From Carcharhinus amblyrhynchos (Eukaryota): a stretch of 64,000 bases of DNA. The notes under the pieces were generated by a model. The model saw nothing but the letters and a program-made list of their open reading frames with translations, made no database searches and was not told the DNA's origin. The position numbers were made by a program, and so were the translations under genes. The stretch spans positions 66,154,001 through 66,218,000 of the forward strand of contig OZ336885.1 of NCBI GenBank assembly GCA_965287045.1, in the 5' to 3' direction. Positions 1 to 64,000 of the stretch are shown piece after piece (position 1 is the first letter of the stretch; each line of letters starts with the position of its first letter).

Positions 1-2990
1 TGAGAGAAACAGCAATAAAAGAAAATGTTGAAACTGGGTAACGTTATTGTGATTATTAGTTTAGAAGAGTTACAGAGTGAAAAGTCAGAGAAAATTAAGT
101 TAAAAGTGGAGTTAGAAATTATGAGAGTTAGTTGAGAAGTTAAGAGAAGAAGTAAGTAATTTTGTGGGAAAGTAGATAAGCAGGAACAAAACAAAACAAT
201 ATTGTCTGTGAGTCAGTTTTAAGTTTATCAAGTTAGTGAAAAGAATCCAAGTTCTGATTACTCCAAGTTTCAGCAGGAGATTAATCAATTAAAATCTGAA
301 GTTGACAATGCAGATAAGGATGTTGTCTGTGATCAGTGTGGGACAGCTGAGTCTGAGAGAGATGGTGTTTATGGATTGGGCTGTGGCATTGACTGGGGAT
401 CCCCCCTACCCCCACCTTTTTTTTGGAGGCACCTGATCCCACAGTAAGTTTAGAATTTGCCCCTGGTCTGATGAATTCTGTGACTATTAGTTGCAAGGAA
501 GGAATTACCAGGAGATGTTGTTGATTGGGAGGGAATGAATATTTTAAAGAATCTTAGCACTGTCTCTAGTCACACCCAAGTGGTCCTTTGTTTATTTTAA
601 AAGGAGGGAGTTTGCAGTGTGTGTTATAGAATTTTGAGAGAAAGGAACAATGTTCTCTCAATTTACTAGGAAATTATAAATTAATTGGCAAGATGGAAAA
701 TTGATTAGACTAAATCTAAGGTTGAGCTAATAAGTCAAGTAGTTTTTTTATTTCAGTGTGTTTGTGTGGTCTGGTTACTTGTTGAATGTAGGTGATTGTT
801 GTTGCATTAGATTAACAGCAGGAGTTGTTAAAAGTCTGTTTGTTTTGTGGAGTATTATACAATGCTTTACACTTTGGTTTAACTACAAAGGGGCTGAGGA
901 AGTGTTAAAACTTAAATTTATGTATAAGATTTCTTGAATTTACTTCTGTTTTTGAGTTTAATTACAGTTTGGAAGAAAGAAGAATGAAGACGCCTGTCTT
1001 AATCTATTTTCTGTATTTCCTTTCAATGTTTTATTTTTGTCCCAGTTTAAAATGTTGGACTTGAATGAAAGATAATGTGGAATGAATGTTGGAAGCTTCC
1101 ATGTATGTCTGTGTGTGTTTGGTAAAGTGGTTGTATCAATGTTTTTGTTTTGTTGTTTATTTAATGTGTTAATGTTCTTCTCCTAATTGTGATTTTACAA
1201 CAGTGAGTTTGATACAGATTTTAAATACAAATTGGAAATTGGATTGGATTAAATTGAAATAAATTTTTGGAATTTTCTTAGCCTTTTGAGTATAATCAAT
1301 GGCCATGATTGTGCTTAAAAGGTATAGAATAAATGTGGGATGTTACTTTGAACACAACGTTTGGAAAGTAAATTGAAATTTCAAAATCGAAGAACATAAA
1401 TTGAAGTTTGAAATAACCAATTTGAATTTTGAATAATCCTGAGTTTGAATTTTGTTAAGGATTTAAACCTTGGAGGGAACTATGTGCTCTTTCCTTTGTC
1501 TTGAAGAAATCGTGACATCATCACATCGGAATGTTTTATTTCTTGGGTTTTCTTAATCGATCGAGATTTCACCATCTTCTGTTCCTAATCCGGCAATTAA
1601 ATATTATATATATTGGAGGTTCTAAATTTTATTTTTGTTTTAATTTGACAGTTTTTGAGACCAAATTAATTCATTTGGCTCCAAGCCAAATGTATCTTAT
1701 GTGTTTTGTTTTAAATAGATGGCTGATGAATAACAAGGCCAGCAGCTTCAAGACAAGCAAGATTGTTTATCACAACCGAGTGATAACTGAGACTTGAAGA
1801 GTTTGGCTCATTCAGATTTTCTCACTATTAACTTTCAAACTAAAGTGATTGGTTACACTTAAGCATTACAGTTTGTGACATTTAATTGATAGAACAAATT
1901 GAGTACACAAAATAACCAACTTATAAATGGGAAGTTGCTTAAATTCTAAAGAGATAAATAAGTTTGACAAATAAAGGGTAATGGAAAGACAGTCTGTATG
2001 AGTTTTGTGTTTCAAGGAGGGATGCATTGAAACATATTCTCAGTTTATGATGTAACCATTTGAATGTGAGAAAGTTTTACAAAGCAATATCTGTTTTGTG
2101 GCACTTGTATACTGAGTAAATGTTATCTGTGGTACTCCTCGTGTTCACATGTAATGTTTGTTCAGCTCAATGTATGTAAATGCTAACAAGTTGGGAGTTA
2201 ATTTTTCTGGAAAGTTAAGGGCTCTGGAGAGTGTTAATGACTTTACAACAGATGACGGGATTTTCCTAGTATTTAGTTATTTGGGGTTACAAGAGTAAAA
2301 TGCTTCAAAGGGGAACAAATAAACCCTTTGTGCAAGTTATGTTATTCATAAATAAAATTGGTAAAGTAGACAGAATGCTGGAGGAGTTTCCTCTATAATT
2401 TTGTTAAACAAGTAGAAAATTATTTGAATTACTTCAACTTGTACATTGGTTACAATCTATTAATTGGGTCATAAAAACATACTATGTGTATGCTAGGAGA
2501 CAGATTTTGAGCTGTGACTGGAAGTTTACATCTAAAATGGTAACTGGCAAAAGGTGTTTATTATGCAAATTTGGATAATTTTTAAATTACAAATACTTTG
2601 GAGAGTTAAACCTACCTCTTCAGCACTTTTGAGTGCATGAGCCTCCAGTCCAAATTTAAACGTTGTTTCCCTTTTGCATCTGCATCAAAGATATATTATT
2701 GTCCTATGCATAACTCTGAACCTAAAATGGTGTTTAGAATATCTGATTGTCTGTATTTGTGGGTAACTAGCTTATTGTAATAATGGGGTTTAGAATATGT
2801 GGTTGTTTGTATTTGTATTTGTAGACTGTTGTTGTCTGTAGCTTCTGGAATATGTTGTAGGGATGTATTATTACTGTACATGTCAATACCTGGGCCTTGC
2901 TTGACTGTTGAGTGACTGGGGAATTCCTGACAGATATTGGTCCTGAATTTGTGATCCATCACGCTTTGCGTTCAGGATCAAAGGGGGGAA
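1..2990 (+). mobile_element. Degenerate internal region of an endogenous retrovirus (Gag-like remnant ~61-530), ending in a polypurine tract
   Basis: Frame +1 reads LEELQSEKSEKIKLKVELEI...FQQEINQLKSEV...DWGSPLPPPF with in-frame stops (Gag-like coiled coil plus proline motif). A possible integrase CxxC (RCLLC) lies near 2555. PPT AAAGGGGGGAA sits directly before the LTR's TG at 2991. Confidence 0.65.
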
Positions 2991-3789
2991 TGTAGCCAAA
3001 CAGGCCATCTAAAATGGCGTTTTGTAAAGCACTCTGGGATAACTGGGCAAGAAACTAAACCGACAGGCTGCAGTTTAAAGACAGACAAACAGGCTGCAAC
3101 CCTGATGAGTGAATACACAGGATATGAGCCATCTCCAGGATGAAAGAGACTTTCTGGTCACACTGGGTTGTGTGCCAGACGTAAAGGCACCGTGAATCCT
3201 TATTTAGGAGGAAGGTATGTGACCTATGTGCCTACAACACATACAGGCATGGCCGCCAGGGACACACCCAGAGATCGGTGTGGTAGCACCTGATTGGACT
3301 CTTATCGATCAGGGTGATCAAGTCCTGATCGATTGATTGGCAATGGCCAAAAAAAGGGCGTGAAGCCAAATGGGGTATAAAGGATGCTGCACAACCAGGA
3401 ATCTCTCTCTCTCTCTCTGATCCCACGAACGAGCTACAACAATGGTGAACATTGCCAGCAAGAGGAGAGCCACCACACCCAAGAAGGAAGAAAGAGAGAC
3501 TACAGCCAGAATGCCAGACCAGAGCAAAGGACCAAACTACACAGACAACTACCAAGACCAGCATACAGATAAAGGCCAGTATCTGTTTGGGTATTTGTCA
3601 GTCTCACACAGTTAAGTCAAGGTCTTGTATTGTACTTGAATTCTAGTATTTTCTGTAAGATAACTTATTGTTGGTCGGGTGGGTGATTATTGATTGTGTG
3701 GGTTTAAATAAATATTGTTTGTACTAATAAGACGTCTACTCAAAGTTATTTGTCCACCGTATAAGGGTTAAAACAGGCTGATTTTTACA
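2991..3789 (+). mobile_element. 3' LTR of the ERV
   Basis: Starts TGTAG right after the PPT; TATA-like GGTATAAAGG ~3374; AATAAA ~3707; probable end TTTTACA at 3789 (TGTA..TACA termini). Confidence 0.75.
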
Positions 3790-6636
3790 ACAACACAACA
3801 TGCATGTCAAATTGGAAAACTTCGTGCCTTCGTCAAAGCAAAACAAAACACACTCCACTTCATGGAGATTTTGGCGTTCGACTGAGGTGGGCACAGAAAA
3901 AGGTCCCACACGCGTCGTTAACACCCAACACGTTTATTTGGCAATGCAAGATTTCAGAACGCTGCTTCTTCATTTGCAGGCTGTTCCTTCATTATTCAAG
4001 TGTTGCAGGAGCAGCGTACCAAGAGCTCGAGGTATAAATAAACCTGGTGGGCATTAGTCTGTTGTTGTGAGACTTCATAGCGTGCCCATCCTCCACTTCA
4101 ACATGCTATAGCGAAATCAGTGATGAAGTCTCGATCAGAAAGGCGGTGCAAGTGAAATGAGCACAGTTGACCCCGAACTTGTAACAAACGCATTGCCAAT
4201 ATTTATACGTATATGACTCGAATATGGGTCTCGAATGGACAAGTGTTGAATTTAAACAACATAAGTTAATCGAAGGTAGTTCAACAGAAATAAATAATAA
4301 CAATAATATTGAGCGGGTCGATGCGTTTGGTAGAAGATATGTAAAATTATTCGGCTTACCTTCACCTTGAACTGCATTTCTCTCCATAGGATCGAAACTG
4401 AAAATGAAAGACATAGGTAATTCTAATGGAAATCCAACATTTCTGACAGTTTCCCATCGATAACGCTGGATCTCTGAAACCCATTCCAAGGTGTGAGAGA
4501 GGGACATGCAATTGCAACATTTCACCACAGTGATTGTCTTGAAGACTTAGTGCCCAACCGGTAACATACTCTGTCTTGGCTATTTGTAAAATTCGCGAGT
4601 GATGTTGTACAATCCCGGCGGAGGTTAATGGACTTTTCCATTTTCCACAAGTCGCCTACGCCTATTCCGAGATGAGAGAGAATGCAGATTTTCTGTAAGC
4701 TTGATAAACAATACAAACTAAATGCAATGCCTTTTCTGATATAATCTGTGTATGAAAAATGCTGTGCCAAATAGATAAGTTTGGCTGGAATTTCCAGATG
4801 CAGAAAACGTGATTGCTTCCAAAAACAGAAATCAAACAACATTTTGTGCGTAAAAATTCTTTAGTGCTTAGTAGGTTAGGATAATTTTGAGGTAGCAGGT
4901 ATATGGCTTGTGTAACACGACCTCTTAGAGAGTTTGCGCAGACTTCTTGGTCAAATCGTCTCCTTCTGCCAGTAAGGATACTATGAAATATGTTATTAAG
5001 CCCACTCGAGTCCCTAATGCTGTCATGATAAATTAAAGGTAAATTTGTATACATGAGTATTCTTCCAATGGATAAAATAAATCACGGAGTTCTCAAGCAG
5101 AGTGTTTTCAATACGTTATAGAACTAAATGGAATTTGAAAAGTGTTCCGTGATCCAGATAGGAAAGTTGGTCCACCCATTGAAGACAGGAACCAATGTAT
5201 ATGTATAATTGAAACACTTGCTGCGTAACATTTCTCTTCAAATTAGTTGATCGGCAGAGAACTGTCAACATTCGCAGAAGTTATCAATTACAAGGCAAGT
5301 GCACTGTTAAATTGGTGGCAATACCGAAAGGTTTACACATCGTTGAGAGTTTGGTCAGTCATCACTCAATCGTTTTTGAGATCTTCGACTGGAGTTGGAA
5401 TTTATCCGAACCAATGTGTTTGCTGAACATAGTTTGGTTTTAGTGACATCATGAATTAGAGGGCTATTGAAGTAGCTTCACATTTTCGTGTAGAGGTGAA
5501 GATTCAGAAAATGGGGGCAGTCCATAAGGAGTCAAAACAACAACAATGTCACACTTTCGCCAAACTTGGCCATGCAACGAGTGAATGCCCGAACAAGAAT
5601 AGTTAATGCAAGAACTGTGGAAAAATGGGTCACATTTTAAAAGTTTTATTGGTTAGACGAGTATTCCCTGAGAAGTGTGCTCTGGAGAACAGATATACAA
5701 GTCGCATGATGGTCAAGTTAGAGTTGAATGGATAAAGTGAGTTGCAGCTTCTCCATTTATACTGTGGCACGTTTACTTTTCGATTTGTTGGATCATGACT
5801 GAAGAAGGTAAAGTGCAAGTGGAGTGCCGTCAACAGTTTGGTGGATGTCAAGACGACCTACAACATATTCTGGATAAACAGAAAAATGTCTCTGAAAATA
5901 TACATTTTTCAACAATGGAAGCTGAAGTCAAACTCAAGACAAACCCGAATAGTTGAAAAAAAATGTCGAACGAAAAGAGCTGTACAATATGCAGATACGA
6001 CAACACCACGTCATAAGCTTGAAAAATAACTCATTGGAATTTTTAACGCAGGCACTTCGGAGCTATTTCAATGATTGATCGAATAACCATGCCACACCTG
6101 CCATGAATAAATAGGGTTTCGTTAGTATTTGTTGTGATCTTTAATGAACACTCATTCCACAGCTGAGTGCAGACGAACGTCTATTTGTTTAAAATAATTG
6201 AAGATGCTTTCGCTGGGTTAGCAGATGGGCGACATGCAGCAAGTATGCTATTTTGCAGGCAAATCTTCAGATGAATGCAGTAGATGCATCTCAACAGTGC
6301 TGTATCCGGTTTCTCACATAGATATTTCGTTTTAAAATATTCCCTTTTGGAATAAGATCCGAACAAGCCATTTTCAAAAGAGCCATGAGTACGATTTTAA
6401 GTGGTCTCTGTGGTTGCTATTCTGATAACCAATTCCATTGATAAGGTTAGAAACATCCAAAGAACAATTCAATCCCATGGTTTGCCTATCAAGAAAGAAA
6501 GGCATAGGTCATTCTCATAATTTGGAAATGCCTTTGATAGAAATTGTCTGCATAAATCGCAGAAAATATGACATTTTTTAGAAGGATTATGTCCGAAAAA
6601 ATGTAACGGAATTGATGTTGTTTCTGTGCTTATTAA

Positions 6637-6972
6637 AGAACAAAAGAACAAAGAGCAACACAGCACGGGAAACAGGCCCTTCGACCCAACGAGCCCGCGC
6701 CGCCATCTTAAAGCATTTCCCTACACCTACCTCGACCTGTGTGTATGCCTATGGTACCCCCATTGGAAACCAGATTCAGGGGAGAATAAGTTAGGGACAA
6801 TTTGTTACACCAATCAGCCTAAGAGCACATTTTTGGGGTGTGGCAGGAAACCGGAGCACCCAGAGGAAACCCACGCAACCACAGGGAGAATGCGCAAATT
6901 CCCACAGACAATGGCCCAAATCCATGTATCTGCACAGCTAGCAGTGATAGTCACTGAGCTGTTGTGGTGCCC
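6637..6972 (-). mobile_element. HE1-like tRNA-derived SINE inserted in the Gypsy RT
   Basis: Contains GGAAACCGGAGCACCCAGAGGAAACCCACGCA..ACAGGGAGAATG (reverse of the SINE core) and a CR1-type tail ACAGGCCCTTCGACCCA. Confidence 0.75.
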
Positions 6973-7139
6973 ATCTGCTGGTCCAGTTTTAAGCACACAA
7001 AAGGACGCGAAGTACTAGGCCACTCTCGAAACATCCAAAAGCAGCCCACGCGCGACCCACCGCGTGCATGCCCCTCGTTAGACAACAAGGTGGACCGACA
7101 AACCTGCGGAGTAAAAGAGACAAAACATCAACACACGTA

Positions 7140-7435
7140 TCGTTAGATTCCCAGTAACGTCCGGAGGCTCTGACACTTTTAAAAACCGTCTCCTTGAACC
7201 CTCCACCCCTGTTTCACTCGTGTGCCTATCTAAGTAAACCTTAAACAAGTCCAGCGTGCCTGCCTCCTTCACCTTACTTGCTAGTTCATTCCATACTCCC
7301 ACGACCCTCGACGTGAAAAACCTTCCTCTAGTATCCAAATTATACTTCTCCCCCCTCACCCTTAGCTCGTGACCCCTCGTAATATTTGTCTCCAATCTAG
7401 GAAAAAGCCTGCCACTTTTTACTCTATCTATACCC
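7140..7435 (-). mobile_element. CR1 LINE 3' ORF2 fragment
   Basis: ORF 7078-7395 contains TRGHELRV..GRFFTSRVVGVWNEL, the CR1 ORF2 C-terminal motif. Confidence 0.85.
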
Positions 7436-7769
7436 TTATTGTTTTGTTTTGGAAAATATATTCCAAACTTGGCTTTGATATTAAAACCGCTGCATAATCT
7501 ACTTTGTGAGAATGATTTTTGTGATTGGACGACATTATATGAAAGTGTATGAGACGATTTAAGAGGTAATTTGAAGCATTCTGAATTACCAGTGTTTGTA
7601 CTCGAAATGTACCATTTTTGAGTGATTTCAAAATTACACTTTATAGATTAGGATTTGTTCTTGCACATACCATGCCTTCGGATGGTTAAAATCAATAGCA
7701 GTTGCTTCGTCTGTCCTGACTCCTGGTGAATCCACATTTGCACAGCCAGTAATTGTTTATGATTGAACG

Positions 7770-8068
7770 CTTATTTAGCAGTGTCACAAGTCTGCTTACA
7801 TTAACACAGTAATGACGTTCCACTGAAAAATATCCGAATCGTCAAACGTTGGTGACTGTCTGGGTGATCTCAGGGAGAATTCAGCATGGCCAATGCAAGT
7901 AACCAGTTTGCCCTTCGGACTGTCAGAGGAAGTAAGAGTACGTGGAGGAAATCCATCCAGACAAGGGAGTAACATGCAGACCCAACAGACAGTGACCCAG
8001 ATGGTAACCGAATCCGTGTTCCTGGTGCTGTGAGACAGCAGTGCCAAGCATTTGCCGCCGTACCGCCA
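7770..8068 (-). mobile_element. HE1-like SINE inserted in the Gypsy RNase H
   Basis: GGGAGAATTCAGCATGGCCAATGCA..CTTCGGACTGT..CAGACAGTGACCCA..CCTGGTGCTGTGAGACAGCAGTGC. Confidence 0.75.
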
Positions 8069-10340
8069 GTAAATTAAGGCCCCGGCCCCAGCTAAACCTT
8101 TGATTGTATTTTTTTTCAAGTAGAAGTCAAATGAGCTATCCATTGCGCAACACAATGAACATGATTTTGGCGCACAAATAGCTTCATGATCATTTTCTAT
8201 GGTCATCGTTTCTCCCTATTGACTGACGATGACAATTAATTCTTATTTTTGAGCTGTATAAAGTTATGTCGTCCATACTTGCTACCCAATTCCGAAGCAG
8301 ACGACTTCTCATATCTGCACACTCTGATGTGATAATGTTTAGTCGATCAGCGTGCGGTGCCAATCATATTTAATTAAGTGATTACAGCAGATGCCGCCAG
8401 CTAGTTTTGCTGATGTTGTTTATTTTTAGCTGACAAATTGTTTGTCTGTGACAGGTTGTCAAATTCAGCGAACATACCAGCGATGGTTCCATGGTGGGTG
8501 ATATAATGAACATGCCACTGAGAGGAAATACTGCTGAAAGGCAAGCTAATTTGTTAACATAGATGTTATTAAACCTGGTTGAACATCCGTGTCTATTTTG
8601 TATAATTCCGGAGATGAGTTCTCCTCGTCTGAGTTGAAGAGTTAGTGACCAACGACACGAGGGAATTCCGGGCACAGTGAGGACGAAGCAAGGATCACGT
8701 AACGATTGTTGTTTGTGGGCAGATCTGGACGCTCAGAGTGATGCAAATTTTGAACATATCGATTCTGTGCACAGGTAGGAAACACGTCACTGCTATTTCA
8801 ATTGCATTCTTTAAGTCGCCTAAAATGCCATTGCAATGGTTGTCTATAGATCCTAGTTGTCAACTTGAGGATTAATTATTGTTAGTCGTAAAGGCTGTAT
8901 CCTCAAACTGGCCAGGATCTGATAGTCTGTAATATATTTCAGTCAATCGAACCATTGGAAAACTTGATGTACGTTGGAAAACTTGGTGTGCCAGAGCAGA
9001 TGGTTACACATAATGGCTCAACGTTTTTTGTTCCTTTCGCGACAATATCCTGGTTGTGTCAATTAAATGCTCCTCAGCAGGAAACAAAAAACGATAAAAC
9101 TTAACCTTTCAATGATCAATCAATGGATAGACTGAATATCTGAGAAAATCGTCAAAGAATAGAGAAATAATCAAGAGAGCAAAGTCCATTATCAAGTTGT
9201 GTGAATAACTGTCGAACATTTTTTTAGAAACACTATTCATGCAATTGCCAAAAGTTCGCCTGCTTATTACCCCTACAGAGGTCGCTGAAAATGTGTTTTA
9301 TTCATTATTATATCCCAAAATTTCTAAAAGTGTAGACCATTGATGACAATCTGAATTTGATTGATAAGACGTTAGGGCAGAACGACACTCATGACATCAA
9401 GAATGATGAGTGTAAGCACATAATATGTGACTACTGATGAATGAGCAAAGGCAATGCTCGTGGAAGAAAACGCCAAATTTCCAGCATGGAGAAAACCAAA
9501 TAGTAATTAGTTTGGCGACGTCATCTGACAGGTTGGTGTCATCGTGAAAGGATTATATCAAATTATTCATTCCCGGATATTTTGAATACTTCTACGGATG
9601 GGCTAATTATCCAAAGTTGCCTAATGATTGCTCCCTGCTTTAGGGCCATGGCACCAAGAGAAGACATGCCTCCCGTAATTCTAAATCAAACTCTTGGATG
9701 AAGGGAAACCAAACTCGAGAATGTTGCGAGCAACCAAGGAGATAGATGTATTCTCCTGATTGACTTCCTTATTTGCTGTCTATAATGACTAATGATTTAC
9801 GTGTTGAGCTCAGAACATTATTTGCCCTATCAGGAACAATATTGTTTTGGTGCCATGACCATAGAAGTAAAGGTTTAAGACTCTATTTATTTTAGCGGCT
9901 GAATGATTGCATTCAGATATCATCACACGACACAGCAGCAATGCCACGACGTTGTTGCACAGGCAGCAGGTTAGTTTCATTTCCTAATCTGTTTACAACG
10001 TGTACCTAAACTAAGTCCAATTTTATTACCTTCCATCTATGTGATCAAACCACGCCATGTTTCTGTTTAAACCGTAAAATGTCTTTCATAGTTTGGATAT
10101 TGAAGTGGACAGCAGATATTGGCTGTTTTGTTGCATTAGCGTTAAGGTCATCTCGTTTATTATTAACATTGAAGTGAAATATTGTCTATGTCTGGATAAA
10201 TTCCGAGGCATCTACAATTGCAACATTGTGGCCTAACAGCGTTTGTTCCTTTTATCCTGATTTTTCCTGATTTTCCACCTTAAGACAATTCCGAATCTGT
10301 CTAAGTGAGAAATTTGAAAATATGTTTTCCCTCAATTTAG

Positions 10341-10376
10341 ATCTAGCAACAAACCAGGAAACTATAGATGACTTAG
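10341..10376 (+). CDS. Micro-exon 1, type A, 36 nt: (x)LATNQETIDDL
   Basis: gttttccctcaatttag|ATCTAGCAAC...GATGACTTAG|gtaggt; phase 1-1. Confidence 0.85.
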
Positions 10377-13300
10377 GTAGGTTTAATTATCGTTACCGTC
10401 AAAATCGTTCATGACTGTTAACATGGTTGATTCAAAATCTATTCTTTTTCTCTCTCTGCAATGTTTAGTAAAGAAGTGAAAGTATTACTTCTGGGTGTAC
10501 AGCAAATATATTGGCGTTGCTTGGCCAAAATATTGAATCGCAAAACTTCTGGCAATTTATTGGAAATGAAAATCAAGATGGTGTCACACATGGCAGCCAA
10601 CGTCTCACGAGAAACTCAGCGCTCTTTGAGAAATTGTGCCTGCACATTAGTACATTGCAGTTAATTATGTGAGCTTAACTGTCATGAACATTGAAAACCC
10701 AAATGGCAATTGAAACAGAACAAGAGCAGACGTGACTGTATCTGTTCAACTCAGTGCTAATTATATCGTTGACTAATGGCATGTAATGAATCTAGCCGAT
10801 CTGCGAGGTGAACCCAGAATAAATTCGTCTGGGGCACGACCATCACTATTCGTCTCCTATGAGAACCAAGTGAAATCATTGGATGGTCGTGGCTATGGCC
10901 GCGCATTGTCCATTGGGCAGTGGTTGCCTGGCAGTCCCCAAATGGAATGTTATGCGCCTCCACCTGTAAACTTAATAGAGCCGCTTGCGCACCGTGTGTA
11001 TGCCAAGTGCAGGGCCAAGGCTGCGTAGCTTGAGTGGTGTTGGTTGTTAAGTGCGGGCATGGCTAAGACAGAGGACAATACGATGATGTAGTGAGGGCGC
11101 CTGGTGGAACACTGCCTCGGGTCATGCAAAGGACAATGTTAGGGTGTTGTCATGGGTGATTATGCAAGCAGACGTGACGACATGTGAAAGCAAAGGTGCA
11201 GGGTGTGCCCTGTAGGGAGGTGGTAGGGCAGGAAGTAGGTCTGACTTGATGGCTGGAGGAGGGTCGGGGGCAGTTGGCGTGCGTGGAGGCGATGGAAGGG
11301 GAGGTGAGGAGTAGATGCACTGAAATGGCAGGCAGTGTTGGCTGTGTTGTGCCTTTGCCTCGCCCCAACTGCACACACATTCCAACTGTCAAAAAATGGC
11401 AGTGTTTGGGAAGATTGGGCTGGCGTGTTCGAAGAAAAAACCTCTGTGAAGCGTAATGATTTCCAGACGTTCCTGACAGCTAGATAGTCTAACCATAACT
11501 GCGGCAGTTTAAATACATTCAAGTACAACTCTAATAACATTCAAGAAACTTAATAGCATTAAGGAGCATGGAGCTTCCTTGACTACCAAATCATTCACCA
11601 CCTATATTTTGTACATCGCCAAATCCTCGCAACTGCAACAATTCCTCTCCAGCAAGACGGCATTAAATTGACAACAATATTCAGGGTCATAACCTACAAT
11701 TAAGTATAGGTCCAGGATCCACCTCTCAAGGGCACTAACAGTGTACGCACAATTCGTGAAACAATACTTTTCAAGATGACGGCTCATCGTTTCCCCAGCA
11801 ACCCCGTGAAATAACGTTGTTTTTAAAAACAAAAAAAACAAGCAATCGAGTAACATCGATGCTTACATCGGATTCTAACATAGACGAAGTTATGAAATCG
11901 ATAAGACGAAAACCCTAATGTTGAAAATCTAAAGTTGCATCAGTAAGTTTTACATCTAGCGTGAATCTCTTACCCTTCACCACCGCCCCTCGCCCGACGC
12001 CGCCACCACGAAATTCAGTTCGTTAACGTGTGCTGTTTGAATGAATGTTAGTACAGATTTGCTTTGTTTTTCGCTGAAACTCCATTCTTTCAAAAACAAG
12101 CCTCCACAACCTTCGACTCCAGCCTCAATCCCTCACAACCCCGAAGTAAATGGCAATTCCATTTGACCTATGTGTTCTCTAGACTGAAAGTACAGAGCTT
12201 GTTCTTCCTTCAATAAGTATTTTTCTGTTTGAACTATGTGTTTTCTCTGACGTTTCCCGGAACTCGTATTCATTGCTGTATGACAGTGGGAAATTATTCA
12301 GGCTTTTGACTGCTTGCCAGCTCTCTGTTAAATTTAAAGAGGTTATTTGTTAATGAGACTTGCGGGCGTATTTTGCACCTTGTACAAATCTTTATTGAAG
12401 ATTCCCGCAGGAAGTGTACACTTTGAAAACAAATGGCGAGGCTGGTCCTGAAATGCGCAACATTCCGATGTTGTGAATGATCAAGCTATGAGGACGCGTA
12501 GAGATTGGGGCACTGTCAAGGTTATATATAGGAAGCAAGAATGTTGCACGATACAATAATTTGGTCTACATATTGTAAATAGAGGGAAGAAATTAGCGTG
12601 AATCGTTCCACTTAGCGTCCACCTTTTTTTTCCGACTGATAACAAAGCACGTTCGGTTTCTGTCCTTAAGCTAACGTGTTATTCGTGTCTGAGTTGCATG
12701 CAACACATCAATGTTTGGCTTGCAAAGTATTTCGAGGTCAGCATTATGCAGTAACCAATAATGAATCGTTAGCCCATAAATGTTTGTTGCAACATGCTCA
12801 TGCCATGTACAACATGCAATAGCACTCGAAACCTGGATTCATAAATTTGAGTGTGGTTTATTCAAGTTATGGGCAGGCTAGAAATAAAGTAGTTCGCTCA
12901 GCATTTTGGAAGAATCGTGTGCATGCTGGACTGGACAATCACAACTATTGCCGTATTCTGAAAACTGCACCTAAGTACAACAACACAACTGAACAGTCTG
13001 AGATGACTTCGCAGATAGTTTCATGTATGGCAGCTTTGCACTCTCAAAGTTCCTCATTTGTTCCTGAACAGGGGATAAATTGAAATCGAAGAACGCAGGT
13101 AAGCATGTTTGTGTGTCACAGACTTTATCCAATAAACTTACCTTCAAAATGTAAATGTTTTCTTGGCAGAAATGTGATTCGAGGAGGAAATGTCATGAGA
13201 ACTGAGGCAGATTTAATGAACTAACCTGTTCTCCACTGGCAAAAAAAAACGAGCACACGGCGCGCGCTGACAAAATAATATTGGTAAAAGGCGGGGAAAC

Positions 13301-16300
13301 GAAAGTTATTTATGGTTCTGCTCAACTAGTTGCCTTGTTTCCAAGGCGGCGAACTGAAATGTGTCGGCGTTACTTCAAAACAATTTGCAATAAATTAATT
13401 AAACCGTCTTCGTCGGTGAAAACAATCAGAGGTATGTTAAAACATGACTGATGTGGTGTAAAATAGTGACGCAATCAAGCAGTGAAATAAATAAGTCTTC
13501 TTTGTGGATTTCCAAAATGATGTTAGTCAGCAAGAATGCTACACATGATGGAAATGTTGTCATTACTACTATCAGTTCTTGAACAAAGGTTAAATAAGTC
13601 AGTTTCACAGACGATCTCAACAAAAAAAAAGTCAGGCATAAAATTTTAGCATACTATATGATATTTTAAAGTCTTCTGCAGGCGACTCTCTTGCCAGAGA
13701 TTTACCGCCTCGTCTGCCGAAGGCTTGTACGTTTCCGGCCGAGGCCAATGGAGAATTCCGTTCTTCGAGCTTCGCCCGCCCCAATCTGGGGCAGGAGAGG
13801 TGGTAAAATTCCTGCGACTGTGTACAGACAACGATAAGTTCTGACATTCTAATGCAGTCATATGAGCAAACATTGGAACACCATGTCAAGAGAACAACAA
13901 AAAAAGGTCCACAATATTTAAAACATAAGCATTAAATCTGGAAATAATCAGTTCTGTAGGCAAAACGAAATGGACAAAAAAAAATCCAGCTGAATGATTG
14001 GTCATCACATGATGAATGCTCAGATACGTGAAGTGGTAACTCGTTTTTGTCTAGTGAACTACTGTTTGCGCATTTCACGATTTTTCTTGCATGTTTAAGT
14101 AAACAGATTACTATGCTGAAGGATTACATCGCTGCAGAAAAAATCAAGATAATAAACAAAATAATGAATGTTTATTTTACATTCAATTCATATACGTGAA
14201 TGGATTGAAATAGGAAATTATGCCGAATGAGCTAAAGGTTAGCTGGGCATTGCGAAAGCAGGAAGGGTTCCATGCACTAAAATATGCCTTAAACTGAACT
14301 GAGGGCATGTCGAATTAATAATTGACATAACCTGCCTTTAATGAAGACAAATACATACCAATTCCAGAACAATTCTTTTCTCTATCAGGCGATATGTTTT
14401 ACTAAGTTGGAGAGATGAAACACTGTCTATTCGCACTACCAGAAGCAGACTACGTCGCTTAAAGGTTGGAACACGGCTGGTATTAAATGATGAAGAGAAC
14501 CCATGCACGCAGATCATTGTACATACACGCGAACAGACACTGACATTCACGTTGAAAGGATGTATACACCGACGCGAACATCTGCATTTTGGCAGAAATG
14601 CACAGGCAGGGTTCTAAACACAAACAGACAGAATGATCAAAAATTCAAAGAAAGAAAAATAAAGTGAGGCGCAAGGTTTTACTAACACAGAACAGAAATA
14701 CGCACCCAACCAGGCACACCAACAGGCACACAAAAGATAGACTTCTTCGCGCAAATTCTCAGGTTCTCACTCGTGCAGATTTTCGCGTGTGCACGCAGAC
14801 AGGCATGCAAACAAGCAAAAACAAACCCAAGGCCGCGTTCGCTAGCACACAAGTGCGCCCCATCCATTGCATCATGCAAATAGAAATGCAGAGAGAAATT
14901 CAGATACACGGTCAAATGCACAGTGAAACGTGCAAACACATAGACACACAAAAAGAAACTAGCACACACAAACAGAAACAAATTCAGTACGGAGAGGCGT
15001 AAAAACAAAGACACATGGACATACACTCTGTCTATGCCTTGCGCACAAAGGCACACAAATCCACGACGAATCTGACGAAATGACAGATGTGTTCGCACAG
15101 GCTTTCCTCACAAGTGCATCGGTTCTCACCTTCACTCTCACAAGAACATATTCAAATGTAAAAACGAACCTGCACACGGAAACGCATAAGAATAAGTGCA
15201 AAACCACAAATAATGGCACGCAAATGCAACGACAGATATAAATTTACAGGCACAAAAACAGAGAAGGGAAACATGCACATAGACAAAGTCGCACGCGCAT
15301 GCAATCACAGGCAGAAATACGTTTCAGCACGCATGCTTACATGCATTTAAACGTTTTCTCTAACTCACGGGCACATACACATGCATACCAATACACAAAC
15401 ACGCATGCACGCACGCGCGCGCGCGTACACACACACACACACACGAACGACACCCATGTGGACACATCATTTTTATAACTGCACTGATTATAGGATCTGC
15501 GCACATATGCGCACACAAAGGAACATAAGCACACACTCGTTAAAAATCCATCAAGAGACGAAAGTGATATCTCGGCCCCATTGAAATAATGACAGTCACG
15601 AGGACACATTCACAAAACATGCACACAGTTAAGTATGCGCACAAATAAACCGAAATTCTCACGCAGAAGCAAATACAGGCACATCACATATTCACACACA
15701 GACAGACGTGCATATTATACCAATTTACATGCCAGTCATAAGGAAGGACTGTAGAGTATATACCAATGGTAAGAAAGGACTGGAGAAAAAAAAGATAAGG
15801 AGCCACGTATATCAAAGGAAATAAAAGAGGGTATTAGATTGAAAGATAAGACATACAAAGTGGCAAAAATTATTGGGAAACTCGAGGATTGCGAAATATT
15901 TAAAGGTCAACAGACAACTACGAAAAAAGCTAAACAGAAAAGTAAGATTGATTATAAGGGTAAACTAGCTTAGAACATAAAAAACAGATAGCAAAAGTTG
16001 CTACAGATATATATTTAAAAAAAAAATGCCTAAAGTAAATATTGGTCCTTTAGAGGATAAGAAGGGGGATGTAATAACGGAATGAGAAAATGGCTGCGGC
16101 ATTGAACAGACATTTGGTGTCGTTCTTCACAGTGGAAGACACAAACAGCATGCCAAAAATTGATGATAAGAAGGCTAAGACAGTTGAGGACCGAAAAACT
16201 ATCATTATCTCGAAGGAGTTAGTATTAAGCATGCTAAGGGGGCTAAAGGTAAACATGTCTCCTGGTCCTAATGGAATGCATCCCAGATTACTAAAAGTGA

Positions 16301-19300
16301 TGACAGAGAAATAGCAGAATCACTAGTAATAATTTACCAAATTCGCGGCACTCTGGGCTGGTTCCCACAGATTGAAAAACAGCACATGGGATGCCATAGT
16401 TTAAAGAATAAGATGAACAACAAGTGGATAACTAGATGCCAGTTAGCTTAACTTTGGTAATAGGGAAAATGCTTGAATATATATTATCAATGAAGAAATA
16501 GCGAGACATCTGGATATAAATTGGCGCAGCATGGGTTCCTGAAGGGCAGTTCAGGTTTGACTATATTGGTGGGATTCTTTGAGAACAATATACGCTGGAC
16601 AAAGGGGATGTGATGCATTTGCATTTTTAGAAGACATTTGACAAGGTGGTGCACCAAAGACTGTTGCATAAGATAATGGTGTACGGTGTGATGTGTAATG
16701 ATTAGCATAGTTGAAGGATTGGCTTCCTAACAGAAAGCAAAACATGGGAGTAAATGGGAGCTTTTTTTCTGATTGGCGATCAGTGGCTAATGGTGTGCCT
16801 CAGGCATCAGTGTTGGGACCGCAATTGTTGATGATATGCATCGATGAATTACAGTTGGGGACCAAGTGTAGTGTGCCAAAATTCGCAGATAACACTCAGA
16901 TGAGTGCAGAGCATGCTGAAAGTCTGAAAATGTATATCGGTAGTCTAAGTGAGTGGGCGAGGGTCTGGCAGGTGGAGTACAATGTTGGTAAATGTGAGGT
17001 TATCCATTCTGGTATGAATAACAGCAAAATAGACTATTATTTAAATGGTAAAATATTGCAGCATGCTGTTTTGCAGAAAGACCTGGGTGTCCGTGTGCAA
17101 GAATCACAATGAGTTCGTTTGCAGATCTAGCAGGTTATTAAGAAGGCAAATGGAATTTTGACTGTCATTGCACGAAGGATGGAGATCAAAAACAGCAAGG
17201 TTACGTTGCAGCTGTAAAGGTTGCTGGTCAGGCCTAATCTGGAGTGCTGTGAACAAAATTTGGTCTCCTTACTTGAGAAAGGATAGGCTGGCACTGGGGG
17301 TGGGGGTTGAGGGGGAGGGTGGTGTAGAGGAGATTCACTAGTTTGATTTCGGATTTGAGAAGTTTGGCTTATGAAGAGGGACAGAGTGGACTGTGGATAT
17401 ACTCATTGGAATACAGAAGAATGAGGCCAGATCTTATAGAAACATTTAAGATTATGAAGGAAATAGATACGATAGAAGCCGGGAAGTTGTTTCCTCCGGC
17501 GGATGAAACTAGAACTAGGGGGCATTGCCTCAAAATAAGATGGAGCAGATTTAGGACTGAGTTGAGGAGGAACTTCTTCACACAAAGGGTTGTGAATCTG
17601 TGGAATTCATTGCTCAGTGAAACATTTAAGGCTACCTTATTGAATTTTTTTTTAAGGCAAGGATAGATAAACTTTTGAACAGTAAAGTAATTAATAGTTA
17701 TGGTGTGTGGGCGGCTAAGTGCAGCTGAGTACACGAAAAGATCAGCCACGATGTTCTTGAATGGTGGAGCAGGCTCGAGGGGCCAGATGGCTTACTCCTG
17801 CTCCTCGTTCTTATGTTCTTGTATTCTTATTAGCAAGCATGCATACACACACAAAGTTTCTCTCTACCGCCAGCGCACACATGCTGACAGATATTTTTGA
17901 TGATTTACCGCTTTGAACATTTTTGTTCCAGACGTAGCTAAATATACAGAATTGTTGAAGGTGTTAGGTAAGATTTATTCAATCCCAATCTGATTTCATT
18001 CTATAACAATACATTCAGAAAAAAAGCACGGAAAATAAAATAGTACCTTACCCATGCACCACATTTTTTTTATTATCACGGAAGAAAAGCTGCCAGCCAT
18101 TTACACTCAGCCTATTTACGTTGACTGGAATTTGATTTCCATTCACCTTTACAGAAGATAAAGTGAAAGTGAAAACCAGTGGTAAGTTGTCTAATATTGA
18201 TTGAACAAAAATACTGTTCTATAGACCTTATTACCAAAGGATTTTCTCTCGCAATATTACAATGGTTCTGAGTTTCGCCTCATATGGGGTTCATACTTCT
18301 GATGCACTGCAGCAAAACAGGTTTCACATGGAGAAGTGTAATTTCGAGAATTACATATATTGGATTGATTTATTCCATCAACATCAACAACAATCACATT
18401 ATCTGCGCATATACCAATTGTGTCCGAGGAGCATCACTATTGAGAACTGTTTGTTTCATTGTTTAAAGTATATAATTCTGAATTGTAGTCATTAACTTTA
18501 AAGCACCTTTAGATTTAATGACAAGATGCATATGTACAGTATATTGAGGTGGACCTAAGTTAAGCTATGCCTTAACCAAGGAACATTCCCAACTTCCCTT
18601 TCCCTGGTTAGTGCATGAATCTCCACTTACCCGCTCGCTCACCACAACCCTTAATTAAATTACTGTTCAATAACTTAACTATCCTTGCCTTAAAAACATT
18701 CAATGAGGTAGCCTCACCTGTGTCACTGGGCGGGGAATTCCACAGCTTCACCAACCTTTGTTTCAAGAAGTTCCTCCCCAATTCAGTCCTGCATCAGCTC
18801 CCCCTTATTTCGAGACCATGCCTCCTAGTTCTAGATTCACCCGCCAGTGGAAGCAACTTCCCTGTTTCTATCGTATCTATTCCCTTCCGATGTTCTTTCA
18901 GTGCATCTGACAATGAACGATGAATTAGTTTTGCAGACGCGAGAACACCATTGATACTTTAACATCAGTTGTGGAAAAGAAAATCAGCTGTTTACATTTT
19001 CCACAAAATGTTCCACAAATTTGCCGTAATTGTGACTTCCCCCTCAAAGATAAAAGATGAACAAAAACTGATACTTCATGAAAATATTAGAGCATAGTAA
19101 ACAATTACGGTTTGTAGGCAAGGCATAGAAAATTTGTACAAATGATTTTTGTTGTTTTTCCGTTAACACCCTTCCCACGCCTAAACGACAAAAAGCATCA
19201 GTGCAATGCGTCAATTGTTTGTTGATTGGTATGCGATTCTAATCCCCTAACAATGCAATTTTGTAGAAAGTTTCAAAATTTTAATATAAACTTCAACAAA

Positions 19301-22300
19301 TACTGTATTCTGATTTTTTTTTAGTTTAAAGTAATTTTCATATTCCATGAAGTTGTTTCTTGATGATTCCAAATTCATTTTTCAAATGAATATATCGTTA
19401 TTTACCCTGTTATTTGCGAAGAAAGGAGGAGGAATGTTTTTGTTTGAATCCGTGATAACACTTCTAATGAAATATGCAGCAAACGATGTCATTATATTCT
19501 ATTCATATTCCACGTTTCGGTTGAATAAGTGCATAGAAGAGATGAGCAGAAGCTAGATAAATGCCGAAGTGAAAAGTAGATAGTAGACGGCATAATGAAC
19601 TTCAAAAACGTAAGAAACTAATGTGTGGATTTCAAAACAAAAAAATCCGTCATGTTTCCTGGAGTTACATGTTTCTGTTTAGTGAATGTGATGTAGTTCA
19701 ACGATTTTTGGATGCACGTTTGACGAAACTTGCGTAAGATTTCATAACTGATTACATTTAACTATTTAACTTAGATTATTAGAGAATGCTGGCAATTGTT
19801 TGGCCTCTATCGTGATTTCTCTGCAACAGGGCAGCAAATAGAAATGTTATAGCAGGAAGTGGAGATTAATTGCAATAACTGCCTGAACTCCAATTCTTCT
19901 AAATTTCAGATTTAACAAAATGTCAAGATACTTTGGAAGATCTAGGTTGGGAAAATATTAGATCTTTTTTTTTAAGAAAAGAATGTTCCATAATTAGTTT
20001 CCAACTCCATCCAACTGCTTCATCTAACGTTGGATGATCCGAATAACAAAGCTGCTTTCAAAACTATATTTCCTGAAGCCATACACGTGTTTACTAAGTA
20101 AGTTATTGGTATAGAAATGCAACGGCCCTCCTATAGTTGCATCCCCGAAACACCGTCAAAGTGAACGACATATTGGGCACTTGTGTTTTTTTTCACTGTC
20201 AAGCACGATCGCATCTCGTTCGTGTACAGACTACGTCCACTCTTTGTTTTTCATGCCCTTCATTTCTGTAGCTGCATTGCGCCGATTCATCGCGAGTTGT
20301 TTTACACAATGTTCAAACGGAAAACTGTCAGCTAATAAAGGATTTAGCAAAATCTGTGCAAATGAGTAGGCCCACAATTTATTTAATATCATTATTTATA
20401 TACTTATTATTTATATACTATCTATATAATCAGCAATTAAGATTTGGCCATGTGTATTTTCATTCGAAGTATGTGTATGGTAATTTGCTCTGTTTTCATC
20501 CTTAAAATACGCTTACAACAGAGGAAAAGCTGAAAAAAAAAGGGAAAGGTATTTGCACAATTGACTCATCATTACTAAGAACAAGCAGGGGTAGAGATGC
20601 ATACTGTGTCTCTTGAAACGCATAGAAGGCTGTGGAATATATCAACAAATACATAGCGCAGGATGGGCGCTTTGTGCTACAACAAAACGATTCAATTGTT
20701 CGTTCGCTATAGGACTATTCGACCCGATTCCAATGGTTCACTAGTATCTTCAAATTATTTTTAAGGGCGCAGGCATAAATGAAGCAACCTTGAGATCCGA
20801 ATGGCAGGTGTTTAATCAGACTTGCAAAACCAATACCCAGAATTATATAGCAGCACAAATTGAACTGAAATTAATGATTCGTTGGCAGTTGTATACGGCA
20901 TAGATTGTTTGGCTAGAATACAAAATTAATGTTGCTTCAGATAGCACGTACAACATTCATTCACAAATAATGCTGAACTAAAGAGTGACGATATGAGATG
21001 CTAGTTATCCCGGAGACTGATGTGTGCTGTCGTTCTTCACGTCACGTCTATCCTCTATTTTGTCGCGGTTTAACGAGAGGTGACAAAGATTTAGAAGGAA
21101 TTTTGAATAATAGCATTTTACAGGTTTACTTTGAGGACAACAGCACTTCACTGCCACGGAAATTCCACCCGGATAAATTTTTTCACGCTACAACATGGTG
21201 TTGTGTATCGCCACGTTAATGTAAATTTTCCATTATTTGTCATACTTTGCATAAATGACCGTGACAGGTAGAATAGATATGCAGTGGGCATTGAGACATC
21301 TGGAGGTACATCTATATGTTTCTATGGCAATAGATTTTATGTTCCTCCATGTTCTCCCAAAACCGTTGAATACAGTATGTTCTTTGAAGGCTGCAGCTTC
21401 CCATGTGAGCGAGCAATAAGCTATTGCATGGCAAAGACGGAAATATTAAATTTTGTCTGTTACAGAAGAGAAAAGGCTGTTCGAATACGCAAACGAATTA
21501 GGTGAGGAAAACACTTTCGGTATGATTGACAACAGTTCAGTTGCGAGCCATAACTTGTCTATTGCATGTGATTGAAAATAAATGAATAAATGGGGCGGCA
21601 TTGTAGCACAATGTGTTGAATGCAGGATAAAAGACCGCCGCGAGTTCTTCTCAAATGAATATATATCGGCAGCAATATTCGAAACCGCAAACCCTCTATC
21701 GAGAAGGACAATGTAAATAGGTGCATTCGAATATCACGACCTGGAGTTTCCACTCGAAGCCACAACCCTCGCTTCCTTAGAAATATATCAGCGTCGGTTC
21801 GGAAACACTGAATCAAATTAGATGAAAGCACTGAACAGCTACAAAAGTGTTTGCAAAAGAGATGATCAGTGAACAATAATGAAGGTTGTTTCTCTCCATC
21901 TTTTCGAGGCAAATTAGGAACGGAAAATGAAGACATTTCCTGAATTTGACAGCCAATACAGATAATATTAATCATTTATGTGACGTAAGCGATGTTCTGT
22001 GGCCCAGCATTTATTGCAAGAAACATGATTTCCAAATTGCTGAATTGTCTCCCACTCACGTATTCCTCCCTCAGGGCATAGTAATGAATCATGTTGACTC
22101 TTACGACAAAGTGCAATGGTTTAATGGCCAGCATTAGAACTTGAATTCCAAGTGTGTTAATAATGTAAGTTTCACGATTTGACTTGGTGTAATTCGTATC
22201 TGAATCAAGTCTATATTGTTGCTTCTCTGGGTTACTAGTCCACTGAAAATAGCGCACCAATTAAACATCATTTTTTAACCCACCAGTTCCATTGAACTTG

Positions 22301-25300
22301 TTGTCTAAGAACTTATTAAGATTTACGAGCTATTCGCATTGGTTAGTGTTCCCGTTGTTTAGGTGTTCATGCTGATGGGAAGTTCGGCTGTTGCAGAAGG
22401 CGAAACTTTGAGTTCTCGGCGGTCTAGTTTTGACTCAATGGGGAAACATATTGGTATGGATATGTACTCATGAACCTGACTCTGAACTACTGCGCGCCGG
22501 ATCCCGCCACCAACAAAATGCCGTGGTCTTGGCTTTTCAGTTTAAAGTAATGTTTGTTTATTCGTCACAAGTAGGCTTGCATTCACACGGCAGTGAAGGT
22601 ATTGTGAAAATACCCCAGTCGACACCATCCGACGCCAGTTGGGGTATACTGGGAGAGAATTCAGCATGTCCAATACACCTAACTTGCACATCTTTGGACT
22701 GTGGGAGGAAACTGAAGCACCGGGAGGAAACCCACGCAGACAAAATGAGAACCTGCAGACTCCACACAGACAGTGACCCAGTTTGGGAATCAAACCCAGA
22801 TCCTTGGTGCCGTGCTGACGATTGTCCCCTGGCGCTTTCCAGAATAGATTATACGATTTTTTTTGATTGGTGGAAATATCCACTTGGAATCAGATGTTCA
22901 GCCTCTGAGTATCCGGAAAAGACATCAGCTTGGTTTCCACCAAGCAATACAATGTGGTAACAATTTAGGGTGCGCTTGTAAAAATTGACACACAGGGCCA
23001 AACATTGTTCGTTTCCCCTGTATGGTGATATTTAGTGTAGCGCTCTGAAGTGCAAACGTCACCCAAAAATTGTTCTGACATGAGCAAGATGCACATTTGT
23101 CTCACAAAGACTATCCTACATGTTTTGATTAACAGTTCGTTGGAGTATATTTGAAAAGTGTATTTCTGCATTTTCTAGCAACCAATTGTGGATATCCGGA
23201 CGGATTACATGGAGAAAGAGGAACACAAACATGAATTTTGCATGCAGCACCCGCACTTCAATGAATCTCCCCAAAAACATGCCATTAACATATCCAATAA
23301 ATTCCACAGACTCCAATGTGATTACTTCCAGCCACTCAGAACTAACAGGCCACACACCATTTGTCTCTATTCGGAAATCCATGCCCCAGAGACCCTCCAA
23401 TTCTGGACCTGCAAAAGCCCTTGCTGTACAATCAAAACCGTCTGTCAACCTCAGTCGCACACATAACCTATTGCTGAGTCTTCACCCAAATGCGAGTTTA
23501 GAAAATTGACCCTCACAGATCCAAATGTCCCAACAGCTAACCTTCACACACCTAGTCACTTCCAACCACCAATCCTCCGAAACGCCCCTAAATGCCCAGG
23601 CACATTGAATATCCGAACAGATTTACAGGGAGATGGAGGAGTACACACCCTAACTTTATATGTGTCACCCTCTATTCAACGAGTCTCCCCAACAACCTGC
23701 CATTAACATATCTGCCCTGTAAATTGTTGTATGTTGTAATTGGCTTGCCTAGTTAAGTGTCACCAATCAATGCGATGGATCTGAACGTCGATGCCTGTTC
23801 TGGTGACGATGCGCGTTGCTTGGTTCTCATCTGGCGAATGTGGAGTCAGTCAGAATACGCGAAATTTACTGAAAACATTTGGGAATGCAGTGGCAAGTTT
23901 ACCTGAAATACAACCTCCAACAAGTAACATGACGTTGCGTTAAACGTCGCAAGGAACTCAGCGATTGCACAATAATTGCTGAAAATTGTATTCTATTAAT
24001 ATTTGTATGGAATACCAATGTACTGTCATCAGTCTAGCTCGCAGTTTAGCACGTTGGACTTGTTAGCAGCCTCATATTTTTCGCACCTGCTTCTTTCATT
24101 TGTGTAAGGGGAGGATGATGCAATTTTTGAGGTGATGAGCCGACAGGCTCAGAGCGGGAAATCGAGAAGCGAAATATGCTGTATAAACGCTTTGCAGGGG
24201 CAGGTGCTTAACCACTACTAATTTGTGGTAAACATAAAATTATGACTGAGAAATAGAACTAGGATCTTGTAACTGTACAACAGCAAACAGACATAGTTTA
24301 AACAACACAGGATGGGGCAAGGATGAAGGGGAATGAATGTTATCTCATGAGAACAAACTAAGCAGGACAGAAACCTACGATTCGGCATATTGCCAACCCA
24401 CATTATGGGAACAACCGTGGTTTTAATCACTAATACAGGGTATGAAGGTTGCTGAAGCTAGACAGAACTATAGTCAAGGACAGTGAAGAAACTGCCTATT
24501 GTGTAGGGATAACACCAGATGTGCAGAGTGAAGTAAAACATGTACATCACATCTTGTAGGAATGTAAAATGTCCAGATTGTGAAACAAATGGCAAGCAAG
24601 ATGTGTTGTTTCTGCAACTGAGTCTATTTTCTAGCTACAGGGGAATAAAAGGTCACTGAGATAGTAGGGACATCAGCGATTAAGTTAGCAGAAAACTGGA
24701 TACAGCCGGTCTGAACTGGACTTGTTAACAGTTCTCCGGGGAACATTGATAAGACGGATGAATCTCATAAGAACTAATCAAGTAAGGATATTGAAACAAC
24801 CCTACAATATGCACTCTTGCAATAACAGAAAAAGATGGTTAGAGGGGAGCAGAGGGGCTGGGACATGAGCCAACATACAGCACAACCTGTAACTAGGGGT
24901 ACCTTAAGCCAATAGGGGAATGACAACACATAAATGGGACAGGGACCACCAATTAGGGGAGAACAATGTATTGTGTAATTGATTAACATGCTTGTAGAAA
25001 TAGTATAAAGAGCCTGCTTAAACTCGATGTAAGGTGTGCCTATCTTTTGGACACCCGGTCTTGCAAGAACGTTAAATAAAATATCTTGCTCCTTCGGAAC
25101 TTGACTCCACTAAATTGTTTGACTGTGAGCTGCGTTTCACACATTTGTATATCGAATGTGTCACCAGGATGCTACCTGCCGCCGACCACAGAGCGGGCGA
25201 GGATCCGACATCCACTGTTTCCAATGACTTCGGTCGGGAATTTCTCGTCCTTTTCGAGTGAGTAGATGCACGCATTGAGCTAACTGAACGAAACAGAAGC

Positions 25301-28300
25301 CCCTTGGACATTCATTCTTTGTGGGATTCCGCATGACAGTTGCTAAACAAATGAAAATCGGCCAGATTTTTTTTTCAATTCCAGCAACAAGTTGGGAGTC
25401 AGGTGTAATCGACTGCATCCACCATCGCACCACATCTCCGAATCAAATTGCACATGTCAAACGTCCCATGTTCTAATAACTTTGATAACTTTATTTTAAT
25501 GAATGCATGAGGGACAAATCCATATCGTATTTCTTATTTCAGGAATACAGGAGTTCCACATGCATGCGCGATTTTGCTCGGAGGACATGTTGCCTACAAT
25601 TTGTAGGCGGAACCATATATTGCTAAAACTGTTGCTTATTATTTGGTTGCAATTGCGAATGACGTAGTGCTCTGTAGAAATCCGGAATGCAAATATTATT
25701 TTCAACAGAAGGAAAACTGAAAGCAAAAGGTCAAGGTAACTGGCTTATACGTTCACTATTTAGAGGGAAGACAAATTTCGTTATTATGCTTACTGATGTT
25801 CCTTTTTTTTCATTCATGCAAAACGCTTCTCACTCTAAGGACTTATTCTTCTTGGAAGTATACATTTTCCGAGCTTTGATATAGTAGAATTGTATCGTAA
25901 GATTAATTTATGGCAACACTACAATGCAACACGACAACGCTAAGGAACTAATTAATTCAATTAATTAAAGCGATAGTTTTTTTGGCGGAGATAGCCATAA
26001 ATCTCATCCGTGGACAATGCATTCAAATGGAAGGTGAAATACTAGTTACATCTGTTCATTCTATGGTTGACGTGTATTGTGTTTTCTTTGTGTGGACAGC
26101 CAAATATGAACCGATTAATACTCCTTGCAAATGTATTCGCTGTTCCTGACAAGATTAAGAGAACTGTCAGTCAAAATCAATTATGATTTAAAATCAAGGA
26201 AGAATATTAGGGAGTGCAGAATTAACGTTAAAATGTCCTCTATTCATAAATCACTGTCCCAGCAAGGAAAAAAAACAAGTCATAGTTTCAAATGGATATT
26301 GCGAACATATGTACTGGAAGTAGGCAACTCGCTCTTCCTGCGTCACATTCCACAAACAAAACAGCCCGTTGTGGATCAGTGATCCAATGTGACATTCAAC
26401 ACTTTACCTCGCACATACTTTGATTTATTTAATCTCAACATTCAGTTTTATAAAATATTCAGCCAAGATGCAGCGAAAGGATTGGTTGAGGTGGAATACT
26501 ATCTTTTAAAGAAGATTTCGTTTCGCAACATTAATCAAAAAGTGATTTGCTGCATTGAGGAGTGCAGATATGCCCGATGTCCTCGAGATTCTGCCCATAT
26601 AGGAGGAACTTTAAAGAAAATGGGCATACGCGTATCTCCGATGTTCTAAATGTTCTATATGCCTACAAACAGTCAGGGAGAAGATGGACAACCCAAAAAT
26701 TTAGACATATCTCAGAGAAGAATTAAACTTGTGAAAGAATAGAATCAATTGCAACTTGTCCACATTAATTTGGCTAGGCTGAAAGACGTATGTGTGATGA
26801 TCAGTGAAGAAGTGCACCTCAACTTCGCCTGGAGATGGGTGTCGTGATATATATAGCAGGGATGTGGGCTCGGCTACAATTAAACAGATTTACATGTACA
26901 TTGAGCAGATGCTGGCATTTTAAGAGGCTTAGCATAAAATAATCCCAAGATACGAATGGTATGTAACATCGGTTCCTGTTTCAGTCACGGGGCGATTTTG
27001 TTGAAACTCAATCGTTAATTCAAAAATCCAACCTCGTCTCAGTAGAGGTGCCAGATGGATGGACAACTGCTTGCATTTAACCATTATACTTGAATGGAAG
27101 CAGGGGCAATCCACATGATTACGGGGTTTGCATCAGAGGAAGGGAAATCATTGGTAAACAAATAATCATCAAGACCTAATTCATTTACAGTTGCCGCGGC
27201 AAGAATTCTTCAAAGACGGTTGACATTGTCCTTTTCATGGGGAGACAATGTGTAACAAATTTGACGGAATTTTCCAATAAGTGGTTGGCCTGTGGATGGA
27301 GACAATGGAATTGAGGTAGTCTACAGGTAATTCAGTAGCCCTCTTGGCAAAGCATTACGTGGGGAGTGAATCGAATGTAATAGCCCTGAGAATCAAAGAC
27401 AATTTGCCAAATTTGCTTAAAAACTCGCTTAGTGACAGGAAACGGAGCGTAATTAAGGAACTTAGTTTTGTGACTGGATGTCTTTGTCCAATGTTGACTA
27501 TCGGGATCACTGATGGTTCCCTTTCTTTCCCATGTATACCTTGGTGATCCAGACCTAAGTTTGAGAAAATGGCCAGTAAGTTGGCATATGACACAAACAT
27601 TCGTGCTGTGCAAAATAGCGAAGATAAACGCCTTAGATTGTAAAATGATGTAGTTGTGCTGAACAGATGATAGAGCAGTGGCAAAAGGAGTACATCACTG
27701 AGTATTTGGAGGCGCGAAATTTTTGGAGGAACGCTCGGAAGTTAAGCGGACTTAAGAGTCCGTAGTGTTCATGTTCAAATATTCGCTACGGTGCGGTTAA
27801 ATGTAGATCAGTTGGCATATGGTCAGTTGCCTTTTGGAGCCAATGCATTGAATATAACTGCTGGGTTGTTAAGATTGAGCTGTACGATACGCTAGTTAGG
27901 CTAAAGCTCACGAAAGGATTGGATGCAGTTTCGGTAGGCATGTAGAAAGATAGATGCAATTTCAATAGAAAGGGTGATTCACCTGATGAAGGGGCAGCAC
28001 TCCGGAAGCTCGTGCTACCATATAAACCTAATGTTGTGTGACTTCTTACTGTTTTCAAATAAAAATGATATTTAGGCGGGGGATCGGATTAAGGTGTGCC
28101 GAATTATGAGTATATTTAGGACAGATATGGACTGTAAAAAAAAGTTGACGGTAGAATGGGGCAATAGACAAGGGGAGGGCACAAAAGTTTAAAGTGAAAG
28201 ATACGAGATTTAGAGCGCATTTTGAGAAATTCGTTTTAGCGTTGGGTGTCATAGGGATCTGGAACTCGTTGACTAAAATCATGACGGCAACACTCCCAGC

Positions 28301-31300
28301 ATTTAATAAATATTTAGTTGAGCAGTGGAAACGTCACGGCAGACAAGTCGGCAGATATAGTTCTGGTAACGAATTGCAACTGATAAGTTCTGATCGTCAG
28401 CTTTGAGACGATGGGTCCAAGACCCTCATTCTGTGCTGCAGAATTACTCTATGAGTGTCTCCATAAATGGGATAACACTCTTTGCTAGTATTTACCTTAA
28501 AACACAAATTTTACAAGATAGATATTGTTAATAACAGAAGTTAGTGGTCTAGTGAGTGTAATAACTCGAAAAAAAAGTTAAGAATTTCGCAGCTGCTCTT
28601 ACCAAACTGATTTGAAAAATTAAAAAAAGCTATTTATTAACACTTAATCTGTAAAAAGAAAACTGCAGCAGTCTAGCTATAAGAGGGAAATAATGATGAC
28701 ATTACATTTTGTGATATTTCATTATTCATGAAAGTGTTGTAGGTGTGTCTATGACGCATCAACTGCAGTGGATATGAAGACGGTGCACCACTCAAGGGTA
28801 ACTTGATTGGCACAACCAATCCTAGCCCACCCCCACCGCCCCCTCTCCCCCATTGCCGACAATCCACTAGAAAATGAATAAATACCTATGTATGGTGGCA
28901 AAAAATCGAGGGGCGCAAATTAACCAATAATTTTTCGAAAAGAAAAATGAAAACAGTGTGGACATTTTAATTCAGCATTATAGAGATAACTATCCGGAGC
29001 TTTGTCACCATTGTCGCGAATAAGGCAGGCTAGGTAGTGATTTCATGGACGATATTTTTTGCTTCATTATTTCACACGATATAGGAGCGAATGTTCGCAT
29101 TTGTCCCATCCAGTCCGCTGCGCCATTCGATCATGGCTGATATGCTTCTAATCCCCATGTTTCTGCATTCTCCCTACATCCCTTCAGCCCATTCCAATTA
29201 AACATCTGCCTAACTCCACCGTAAATTTACTCACTGATACAGTCTCCATCGCACTTTGGGGTTGCAAATTCCACAGACTCACAACCCTTTGGGATAAGAA
29301 ATTTCTCCTCAACTTTGTTTTAACTTTGCTGCATCGTTTATAATACTATGGCCACTTGTCCTAGAATGCCCCACCATTGGAAACATGCGCGCGGCATCTA
29401 CGTTATCTATTTCATCTATGTCTGTTAGAAGCTTGTATACCTCAATTTGCTCGCTGTTCTTGATTCTGAATTCCAAAAAGTATAGTCCTAAATTGTTAAA
29501 CCTCCCTTCATATAACAACGGAAAATTACAGCTTAGAAACAGGCCTTTTTGTCCTTCTTGTCTGTGCCGAACCATGTTTTGCCTAGTCCCACTGACCTGC
29601 ACTTGAACTATATCCCTCCAGACACCTCTCATCCATGAACCCGTCAAAGTTTTTCTTAAATGTTAAAAGTGACCCCGCATTTACGACTTTATCCGGCAGC
29701 TCATTCCACACTCCCACCACTCTCTGCGTGAAGAAGCACCCCTCCTCCCAAATATTCCCCTTAAACTTTCCTCAGTTCACCCTTAACCCATGCCCTCTGT
29801 TTTTATCTCCCCTAGCCTCAGTGGAAAAAGCCTGCTTGCATTCATTCTATCCATACTTATCGAAAATCTTATACACCTCTATCAAATCTCCTCTCATTCA
29901 TCTACGCTCCAGAGAATGTTTTCTAACATATTCAATCTCTCTCTGTAAATCAGCTTCTCAAGTCCCGGCAACATCCTTCTGAAACCTCTCTGCACTCTTT
30001 CAACCTTATTTACATCCTTCCTGTAACTAGGTGACCAGAAGTGTACACAATACTCTAAATTCGGCCTCCCCAACGTCGTATGTAACCTTACCATAACTCT
30101 CCAACTTTTACCCTCGGTACTCCGATTTATAAAGGCCAATGTACCCAAAGCACTCTTGACGAACCTATCCACCTGTGACGTCACTTTTAGGGAATTATGT
30201 ACCTGTATTCCCAGATCCCTCAGTTCAATTGCACTCTTCAGAGCCCTACCATTGAGCCAGTATGTTCTACTTTGGTTTGTCCTTCCAAAATGCAATACCT
30301 CACACTTGTGATATGATATGCCTTAGTTTTGCCTTTATATTTTCCTGGACCTCCTTGTTTAGTCATGGATTTTTTTTTTTCACTTTCCTTCCCAATGTTC
30401 ATCCTCACTGTGATATATTTGTGTTGTGAGCACTTGAGTTTCTCCTTAAACGAGTGCCATTGCTCCTCCACTGTTCTAACATTTATCCTTCCTGCCCATA
30501 CTATTCAAGTGAAATCTAACGTCATGGCTATGTAATTTCATTTGTTTAATTCCACACGCAAGAAAAAAAACACACTTTCTCACCCGAAACTGAGTTTTAA
30601 TTGTTATCACACTATAGACACTACTCCCTGGACAATGTATAACTCTGATATCATCAATTAATCCGATTTCACTCTACAATACTAAATCCAGAGTCGCCTA
30701 CTCCTTGGTTATTTCCACAATATAGGTCCAAGAAATAATCTCTAATACATTCAATGAACTCTGCTTCCAGGCTATCCTTGACAAATGGATTTTCCAATCT
30801 ATTTGTGTATTAAAATCACAATTGATTGTTGTTGTAACTTTTTTTTGCAATCCCCTTTATGTTTTGCTTTATGTTGTGCCCCACTACAGAACTACTGCAC
30901 TAGGGATCTATAGTTTACTCCAAATGATCTCATATTTATTTTGCAATTTCGTATTTCTCTGCAGACTGATTCCAAAACTTGATCCCTTGTCATTTCTGTA
31001 AAAAGCACTGACCTCTTTCCTCACCAGCAAAACTATACCATCTAATTTTATTTTCTGTCTATCTTTCCGAAATGCTGAGCATCCTTGTATAATCAGTTCC
31101 CACACCTGGTCTCCTTCTAAACATGTCTCAGTAATTGGCACCAAATCATATCCCTCTGTTTCCCTGTGCGCTGTTAACTAATTAATTTTGATCTGAATGA
31201 TTCGTGCTTTCGATAAAACAATTTGAAATGTGTTCTAACAGCAAAATTTCCCTGTTATTCTCTAATTCCTTGTGAATAAACACATTCACCCGTTTTGTCC

Positions 31301-34300
31301 CTCACTTTTATTGTCTGTTAACCGTCCGCCAAAACGCTATCCTGCATTTTTACCTCCTCCTCCAATTTGTGTTTTCTAATGTCCACTTCATGGGGCGGCA
31401 TGGTGGCCAACTGGGGCGGCGCAGTGGCACAGCGGTTACCGTTGTTGCCTCACAGCGACAGAGACCCGAATTCAATTCCAACCTCGGGACACTGTCTGTG
31501 TGGAGTTTGCAAGTTCTTCCCGTGTCTCCACCGAGCGTTCTATTTGTTTCCTCCCAATTTCAAAGATTTACGGGTTAGTTTGATTGGCGATGTTAAATTG
31601 ACCATAGTGTCAGGAGTGTTACCAGGGTACATATGTGGGGTTATGGAAATAGGTCTGGCTGGTATTGTTGTCGTTGCAGACTCGGTGGGACAAATGGCCT
31701 CCTTCTGCACTGTTGGATTCTTTGATTCTGTGTAACTGAACCTTTTCTCCCATTCAGTTTAAAGCCCAATCTGCAGCTCTACATATGCAATTCGATGGGA
31801 AACTGCTTCCAGCATGGTTCAGACGAAGACCACCACATCAGGCGGGTCCATTCTTCAACAGTCTGGTACAATATCCCATGAATTCAAACCCATGATTTTT
31901 TTCTTCCCTCACAGCAGTCTTTAAGCCACGTTTTTACTCGCTTAATCTTATTGACCCTGTGTCAATTATTTCGTGGCTCAGGTAGTAATCCAGAGACTAT
32001 TACCCTTTAAGTTCTTTATTTAAAAAAAATAGTTCCTAACTGTTCATACTCCCTCATCGGAACGTCTGTCATTGTTTTATCTATGTCGTTGGTAACTACA
32101 TGGAACACGACAACTGGATTTTCAGCCTCCCACTCCACGTTCTTCTGCAACCTAGATGAGATATCCGGAACACAAGCACGAACTAGGGAACAGAACATTC
32201 GGGACTCTTTATTCTGGTCACAGACAACAGTGTCTATGTCCTTAACTATACTATGCCCAATTCAAATTATATGGGATTTCTCTCTGCCAATTGAATAGCT
32301 CCCTCGACCACGGTGCTGCAGTCAGTTGGCTCATGATCCCTGCAGTTCCCATTCCATCCACAAAGGGAGCAAAAATGTCGAAAACGGCTGAGGTTCCTAC
32401 AAATCTATGACCTGGATCCCTCTACCTAGCTCAGTGGGAATCAGCCCTCCTGTCCCTGGCCACTGGCAAAAATGTAGTTAATCTGAGGGTCGTGATTACC
32501 TCCTGAAATATAGCGTTCAGGTAACTTTCCCCTTGCATGATGAGTCACAGTTTCCAAATCTCCTAATCCACCTTATCAAATCTGAGCCGGAGTTCCTCGA
32601 ACAATCAACATTGAATAGATATGTGGTCACTGGGAGCAACAACTGGGTCCACCAGGTACCACATCATGCAGGAACAATTCATCATCTGTAGCTCCATCCC
32701 TGTTTCTTTTTATTGTTTTACATATCTGCTATTAGCACAATGTGAAAGTAATTTATAACCAGTCATTTAACTTCGGTGCAAACGTTCAGATATCCGTTCA
32801 TCCCATAAACGTACACAGCAACTTGCATGGAAAATATGAAGATAAGTCGACTGTTCGGTCATCTGAGCCTGCTCAGCCACTTAAAATGCTCACGATGTTC
32901 ATCCAATTCGATACATTAACCACTCAATACCCATTGATACTGCGGGATCCAAGATTTATTTCCAATTCATATTTAAAGTCATACAGTGTTTAGGCATTAT
33001 TTAGTTTCTCCGGTAGTGAATTTCACAAATTCATCATCTCTTTGGCTGAAGGAAATTCTTCTTGCCTCATTCCTAAAAGATTTACTCCTTATCTTGACCT
33101 ATCTTCCCTAATTATGGACTATCTTGGCATAAGGAAAACTATTTCTGAATCTTTCCAGTCGAATCCTGATAGAATTGTTTACGTTTCTTTTGGGTCCGCT
33201 GACATTCTTGTAAATCTCAATGAATATCTTCCGAACCGATTTAATTTGTCCCCATATGATAGCCTGGTATAACTGTGCTGCACTCACTTTACGTTAAGAA
33301 CATACTTGCACAGATACGTGCACGAAACTGCACGCAGTACTGGAGGTGTTGCCTTACAAATACCGTATATAATTGTTCTAAAAAGATCCGTATTCCTATG
33401 CTTACTTTCTCTACCCATCAATGTCAAGTCATTAAGTCACTTATTCACTGGTTGATTTACTTATGCGCGAATTTTAAACGACTGGTGGACGAGAACATGT
33501 AGGCCTCGTTGAGTATTCAATCTCACAGTCCTCATTAATACAAATATCAATCTTTCTTTTTGCTACGGATGCTGAGAACCTCAAATGCATCCGCATTATA
33601 TTGCGTCTGCCATGCATATGCCCGCACGATCAGTCCATCCAACATCGCTGTAACATGCCTGCATCATCTGATAGTTCAGCATCGCCCCGTCTCTGTATAA
33701 CTACCAAATCTGGAGATAATGTATGAAGTTCACTCATGCCAGTAATCAATTTATGGTCACAGGCCGATTGTCATATATTTATTTCCAAGAATATAAAAGA
33801 ATAGAATATAAGTAAAAAAAATACATAATAGGTTTTCTAATTATACTTTTGCTTGCCAGAGCTGATGAAATTTCAGGACGATTTAGAAGACTCAGGTGAG
33901 AGAGAAAAATCTGTTCCGTAAGATCCCTCTGCATTTATCTTCGAACACGGCGAGATTGTTTTCTTTATTTTCCGCCGACAAACTTCTCTCTCTTTTTGAG
34001 TAACCGTGATGCAGTCCATAGACTGCTGAGGCTTGAAGAAGGTGCAATAAAATGTCACCCAACGTTGTTTTCTGTTCATTGCCCAATCCAGAATTTCCAA
34101 AATCTACTTATTTGGCCAGTAAATATATGAATTTGTCCATGAATTTGAGCTGATGAGGGATATCCGTTTAGACAGCAGGGCAACGTGCACTGGAACATGT
34201 TGAGCATCTGTCCATCAGAACCCGGAATTTAACGTCCCATGCAAGACACATACAATGGAATGAGAGGTGGTGCATAATGGGCAACCTTGAAATATGCTGT

Positions 34301-37300
34301 TACCTCGCTGAACCAATGCTGCAAACCTTGACCTGTTGTTTGGTTGTTAGGGCTAGAATATGTAAAGGGTTCCCAGTTGCACGAGTATTATTCAGTCCTT
34401 CGTGCGGTTTAGTTAAGACGTTAGCATTGAGGATAATTAGCTGCCTGGCGGCGATTATTTTTTTGTGACAGATTCCAATGTGGAATCTGGTAGCAAGTTG
34501 CCAAGAATAGCATGCTATTAAAGCTTTTTGTTTTGGTCTTTCTGGGCTGCCTGTGTGGGGGACCGCCTCTGCGCAAAGACTTTTACGGAATACACACCCC
34601 GAAAAAATGTCGTTGCGATGCTAACAGCCACATTTGAAATGAAGAATTAAAACCGTGCAGGGTGGAATGCTACCATCTGACCGCACTACCGTTAACTGGG
34701 ATCATTGTCGCACTTGGCTCCTTCAATGTTAAAACAAACTGAATAATTCTCCAGATTTGAAAGGCCAACGCCAATCATTGTTTCTATTTAATATGAAGGT
34801 GAAAATTGTTGCCGATGGTATTCTTAGTTACCCATGCAACCCCGTTCATGAAGTGAAAGCGGGCAGCAACACACACAACACTGATGGTTTGTTTGCTTGT
34901 GTGTGTGTGTGTGCGTGTGTGTGTGTGTGTGTGTGTCTGTCGATATGTGCGAGGGAATGGGGTTTTCTACTGGCGGCAGGAGGTGTGCTACTTTTGTGTG
35001 TGCTCGGACGGAGTGACGGGAGGGGATGTGCGACGGTGGTGCAAACTACTTTCCCTTTACACTTTGAGTCATTCAACCTTCTCCAAATTGAAATTCCAAG
35101 TTCTTGAATCTTATCATGAACTGTCGGCGTTTCCGGCAATCCAAGTGCAGCTGAACAGTGGTTTTCGTAATATTAATATTGCAAAAATACATTTTGCAAT
35201 AATTCATACCTTGCGATCACTAGCCGTCATTTCGCATGTTGTAAGTTGGTAAAACATTAGATTTCCAATGTCTAACTGAAGTGTGGTGAGAGTTCTGCGC
35301 AATTAAAATAAATTGATTTTTATTATGGCTAAACATTGATGGACATGTTATAAACAGTTTGGCACATAATAATCATAAACTGACTGTATAGCTATCGTTC
35401 TTGCGGTATATTTGATCCAGTGCAAATTTGTGAAAATGATGTACATATTGTTGCACGTGTCGTATATCTCATTATCCTGTTTCATGATGTGTTGGAATAT
35501 TTAACATTCTGTCTTGAATCTGAACAATTCTCTCCTGAGCAGAGGACAAACTGAAGGAAAAAGAGAAAGGTACATGGTGTTTAGCATTCAGTAATTCGAA
35601 CTTTTGATGTCGAAACTTGTTTTGTCCATTTTTTTTCTGTTTGCATATTGCAAGGTATATCAGCTGCCTTTGCAAACATTACAGCCAATATATTGAAAAT
35701 CAAAACTGCAGTTAGCATACTAGGGTAACACGTTGGTAAACGTATTTGTGCCACATCACTTCATCTGTGCTATGAGATTTTAAGAACACACAATTAGTGA
35801 CCTTCATTGAGTGCACAGGAGAGGAAGGCAAATATGCAGGATAACCTGTCAAAACGATCTGCATATGACTAAGCCGGCAACTGACCTGTATCAGAATTAC
35901 ATTGTAAATTGATGGCATTGACTTCTACTGGCTGCCACGAAACTTGTATTTACAGTTTCGACGTTATACTTCATACTATTGCCTCTATGGTTTAAATAAG
36001 AAGCACAGCCCAAACCTTTACTCTATGCATATTGAGTATCTCAACGAGGTCACATCGCAGTCAGTTGGCACAAAATAACTTGACCGTTTTGAGAGGCGGC
36101 TGCGGTATGACAAACGTTGGAGGCCAGTGTTGGTATTTCGGCATTAACAACGCAAGAATTCTAATTGAATTTCACAATCCAGAGCTCTTTTTTGGGCATT
36201 CATTAAAACGAATCCTGAGGATTTGCCTGAACAAAACAAGTTTTATGGCTCTAGCCTCCGTACAAACAAAGGATTTTGTGAGGTTAGAGATTGGTGCATT
36301 GGAAATTTGCTCTTTGTCCTAATGTGGGTACGGTTGGGTAGCATGATGGCACAGTGGTTAGCACCGCTGCCTCACAGCTGCAGATATCCGGCTCGATTCC
36401 CGGCCTGTGTCACTGTCTGTTCAGTTTCTGCACAATCTCGTTGTGTCTGCTTGAGTTTCCTCCTTGTGCTATTATTCCCTCCCACTGTCCAAAAAAGTGC
36501 AGGTTAGGTCCATTGGCCTTGCTAATTTTCCAGGTATTGCCCCGGACGTATAGTTCAGAGGGTTTAGTGGGGTAAATATTTGGGGTTAGGAGAAAAAGAC
36601 CTAGGTGGGGTTGTTGTCTGTGTCGACACGATGGGCCCTATGGCTTCCTCCTATACTTTAGGTTTCTATGGCTTCTATGGATACATTACAACTGTCCACA
36701 CTTTCAAAACATATACTTAATCCAATGTTCTGATTCTTCATTTCGACAAAATCTAAAATGTTTATTTTTTCTGATCATATGGCCAAGCTATGTGATGATG
36801 ACAATTTATAGCGTTACAATTAAAACGGCGATTAATCTCCAGTTTTCAACATCACAGGCCATTACATTTAACTTCATAGTGTAAAGGGTAAAATGAAACT
36901 CATTGTGGAAGTAGCCTAAGGATCTACTGGTGGAGGTGCAATGCTGAAATGCCAGTGTCAGAGTTCAACATCTATGCGTTGTCCTTTTGTCATTTCACCT
37001 CCCCCTCCCTCCCCCCACCCCCTAGGATTTCAGATAACATGTTCTAAGATAGTATATAGGAATATAATAGATAAACCACAGAAACACCACAGTAAAGATG
37101 TGAAAACTTTTCCACACAATTCCACACCGACTCTCAGGCAGAGCATCTGAATCAAGTGCACCATCACCACATACCACCAAGTGTTTACACTACCAATCCC
37201 CTTCCCCCTCCCAACTATTCGGTCGTTGAGTGGAGACATGGCATGGCCAATCCACCAAAGCTGCACATCGTGGGATGTTGAGAGGAAACCACAGCACCCA

Positions 37301-40300
37301 GAGGAAACCTACTTGGACATGGGGAAAACGTCCAAACTTCGCGCACACTGTCACACAAGGGTGGGATTAATCCCTATCCCTGGCTGTGAGGCAGTAGTGC
37401 TATCTATTATGCCGCCATACCCTCATTTATGATCTATATTGTATGTAAAAGCAACAAAAAATGTGCATTGCGTAATCGAATTTCATCCAATATTTTGTGG
37501 GGGGTCAATGAGGTGCACCTTTTCAATTCGTCCCGCTTATTTTAAAATTCGATTTCAACAGCAGATTTTCAGAAAGTAAATTATGCTTGCTTCCTTTATG
37601 ATAAAATCGAATCAAATCATGTATTCATTTATTATTATGGAGCATATGATTGGGTAGACATCATGTTGATGACACAATATGTGAAGAATTTCAAAAGCTT
37701 GTGTCACAACGCTGAATTTGAAAATAAGTAATCTATATTAATTTGATGAGAACAATGATGAATTCAATCGAAGTTGGTCCACTTTGAAATATTTCATTTT
37801 TCGAAAGCAAAGAAGTCCATTTGGTAAGCGATCAATTGTCAGAACCTGAGAAATGTAAACGAAAGTCATGGCCGTTCCATCGCCGGAAGCTTACCACCAT
37901 GCCCACACTGGAATTGGAGGGGGCCAGCCGCCGACAACGAAAACGCCAGTTGAACTCCGGCAAGAATTTCCGGTCTGGCTCCATAAAGGCCGTGCCTTTG
38001 GACATGGTGTGAACGTGGAAAGTTAGATAAGGAATACCCGAGATCACAAGGAGATTTGCCCCTTCTCTACGTAAAGGCATGAAAATACCAAACGAGCGTA
38101 ATGCTCGAAGCAGACCAAACCACAGTCACAGTGCAGATGGAGTGTTCCGTGGATTTCTGTTCGTCACAAAATGAGGAAGATGAAGGCATGAGGACAAACT
38201 TTTTTTTTCCCTGTTCAAATTCAGAAGTCGCAAATGACAAATTGGTCAGGACCGCTGCAAGTCTAAGGGTGACACGGTGGCAAAGTGTTTTGCAGTGCTA
38301 TGTCACAGTGCCCGAAATATGGGTCTCAATCCCGGCTTTGAACATTGTCTATGCGCTCCCTCCGCGTTTTCCCACGTGTCTGCGTGTGTTCCGTCCATCT
38401 GCTTTGGTTTTCTATCACACTCTGAAATACATGCTGGTTCGTTGCATTGGTCATGCTAAATTATCTCCCAGTGTAGCCGAATAGGCGCCAGAGTGCAGCC
38501 ACTAGATGATGATCACTAGAACTTCATTCAAGTATTATTATGACAGTCATAATTAAGCTTTCGACTTATTAAATTGTGTATAATTGTTTGGGGTCGTGAG
38601 AGAGTGGGAGCATTCACTCCATGCCATTGGGTAGTAGATTCTGTAACCAACACTCATTTATGTTATAACGTGAGGTGCGGAGAAACTCCGACATGTTTTG
38701 CCGTCAAATGTAATAAGAATCAAATCTGAAGTTCAGAAGAACTCAGCGAAAACAATACATTACAGGGCTCTTGAAAATGTGCATGCTCTGTCACAGTCTC
38801 CGTCACAAATGCTGGAAAGTGCCGTTGAGCAGGATGGATATGGTTGATGTCAAGTTCAAGTTTTGACAAATGTCTTCCTCCCGTGCTCTTCAATCGTTCA
38901 TTCCAATTATATGCAAGAAACTGATTCTCGTACGAATATGATTAATCACGAGTTTAAAAAATGTATAATGAATTCCGACAACGAACATGCAATATAAATA
39001 TGGTGTCTGTATGAAAGGACAATATAGAATATTACATGCTGGAGAATAGGAAGTTAAACCAGAAAAGTTCATGAATGTTCAAGATGATGGAGTTATGGGT
39101 TTTTGTAAATCCCAGACACTTTTGTCAAACTAATTAACTCAATGAAATCATGCATCCCAATACAGGAATAGTCTTCATAAATATATCTCCATTTGTGTCC
39201 CGACTTAAAGTTTATTTCTTGTTCCTCGCAACTGCAGCCTCCCTCCTCATTTCCCACTTAAGCTACGTTGCTTGCAGTCAAAGCTTGCGTTAGGAGCGCC
39301 CCCTTGAAATAGCTCAATGAATATAACAACGGAACAAACAAATACATATCCACATGAGTATTGGTTTACATTATCCATGTTTATTTTCATACCACAAGTC
39401 TCTGTTTCTAATTTGTGGCGGGACTGATTGACATTTGTGACTTTTTTTCGTTTCTTGCAAATCAATAAAGTTGCGAATGAATGCCGAATTTGAAGAGCTT
39501 GAAACATTCGTTTGTCGTCTGCATTTCCAAGCGGGGAATGCATGGAATTTCAATACACCAAAAATTTGACATGATTTCATTTTCCTGCATTGTAGAGATA
39601 GGTGTTTATCAAAAAGCTTTGACTGAGGCAGGTGAGTGATAACTGTTCCAATCATGCTGCATGCAATTTGCAACGAGTGAATGTTTCCTGCCAGTTGAGA
39701 AAAGTTCGGTTGTGAAAATTACGCATTAATTTAGATATTGTGGCTGGATTCTGAAGCTTTGCATGTGTTGCGAAAATGCGTGGCACAATTTATAACAACT
39801 TGTTCTCGTACATGAGTTTGCAACCAATGCAGCAACAATGCAAACGCAATTGCGTCATCTCTACAACGGAGACCTAGCAATTACTCCAAAATTTGTGCAA
39901 ATGGCATTTCGACCATTATCGAATTATATGTGCTGATTGTACAACGCGGAGTAAATGTCGGCCATGGAAACAGTGCCGCTCCCTTTGTGGCATTTTTCGA
40001 ACGCAATTGGATCTCATTTTGCAACATAAGATCGCAGGTTGCGTCTTCCTTTCGGTTGCCTCTCAAAAGCATGTGCGACTTTAATGCAACACTCATTAAT
40101 GCCGCATTTTGTGCAATCGACCCTGGCATTGCACTTAAGCAAATTTTGCTATGACCCGGATGCCAGAATTCCGAGCAATTAAAACATGAATACATCTGAA
40201 GCTGCAATTATTAATGCATATTTAACTGTTTCTCATTAAGTTTTAACTGGGTGATTGTATGTCTGGTCTTAACTTCGATTATATATTCCTCACATGTATG

Positions 40301-43300
40301 CAGCCAAAATCAGTTGTGTTAGACTTAAGTGAATAACTCTCAGATCAATGTTCAGAAAAGGAGACCAGTCCGATTTCAACATTATTATGGGCAACAATCG
40401 CTTGTCATCAGTTAATCATTATGCGTAATTGAAACTAATGTGTTTGTATATGTTTTACATACAGTCAAATGTACATTAGATTGGCTATACTGTAAGATAA
40501 CACAATTATTAAATGGAACTATTTTGACTTCTCCAATATTTCTGTTTTTACCTCATGGTAGAGAAAAATCTCAAAGAAAAAAATAAAGGTATCTGTCGTT
40601 AAAATATGCTGCTTAAATGTGCAAATTATACCCAGCAACAATTAACATAATTTATTGACAATTGAAAAATAATCCTGACATGTGGAGTGCAATAAGGGCA
40701 TTTGATCCGTATTTGCAGAAACAAACGAATATTCTTGGTCCTCATTTGTAAAGACTGAAACAAAGTATGCATTCATGTCATCAGCAATTTTTGTATTAAT
40801 CATTGTACATTTTCCTGTTACTGACTGTAAAGGAGCTACAGATCAAGTGGTCCAAAACTGAAATATCAAATAAATCATCCGTCGGACATGATTTTTTTTT
40901 ATGGAACGAATAACTTCATTTGTAAGAATTACATTAGAATGTTTCTATGTTCATATTGTTTATTCTTCAACAAGGAATATTCAAGACTTTGAGCAAGTAC
41001 ATTGAAGGAATAGAAGGAATGGCAAAATGTTTTGATAGTCATGTGTCTGAAATCTAATTTAGATAGTGACATAAGATGAATCAGACGAGTACTGTGAAAA
41101 CATTCAAAGGGCTCATTGGTGGACTGCAAGAATTATTATTACTCCCTGGAGCAAAACGAAAAGGGAAAGGGAGATCAAGCCATGCATTACACGGAAAAGA
41201 GCGGTGGTATTAGATCAAAGGAAAAATACAAGGCTAATGACCAAGGGGAAATTAAACACAACTTGATGGTTGTAACAAATTAGTGCGTAGCTGAAGTGGA
41301 TTAAGAGATTAATTAAGAAGGGAATAAATGTATGACTGCAAGGTTAAGGGAAATAAAAAAATAATTGTTAAGTTTTATATAGGCAAACAGACAAAATAAT
41401 GGATAAGACAGATGCATAATGCAGATGCATAATGCATAAGCCTTCACTGACAGAAACATTTCTGATGGCATTAATGCATACATTGTTTCAGTCATTACAA
41501 ATGGGAACCGACATAACGTAGGGGAAATGCTGGGAACACAGGATTGATTCAGGGGGACGAGTTGAGTTAATATAGCATTAGTGTGGAAATTTTGCTCCAC
41601 GAATAGCGAGCATCGAAGCCGAGGAATCCCCAGGTCCTGGATAACTACACCACCACGATATAAGAAAATAACGATTTATTGATAGCAGATGCATTGGCGG
41701 TCACTTTCCATGATGTTAGGTCTCCAGAACCCTTCAGACGGATTTGGGATAGTTAACGAAAAACTCCCAGATAATTAAAAAGGGAGGCAGAGACAAGAAA
41801 TAAAATGGAATCGTAGATCGGTCAGCAAGACATTCGAAGTGAGGAAAATTCTGGAGTATATTATCAAGAATGTTCTTGTGTGCCCTCGTAATGCAGCCAA
41901 TGAATGTAAGCACGCAAGTCATAGAATCGTACAATCATAGAAACCCTACAGTGCGGAAAGAGGCCACTTGGTACATCGAGCCTGCACCAACCACAATCCT
42001 GCCCAGACCCTACCCCCATACCTCAACAAATTTAACCACGAATTCCTCTAACCTCCGCATCTCAGGACACTAAGGGGCGATTTAGCATGGCCAATCAACC
42101 TAACCCGCATATCTTTGGAGATCGAGCAGAGTATAGAAATCAATTGGTATGTTGGCCATTAAATCAAGAGTTTCGAGTACCAGAGCAGCATGTCTTTTTC
42201 GAATTATACAGAACATTCGTGAGGTCCTATTTGGAACATTTTCTGCACATTTGTTTTTCTTATCTGAAGAAAGATGTTATTTGTTTCGAGGGAGTGCACT
42301 GAAGATGTCCTAAGCTGATGTTTGGATGGCAGTACCAAGGCAAAATTAGTCAATGACTTGGATGCGATTGCATTCGATTGAGTTGGAATTCATCAGTGGG
42401 ATCTCACAGAAACCTGTGTAATTGTAACTGGGCTGGACAGGTAATACAGGAACGGTATCTCCAATTGTCGGAGACCCAGACTCCATACTATTACTTTAAA
42501 TGACAGCGGTGAGGAGAAATGCCTTCAGCCAAAGTGTAGTAAACCAGGAGCACCCATTGGCACAAAAATAGCTGAGATGACTTTTTTTTCATGAAGATGT
42601 TTCAAATAGTTTCTGTGACATACATGTTCAGCGGCTACATGTTATCAGGCAATTAAGTTAAATGTTCACATTGAATGACAAAGCACTCTCGATGGGACGA
42701 ATGTCTACCCTGGTTCATATGTTTTATGTGTCCATGCATGTTTCAATTAAATGTAAAATAATTGTTATCTGTATTACAGATTTTGCGAAACTTCAACATG
42801 ATTTTGACAATTTAGGTCAGACATCTGCGCTCTGTCATTTGCAAAAGCAATTGTACAAGATGTTTAATTATTTTCGCCAGCACGATGGCAAAAAAAATAC
42901 TCCCTTTCGGTTCCAAGGCTGTCGGTTTGAATTGAGTCTTGGGTGATTGCCTGTCTCGAGTTTGCACTCTCCCATTGTCCGATTTCTTTGGGAATTAACA
43001 CTTCTTGCTATTATCCCCGCCTCCCCCACCACCCCCCCCCCCCACCCCCCCGCCAAAATGCGTCAATTAGATGAATTATCCATGGCGAATGCACGAGATT
43101 ACGCGAAGAGGGGTGGGGAGAGGGGGGCGGCTGTGGACGGGTGATATGCTCTTTCGGAACGTTTGCGCAGACTCGATTACCCAGATGTTATCTTCGGCAT
43201 TTGTGTGGATTTTACGTTTCTGTCCTCATGGATACATCAATCAAGGACATTTCTCAAATCCATGAAATCATTGACATATTTGCGTTTCAAATTTGCAACC

Positions 43301-46300
43301 TCAAAAAGTAGCTGGAACATAACTTATCCAACATGTGCCTAAGCTAGCTATTAAATAAATGTGCTATTTTAAACTAATTTGAAAACAATTAAAAAATATT
43401 GTGTGCGGTGTTTGCTTATATTGTCTTCAATAAGAATGGCATTCAAGGGAAGGTTTTTGCAAGATGCACCAGCATTATCACACCAATTTGCTACCACCGC
43501 ACATTATAAATTACCCCTAATATACACCAGTGTTATCGGACAACATTTTTTATGAAATTGGGTACATAATATGGAACCAGACTAAAGTTGCACTCAGAGC
43601 CTCCCCACAAAAGTTCACAAGGGAACAGACACAGACTAACAGGCAAGGACATGCTTTTGGAATGCAAATGAGGGCACAAAAAGGAACCGGACAGGATGAC
43701 ACCTACAGGAACTAAATTAAAAAGTACACCTCCATCCAACGAAATCAGCATCTCTGATCTAATCAAGCAACCCTCTTTGGAGACACCTAAATATTAGTAT
43801 AACTGAGGAAGCATCCCTGGCCCCACAAACTAGTCAAACACCGATTGTTCAAACCCCGGAGATTCTAAACCTTTAACAAACCCATCAGACAGAAACTATT
43901 AACACACATTTAAAAACATTTTTACAATACTTGAAGACATCAAAACAGGATGGTCAGAGTCGAATACTGTAAACAAAACATTAGCATTTGTACAATGTAT
44001 CAAGTTCAGGTATAACTGTAGCCCATTGCGGGGGGTCTTTAGAGTGGTTTCGGGACATTTCGGCTTGTATGTCCTGACTGCACCTCCGTCGACGTTAAAA
44101 TGAAGCTGTACCGCTGTTGAACCTGACCCTGAGTCCATAGTGGCCGTGTTCGCCCACTCGCGCTAACACCAGAATGTTTAAGTGTGCTTGCATAATCTGA
44201 CACTTTAGCGCAAGTCGAGCTGTAATTTTAAAATAATATGTAATTATTTCTCAACAAATTACTTTAATTGGGAAATGCCACAATATCTTTCTCAATCAAC
44301 GGTTTACCATTTACTCTTACCCAGTTGCCAAATACAACGCAAAAGAGAAAGGTAAGCGAATTTAAATGCAATTACATGACAACTGCATTTGCCTTTATGC
44401 AAAGCAATTAAAACAAAACTGAAACCATGGTTAATATGTTTGAACTGATGGTATTCACGGGGATTTTGATTTCCACGAAGAAAACAGAAATCGAGCATGC
44501 CAGTGCAATAATACATTGTGGAGCCAAATTGTGTGTTGGCATTCCTCGGCAAGTCTTTGTCAACGGGTTTTTCGATGCTATACTGGCCGTGTGTTGGGCC
44601 TTGTGTCAGAAAAACAACAGAAATAACAGGAATATTCAGAATATTTAGTCTCCCTACATGAGACGCGGATTAAATGCAGGTCTGAGAGAAGCCAGGTTAG
44701 CCAACTTCTGCAACATAAAGTTAAGCCGATGCTGAGATATTTTGTTATTTTCACTGTGACTGGAAATTCGAGATCAATGGTATGTAGCATGTTCACTAAA
44801 CGATTCCGAAGTTGTAGGCGTCCTGGCCCCGAATTCTCTGCATTCTCGATAACTGAATTTATACAAATCTGTGATTAATAGGTATGTTTGGAACAGTAAA
44901 AGGAAAACAAACCATATGTTGATCAAGTGGGAAAAGTTCGGATATAAGTCTATCCGATTGAGGAGAACGTTCGACGGACTGTTGTGTCAACTTTCTTTTT
45001 TCTACTTATTATAGGACAAAGCTATTAAATGACAAATTCTTAATTCTGAATGTAGGACTTTTGCTGATTAAAAGTTACGTTCTATTCTACATTTACGAAA
45101 TACTGGACCAAAAATACCACCACAAAATTTAACGCACATCCTCCAGAATTCCAAAATAAACCGATCTGCAAATGCACGCTATCTAACATTAAGTCAAAAC
45201 TGAAATGTAAGTATTGCTTCTGCAGCCAGGGCGTTGAGAGTGGTTAGACTGCGAAGGTTTCATCTATAAAAGAAAGATACAAAGAGAACTGACATGTTTT
45301 TAAAAAAGAAAGAATATTACACGCGGACAATGTACAAAAAAAAACTCAGCACATGAACAAGCTCTTCAGCATTCCAAGACTGCAACGACCATGCTGCCCA
45401 ACTAAATTAAAACCCCTTACTTCTTATGTTCTTTCCCTTGTAAGGTCCATATCCCACGATTTCCATCTTATTCGTCTACACCCCTTGGAAGTCACGAGCA
45501 TATCCGCTTGCACATCCACCCTCGGCAACGAGTTCCAAAGCATCCACCACTCTCTATGTAATAAAGATCTGCCTCGTACATCTCCTTTAAACTTTGTCCC
45601 TAGCAACTTAAACCTATGCCCCCTAGTAAGTGACGATTCCACCTTGGGAAAAAGCTTTTGATTATGCACTCTGTGCATGTCCCGTATAATCTTGCAGACT
45701 ACTATCAGGTAACCCCTCAACCTCCGTCACTCCAACGAGAACAAATCAAGTTTGCCCAACCTCTCCTCATAGCTAATGCCTCCATGCCAGACAATGCCCT
45801 GGTAAATATTTTCTGCACCCTCTCCAAAGCCTCTACATTCTCCTGGCAGTGTGGCAACCAGAATTGAACATTATAGTGCAAGTGCGGCCTAATGTAAAAT
45901 AGATATGAGCGAGTGGAAAGAGCCTGGGTGACGGACAAGCGGCAATGATTAAAACAAATGCAGGAAGTTTTGCATTATGGGCATTACTTTCTTTATTTGG
46001 ACCCATAGAAACAATAAAAGATAATGAATGTATAATTTACCCTCTACCCCTCAGCTAAAACTTTTTTTTGTTGAACGCAATGCTCAGGAAACTTATAGAC
46101 GGCGTTTAATTTTGAGCTCACATTTGCTGAAAATTTTACTTGCAATTTAAATTTAATTATTTTCCCTTGGGATTAGTAAGTCACTGGCTTGGCCACAACG
46201 TGTTTCGCCACTCTAATTGTCCTTGGAAAAACTTCTTGTGGGCGTCATCCTTGAAGTGCCGTAGGCTAATTGATGTAAGAATACCTACAGTGCAAATTGG

Positions 46301-49300
46301 ACAGGAGTAGCAATGCGACTTTGACTAACGACAACGAGGGGACTTGAGATAATTTCAAATTCCAATGGTGTTTGTCTTCGAGTGGGACTTATACCTAGTG
46401 GAATCAAACTATATCAATTGCCATTGCCGTTATCTGTCATACTGGGTTCCGACTAACCCTGTCGAAGGACACTTTATAAGGTCCAGCCGTGCATTTTGTC
46501 GATGGTATACATTGATAATACTGCATCAATAATAGAGGGGGTATGTGGTCAATATATTCCGGGTAGCGTCAAAGACATTCGCTGGTTCTTTTTTTCCTTG
46601 ATGTTGTTAAGATCTCCTATGTTGTAACTGAACACCGCATGTCTATGTTATGAGGAATTGTCGATCATCCCGAAGTTGAAAGTGCAGAGAAATGCAGCAG
46701 GCCCGCATCAAAAAAAATGCAAACTTCATCACATCCTATGCTATGTCAACATCAATTGCTTGCGGATTTGCTTGGATCCACATAGATTTGTAACGACGCC
46801 AATACTATTAAATTAGTCACATAAGCAACTGATTTGGAAAAGGAAGTTGCTGTTCCAATGCAGACTCTCAACTAACTGTGCGTTTAATTTACCTGCAAAT
46901 AATGTATATTTAATTGCACCAAATAGTCATGTTACCAAAGATCAACAGTACTGGTCAGGCTACATCTGGAACAGTGTTTTGCGTTCTAAGCAACGTGAGA
47001 GGAATCGGAAGATATTTAGTTGTTGCAGGACTCCAAGCCTTCTGCCGACTTATGTGTATAGCAGTCCAGTTGTGCTTCTGGTCAAAAAAAAGGCCAAGTA
47101 CGTGTACAGGGGAGGAACAGTTTGATTAACGATGGCAATGTGATTGAATGACAGGAGACGATTGTTAGACCCCCATTATTAGAGATGGTCATCGCCACAC
47201 ACTTTTTTCGTATGCTGTCTTCCATTGTCGGCCCAAGTCTCTATATTGTCCATGTTATGTTGCATTTGGACATGTGTGGCTTCAGTAACTGAGGAGTCAC
47301 AAATTATGCAGAACATTGTTAAGTCTTCAGGAACACTCCATTTTTGACGTTTTGCTCTAGGGATACCACTTAGGAAGTAGCTGGTGATGATTTGGGCCTA
47401 CAAAATCTTTTGGCACAAAAATGTCTAACCATTCAACTTGTTCGGTTTCAGAACTATTTGCGTGTACAAGTCTTTTGGAGGATGCAGGTGAATAATAATA
47501 TTTTCACGATTTTGCAGTTAGAAAAGCTGAGCTGTCGTAGAACTACAATGCATATATGAACGTATTCGTCCAATTAAAATGTATAGATCCTCGGGCAAGA
47601 ATTTAATTCTACCAGCACGGCTTTATACATGACCTATGATTCCCCCCCCCCCCCCCCCCGCCATTTGGTCTTAATGTCTAAATGTATTATACACATGAAT
47701 ATTAAAGCGCTGGATTTTCCGCGGCCTATGATTCTCATCCAGTCAATGTGACTTGATCAGCAACAAAACTAATATACAAATCTGTTGCTCTATGTTTGAC
47801 GTTTTGTGAAGCAACATAAATTACACAATCCTTCATGGCAAAGGCAATAATAACATGCATAAAGCCTTGTAAATGGAAACATTTGAATGACTATTTAATA
47901 ATGGATCCCATAGATAAAAAAAACAACATGTACATTGATCTCATAAAAAATTGATTTGTTCTGTTTCTTTATTCACACAATTACAGAAAGAAAAGTAAAG
48001 TCAGTGCAGAAAGGTGATGCTGCCCTATTACAAAACAACAGAACCGAAGTCTAGCTTCATCTTCTTCAGTGACTTTAGTTACTATGTTATTACTTTAACA
48101 ATTACCTTATTGTGAATGCTAGGAATTACATCAAGAGAAACATCCAAGGATCGGGCTTGACCTCTTGGAGCGAGAGATGATGCTTGTTCTTTTGAAATAA
48201 GGAAAAACGAGATAACCGGAAACGCCAACATTTCATACTGAAAAAAAAACTACCCCAGCAGTTTTTATATAATGGAGCAAATTCAAGCCATTACTGCGCA
48301 TTCTCTCTGAAGTTGTTTTTTAACATGAACTCCTGATCATTTTTTTTTCACAGAAAATGAAAAATATCAAGAAAAGTGCCGTAAGTAATGGAGCATCACA
48401 GAGTTCAAGACATTACTCAATCATTCTTTACATCAGAAATTCCTTCAAGATTTACCACTTCTACGTGTTAAGGCATTGACAACACATGTGAAAACCAGAA
48501 GTGTGATGACAGTGACGGTCCATAATCGACATTTATTAAGGTTACGGTCAACATGAAAATGGAAATCTGTGAGGGGGGAGGAGGAGGAGGGGGCGAAGTG
48601 TGGGTGGATTTGGGGATCTCTACTTGGTTGAAAGGTCACTATAACGAGAGAAACTGTTCATTGTTCCTGGAGGCCAGTTGTCCTTTACAAATGCAGCCCA
48701 CCTTCAGGCTAGATATACTTAAGGAAGGATGTTCTGGCATTGGGAAAGATCCAAAGGAAGTTCACAAGAATGATACCTGGAATGAATCGTTCGTCGTATG
48801 AGGAGCGGTTGAGGTCTCTGGGCCTGTGCTCTCGAGAGTTTAGGAAGATGGCGGGGTGGCGGTGCCTTATTGAAACTTGCAGGATACTACAAGGACTGGA
48901 TAGAGTGGACGTAGAGAAGACGTATCCGTTGGTAGGCAAAAATAGAATCAGTGGACACAACCTGAGACCAAAGAGACGATCATTTTAAACAGAGATAAGG
49001 GGGAATTTCGTCAATCAGAGAATGGTGAACCTATGGAAATGCTTGCCACAGGAAGGTTGTGGAGGCCAGGCATTGAAAGTCTTTAAGTAGGAGATAGATA
49101 GGTTTATGATTAATAAGGCGAAGAGTGATTATGGGGAAAAGCAGGAGAATGGGGATGGGAAAAATATCAGGCATGATTGAATGGCGGAACAGGCTCATTG
49201 GGCCGAGTGGCCTAGTTCTGCTCCTATGTCTTATGCTCTTATGATCTTAATATTGGGCTGAAAAAAGCGTCACAAATTGCACCACTAACTTTCCGTTCAA

Positions 49301-52300
49301 CATAACGTAAAAAATAGGTCTTCACTGTTCTCATTGTTTCATTTGAACCTGTTAACAATTCCTTGGAAAATTGTGCTGCTTGCACTTTCATGCAACAAAA
49401 CATGCATGCATACTAAGTTTGTCCTCCAAATGGGAGTTTGTCTTTCGAACCAAAACGCTGACAAGATATGATGATTTCCAATAAGAGAACACTTAACCAC
49501 AATCCAGGAGACTCAAGTTTACTTTAATCGTTGAATCTCACATCAGTTTAAGTAGGATGATTACCACACGTATCATTTTACTGACTGAACGTTTCTAAGT
49601 AATCCGGAAACGAAAGCTGACCAGAAACTCTAAATTGTTTAACGGGCTAACTCTACCACTCTCCCAATCATACCGTGGAACAAAATGTATGGTTGAAGTC
49701 ATAGCTACGATTGAATTGTTTCAAGTTACGAGATTCAGAGGAACTGTGAGAATGCATTGACAGCTCTACTTCATCAAGACGACTTAAAAAATTGTATTTG
49801 CAACGTTAAATAAAATTAAATTAAACACCAAACGCAACAGATATAGTACATAAAATGGAAACCATCTAAGGAATTCATTGCCACACCTGGCTAATCAAAT
49901 ACCAAGGGAACTGCCAAGGATACTAGTTCAGCCATCCACAGTAACAAATATATCAAATATATGTCGACAGCATTCCTGAAAATTTCCAATCAAAATCATA
50001 TGGTATGTTTTCCGCACCCCCCCCCCCCCCACCCCCCGCCCCGCCGCCTTCTATGGCGTATGAATGACGGTTGCAGAAACAACATATATTTTGTCATCAA
50101 GAATTACTCTTAACTTGAGAGGCTTGCTAGGCCATTTCAGAAGGCAGTAACGAGTTAACCATGTTGCGATTGCCCTTAGTCAGTAGCGCAGGCCAGGTGC
50201 CTGTTTTCCTGGTCTAGGGTAAATAAGTAAAATATGTTTGTTTACAACAATCAATCATGGTTAGCAGTAGAGAGAATGGCATTTCAATTCACTCCAATTT
50301 ACTTGACGTTATACCCCACCAGCTGACCCGCCAAGTCTGATTTCACATCCACGGACCAGTCGACTGGTCTATCTAGGTTTCTGCTCCAGTGTTTTTATCA
50401 CAATTGTCCCCGCCGCATATTGGAAATATACAATTATTAAGGAGAAAAGCGGAGTCGAATGCCCAAACTTAAAGCCTGTTTGTACGCGAACCTTGCGGCT
50501 GGCAATGATGCGTCGGGATATGTTCCAGGAAAAGGCAAAAGTCCTGCTGAAATTCTATTTGACGGTATAACTCTCAGGGACGTCTGCAGGTATTGCCATC
50601 ACGGGATCTGGAGGCATAATTTGAGTTATATATCTGTTGCCTGATGCTCCGTCCACTGGCAGATCATAGCCAACTGCCACACATGCGATCAGTTTCAGAA
50701 GCAAAACTGCATTCGATTATGTACTGTCATGAGAAAAATAAAGTTAACTAAACTGTGGCTGCTTTCAAAAAGACACAACTTCCACTGCAGCATGAAGAAT
50801 CAACCGCCCAGCTCAGGCTGCCACACGGGCATCATAGAAGACAATATCGTTGAAGACACAACACGTTTTTCTTAACAATGAGAACTAATTTAAGACAGAT
50901 CACCTAGTTTCAAAGCCTTAAATGAGTGCAAGGTTGGATATTACTAAATGGGGAAAATAAAGGATGTGATAAATTGATGAGTGCAGAATGAAGGGATGGA
51001 TAGTATGATTTGGCAGGTAAGATATGAACGCAGCTGTGTGGTGTGAGTAAGATAAAACGGAAGGGTTATAAGGTTTGCTAGTGTTGTCCAAACCTCTGTG
51101 TTTTCATCTCTGTAGCGAATAAAGAGACAAATTCGACTTCATATACTTAAACACGAGGTATTTTGTTCTGTAGCTATGGAAACAACAGGAAATTCTTGCA
51201 ATCGGTAAACTAAATAGTCACGATCTGTTTGTTTTTATGTTTGGTTTCCACTCCCAATTTAAATCTGCCCGGGATTCAGTTGTCACATGGAATTCAATGC
51301 ATTATTCTCTTCTTCCGGATGCTGTTTCTCGTTGTGTCATTGGTTACCGGGTTCTTCATACTGACTTTCTGAACAAGCTCTTTTTGTTAGCAGATGCAAA
51401 AGACCAACATTCCCTTGGTAACCAGCCGATGAATTCATCGGAATCGCAATTGCATCGTTCGATTAGACAATCAACTACAATCAGAAAAGTATCATCCCTC
51501 ACTCCAGACCTCATCATCCCAAGTCCAATTAAGTGCATATAGCACAGATAAGGAGAACTGGCTCCCAGAAGTCTGGTACCAGTCAAGTCAGCTTGGTGGT
51601 GTTCGACAGGTTTTGTCACTAATGGAAGGGTTTGGACAGTCGGTTTGTCAGAACATTTTGATTGGCAATAATTCTCAATAATACAGCAGTTGATCTTCAT
51701 GGCCCGTTTTGCTCGTGTTGCAAGGTCTCACAGTCAGTAACAAAACGGCGTCCCCCCTTCGATTCCGCAATGTTTGATGTAGGTCGTTTATTCCCAAACG
51801 TTACAATGCTGGATGATGAAAAGTTTGAAGTTGATTCATTCGTGTCACAAGTAGACTTACGTTCACATTGCATTGAACTTCCTGTAAAAACCCCCTGTCG
51901 CCAATCTTCAACGTCTGCTCGGGTAGACTCCGGGACAATTTAACACGGCCAAATTACCTAACCATCACGCCTTTCGGACTGTGGGAGGAAACAGGGTCAC
52001 TCGGAGGAAACCCATGCAGAGATGGGGAGAACGTATACACTCCGAGCATGCAACGATCCAAGCCGGGAACCGTAGCCAAGTTCTCTGGCGCTTTTGATAT
52101 CCATTGTCAAAGACAAGTGCCTGGCAGTCTCATTCAGAGAGTTCTAAAATATGTTGCAATTCGTCGCTGCACAAAGATATTGGTTCGCTAGGCAGTGGGT
52201 CTTTTATCTCTTCTTTAGGTGAAAGTGACGCGGATAACCTGATGGAATCACGCGACGGAACTAGACGCATTTCTTGCTCGCTGTCTTGGATTTACGTGGA

Positions 52301-55300
52301 TCAATACGTCGGAGCCATGACTCAGGATGAGCTGAGCGAAAAACTTTCAAGTGATACGTATAGAAAAAAAAAGAACTACTCAGGCAATGACGAATGCCAA
52401 ATAATTATATACTTCGCCAGTAACTAGCAAATTTCAATAACTTATGGGGAAAACTGGGTCAGAATAATTATAACGTCCCGTGTTGTATTGCGTTTACACC
52501 ACAATAGCTCTCATTCTCTATTTTCTTGCAGAAAATGAACTCAATCAAAAAGCTGCTGGTAAAATGTATATTTATCTTCACATACATTTTTCGCATTGGT
52601 TGAGAACTCTCTGGTCCAGTCCTTCGTGATTGCACCAAAAGTGTTTTAATCAAGTGTGTGCGCTGACGTAGATGTAGCCGCCTGATCGGAATGACAAGAT
52701 GCTGGTTCCTCCTTCATAAGAACATAAGAAATAGGAGCAGGAGTAGGCCATCTAGCCCTTCGAACCTGCCCCGCCATTGAATAAGATCATTGCTGAACTG
52801 AAGTGGATCAGCTCCCCTTTCCCTCTTTCTCCCCATGACCCTTAATTCCCTTGTCTATCAGAAATCTATCTAACCGTGACTTAAATATATTCAACAAGGC
52901 AACCTCCACCACTTCAATGTGCAGAGAATTCCAGAGATTCACCACTCTTTGAGTGAAGAAATTCCTCCTCAACTGCGTTCTAAACTGCGCCCCCCTCCCC
53001 CTCCCCTCTTATTTTGAGGATGTGCCCTCTATTTCTGTTTTCCTTTCTAAACCGGAAGAATCTCTCTACCTCAACTCTATCTAGCCCCTTCATTATTTTA
53101 TAAGTCTCTATAAGATCCCCACTCAGCCTTCTAAACTCTAACGAGCACAGGCCCAGTATATTCAATCTCTGTTCATAAGCTAACCCCCTTATCTCCGGTA
53201 TTAGCCTGGTGAACCTTCTATGTACTCCATCCAAGGACAATATATCCTTTCGCAAATACGGGGACAAGAATTGCTCACAGTACTCCGGTTGCGGCCTCTC
53301 CAGTGCTCTGCACTTCTGCAGCAAGACCTCCCTGTTTTTATATTCTATGCCCCTCGCTATAAAGGCCAACATTCTATTCGCCTTCTTGATCACCTGCTGC
53401 ACCTGCAGACTGAGATTTTGCAATTCGTGCACAAGGGCCCCCAAGTCCCTCTGCACTGTAGCATGCTGCAGCTTTTTCAATCTTTAAATAATAATCCCTC
53501 CTACTATTCTTTCTACCAAAATGGATAACCTTACATGTGCTAATGTTATACTCCATCTGCCAGGTCCTCACTCACTCACTATCGAGATCTCTCTGCAGAC
53601 TTTCTGTGCCCTCCACACAATTCGCTTTTTCACTCATCTTTGTGTCATCAGCAAATATTGTTACCCTACACTCAGCCCCCTCCTCAAGATCGTCTATGTA
53701 AATGGCAAACAGTTGAGGCCCCAGCACCGATCCCTGTGGCACTCCACTAGTCACCAACTGCCAACCAGAAAAGCACCCATTGATTCCAACTCTCTGCTTC
53801 CTGTTAGATAACCAATCCTCAATGCAGGCTCACACTTTATCCCCAACTCCATGTACCCGAACCTTCTGCAGCAACCTTTTGTGAGGCACCTTATCGAACG
53901 CCTTCTGGAAATCTAAAAACAGCACATCCACCGGTTCTCCTCTATCTACCGCACTAGTCGCATTTTCATAGAAATCCAATAAATTCGTTAAACACGACTT
54001 TCCCTTCACAAATTCATGCTGTGTCTAGTTGACCAAACCGTTCTTTTCTAGGTGTCTTGCTATTCCTTCTTTGATGATGGATTCTAGCATTTTCCCAACC
54101 ATGGACTTTAACCTAACTGGCCTATAATTCCCTGCCTTTTGTCTGCTACCTTTTTTTAAACAGCGGCGTAACATTTGCAATTTTCCAATCCTCCTGCAAC
54201 TTGGGTGCCGGACGAGATTCAGGTGGAGTATTACTGCAAGTAAATTTCGGAGCCATGACAAGGGATGAGACATGACTTGTCTTCCCACAGCAGCAACCTG
54301 TGTGCAATCTGCTTTCGGCCTGCCATAGTTAGCAGTTAAGGGGGGATGCACCACGGTCAAATATTTGTCATCTCACATGAAAACAATTCACAGCGCGCAT
54401 CATTTTTCATCTCTTATTACTGTTATTTACCACACTATTACAATTAATAGCAATATGATTTGTTCAATTTTTATTCCGATTACAGCTAGTCATGCAACAT
54501 CACTAAAACGGAATTTCCAGAATATAATTAACAACAAGTCACCGGAGCATGTGGCAAGCAAAATATTTGCTTTATTTCCAACACGACAAGAATAATTAAA
54601 CGTCGCATTGTGGCCGAAATGCTTTGGAGTTTTGAAATCCTCGAATTGGTTGAATGATTACTGACTTTTACCGTCAAATTTAAGTTGGAAGTATCAAAAT
54701 TGATGGTACTGAGCAGCACTGTCGTTTCAAATCACGATGTGGCTCAAGGAGAATTCAAATGAAATGGGATGGGAGAAACGTATTTTTCCGTATGTTTTGT
54801 TTCAGAAATAGAACAGCTGAATAATAAATTGAATGAATTCGGTAAGCAAGATATCCAATGCTGTTCTACCCCAATTTGCTGTTACGATACCCTGAGTAAC
54901 AGATTTAAAAAACATTCGTAATCGTCAGTGACCCAATTTAGATGAACTTGGCGTTGTTAAATGTGGCATTGAACCTTAATTACTGCAATAAATTTGAAAT
55001 ACATTTTCCACTTGATATGATTATTGGAGTGGGGATTTTTGAGATGTATAAAATGGTCAGGGATATGAAATGATTCGGTTTGACCGTTTATTTGAGAGAA
55101 TGTAGAGCTAGCGTCACTGTTGAAAATTAACAACGTGTCCATTTAAGACAGTGGCTCAATTTGCAATGAGCCTTTGCATCTCTCTCCCTGAAAAACAAAA
55201 ACCGTCGAAGCACAGTATTTGGCTACTTTGGATGCAGAAATTGACTTTTTTTGGCTCGGTTTGGAATATGGACTTGAATTTCCGATTAGCGCAGACTTAT

Positions 55301-57574
55301 TATTGAAAAGCGAAGCAGGCTCCAGGGGCCGAGTAGAAAATGCATATTTGTACGCACCTTTTTATGTGCATTTAAACAAAATAGACACCACTAAAATTCA
55401 GCGCACTGATTTGTCTGCAGTAAGTTTGATCTTCCGTATTTTCAAATGTTCCCTAAAGTAGCACTGTAAGTTGCGAATTGGTTTTATAAGGTGTAATAAG
55501 CCATTGAAACGCAAGTGCACATCCCCTCTCCCTTACAAAAAATACATGCCACCTCGAAAACTAAGAGATATGGAATAATGTGGACGCATTTAAATCTGCT
55601 ACATTTCATATTCAAGCTCGTGTTGCAATCAAACGGACAGTTGTATTGAACTTATCCATGGAAGGAAGAGTAATTGTATTGTCTCTTAGGAATAATGCAT
55701 TTTTCGCCAATGACATCTATGTCTGAAGAAACACCTCTCAGTATAAGTTGCGACTGCAGTGTTGTAAACCAACAACCATCAAAGAGAATTGCTTTGGTAA
55801 ATTTAAATCGTGATCAATGCAGCGGACCGATACTATGGAAATAAATGATTTACATGTTCTTTGAAAAGTATCATATTTTTGTCATTGGCAGTCAAAACAA
55901 TGAAGGGTAAGTCAGTGTCTGCTGCGACAACTAATATTCTGATCTGTAGAAAACACACTGACATTTTCATTGATCTTCTCGTTAATATCACGTTAAATTT
56001 GTAATTCTTGCCATACAAATCGATTGCGTTTATGTACTGCTGTCACGGCATTTAAACCTGAATCCCCGAGGAAACTCTGTTCGTCAAACTGTTATTTTAA
56101 TCGCAAAACTCATTCATCACAGAAGTTACAGTGAGCTTTAAACTGCTCAAAATATAAACGGTGGAATGGTTTCAATAAAACTATTCGTTCTTTTATGACT
56201 TTCCAAATACATTTCCAAAACACACATTTTTCTTGAAAATTTTGATTCTCTGCCCTTATGCCTCAGAATGTTTAATTGGCTAATCGGTGCTGTGAGCAGC
56301 CTTAGGAGGATGTATTATGTTAATATTCGTGCGCAATTGCAAACACTGTTTTACTTTACACCAAAGACGCACAGCAGTACTGTATAATCCACAGACTGCT
56401 GGTTGGAAGACCAAGATGCGCTGTTACTCGAAATTTCTCTCAATTTAGTCTAAGGTGCGACCTCACATAACACCGAAAAGGAAAATACAGGGAATATGCA
56501 CGAAATAAGCAACATTCTAATCGCGATATCTCCAAAATTGGTTTCCTGATTTTCGTTTAGAGAGTGGGAATTGCTGGTAAGCCAGCATTTCCCCTTGATT
56601 CCTCATTAACCTTGAGAACGTCCTGGTGAACAAATATCAAAAGTCGTGTATTTTACGTCTGCAAGTGAATACGCGGTGCTGATAGAGAAATATGTCTGCG
56701 TTTCTGACCTAATCACCGTGCAACAGTAGCAAGCCATTAATAATGAGTGGTTTGAATTACAACATTATCCCGACGGCCCTATATTTACGAGCGGCTGGTC
56801 TTTTCACAAAGAGGGAGACGCACCAGTGGGTCAATCTGAACGTTTGCAATGCAATACAGAAATACATCTTCCATTTAGGACGCAGTCCTTAGACGTCGTT
56901 TACCTATCAATAATGCTCTGATCTTCTGCTAAGCTCATATGCATCGACTAATGAGGTGGAACTCCAGTGCATATGTCTGTTGTCCACCTTCACTCTATGC
57001 GTAAATCGCCCTTGTTTCGAAGGTGACGTTTTGCACATTGCTGGATTTCGTTAACAGGATTGTACAGGCTTTTATCACAGTCCAACGCTGATGAAACATT
57101 CGAATTTTGAGCTGATAGTTGTGATATCAGTAAGACGCCTTGCCCGGAATACTATGATACAGTGATTCTGAGACTGGATCTTTCAGGCAAGTGGAATATA
57201 TTTCATGCTACTCCTGACCGATATTCGCCATATGATGGACAGGCTCTTAGATGTCAGAACGTGCAATACTTGCAAGTGAGATCACAAATCAATACGTCTG
57301 ACTGGAGATGCACGCTTCCGAATTGTAATTTGGAACTTACCTCGAATTCGCACGATGATTTTACTCATTTGAGCATCAGGGCAAATGCAAGAATGCAACC
57401 TTTCAAAGGGAGTAGCGTTAGACGCTGCTTGATTGCAAGTTTCATGGCTCTTGGTAAGCAGACTCTGATGGAATGAGGTGTTGAAATGAATAGCATCCAA
57501 GAAAAAAAACCCTCCTCGAATTTCGTCAATATGATTACCCCCACCCCCACCGACCCCCCACCCCCACCCCACCC

Positions 57575-57607
<33 letters not shown>

Positions 57608-60600
57608 ACCACCTACACTCTCTGACAAACTCGGAGAGAAACTTATGGTTGTTTATATTTAAGTGTGTAATGCCGGCTTCTTAATGAAATTCATATCAGG
57701 GCATGGGCTGTTCAAGTGCGTGTTCTCCAATCGTGGCGTTGCATTCTGTGTTCCCTCAGGTGGCTTTATAGGTTGTTTGAGAACAACCAGGCGATTAGCA
57801 AAGAGATAAGTTGAATCGTACTATACGACAAGTGTTGCAGCATATGTCCGAGGAATGTTAAATACCACCAATGTTTAAATTATAAATTACAGCAATGATA
57901 CCTGTGGTCGGCAGAAGGCCTCCGTGGCTTGTCCGCAGCATCCTTGTTATTCATCTTAGTACCATATGCCAGATGGGTGAAATATGGAACGACACTATCA
58001 TCAGAATGACTAGCTAGATGGATTTTCTGAGCACTGATGCAGCATTTATTTTCCAGCCCAAACATGCTGAACTAAATGACGACCACATCCTGAATTTTTG
58101 TTTTGTGACGGTTGCCCGCATCGACATTAGCATACTTTTAGATTCTGCAGAGTCATTCACTGATGGATTTTTTAAATTGCATTTTAGTTCTAAGCGACTG
58201 CCCAAAATCGCTGAAGGACTTAGGTAAGGCAGATTTTCCGTATGCCTACCTACTCTTTGTAGCGCATTGCATTATTTGTTTCATTTTATTTTGTTAATTG
58301 TATTCAAAGCTGTTTCAATTAATTTGTAACTGCAACAACGTCCAGTGTTAAGGTATGTCAGGCTGCCCGCGAAGCTAAGGCTGGCACTATCGTTTTCTCA
58401 AAGCGCCAGTGCCCAGTTTCGAATACCGGCTTGGGTCACTGTCTGCACGGTTTTTACAGGGTCGCTCCGTGTTCGTCAACTATGTGTGCTCTCCTTTCCT
58501 GCCACAGTCCGAAAGATGCGCTTCTCAAGTTCATTGGCCATGCTAAATTTTCCCTCTCTCTATCTAATTAGGCGTCCAACTGTGGTAACTGGGGGATTGT
58601 CAGCGTAACTGAATTATCTTATACTATTTTGGGACATGAACAAGTGAAATAAACCTTCAGATAAAGAGTCATAATGTGATGGAAATAGAAGGGAATGCAT
58701 TCATGATTGTATAACAATTAATTGACTATGCTCATTTTTTCATGACAACTTTGACGTCCATCGAATACCGTGGGCAGCAGATTTTTCTAATGGCAAAAGG
58801 GCAGAATTCTCATTTATGATGTTTGTTGTAGGGAAGGCATTCCGTTCCGCCAGTGACTTCAGTATAATACTTTGGTGTGGAATTTTATGGCCAAATTGTC
58901 CTGAAGCATACATTTTACAGCAATATTGAAGACAAATTTTCAGGCCTTTATTTGCCAGAAGTTATGTTTGTCAACCTAATTGTCATTTGTGAATGTATGT
59001 TACACGGTTTACTTTCGTTGATACATCCTTTAAGTAACTGGTTGCACTCAAGTTATGCAACCATCTTGAACACAAAGAACGTGAAGAAATTCGTAACATC
59101 CCTACTCTTCGAGCTACTTTTAATAACTTTGCATTTGATGGTTTCCCGATTCACAACAGAAGCAAAACAGAAGTCAAAAGAAAATGGTTAACACTTACTG
59201 AAAATAAACTTATACTTATGTCCTTGCTAGAATCGTTAATTTTCGTCACTGTGCAAAGATTCTTCACAAATTAGTGGTATAAATCATGACTGGAATTAGG
59301 AAAGGTTCTACGAAATGGAGTTATTCAATAAAGCTAGAAGGGAGGTTTTTTTGTACTTTGAAAATTCGAGAATGATTGATATGAAGATAAGATATTCGTC
59401 GACAAATACAATGATCGTTCCATACAAAATGTCTCGACGTGGCTTATTGGCAACTCGGTCTTCGAGACAATAGTGAATATTTTGTTTTGGTGGAGCAAAT
59501 GTGATTTTGAGATGTTAAATGTATGCATTGACGAAAATACTGCGGAAGATTCTAATGACAGGTTGAAGCAAAATCGGGATGGGAAGCTGTTTTTGTGTGT
59601 TCAGCAGTGCTGCTGTTAATTTGTGTCATATGTTCAGATGTTTGCCTCCCATTCGCTTCACTACATTATTGAGATTACAGTGTCATTTATTGCAAGAAAT
59701 GCCCAAATTGGATCATGACAACTTTAACCATTCCTTGTTTTGAAGAGAAAAGGGGGAAAAAAACACATAGGACATAATGTATGGACAGCAGGATGATGCT
59801 ACTTTAGATGCGATCCAAGTTAGTCTGAAGGTTATTATTCACACGTAAAAAAAATACATTGATATTCTAGGAAAATAGACATGAAAGATAATTTCGGCAC
59901 AGCTTTTCTCTGCACAGTGTGAATGGTGTGGAAAATTGGATTTGGAACCAAAAACAGTTTGTGAGTTCCGAATAAAATGCGTGTACTGAATTCCAAAACC
60001 AACATGAATGCAACCGAATTCCTCCCTTGCAAGCAACAGACACGAGATACGAATAAGTTTTTTTTCCGTCACCCGGCATATCAGAGTTCAACTCCATAAT
60101 AAACCTGCTTCCATTCAGTTATATAATGTTCCATTTATTAAATTTTGTGTTATTGCTCAAAGACCGGATTTTAAAAAAATCATAACATTTATAATGCTTT
60201 GCCAGAAAGCAGTCAGCGACTGGAAACCGTGGAAGGTTAGATTTGTTCAGACGACCAGTAACTATGTGAAGCAGTTAGGTTTTACATATTGTCTTAAAGG
60301 AGGAAATCAAAATGGAAAAATGTAAAGTGCAGCCGTAGACGTATAGAGGGTTTTGTCAACTACGGTGGGGGAAATATAAATGACAATGCAAATTATGCCG
60401 TAGCTCGATAGTAAAAATGTTTGGGATGGTTGGGTACAAAAAGGTTACGAAAATGATCAATGGAAACGCTAGGGAACAATTTTGCAAACAGCGTGGGAGT
60501 TTTAAAATCAATATGTTGCATCAATGGAGCCAATACATACCAGCGTGTACAAGGGAGATTTCCAATATAATTGTTTCTAAGTGGGAACTCACGTGTAAGC

Positions 60601-63154
60601 TGACGACCATTTGCTCACGCTTTTGGGGAAAAGAGAGGCTGCGGAAAGTGTGACGCATCGCAGTAAATTGGGTCCCTATCACTTGAGAAGATAATTAATG
60701 GCAGCAGATTTAACGCAGAGAGGAGAATTACACAAGAAATGAATTGTTACAATATTGGCTACATTGGGGTAATAAGAAATATTGGGTGACATATTGTTTA
60801 TTTTGAGAAACAGCAAGGGAAAGTGATAACTTCCGAATGAAAAGATGTGCTCGGAGTGAGCTTGAACATCTGTTGATGCGAAATTAGAACTATAAAAAGA
60901 GTTCAGGAATAGGGCAAAAAAAAACATATAATGGAAAAAGGATCGTTGGAACACAGGTAGGGCGATAAGATTGCCCTACTCACCGTGGAAAAGTAATAAT
61001 TTAACAGCTCAACTAATTAAATAGTGCCTCTATGAATTCTGCACTTATGCAATAGGAGCAGTAGAAGGTAATTTATTTGTTTCAATCTATGTCTCCACTA
61101 AATCAGTTCTTCACTGATCTGTTTGTGTTTTGCTCCACCTTTCAGATGCAAGTGGGACAACCTTTGATTCCCTAGCCCCATAGCAATGTTTTTTTTTTAA
61201 TTTCAGCCTTTAAAAGATACTCTAATATCCCATGTGTCCATTCACGAGCAGGTTGTTCCGAAGACCTAAACCCTCTGACAGAAAAGTATGTTTTTCTCTG
61301 TTTTAAACTTGTTTATTTTAACGTGGCGTTTTGGCCCTTCAACACAAAAATCATATTAAGCTCTCATTATAAGGTCACGATTGCCTAACGTATACATGGC
61401 GTGAAGGATGGTTACAAAATAGAAACTACATGTGCCAAATTAATCCCGTTCCCTAACAACGGTCTGGGTCTACATTTGCAAGAAGTGTTTCTGAATCTTC
61501 CGTTGCTGTCAGTGAAAAAACAATCAAATGTTGTTCCAATACTTTGCTTTCTGGAGACTTGCAAGTGTTAATTTTCTTAACATTAGGTTCTCTTGAACAT
61601 GTTAATACATTCAGCTCTTCGAATTTGATGACCTGTAAGAGAAGTACAGTATGCAATCAATGACTGGATTAATACGCAATTGTAAATTTTATGTGTGGTT
61701 AAAAATTCATTTGTTGCACACTGAACATGTCCGTGGAGAAACATGCGCCTTCGAGGAAAAACAAGTGCGCGAGTAACGAAATGCATTTGAGGCGCTTCCA
61801 ATCAATGATGAGTATCACTTAAACTTCAGTAATTCAATGCTAAAGCAACAAACGTAACATGCTCATGAAAATGAAAATTCCAAAACATCAAAAGAGAAGG
61901 TTTTTTTTGAAAAAACATATCGATATGGCTAGTTGAAACCAGTCGTAGGATTGCTGGAGAGTTTAAAATGCAAGTTTTCGAGCGGGATGGGATGGCGATT
62001 AGTTCCCGTGTCCTTTAATGTATTTAAACGAAATACACAATCCTATGTGGTATTAATGCAAACAGAGCGAACCATGTAACGTACTTAAACATTAGTAATT
62101 AATGCTACAAGTATGCTTTCATCTTTACTGCAATTATTTAACTGTTAAAAAATCCTAGTCGCTAGCTTCGACATCTTGTTGGATACATTGAGGGATAATT
62201 TACCATGGCAACGCAGTTAACAAGTACGTGTTTCGGGCTGTGGGAAGAAACCAGTGTTTCCGGCCGAAAACCATGCAGACACCGGGAGAATGTGCACAAT
62301 GCACAATGATAGTTATCAAAACCGGGAATCAAATCCGCCTCCGTGGCGTTGTGATGTACTGTGCCACAGTGTCGCCAGATGGCCAGAAATGAGTGTTTAT
62401 GAATGCCCTTTCCAAGAAGCCATTTGCCAGCAACCATCTCAGCAATGACTGGACTCACAGTGCCCAATTTTGTAATCCTAAATCTGACAATGTTGGCACA
62501 CAATATACATTACAATCATGTATTCAATTAACAACAAAACTAACTTTGAAAATTTCTCCCCCTCAACTGAAAGAGTCAGGTAAATATCTTTATCAGATCC
62601 GCTTTAGCTCAGTCTGTAACACGTTTAATGCGAGTCTTAATTTTTGAGTGTCAAATGTCGCTCAAACCTAAACCAATATATTGAAGCTGGCACTGCAATT
62701 GCCAAAGTTGGGAGAGTGTAGACGTTGCGCAGATGTTATTATTACAATGAAATAATAAACTAAGGTTATATAGGGCCAAATTTAAGAATTGGGGCAGCAG
62801 CGTGTGCGACATAAAAACGAAAGACCAGCGCCTCATTTCGAAATTAGGTTTTGCTTTGAACTGTAGTTTGCTGGCGCAAGCAGGACATTAGTCAGTTCAT
62901 TATACCACAAAAAGTTCACTACTGGATGTAAATTATATTGAAAAGCTCTGATTCGCGAAATATATTTAAAATTACAAAACCCTTTCACCGGCAAGTTTGT
63001 GAATGTTAAGGGAAAGTTCCGTCGGGCTGTGGGCCAGCAGTAGCGAAATTGTAAGTAACAAAAAAAATAGGAAAATGCATTGGCAATTATTGACCACATG
63101 TTTTGCGGTGATTTTCAGAAATAAAAACCCTCAAGGTTACAGTTCATGAATACG
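10341..63154 (+). CDS. Partial multi-micro-exon gene (23 exons, 708 nt, ~236 aa) encoding a long heptad-repeat coiled coil; both ends outside the window
   Basis: Spliced translation: xLATNQETIDDL GDKLKSKNA DVAKYTELLKVL EDKVKVKTS DLTKCQDTLEDL EEKLKKKGK EEKRLFEYANEL EGKLKAKGQ ELMKFQDDLEDS EDKLKEKEK EIGVYQKALTEA EKNLKEKNK DFAKLQHDFDNL VAKYNAKEK ELFACTSLLEDA ERKVKSVQK ENEKYQEKC QNELNQKAA EIEQLNNKLNEF VKTMK VLSDCPKSLKDL EAKQKSKEN EIKTLKVTVHEY. No stops; all junctions phase 1; hydrophobic residues mostly at positions 2, 5, 9, 12 and 16 of each 21-aa unit. Confidence 0.88.
13072..13098 (+). CDS. Micro-exon 2, type B, 27 nt: (G)DKLKSKNA
   Basis: tcctcatttgttcctgaacag|GGGATAAATTGAAATCGAAGAACGCAG|gtaagc. 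Confidence 0.88.
13693..13815. mobile_element. Short MITE-like element with ~26-bp imperfect terminal inverted repeats
   Basis: Left end GCCAGAGATTTACCGCCTCGTCTGCC versus reverse complement of right end GCAGGAATTTTACCACCTCTCCTGCC (~19/26 match). Confidence 0.55.
14490..15730. repeat. CA-rich low-complexity region (decayed ACAC/GCAC microsatellite field)
   Basis: Dense acacac/gcacac/acagac motifs with a pure (CA)n at ~15427-15444; resumes briefly after the CR1 at ~17835-17890. Confidence 0.75.
15735..17830 (+). mobile_element. 5'-truncated CR1 LINE (ORF2 RT to 3' tail), multiple stops and frameshifts
   Basis: SPGPNGMHPRLLK; GVPQASVLGPQL; KFADNT; WQVEYNVGKCEVIH; TRGHCLKI..RRNFFTQRVVNLWNSL; tail TTCTTATGTTCTT. 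Confidence 0.92.
17932..17967 (+). CDS. Micro-exon 3, type A, 36 nt: (D)VAKYTELLKVL
   Basis: ttttgttccag|ACGTAGCTAA...AGGTGTTAG|gtaaga. Confidence 0.88.
18155..18181 (+). CDS. Micro-exon 4, type B, 27 nt: (E)DKVKVKTS
   Basis: ttccattcacctttacag|AAGATAAAGTGAAAGTGAAAACCAGTG|gtaagt. Confidence 0.88.
18590..18890 (-). mobile_element. CR1 3' fragment
   Basis: GAATTCCACAGCTTCACCAACCTTTG..AAGAAGTTCCTCC..CTAGTTCTAGATTCACCCGCCAGTGGAAGC is the reverse of the CR1 ORF2 end. Confidence 0.8.
19910..19945 (+). CDS. Micro-exon 5, type A, 36 nt: (D)LTKCQDTLEDL
   Basis: ttcttctaaatttcag|ATTTAACAAA...GAAGATCTAG|gttggg. Confidence 0.87.
20522..20548 (+). CDS. Micro-exon 6, type B, 27 nt: (E)EKLKKKGK
   Basis: gcttacaacag|AGGAAAAGCTGAAAAAAAAAGGGAAAG|gtattt. 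Confidence 0.87.
21466..21501 (+). CDS. Micro-exon 7, type A, 36 nt: (E)EKRLFEYANEL
   Basis: ttttgtctgttacag|AAGAGAAAAG...AACGAATTAG|gtgagg. Confidence 0.86.
   Translation, partial: KRKGCSNTQTN
22545..22815 (-). mobile_element. HE1-like SINE
   Basis: TCTTTGGACTGTGGGAGGAAACTGAAGCACCGGGAGGAAACCCACGCAGAC..CTCCACACAGACAGTGACCCA. Confidence 0.8.
23190..23715 (+). repeat. Degenerate direct repeat: two ~105-bp copies about 420 bp apart
   Basis: GATATCCGGACGGATTACATGGAGAAAGAGG..TCTCCCCAAAAACATGCCATTAACATATC (~23190-23293) versus AATATCCGAACAGATTTACAGGGGAGATGGAGG..TCTCCCCAACAACCTGCCATTAACATATC (~23608-23712). Confidence 0.6.
24224..25143 (+). mobile_element. Solo LTR (~920 bp)
   Basis: Termini TGTGGTAAAC...GTTTCACACA (8/10 inverted match); TATA-like TAGTATAAAG ~25001; AATAAA ~25075; target-site duplication imperfect, so the end is uncertain by ~2 bp. 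Confidence 0.65.
25709..25735 (+). CDS. Micro-exon 8, type B, 27 nt: (E)GKLKAKGQ
   Basis: attattttcaacag|AAGGAAAACTGAAAGCAAAAGGTCAAG|gtaact. Confidence 0.88.
26560..28455 (+). mobile_element. Old, highly decayed CR1 ORF2 fragment
   Basis: Remnants of RT motifs (KLAYDT ~27580); C-terminal GHKSLK..VIGIWNSL ~28180-28270; tail CTCATTCTGTGCTG. Confidence 0.65.
29075..32700 (-). mobile_element. Cluster of nested CR1 fragments: two 3' ends, RT C-terminus, endonuclease and ORF1 esterase remnants
   Basis: ORF 29894-30295 (MHFGRTN..LGRPNLEYCVHFWSP..ERVQRGF); ORF 30908-31144 (ITETCL..QGCSAFRKDR; APE endonuclease); ORF 32016-32198 (PVVVFHVVTNDI; SGNH-like ORF1). Confidence 0.85.
31392..31735 (+). mobile_element. 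HE1-like SINE inserted in CR1
   Basis: GGGCGGCGCAGTGGCACAGCGGTTA..GCCTCACAGCG..TTCAATTCC (tRNA A/B-box-like head); CTGTCTGTGTGGAGTTTGCA; tail ATGGCCTCCTTCTGCACTGT. Confidence 0.85.
32850..33760 (-). mobile_element. Old CR1 3' fragment
   Basis: GGTAGTGAATTTCACAAATTCATC..GAAGGAAATTCTT..AACTGCACGCAGTACTGGAGGTG (reverse of the EYCVQF region). Confidence 0.65.
33860..33895 (+). CDS. Micro-exon 9, type A, 36 nt: (E)LMKFQDDLEDS
   Basis: atacttttgcttgccag|AGCTGATGAA...GAAGACTCAG|gtgaga. Confidence 0.88.
34898..34936. repeat. (TG)n microsatellite
   Basis: Near-perfect TG run with one CG interruption. Confidence 0.9.
35543..35569 (+). CDS. Micro-exon 10, type B, 27 nt: (E)DKLKEKEK
   Basis: aattctctcctgagcag|AGGACAAACTGAAGGAAAAAGAGAAAG|gtacat. 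Confidence 0.87.
36336..36680 (+). mobile_element. HE1-like SINE
   Basis: GGCACAGTGGTTAGCACCGCTGCCTCACAG..CTCGATTCCCGGCCTG..TCCCACTGTCCAAAAAAGTGCAGGTTAGG. Confidence 0.85.
37080..37420 (-). mobile_element. HE1-like SINE
   Basis: GCATGGCCAATCCACC..GAGGAAACCACAGCACCCAGAGGAAACC..CTGGCTGTGAGGCAGTAGTGCTA. Confidence 0.7.
38266..38560 (+). mobile_element. HE1-like SINE
   Basis: GGGTGACACGGTGGCAAAGTG..GGGTCTCAATCCCGGCTTTG..GCATTGGTCATGCTAAATTATCTCCCAGTGTAGCCGAATAGGCGCC. Confidence 0.7.
39596..39631 (+). CDS. Micro-exon 11, type A, 36 nt: (E)IGVYQKALTEA
   Basis: tttcattttcctgcattgtag|AGATAGGTGT...ACTGAGGCAG|gtgagt. Confidence 0.87.
40562..40588 (+). CDS. Micro-exon 12, type B, 27 nt: (E)KNLKEKNK
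   Basis: tctgtttttacctcatggtag|AGAAAAATCTCAAAGAAAAAAATAAAG|gtatct. Confidence 0.86.
41918..42725. mobile_element. SINE 3' half (minus strand, ~41918-42120) adjacent to an old CR1 3' fragment (plus strand, ~42120-42725)
   Basis: CATAGAAACCCTACAGTGCGGAAAGAGGCC..GGACACTAAGGGGCGATTTAGCATGGCCAATC; then ELYRTFVRSYLEH..YLKKDV (CR1). Confidence 0.7.
42780..42815 (+). CDS. Micro-exon 13, type A, 36 nt: (D)FAKLQHDFDNL
   Basis: ttgttatctgtattacag|ATTTTGCGAA...GACAATTTAG|gtcaga. Confidence 0.86.
   Translation: MLRNFNMILTI
42875..43215 (+). mobile_element. Decayed HE1-like SINE containing a C-run
   Basis: GCACGATGGCA..GTCTTGGGTGATTGCCTGTCTCGAGTTTGCACTCTCCC..ATGCTCTTTCGGA. Confidence 0.6.
43531..44168 (+). 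mobile_element. Solo LTR, 638 bp, with perfect 4-bp target-site duplication
   Basis: CCAG|TGTTA...TAACA|CCAG (TSD at 43527-43530 and 44169-44172); TATA-like GGTATAACT ~44009 suggests plus orientation. Confidence 0.85.
44325..44351 (+). CDS. Micro-exon 14, type B, 27 nt: (V)AKYNAKEK
   Basis: ccatttactcttacccag|TTGCCAAATACAACGCAAAAGAGAAAG|gtaagc. Confidence 0.87.
45340..45895 (-). mobile_element. CR1 3' fragment
   Basis: ORFs 45424-45720 (MRGYLI..LFPKVESSLTRGHRFK..LWNSLP) and 45717-45938 (IRPHLHYNVQFWLPH..ALERVQKIFTR). Confidence 0.88.
46170..47400 (-). mobile_element. Old non-LTR retrotransposon fragment (CR1/L2 clade)
   Basis: Begins GTCACTGGCTTGGCCA..CTAATTGTCCTT, resembling a common chondrichthyan LINE 3' end also seen at ~56570; too decayed to translate. 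Confidence 0.45.
47452..47487 (+). CDS. Micro-exon 15, type A, 36 nt: (E)LFACTSLLEDA
   Basis: cttgttcggtttcag|AACTATTTGC...GAGGATGCAG|gtgaat. Confidence 0.85.
47987..48013 (+). CDS. Micro-exon 16, type B, 27 nt: (E)RKVKSVQK
   Basis: ctgtttctttattcacacaattacag|AAAGAAAAGTAAAGTCAGTGCAGAAAG|gtgatg. Confidence 0.83.
48354..48380 (+). CDS. Micro-exon 17, shortened type A, 27 nt: (E)NEKYQEKC
   Basis: T-rich tract ...ttttcacag|AAAATGAAAAATATCAAGAAAAGTGCC|gtaagt; KYQ matches type-A positions 4-6. Confidence 0.8.
48700..49250 (+). mobile_element. CR1 3' fragment with tail
   Basis: KIQRKFTRMIPGM..SYEERLRSLGL..GLDRVDVEK; tail TCTGCTCCTATGTCTTATGCTCTTATG. Confidence 0.9.
51935..52095 (-). mobile_element. 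SINE fragment
   Basis: CTTTCGGACTGTGGGAGGAAAC..GGAGGAAACCCATGCAGAGATGGGGAGAACGT. Confidence 0.75.
52532..52558 (+). CDS. Micro-exon 18, type B, 27 nt: (Q)NELNQKAA
   Basis: cattctctattttcttgcag|AAAATGAACTCAATCAAAAAGCTGCTG|gtaaaa. Confidence 0.83.
52715..54190 (-). mobile_element. Relatively young 5'-truncated CR1 LINE (RT domain to 3' tail)
   Basis: GNYRPVRL; VTSGVPQGSVLGPQLFAIYIDDL..IFADDTK; WQMEYN; KKANRMLAFIARGIEYK; tail CATAAGAACATAAGAAATAGGAGCAGGAG at ~52715. Confidence 0.93.
54806..54841 (+). CDS. Micro-exon 19, type A, 36 nt: (E)IEQLNNKLNEF
   Basis: tatgttttgtttcag|AAATAGAACA...AATGAATTCG|gtaagc. Confidence 0.88.
55892..55906 (+). CDS. Micro-exon 20, shortened type B, 15 nt: (V)KTMK
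   Basis: catatttttgtcattggcag|TCAAAACAATGAAGG|gtaagt; best-supported phase 1-1 candidate found between A exons 19 and 21. Confidence 0.68.
57538..57612. repeat. Poly-C / (CCCCCA)n tract followed by a (CA)n microsatellite
   Basis: Seen directly in the sequence. Confidence 0.85.
58188..58223 (+). CDS. Micro-exon 21, type A, 36 nt: (V)LSDCPKSLKDL
   Basis: tttaaattgcattttag|TTCTAAGCGA...AAGGACTTAG|gtaagg. Confidence 0.85.
58370..58610 (+). mobile_element. Decayed HE1-like SINE
   Basis: TTCGAATACCGGCTTGGGTCACTGTCTG..CACAGTCCGAAAGATG..CATTGGCCATGCTAAATT. Confidence 0.7.
59160..59186 (+). CDS. Micro-exon 22, type B, 27 nt: (E)AKQKSKEN
   Basis: gtttcccgattcacaacag|AAGCAAAACAGAAGTCAAAAGAAAATG|gttaac. 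Confidence 0.8.
60100..60960 (-). mobile_element. Old L2-type LINE 3' fragment
   Basis: GTTAGGTTTTACATATTGTCTTAAAGGAGG resembles the reverse of the shark L2 3' region; very decayed. Confidence 0.45.
62130..62376 (-). mobile_element. HE1-like SINE
   Basis: GGGCTGTGGGAAGAAACCAG..AAAACCATGCAGACACCGGGAGAATGTGCA..CCGGGAATCAAATCCG. Confidence 0.75.
63119..63154 (+). CDS. Micro-exon 23, type A, 36 nt: (E)IKTLKVTVHEY
   Basis: ttttgcggtgattttcag|AAATAAAAAC...CATGAATACG|gtaagc; exon ends and donor resemble exon 19. Confidence 0.85.
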
Positions 63155-64000
63155 GTAAGCAAATTATAACGGGTCACACTGTTCTACACCAAAGCACAAT
63201 GTAATTAAGCTATGATAAGATAACATTCCATTGATTTGTAAGTAACAGTTGTCAGATTTCAACATGCATATCTTAAACAATTTTGATTACGAACAGGAAA
63301 CGCCAACAGATGCCAGTGTTATGGGGAAAACCGCGTACCTGTAAGGAGGGTAGGCTAGTGGTCAGCTGGGATTCCCTCAACAAGGACAATCATCCATTTG
63401 TGTAACGTTCAGCGATGGATTAGTCAAATTTCTATCAGATGAGCTCTTTAGGAAGTTGCATCAGATTCGCTTTCATTGGGACCAGTTTTTTTTTCATCTG
63501 TTGTGTATCATACAGAATCGTCGCGGTTCACTATCGCTGAATGAACTAACAATGGCGTTCTCTCTGGAAGTTCGGAACCAACTACTGAACTCCGAACTGA
63601 ATGTTGTTGGCTCCGTGGGGTCTCTCCACTTAAGCTAAGACCTCGGGTAGTATTCATCTTATGTGTGTGGTTACAGACAGAAAACATACATTTGTCTCCG
63701 TTCTAACTTGGATAAACTTACAAATATGAAGTCCAGTTACGTATAATCATATATGTTGCTATTTACGGGATGTAGGCGGCGCTAGGTTACCGATCATTTG
63801 ACAGTCATGGAAAAGTGCTGCTGATCTATGTTCTCGAACTGCTAAAACCTGTTTCATGTAGAAATCAATATATAAGATCGTTTTTTTCACGTGGTTTTAA
63901 CCTAGTGATAGTGAAACAACGAGGCTATGCTTCCAAACCAGAATGGGGACTGATTTCAAGGTAGGTTCTAGATGGTGGTGTCGCCATTTGGCTTCCTTGT

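Follow-up and report, generated by a model that had tools for sequence, protein, structure and literature searches.

TRIM proteins with a B30.2 domain (TRIM58, TRIM7, TRIM21, TRIM39) carry it together with a coiled coil and with an N-terminal RING and B-box; their coils run antiparallel and come from larger exons. Enterophilins, which are mammalian and lack Ig domains, join a long heptad or leucine-zipper region to a B30.2 domain, with a rod far shorter than the one described below, and vespryns such as ohanin, with a B30.2 domain behind a signal peptide, are secreted and provide a precedent. For an enterophilin, a role in SNX1/EGFR trafficking has been described (PMC13749957). Butyrophilins (BTN/BTNL, ERMAP) have Ig V and C2 domains, a transmembrane region and few heptads, and the heptad region is followed by a terminal B30.2 domain (PMC4046983; PMC8813856). 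Chicken BG genes have an Ig V domain, a transmembrane exon, a variable number (13-36) of tiny, alternatively spliced exons of 21 or 24 nt that encode a long coiled-coil tail, and a 3'UTR exon, with no B30.2 domain (PMC4046983).

The locus studied here lies on C16 (contig OZ336885.1) of the 2.92-Gb genome of Carcharhinus amblyrhynchos. The window, the whole 64,000-nucleotide stretch that was analysed, is C16:66,154,001-66,218,000. Its micro-exons belong to an array that ends, as in butyrophilins, in a B30.2 exon, so that the BG and butyrophilin tails to which a sequence-only reading of the window had pointed proved a sound lead; CD23, the other system it had named, has like other type II C-type lectins a C-terminal C-type lectin domain, whereas the terminal exon here is B30.2. 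Butyrophilins have few heptads, but this gene has about 230 heptad-equivalents, in a 36+27-nt unit; butyrophilin-type Ig V or C2 domains were not found on C16, and the two B30.2 domains belong to separate clades and differ at the histidines of the BTN3A1 pocket, which are Ser here. Chicken BG likewise has a long tail of tiny exons, but here at least 157 exons of 36 or 27 nt extend over hundreds of kb and a B30.2 domain is present, with five BG-sized 21-nt exons in the 5' zone. TRIMs provide the best solved-structure matches, but their RING and B-box are absent from the relatives of this gene, the rod here is made of micro-exons, and TRIM coils misfit its exon profiles. Enterophilins may be likened to it by layout, and vespryns, which have no rod, by their B30.2 domain, secretion here being putative. 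The design of the gene is related to, yet distinct from, that of the butyrophilin and chicken BG immune genes; since the test for Ig domains failed for these two and the relatives are without RING and B-box, we assign it to neither of them, nor to the TRIMs.

Micro-exons of the window

Exons were called with a position model trained on the flanks only, with the window held out, at a threshold giving about 2 minus-strand matches per length in 864 kb. Between 10341 and 63154 the model recovered 21 G-ending phase-1 exons, 11 of 36 nt (A exons) and 10 of 27 nt (B exons), with introns of 187 to 8124 nt between them (Table 1). A scan for AG-N36-GT and AG-N27-GT also found the plus-strand segments where the sequence-only reading had placed them, and the intron range it gave, 187 bp to ~8.1 kb, agrees with that measured. 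When the less certain segments at 48354 and 55892 are included, the set comes to 23 segments, 708 nt and 236 codons with zero stops, or 1.34% of the span, and since these totals equal the earlier ones (236 aa, ~1.3% coding), we infer that this was the original set. As counted earlier, 9 of the 10 B exons have Lys at their seventh position. Alternation of 36 and 27 nt, which had been called strict throughout, is so only in the first 16 exons (10341-48013), because the segments at 48354 and 55892 are needed to make up that set; 3' of the B exon at 47987 the order is a 27-nt non-B segment, B, A, a 15-nt segment, A, B, A, and it is irregular over the larger array as well. A 52-nt plus-strand segment with a good donor lies at 8723-8774, downstream of the B exon at 4390 and upstream of the A exon at 10341; it was left out because its length would shift the frame, and may be chance, a degenerate exon or a poison exon.

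The window exons are real and coding. At a generic splice score of at least 4, the plus strand of the window contained 7 segments of 27 nt and 10 of 36 nt and the minus strand 0 of either length, and in the same scan the other 47 lengths from 12 to 60 nt gave a mean of 0.66 and a maximum of 3. For a test blind to exon content, 91 plus-strand candidates of 27 or 36 nt were selected in 737 kb on splice signals alone; only 4 of them had a stop in the phase-1 frame, compared with 59 and 48 in the other two frames and with 16/40 and 16/36 in the control sets. The hydrophobic residues of the first 16 exons recur with a period of 3.5, which none of 2000 shuffles equalled, in keeping with the heptad repeat originally noticed, and none of the 24 window segments overlapped DNA repeated in 400 kb of flank. 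Throughout the array the exons share one orientation and one phase, and the B30.2 frame at its 3' end is intact. The earlier proposal that a coding gene of micro-exons lies hidden here, that it is chondrichthyan and that its rod is built of modular heptads is supported.

Interspersed repeats occupy introns at 15759-17830, 52712-54198, 6633-7437 and 29511-30309 of the window, several with reverse-transcriptase-like frames by eye, and they may be CR1/LINE elements; matches to 400 kb of flank cover 14.6% of the window. Retrovirus-like gag/protease/envelope-type frames were also seen by eye in introns at -57,400 to -55,000 (plus strand) and 102,471-103,898 (minus strand). Reads from four runs on the last 10 kb, with joints shown at repeats, cover introns as well as exons, and the runs therefore behave as DNA of related organisms.

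Table 1. Exons of the window, landmarks of the array on C16, and database relatives
Feature	Position or accession	Strand	Basis
27-nt B exon, upstream of the range first reported	4390..4416	+	held-out position model, score 20.5
36-nt A exon	10341..10376	+	held-out position model
27-nt B exon	13072..13098	+	held-out position model
36-nt A exon	17932..17967	+	held-out position model, score 14.6, near threshold
27-nt B exon	18155..18181	+	held-out position model
36-nt A exon	19910..19945	+	held-out position model
27-nt B exon	20522..20548	+	held-out position model
36-nt A exon	21466..21501	+	held-out position model
27-nt B exon	25709..25735	+	held-out position model
36-nt A exon	33860..33895	+	held-out position model
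27-nt B exon	35543..35569	+	held-out position model
36-nt A exon	39596..39631	+	held-out position model
27-nt B exon	40562..40588	+	held-out position model
36-nt A exon	42780..42815	+	held-out position model
27-nt B exon	44325..44351	+	held-out position model
36-nt A exon	47452..47487	+	held-out position model
27-nt B exon, final one of the strictly alternating run	47987..48013	+	held-out position model
27-nt in-frame candidate, C-ending, non-B, interrupts alternation, less certain	48354..48380	+	held-out position model
27-nt B exon	52532..52558	+	held-out position model
36-nt A exon	54806..54841	+	held-out position model
15-nt in-frame candidate between two A exons, less certain	55892..55906	+	splice-site scan
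36-nt A exon	58188..58223	+	held-out position model
27-nt B exon	59160..59186	+	held-out position model
36-nt A exon	63119..63154	+	held-out position model
36/27-nt array, upstream limit	-474,827 window-relative	+	scan
36/27-nt array, downstream limit	+275,732 window-relative; weaker call +281,465	+	position model
21-nt exons, sparser 5' zone	C16:65,533,063, 65,536,326, 65,545,896, 65,635,604, 65,652,872	+	scan
36-nt candidates, 5' zone	C16:65,542,675, 65,547,697	+	scan
Terminal B30.2 exon, 171 codons	+282,397 to +282,911 window-relative; C16:66,436,397-66,436,911	+	Pfam SPRY, structure matches
RefSeq relatives, Leucoraja	XP_055510696		same B30.2 clade
RefSeq relatives, Scyliorhinus	XP_038668997, XP_038672306-10		same B30.2 clade
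RefSeq relatives, Narcine	XP_069775384-90		same B30.2 clade
RefSeq relatives, Callorhinchus	XP_042191566-8, XP_042192744		same B30.2 clade

Extent of the array

We consider it rather probable that a single giant gene, at least 730 kb long and probably more than 900 kb, extends through the whole window, which would be an internal part of it. The DNA covered was C16 65.600-66.558 Mb as a whole, 65.522-65.552 Mb, and four 4-kb samples. In all, 173 segments passed the model; 4 had a stop and 14 were not G-ending (two in both sets), leaving 157 exons, of which 65 measure 36 nt and 92 measure 27 nt; they lie between -451.6 and +281.5 kb relative to the window and together make 4,824 nt and 1,607 aa, or 0.66% of the 733-kb span. 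The joined frame is stop-free partly by construction, because stop-bearing segments were dropped; a few false members are expected in this set, and other exons will have been missed. The positions 10341 and 63154, previously put forward as the limits of a 53-kb gene with a rod of ~236 aa, are therefore too narrow, the array extending on both sides of them and the rod reaching at least 1,600 aa. Alternation is seen in 112 of the 156 adjacent pairs (0 of 10,000 permutations equalled it); the remaining pairs are B-B (35) or A-A (9), and missed exons may explain some of them.

The make-up of the array changes along its length, from a zone of 21-nt exons to an A/B/C zone and to strict A/B zones. 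The 21-nt, single-heptad exons of the 5' zone lie on the plus strand and begin with Asp or Glu followed by a hydrophobic residue; 4 were found in 99 kb of this zone, compared with 2 in 1,728 kb of background, and a further 10 kb of the zone yielded a fifth as well as two 36-nt candidates. The most 5' exon found is at C16:65,533,063 (-621 kb relative to the window), 904 kb from the stop codon, and the zone includes a stretch of ~35 kb in which no exon was detected. We infer that the 5'-zone exons belong to the same transcript as the array, and the sequence likewise suggests a single transcript over the array as a whole.

Ten of the 92 27-nt exons are of a third type, with Leu at position 2, in which the heptad register moves by two residues. 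From -205,000 to -160,000, relative to the window, a unit of ~10 kb is present in three to four copies of 85-93% identity that contain duplicated exons; such internal duplications are, judging from their sequence, a direct trace of array growth. On the minus strand at C16:65,400,510 there is a strong 30-nt phase-1 candidate with an A-like start, which may belong to a head-to-head paralogue ending at 63.74 Mb or be chance.

The array might instead be a tandem cluster of shorter rod genes or transcription units, only the last of which has a B30.2 exon, those upstream being rod-only like BG tails. This we regard as improbable, though it should be taken seriously, given that most database models are short, that exon make-up varies along the array and that the ~10-kb segmental duplications lie inside it. 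The exons, however, are all of internal type and share strand and phase, their spacing within the 157-exon part has a median of 3.4 kb and a largest gap of 23 kb, no second terminal domain exon was seen in 864 kb, and SPRY forms of 1,277-1,802 aa exist as database clusters, which provide a lead only.

The terminal B30.2 exon and its relatives

A phase-1 acceptor (score 6.9) precedes the B30.2 exon, whose stop is at +282,909, and no array exon beyond it passes the position model. Pfam SPRY matched it with an E value of 2e-12, and the PRY half appears divergent, since Pfam PRY gave no score. In comparisons with the PDB the sequence matched TRIM58 and BTN3A at E values of about 1e-16 to 1e-15 (BTN3A1/A3 ~1e-15) and was about equally close to TRIM58, TRIM7, TRIM21 and BTN3A; the predicted fold, from a structure model that was good in 1 of 5 runs (pLDDT 74), had the B30.2 domains of TRIM7 and BTN3A1 as its top structural matches. 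The two BTN3A1 histidines that we take to form the phosphoantigen pocket align with Ser here, so that phosphoantigen sensing is unlikely, and the head is likely, from its sequence, to be a binding module. Neither a second B30.2 or other terminal domain exon nor a RING motif was present in the 864 kb scanned, and the 150 matches listed, out of 328 candidates, include no other B30.2 from 63.74 to 66.44 Mb of C16.

The gene family that had been envisaged is borne out, with at least seven members of the same B30.2 clade in this genome, this locus included (150 matches listed of 328 candidates), and relatives in other chondrichthyans. Six paralogous B30.2 exons with open frames and 38-58% identity are found at 60.45, 61.08, 63.07, 63.15 and 63.74 Mb of C16 and at 106.38 Mb of C9, and below them, among the matches listed, comes a large TRIM/butyrophilin set at ~30% identity. 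In the nearest paralogue, too, the B30.2 exon is preceded by a 36-nt exon, homologous to those here. In a FastTree tree of 32 domains, arbitrarily rooted, the chondrichthyan B30.2 clade has a support of 1.0 and a long stem and stands apart from the butyrophilins and TRIMs of sharks and bony fish; a divergent C9 domain (103.95 Mb) joins it on a long branch. Large TRIM and butyrophilin clusters are located, among the matches listed, at 95-112 Mb of C9 and on C53, C46, C41 and C73, and the position of the C9 clade member inside the C9 cluster hints that the family originated there and then expanded on C16. Between clade domains and others (14 and 18, not independent) sequons do not separate, at 1.2 versus 1.4, and cysteines number 0.7 versus 2.1.

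The closest database proteins come from skate, electric ray, catshark and chimaera (Table 1), and within this genome the skate protein matches this locus best, at 49%. Their RefSeq names (TRIM39-like, TRIM69-like, zinc-binding protein A33-like, nuclear-pore anchor-like) are automatic and misleading, since by Pfam the gene models of six relatives consist of a rod and SPRY, with one weak PRY match and without Ig, RING, B-box or TRIM_CC. The rods of four relatives fit the A/B profiles, with z of 7.2 for skate, 13.1 and 7.3 for chimaera, 6.4 for ray and 3.2 for catshark, compared with 1.7, 0.2 and -0.2 for three control coils outside the clade. Five of the six models are only 230-460 aa long and perhaps partial, suggesting that short transcripts from internal starts may dominate, and the chimaera model of 1,697 aa shows that long forms exist in annotation. 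RefSeq isoforms of this kind ordinarily rest on RNA reads, and those of the catshark, chimaera and ray relatives differ by exact internal blocks of 9 aa, and also of 6 and 7 aa.

A search with a single B30.2 query found no longer forms, but it was limited to word-sharing proteins and is uninformative on absence; under the same limit an alignment query gave 3 matches among 8000 scored, and the skate protein matched only its own cluster. The catshark protein gave no convincing rod exon on 13 kb of its likely C9 orthologue. The chordate protein clusters of 1,277-1,802 aa have SPRY, no Ig family, automatic names and many isoforms, and could represent either this family or a parallel bony-fish one. 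As to the suggestion that the family is undescribed, no description of it was found in the open-licence PMC and bioRxiv literature, although RefSeq already has automatic models of relatives; the available portion of a butyrophilin phylogenomic study that includes four chondrichthyans shows no such gene (PMC12841164).

These comparisons also bear on what kind of protein the gene encodes. It could be a divergent butyrophilin or BG-type membrane receptor, with the micro-exons as its cytoplasmic tail and with a signal peptide, an Ig V domain and a transmembrane exon encoded further upstream. The layout, heptad micro-exons of phase 1 ahead of a lone B30.2 exon, is that of butyrophilins, the 5' zone is enriched in BG-sized exons, BG tails use 13-36 such exons (PMC4046983), and the 5' end was not found in the DNA covered. 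We nevertheless judge it unlikely, because the butyrophilin C2 family search (56 matches, 87/87 candidates scored) and the shark butyrophilin V search (37 matches, 108/108 candidates scored) returned none on C16 while recovering the true butyrophilin clusters on C53, C46 and C9, the six relatives' models have no Ig domain, and the B30.2 clade is apart from shark butyrophilins. A general V-set search, in which the best 150 of 1793 candidates were scored and antigen-receptor genes dominated, was uninformative. Lower still we place a cytosolic factor of TRIM type, divergent or without RING, whose expanded TRIM coil would carry a B30.2 domain that senses a viral or cellular target. The B30.2 domain is about as near to three TRIMs as to BTN3A, databases call its relatives TRIM-like and one clade member sits inside the C9 TRIM/butyrophilin cluster, but the relatives are without RING or B-box, no RING was found on C16 among 150 of 456 candidates scored, TRIM coils misfit the A/B profiles, and the rod here has a parallel g-e' pattern (below). 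That the exons are chance splice-like sites or a decayed pseudogene, as the few stop-bearing and non-G-ending segments among the 173 might suggest, is very improbable in view of the stop-frame test, the strand and length controls, the intact B30.2 frame and the conservation of the unit in four other chondrichthyans.

The rod, its compartment and its possible function

From the pattern of the sequence, a 36-nt exon provides two of the core pairs in a unit and a 27-nt exon the remaining one, and A+B thus makes three heptads. Across 56 A-B units the a positions (2, 9, 16) are Leu-rich, with a hydrophobic fraction of 0.84-0.86, and the d residues are Leu/Cys (5), Leu/Ala (12) and Lys (19), d5 being hydrophobic in a fraction of 0.89, d12 hydrophobic in 0.64 and d19 basic in 0.59. 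The acidic residue at g1 (0.86), typically Glu, pairs with a basic e6 (0.52), typically Lys, and Lys at g15 (basic 0.50) pairs with Glu at e20 (acidic 0.39). Under established coiled-coil rules complementary g-e' charges indicate a parallel coil, and the rod is thus probably parallel. The conserved Lys of the B exons would be a core d residue and likely sets register or oligomer state. Of 36 rod cysteines, 26 are at the three d positions of the 21-residue unit, and at 0.1485 nm per residue 157 exons give a rod of ~240 nm. Long stretches of the chimaera rod show weak heptad periodicity (2-6 of 100 shuffles equal it); the single-sequence fold of the skate protein has helices over residues 3-105 at low confidence (mean pLDDT 45), and a homodimer prediction for the skate rod (score 0.05, mark 0.32) is neutral on pairing.

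A giant micro-exon gene for a parallel rod with B30.2 heads and a length tunable by splicing is the reading we favour, and we hold it to be fairly probable. Symmetric phase-1 micro-exons would encode a coiled-coil rod ending in a B30.2 domain of the chondrichthyan subfamily, and rods would pair in parallel through Leu at a, Leu, Cys, Ala and Lys at d and the g-e' charges. The rod would then act as a spacer, ~240 nm long or longer, keeping clustered B30.2 heads far from the N-terminus, and, if butyrophilin and TRIM biology is a guide, clustered heads could gain avidity from weak ligand binding. Since each exon is a multiple of 3 and of one phase, skipping or duplication keeps the frame, and might tune rod length and introduce hinges; the evidence for skipping consists of the database isoforms of relatives. 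Gain or loss of a whole A+B pair would preserve the heptad, and a single 9-residue exon would shift the register by two. Two-residue insertions in heptads give beta-layers in trimeric coils, according to one study (PMC4786415), and an extra 9-residue exon might thus form a beta-layer, were the coil trimeric, or a simple hinge. The gene would in effect act as the intracellular half of a butyrophilin with a greatly lengthened BG-type tail, free of Ig domains.

A short hydrophobic leader, like that of the skate and chimaera models, most likely stands at the N-terminus. Such a leader, of ~14 residues, is present in these two of the six relatives' models, where hydropathy over 8 residues reaches 3.50 and 3.25, compared with at most 2.04 in the other four genes; similarity between the two is weak (4/16 identical, shuffle p 0.01), and neither has a match in 958 kb of this locus. 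A leader-like frame at C16:65,656,342 was rejected because five minus-strand rows score alike. No transmembrane exon was found in the 5'-zone DNA examined, no 19-residue hydropathy window in the six relatives exceeds 1.59, and N-glycosylation sequons are not enriched in the rod (5 versus 6.9 in shuffled sequence). The d-position cysteines and the leader in two relatives count for export or anchoring, and the four leaderless models, the unenriched sequons and the failure to find the leader here count against. The protein may tentatively be placed outside the cell, as a secreted product, or with equal weight in the cytosol as a soluble one; N-terminal anchoring, with the rod in the cytosol, is possible at somewhat lower weight, a divergent Ig-bearing receptor is unlikely, and any other arrangement is most unlikely.

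Export or anchoring would allow a bolder reading, which we think possible but doubtful, of a chondrichthyan-wide family of secreted or N-terminally anchored filaments with a leader, disulfide staples at the d cysteines, a B30.2 head and a length set by splicing. Such a filament would be a parallel rod of 250-300 nm encoded by ~200 symmetric micro-exons over close to 1 Mb, an Ig-less offshoot of MHC-linked B30.2 genes used outside the cell, and might serve as an innate recognition molecule or as a structural fibre of a secretion.

With respect to the favoured reading of a giant micro-exon gene, the locus represents a class that annotation handles poorly, with less than one-hundredth of 733 kb coding and with relatives whose database models are mostly short and named as TRIM ligases though they have no RING. 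It offers a clean test case for symmetric exon duplication in evolution and for splicing fidelity across more than 150 consecutive micro-exons. One gene here unites halves that are otherwise split between the butyrophilins, with their B30.2 domain, and chicken BG, with its long micro-exon tail. Whether orphan B30.2 domains bind BG tails is a question posed in a review (PMC8813856), and a natural fusion of B30.2 and a BG-type tail in the oldest jawed-vertebrate lineage bears on it.
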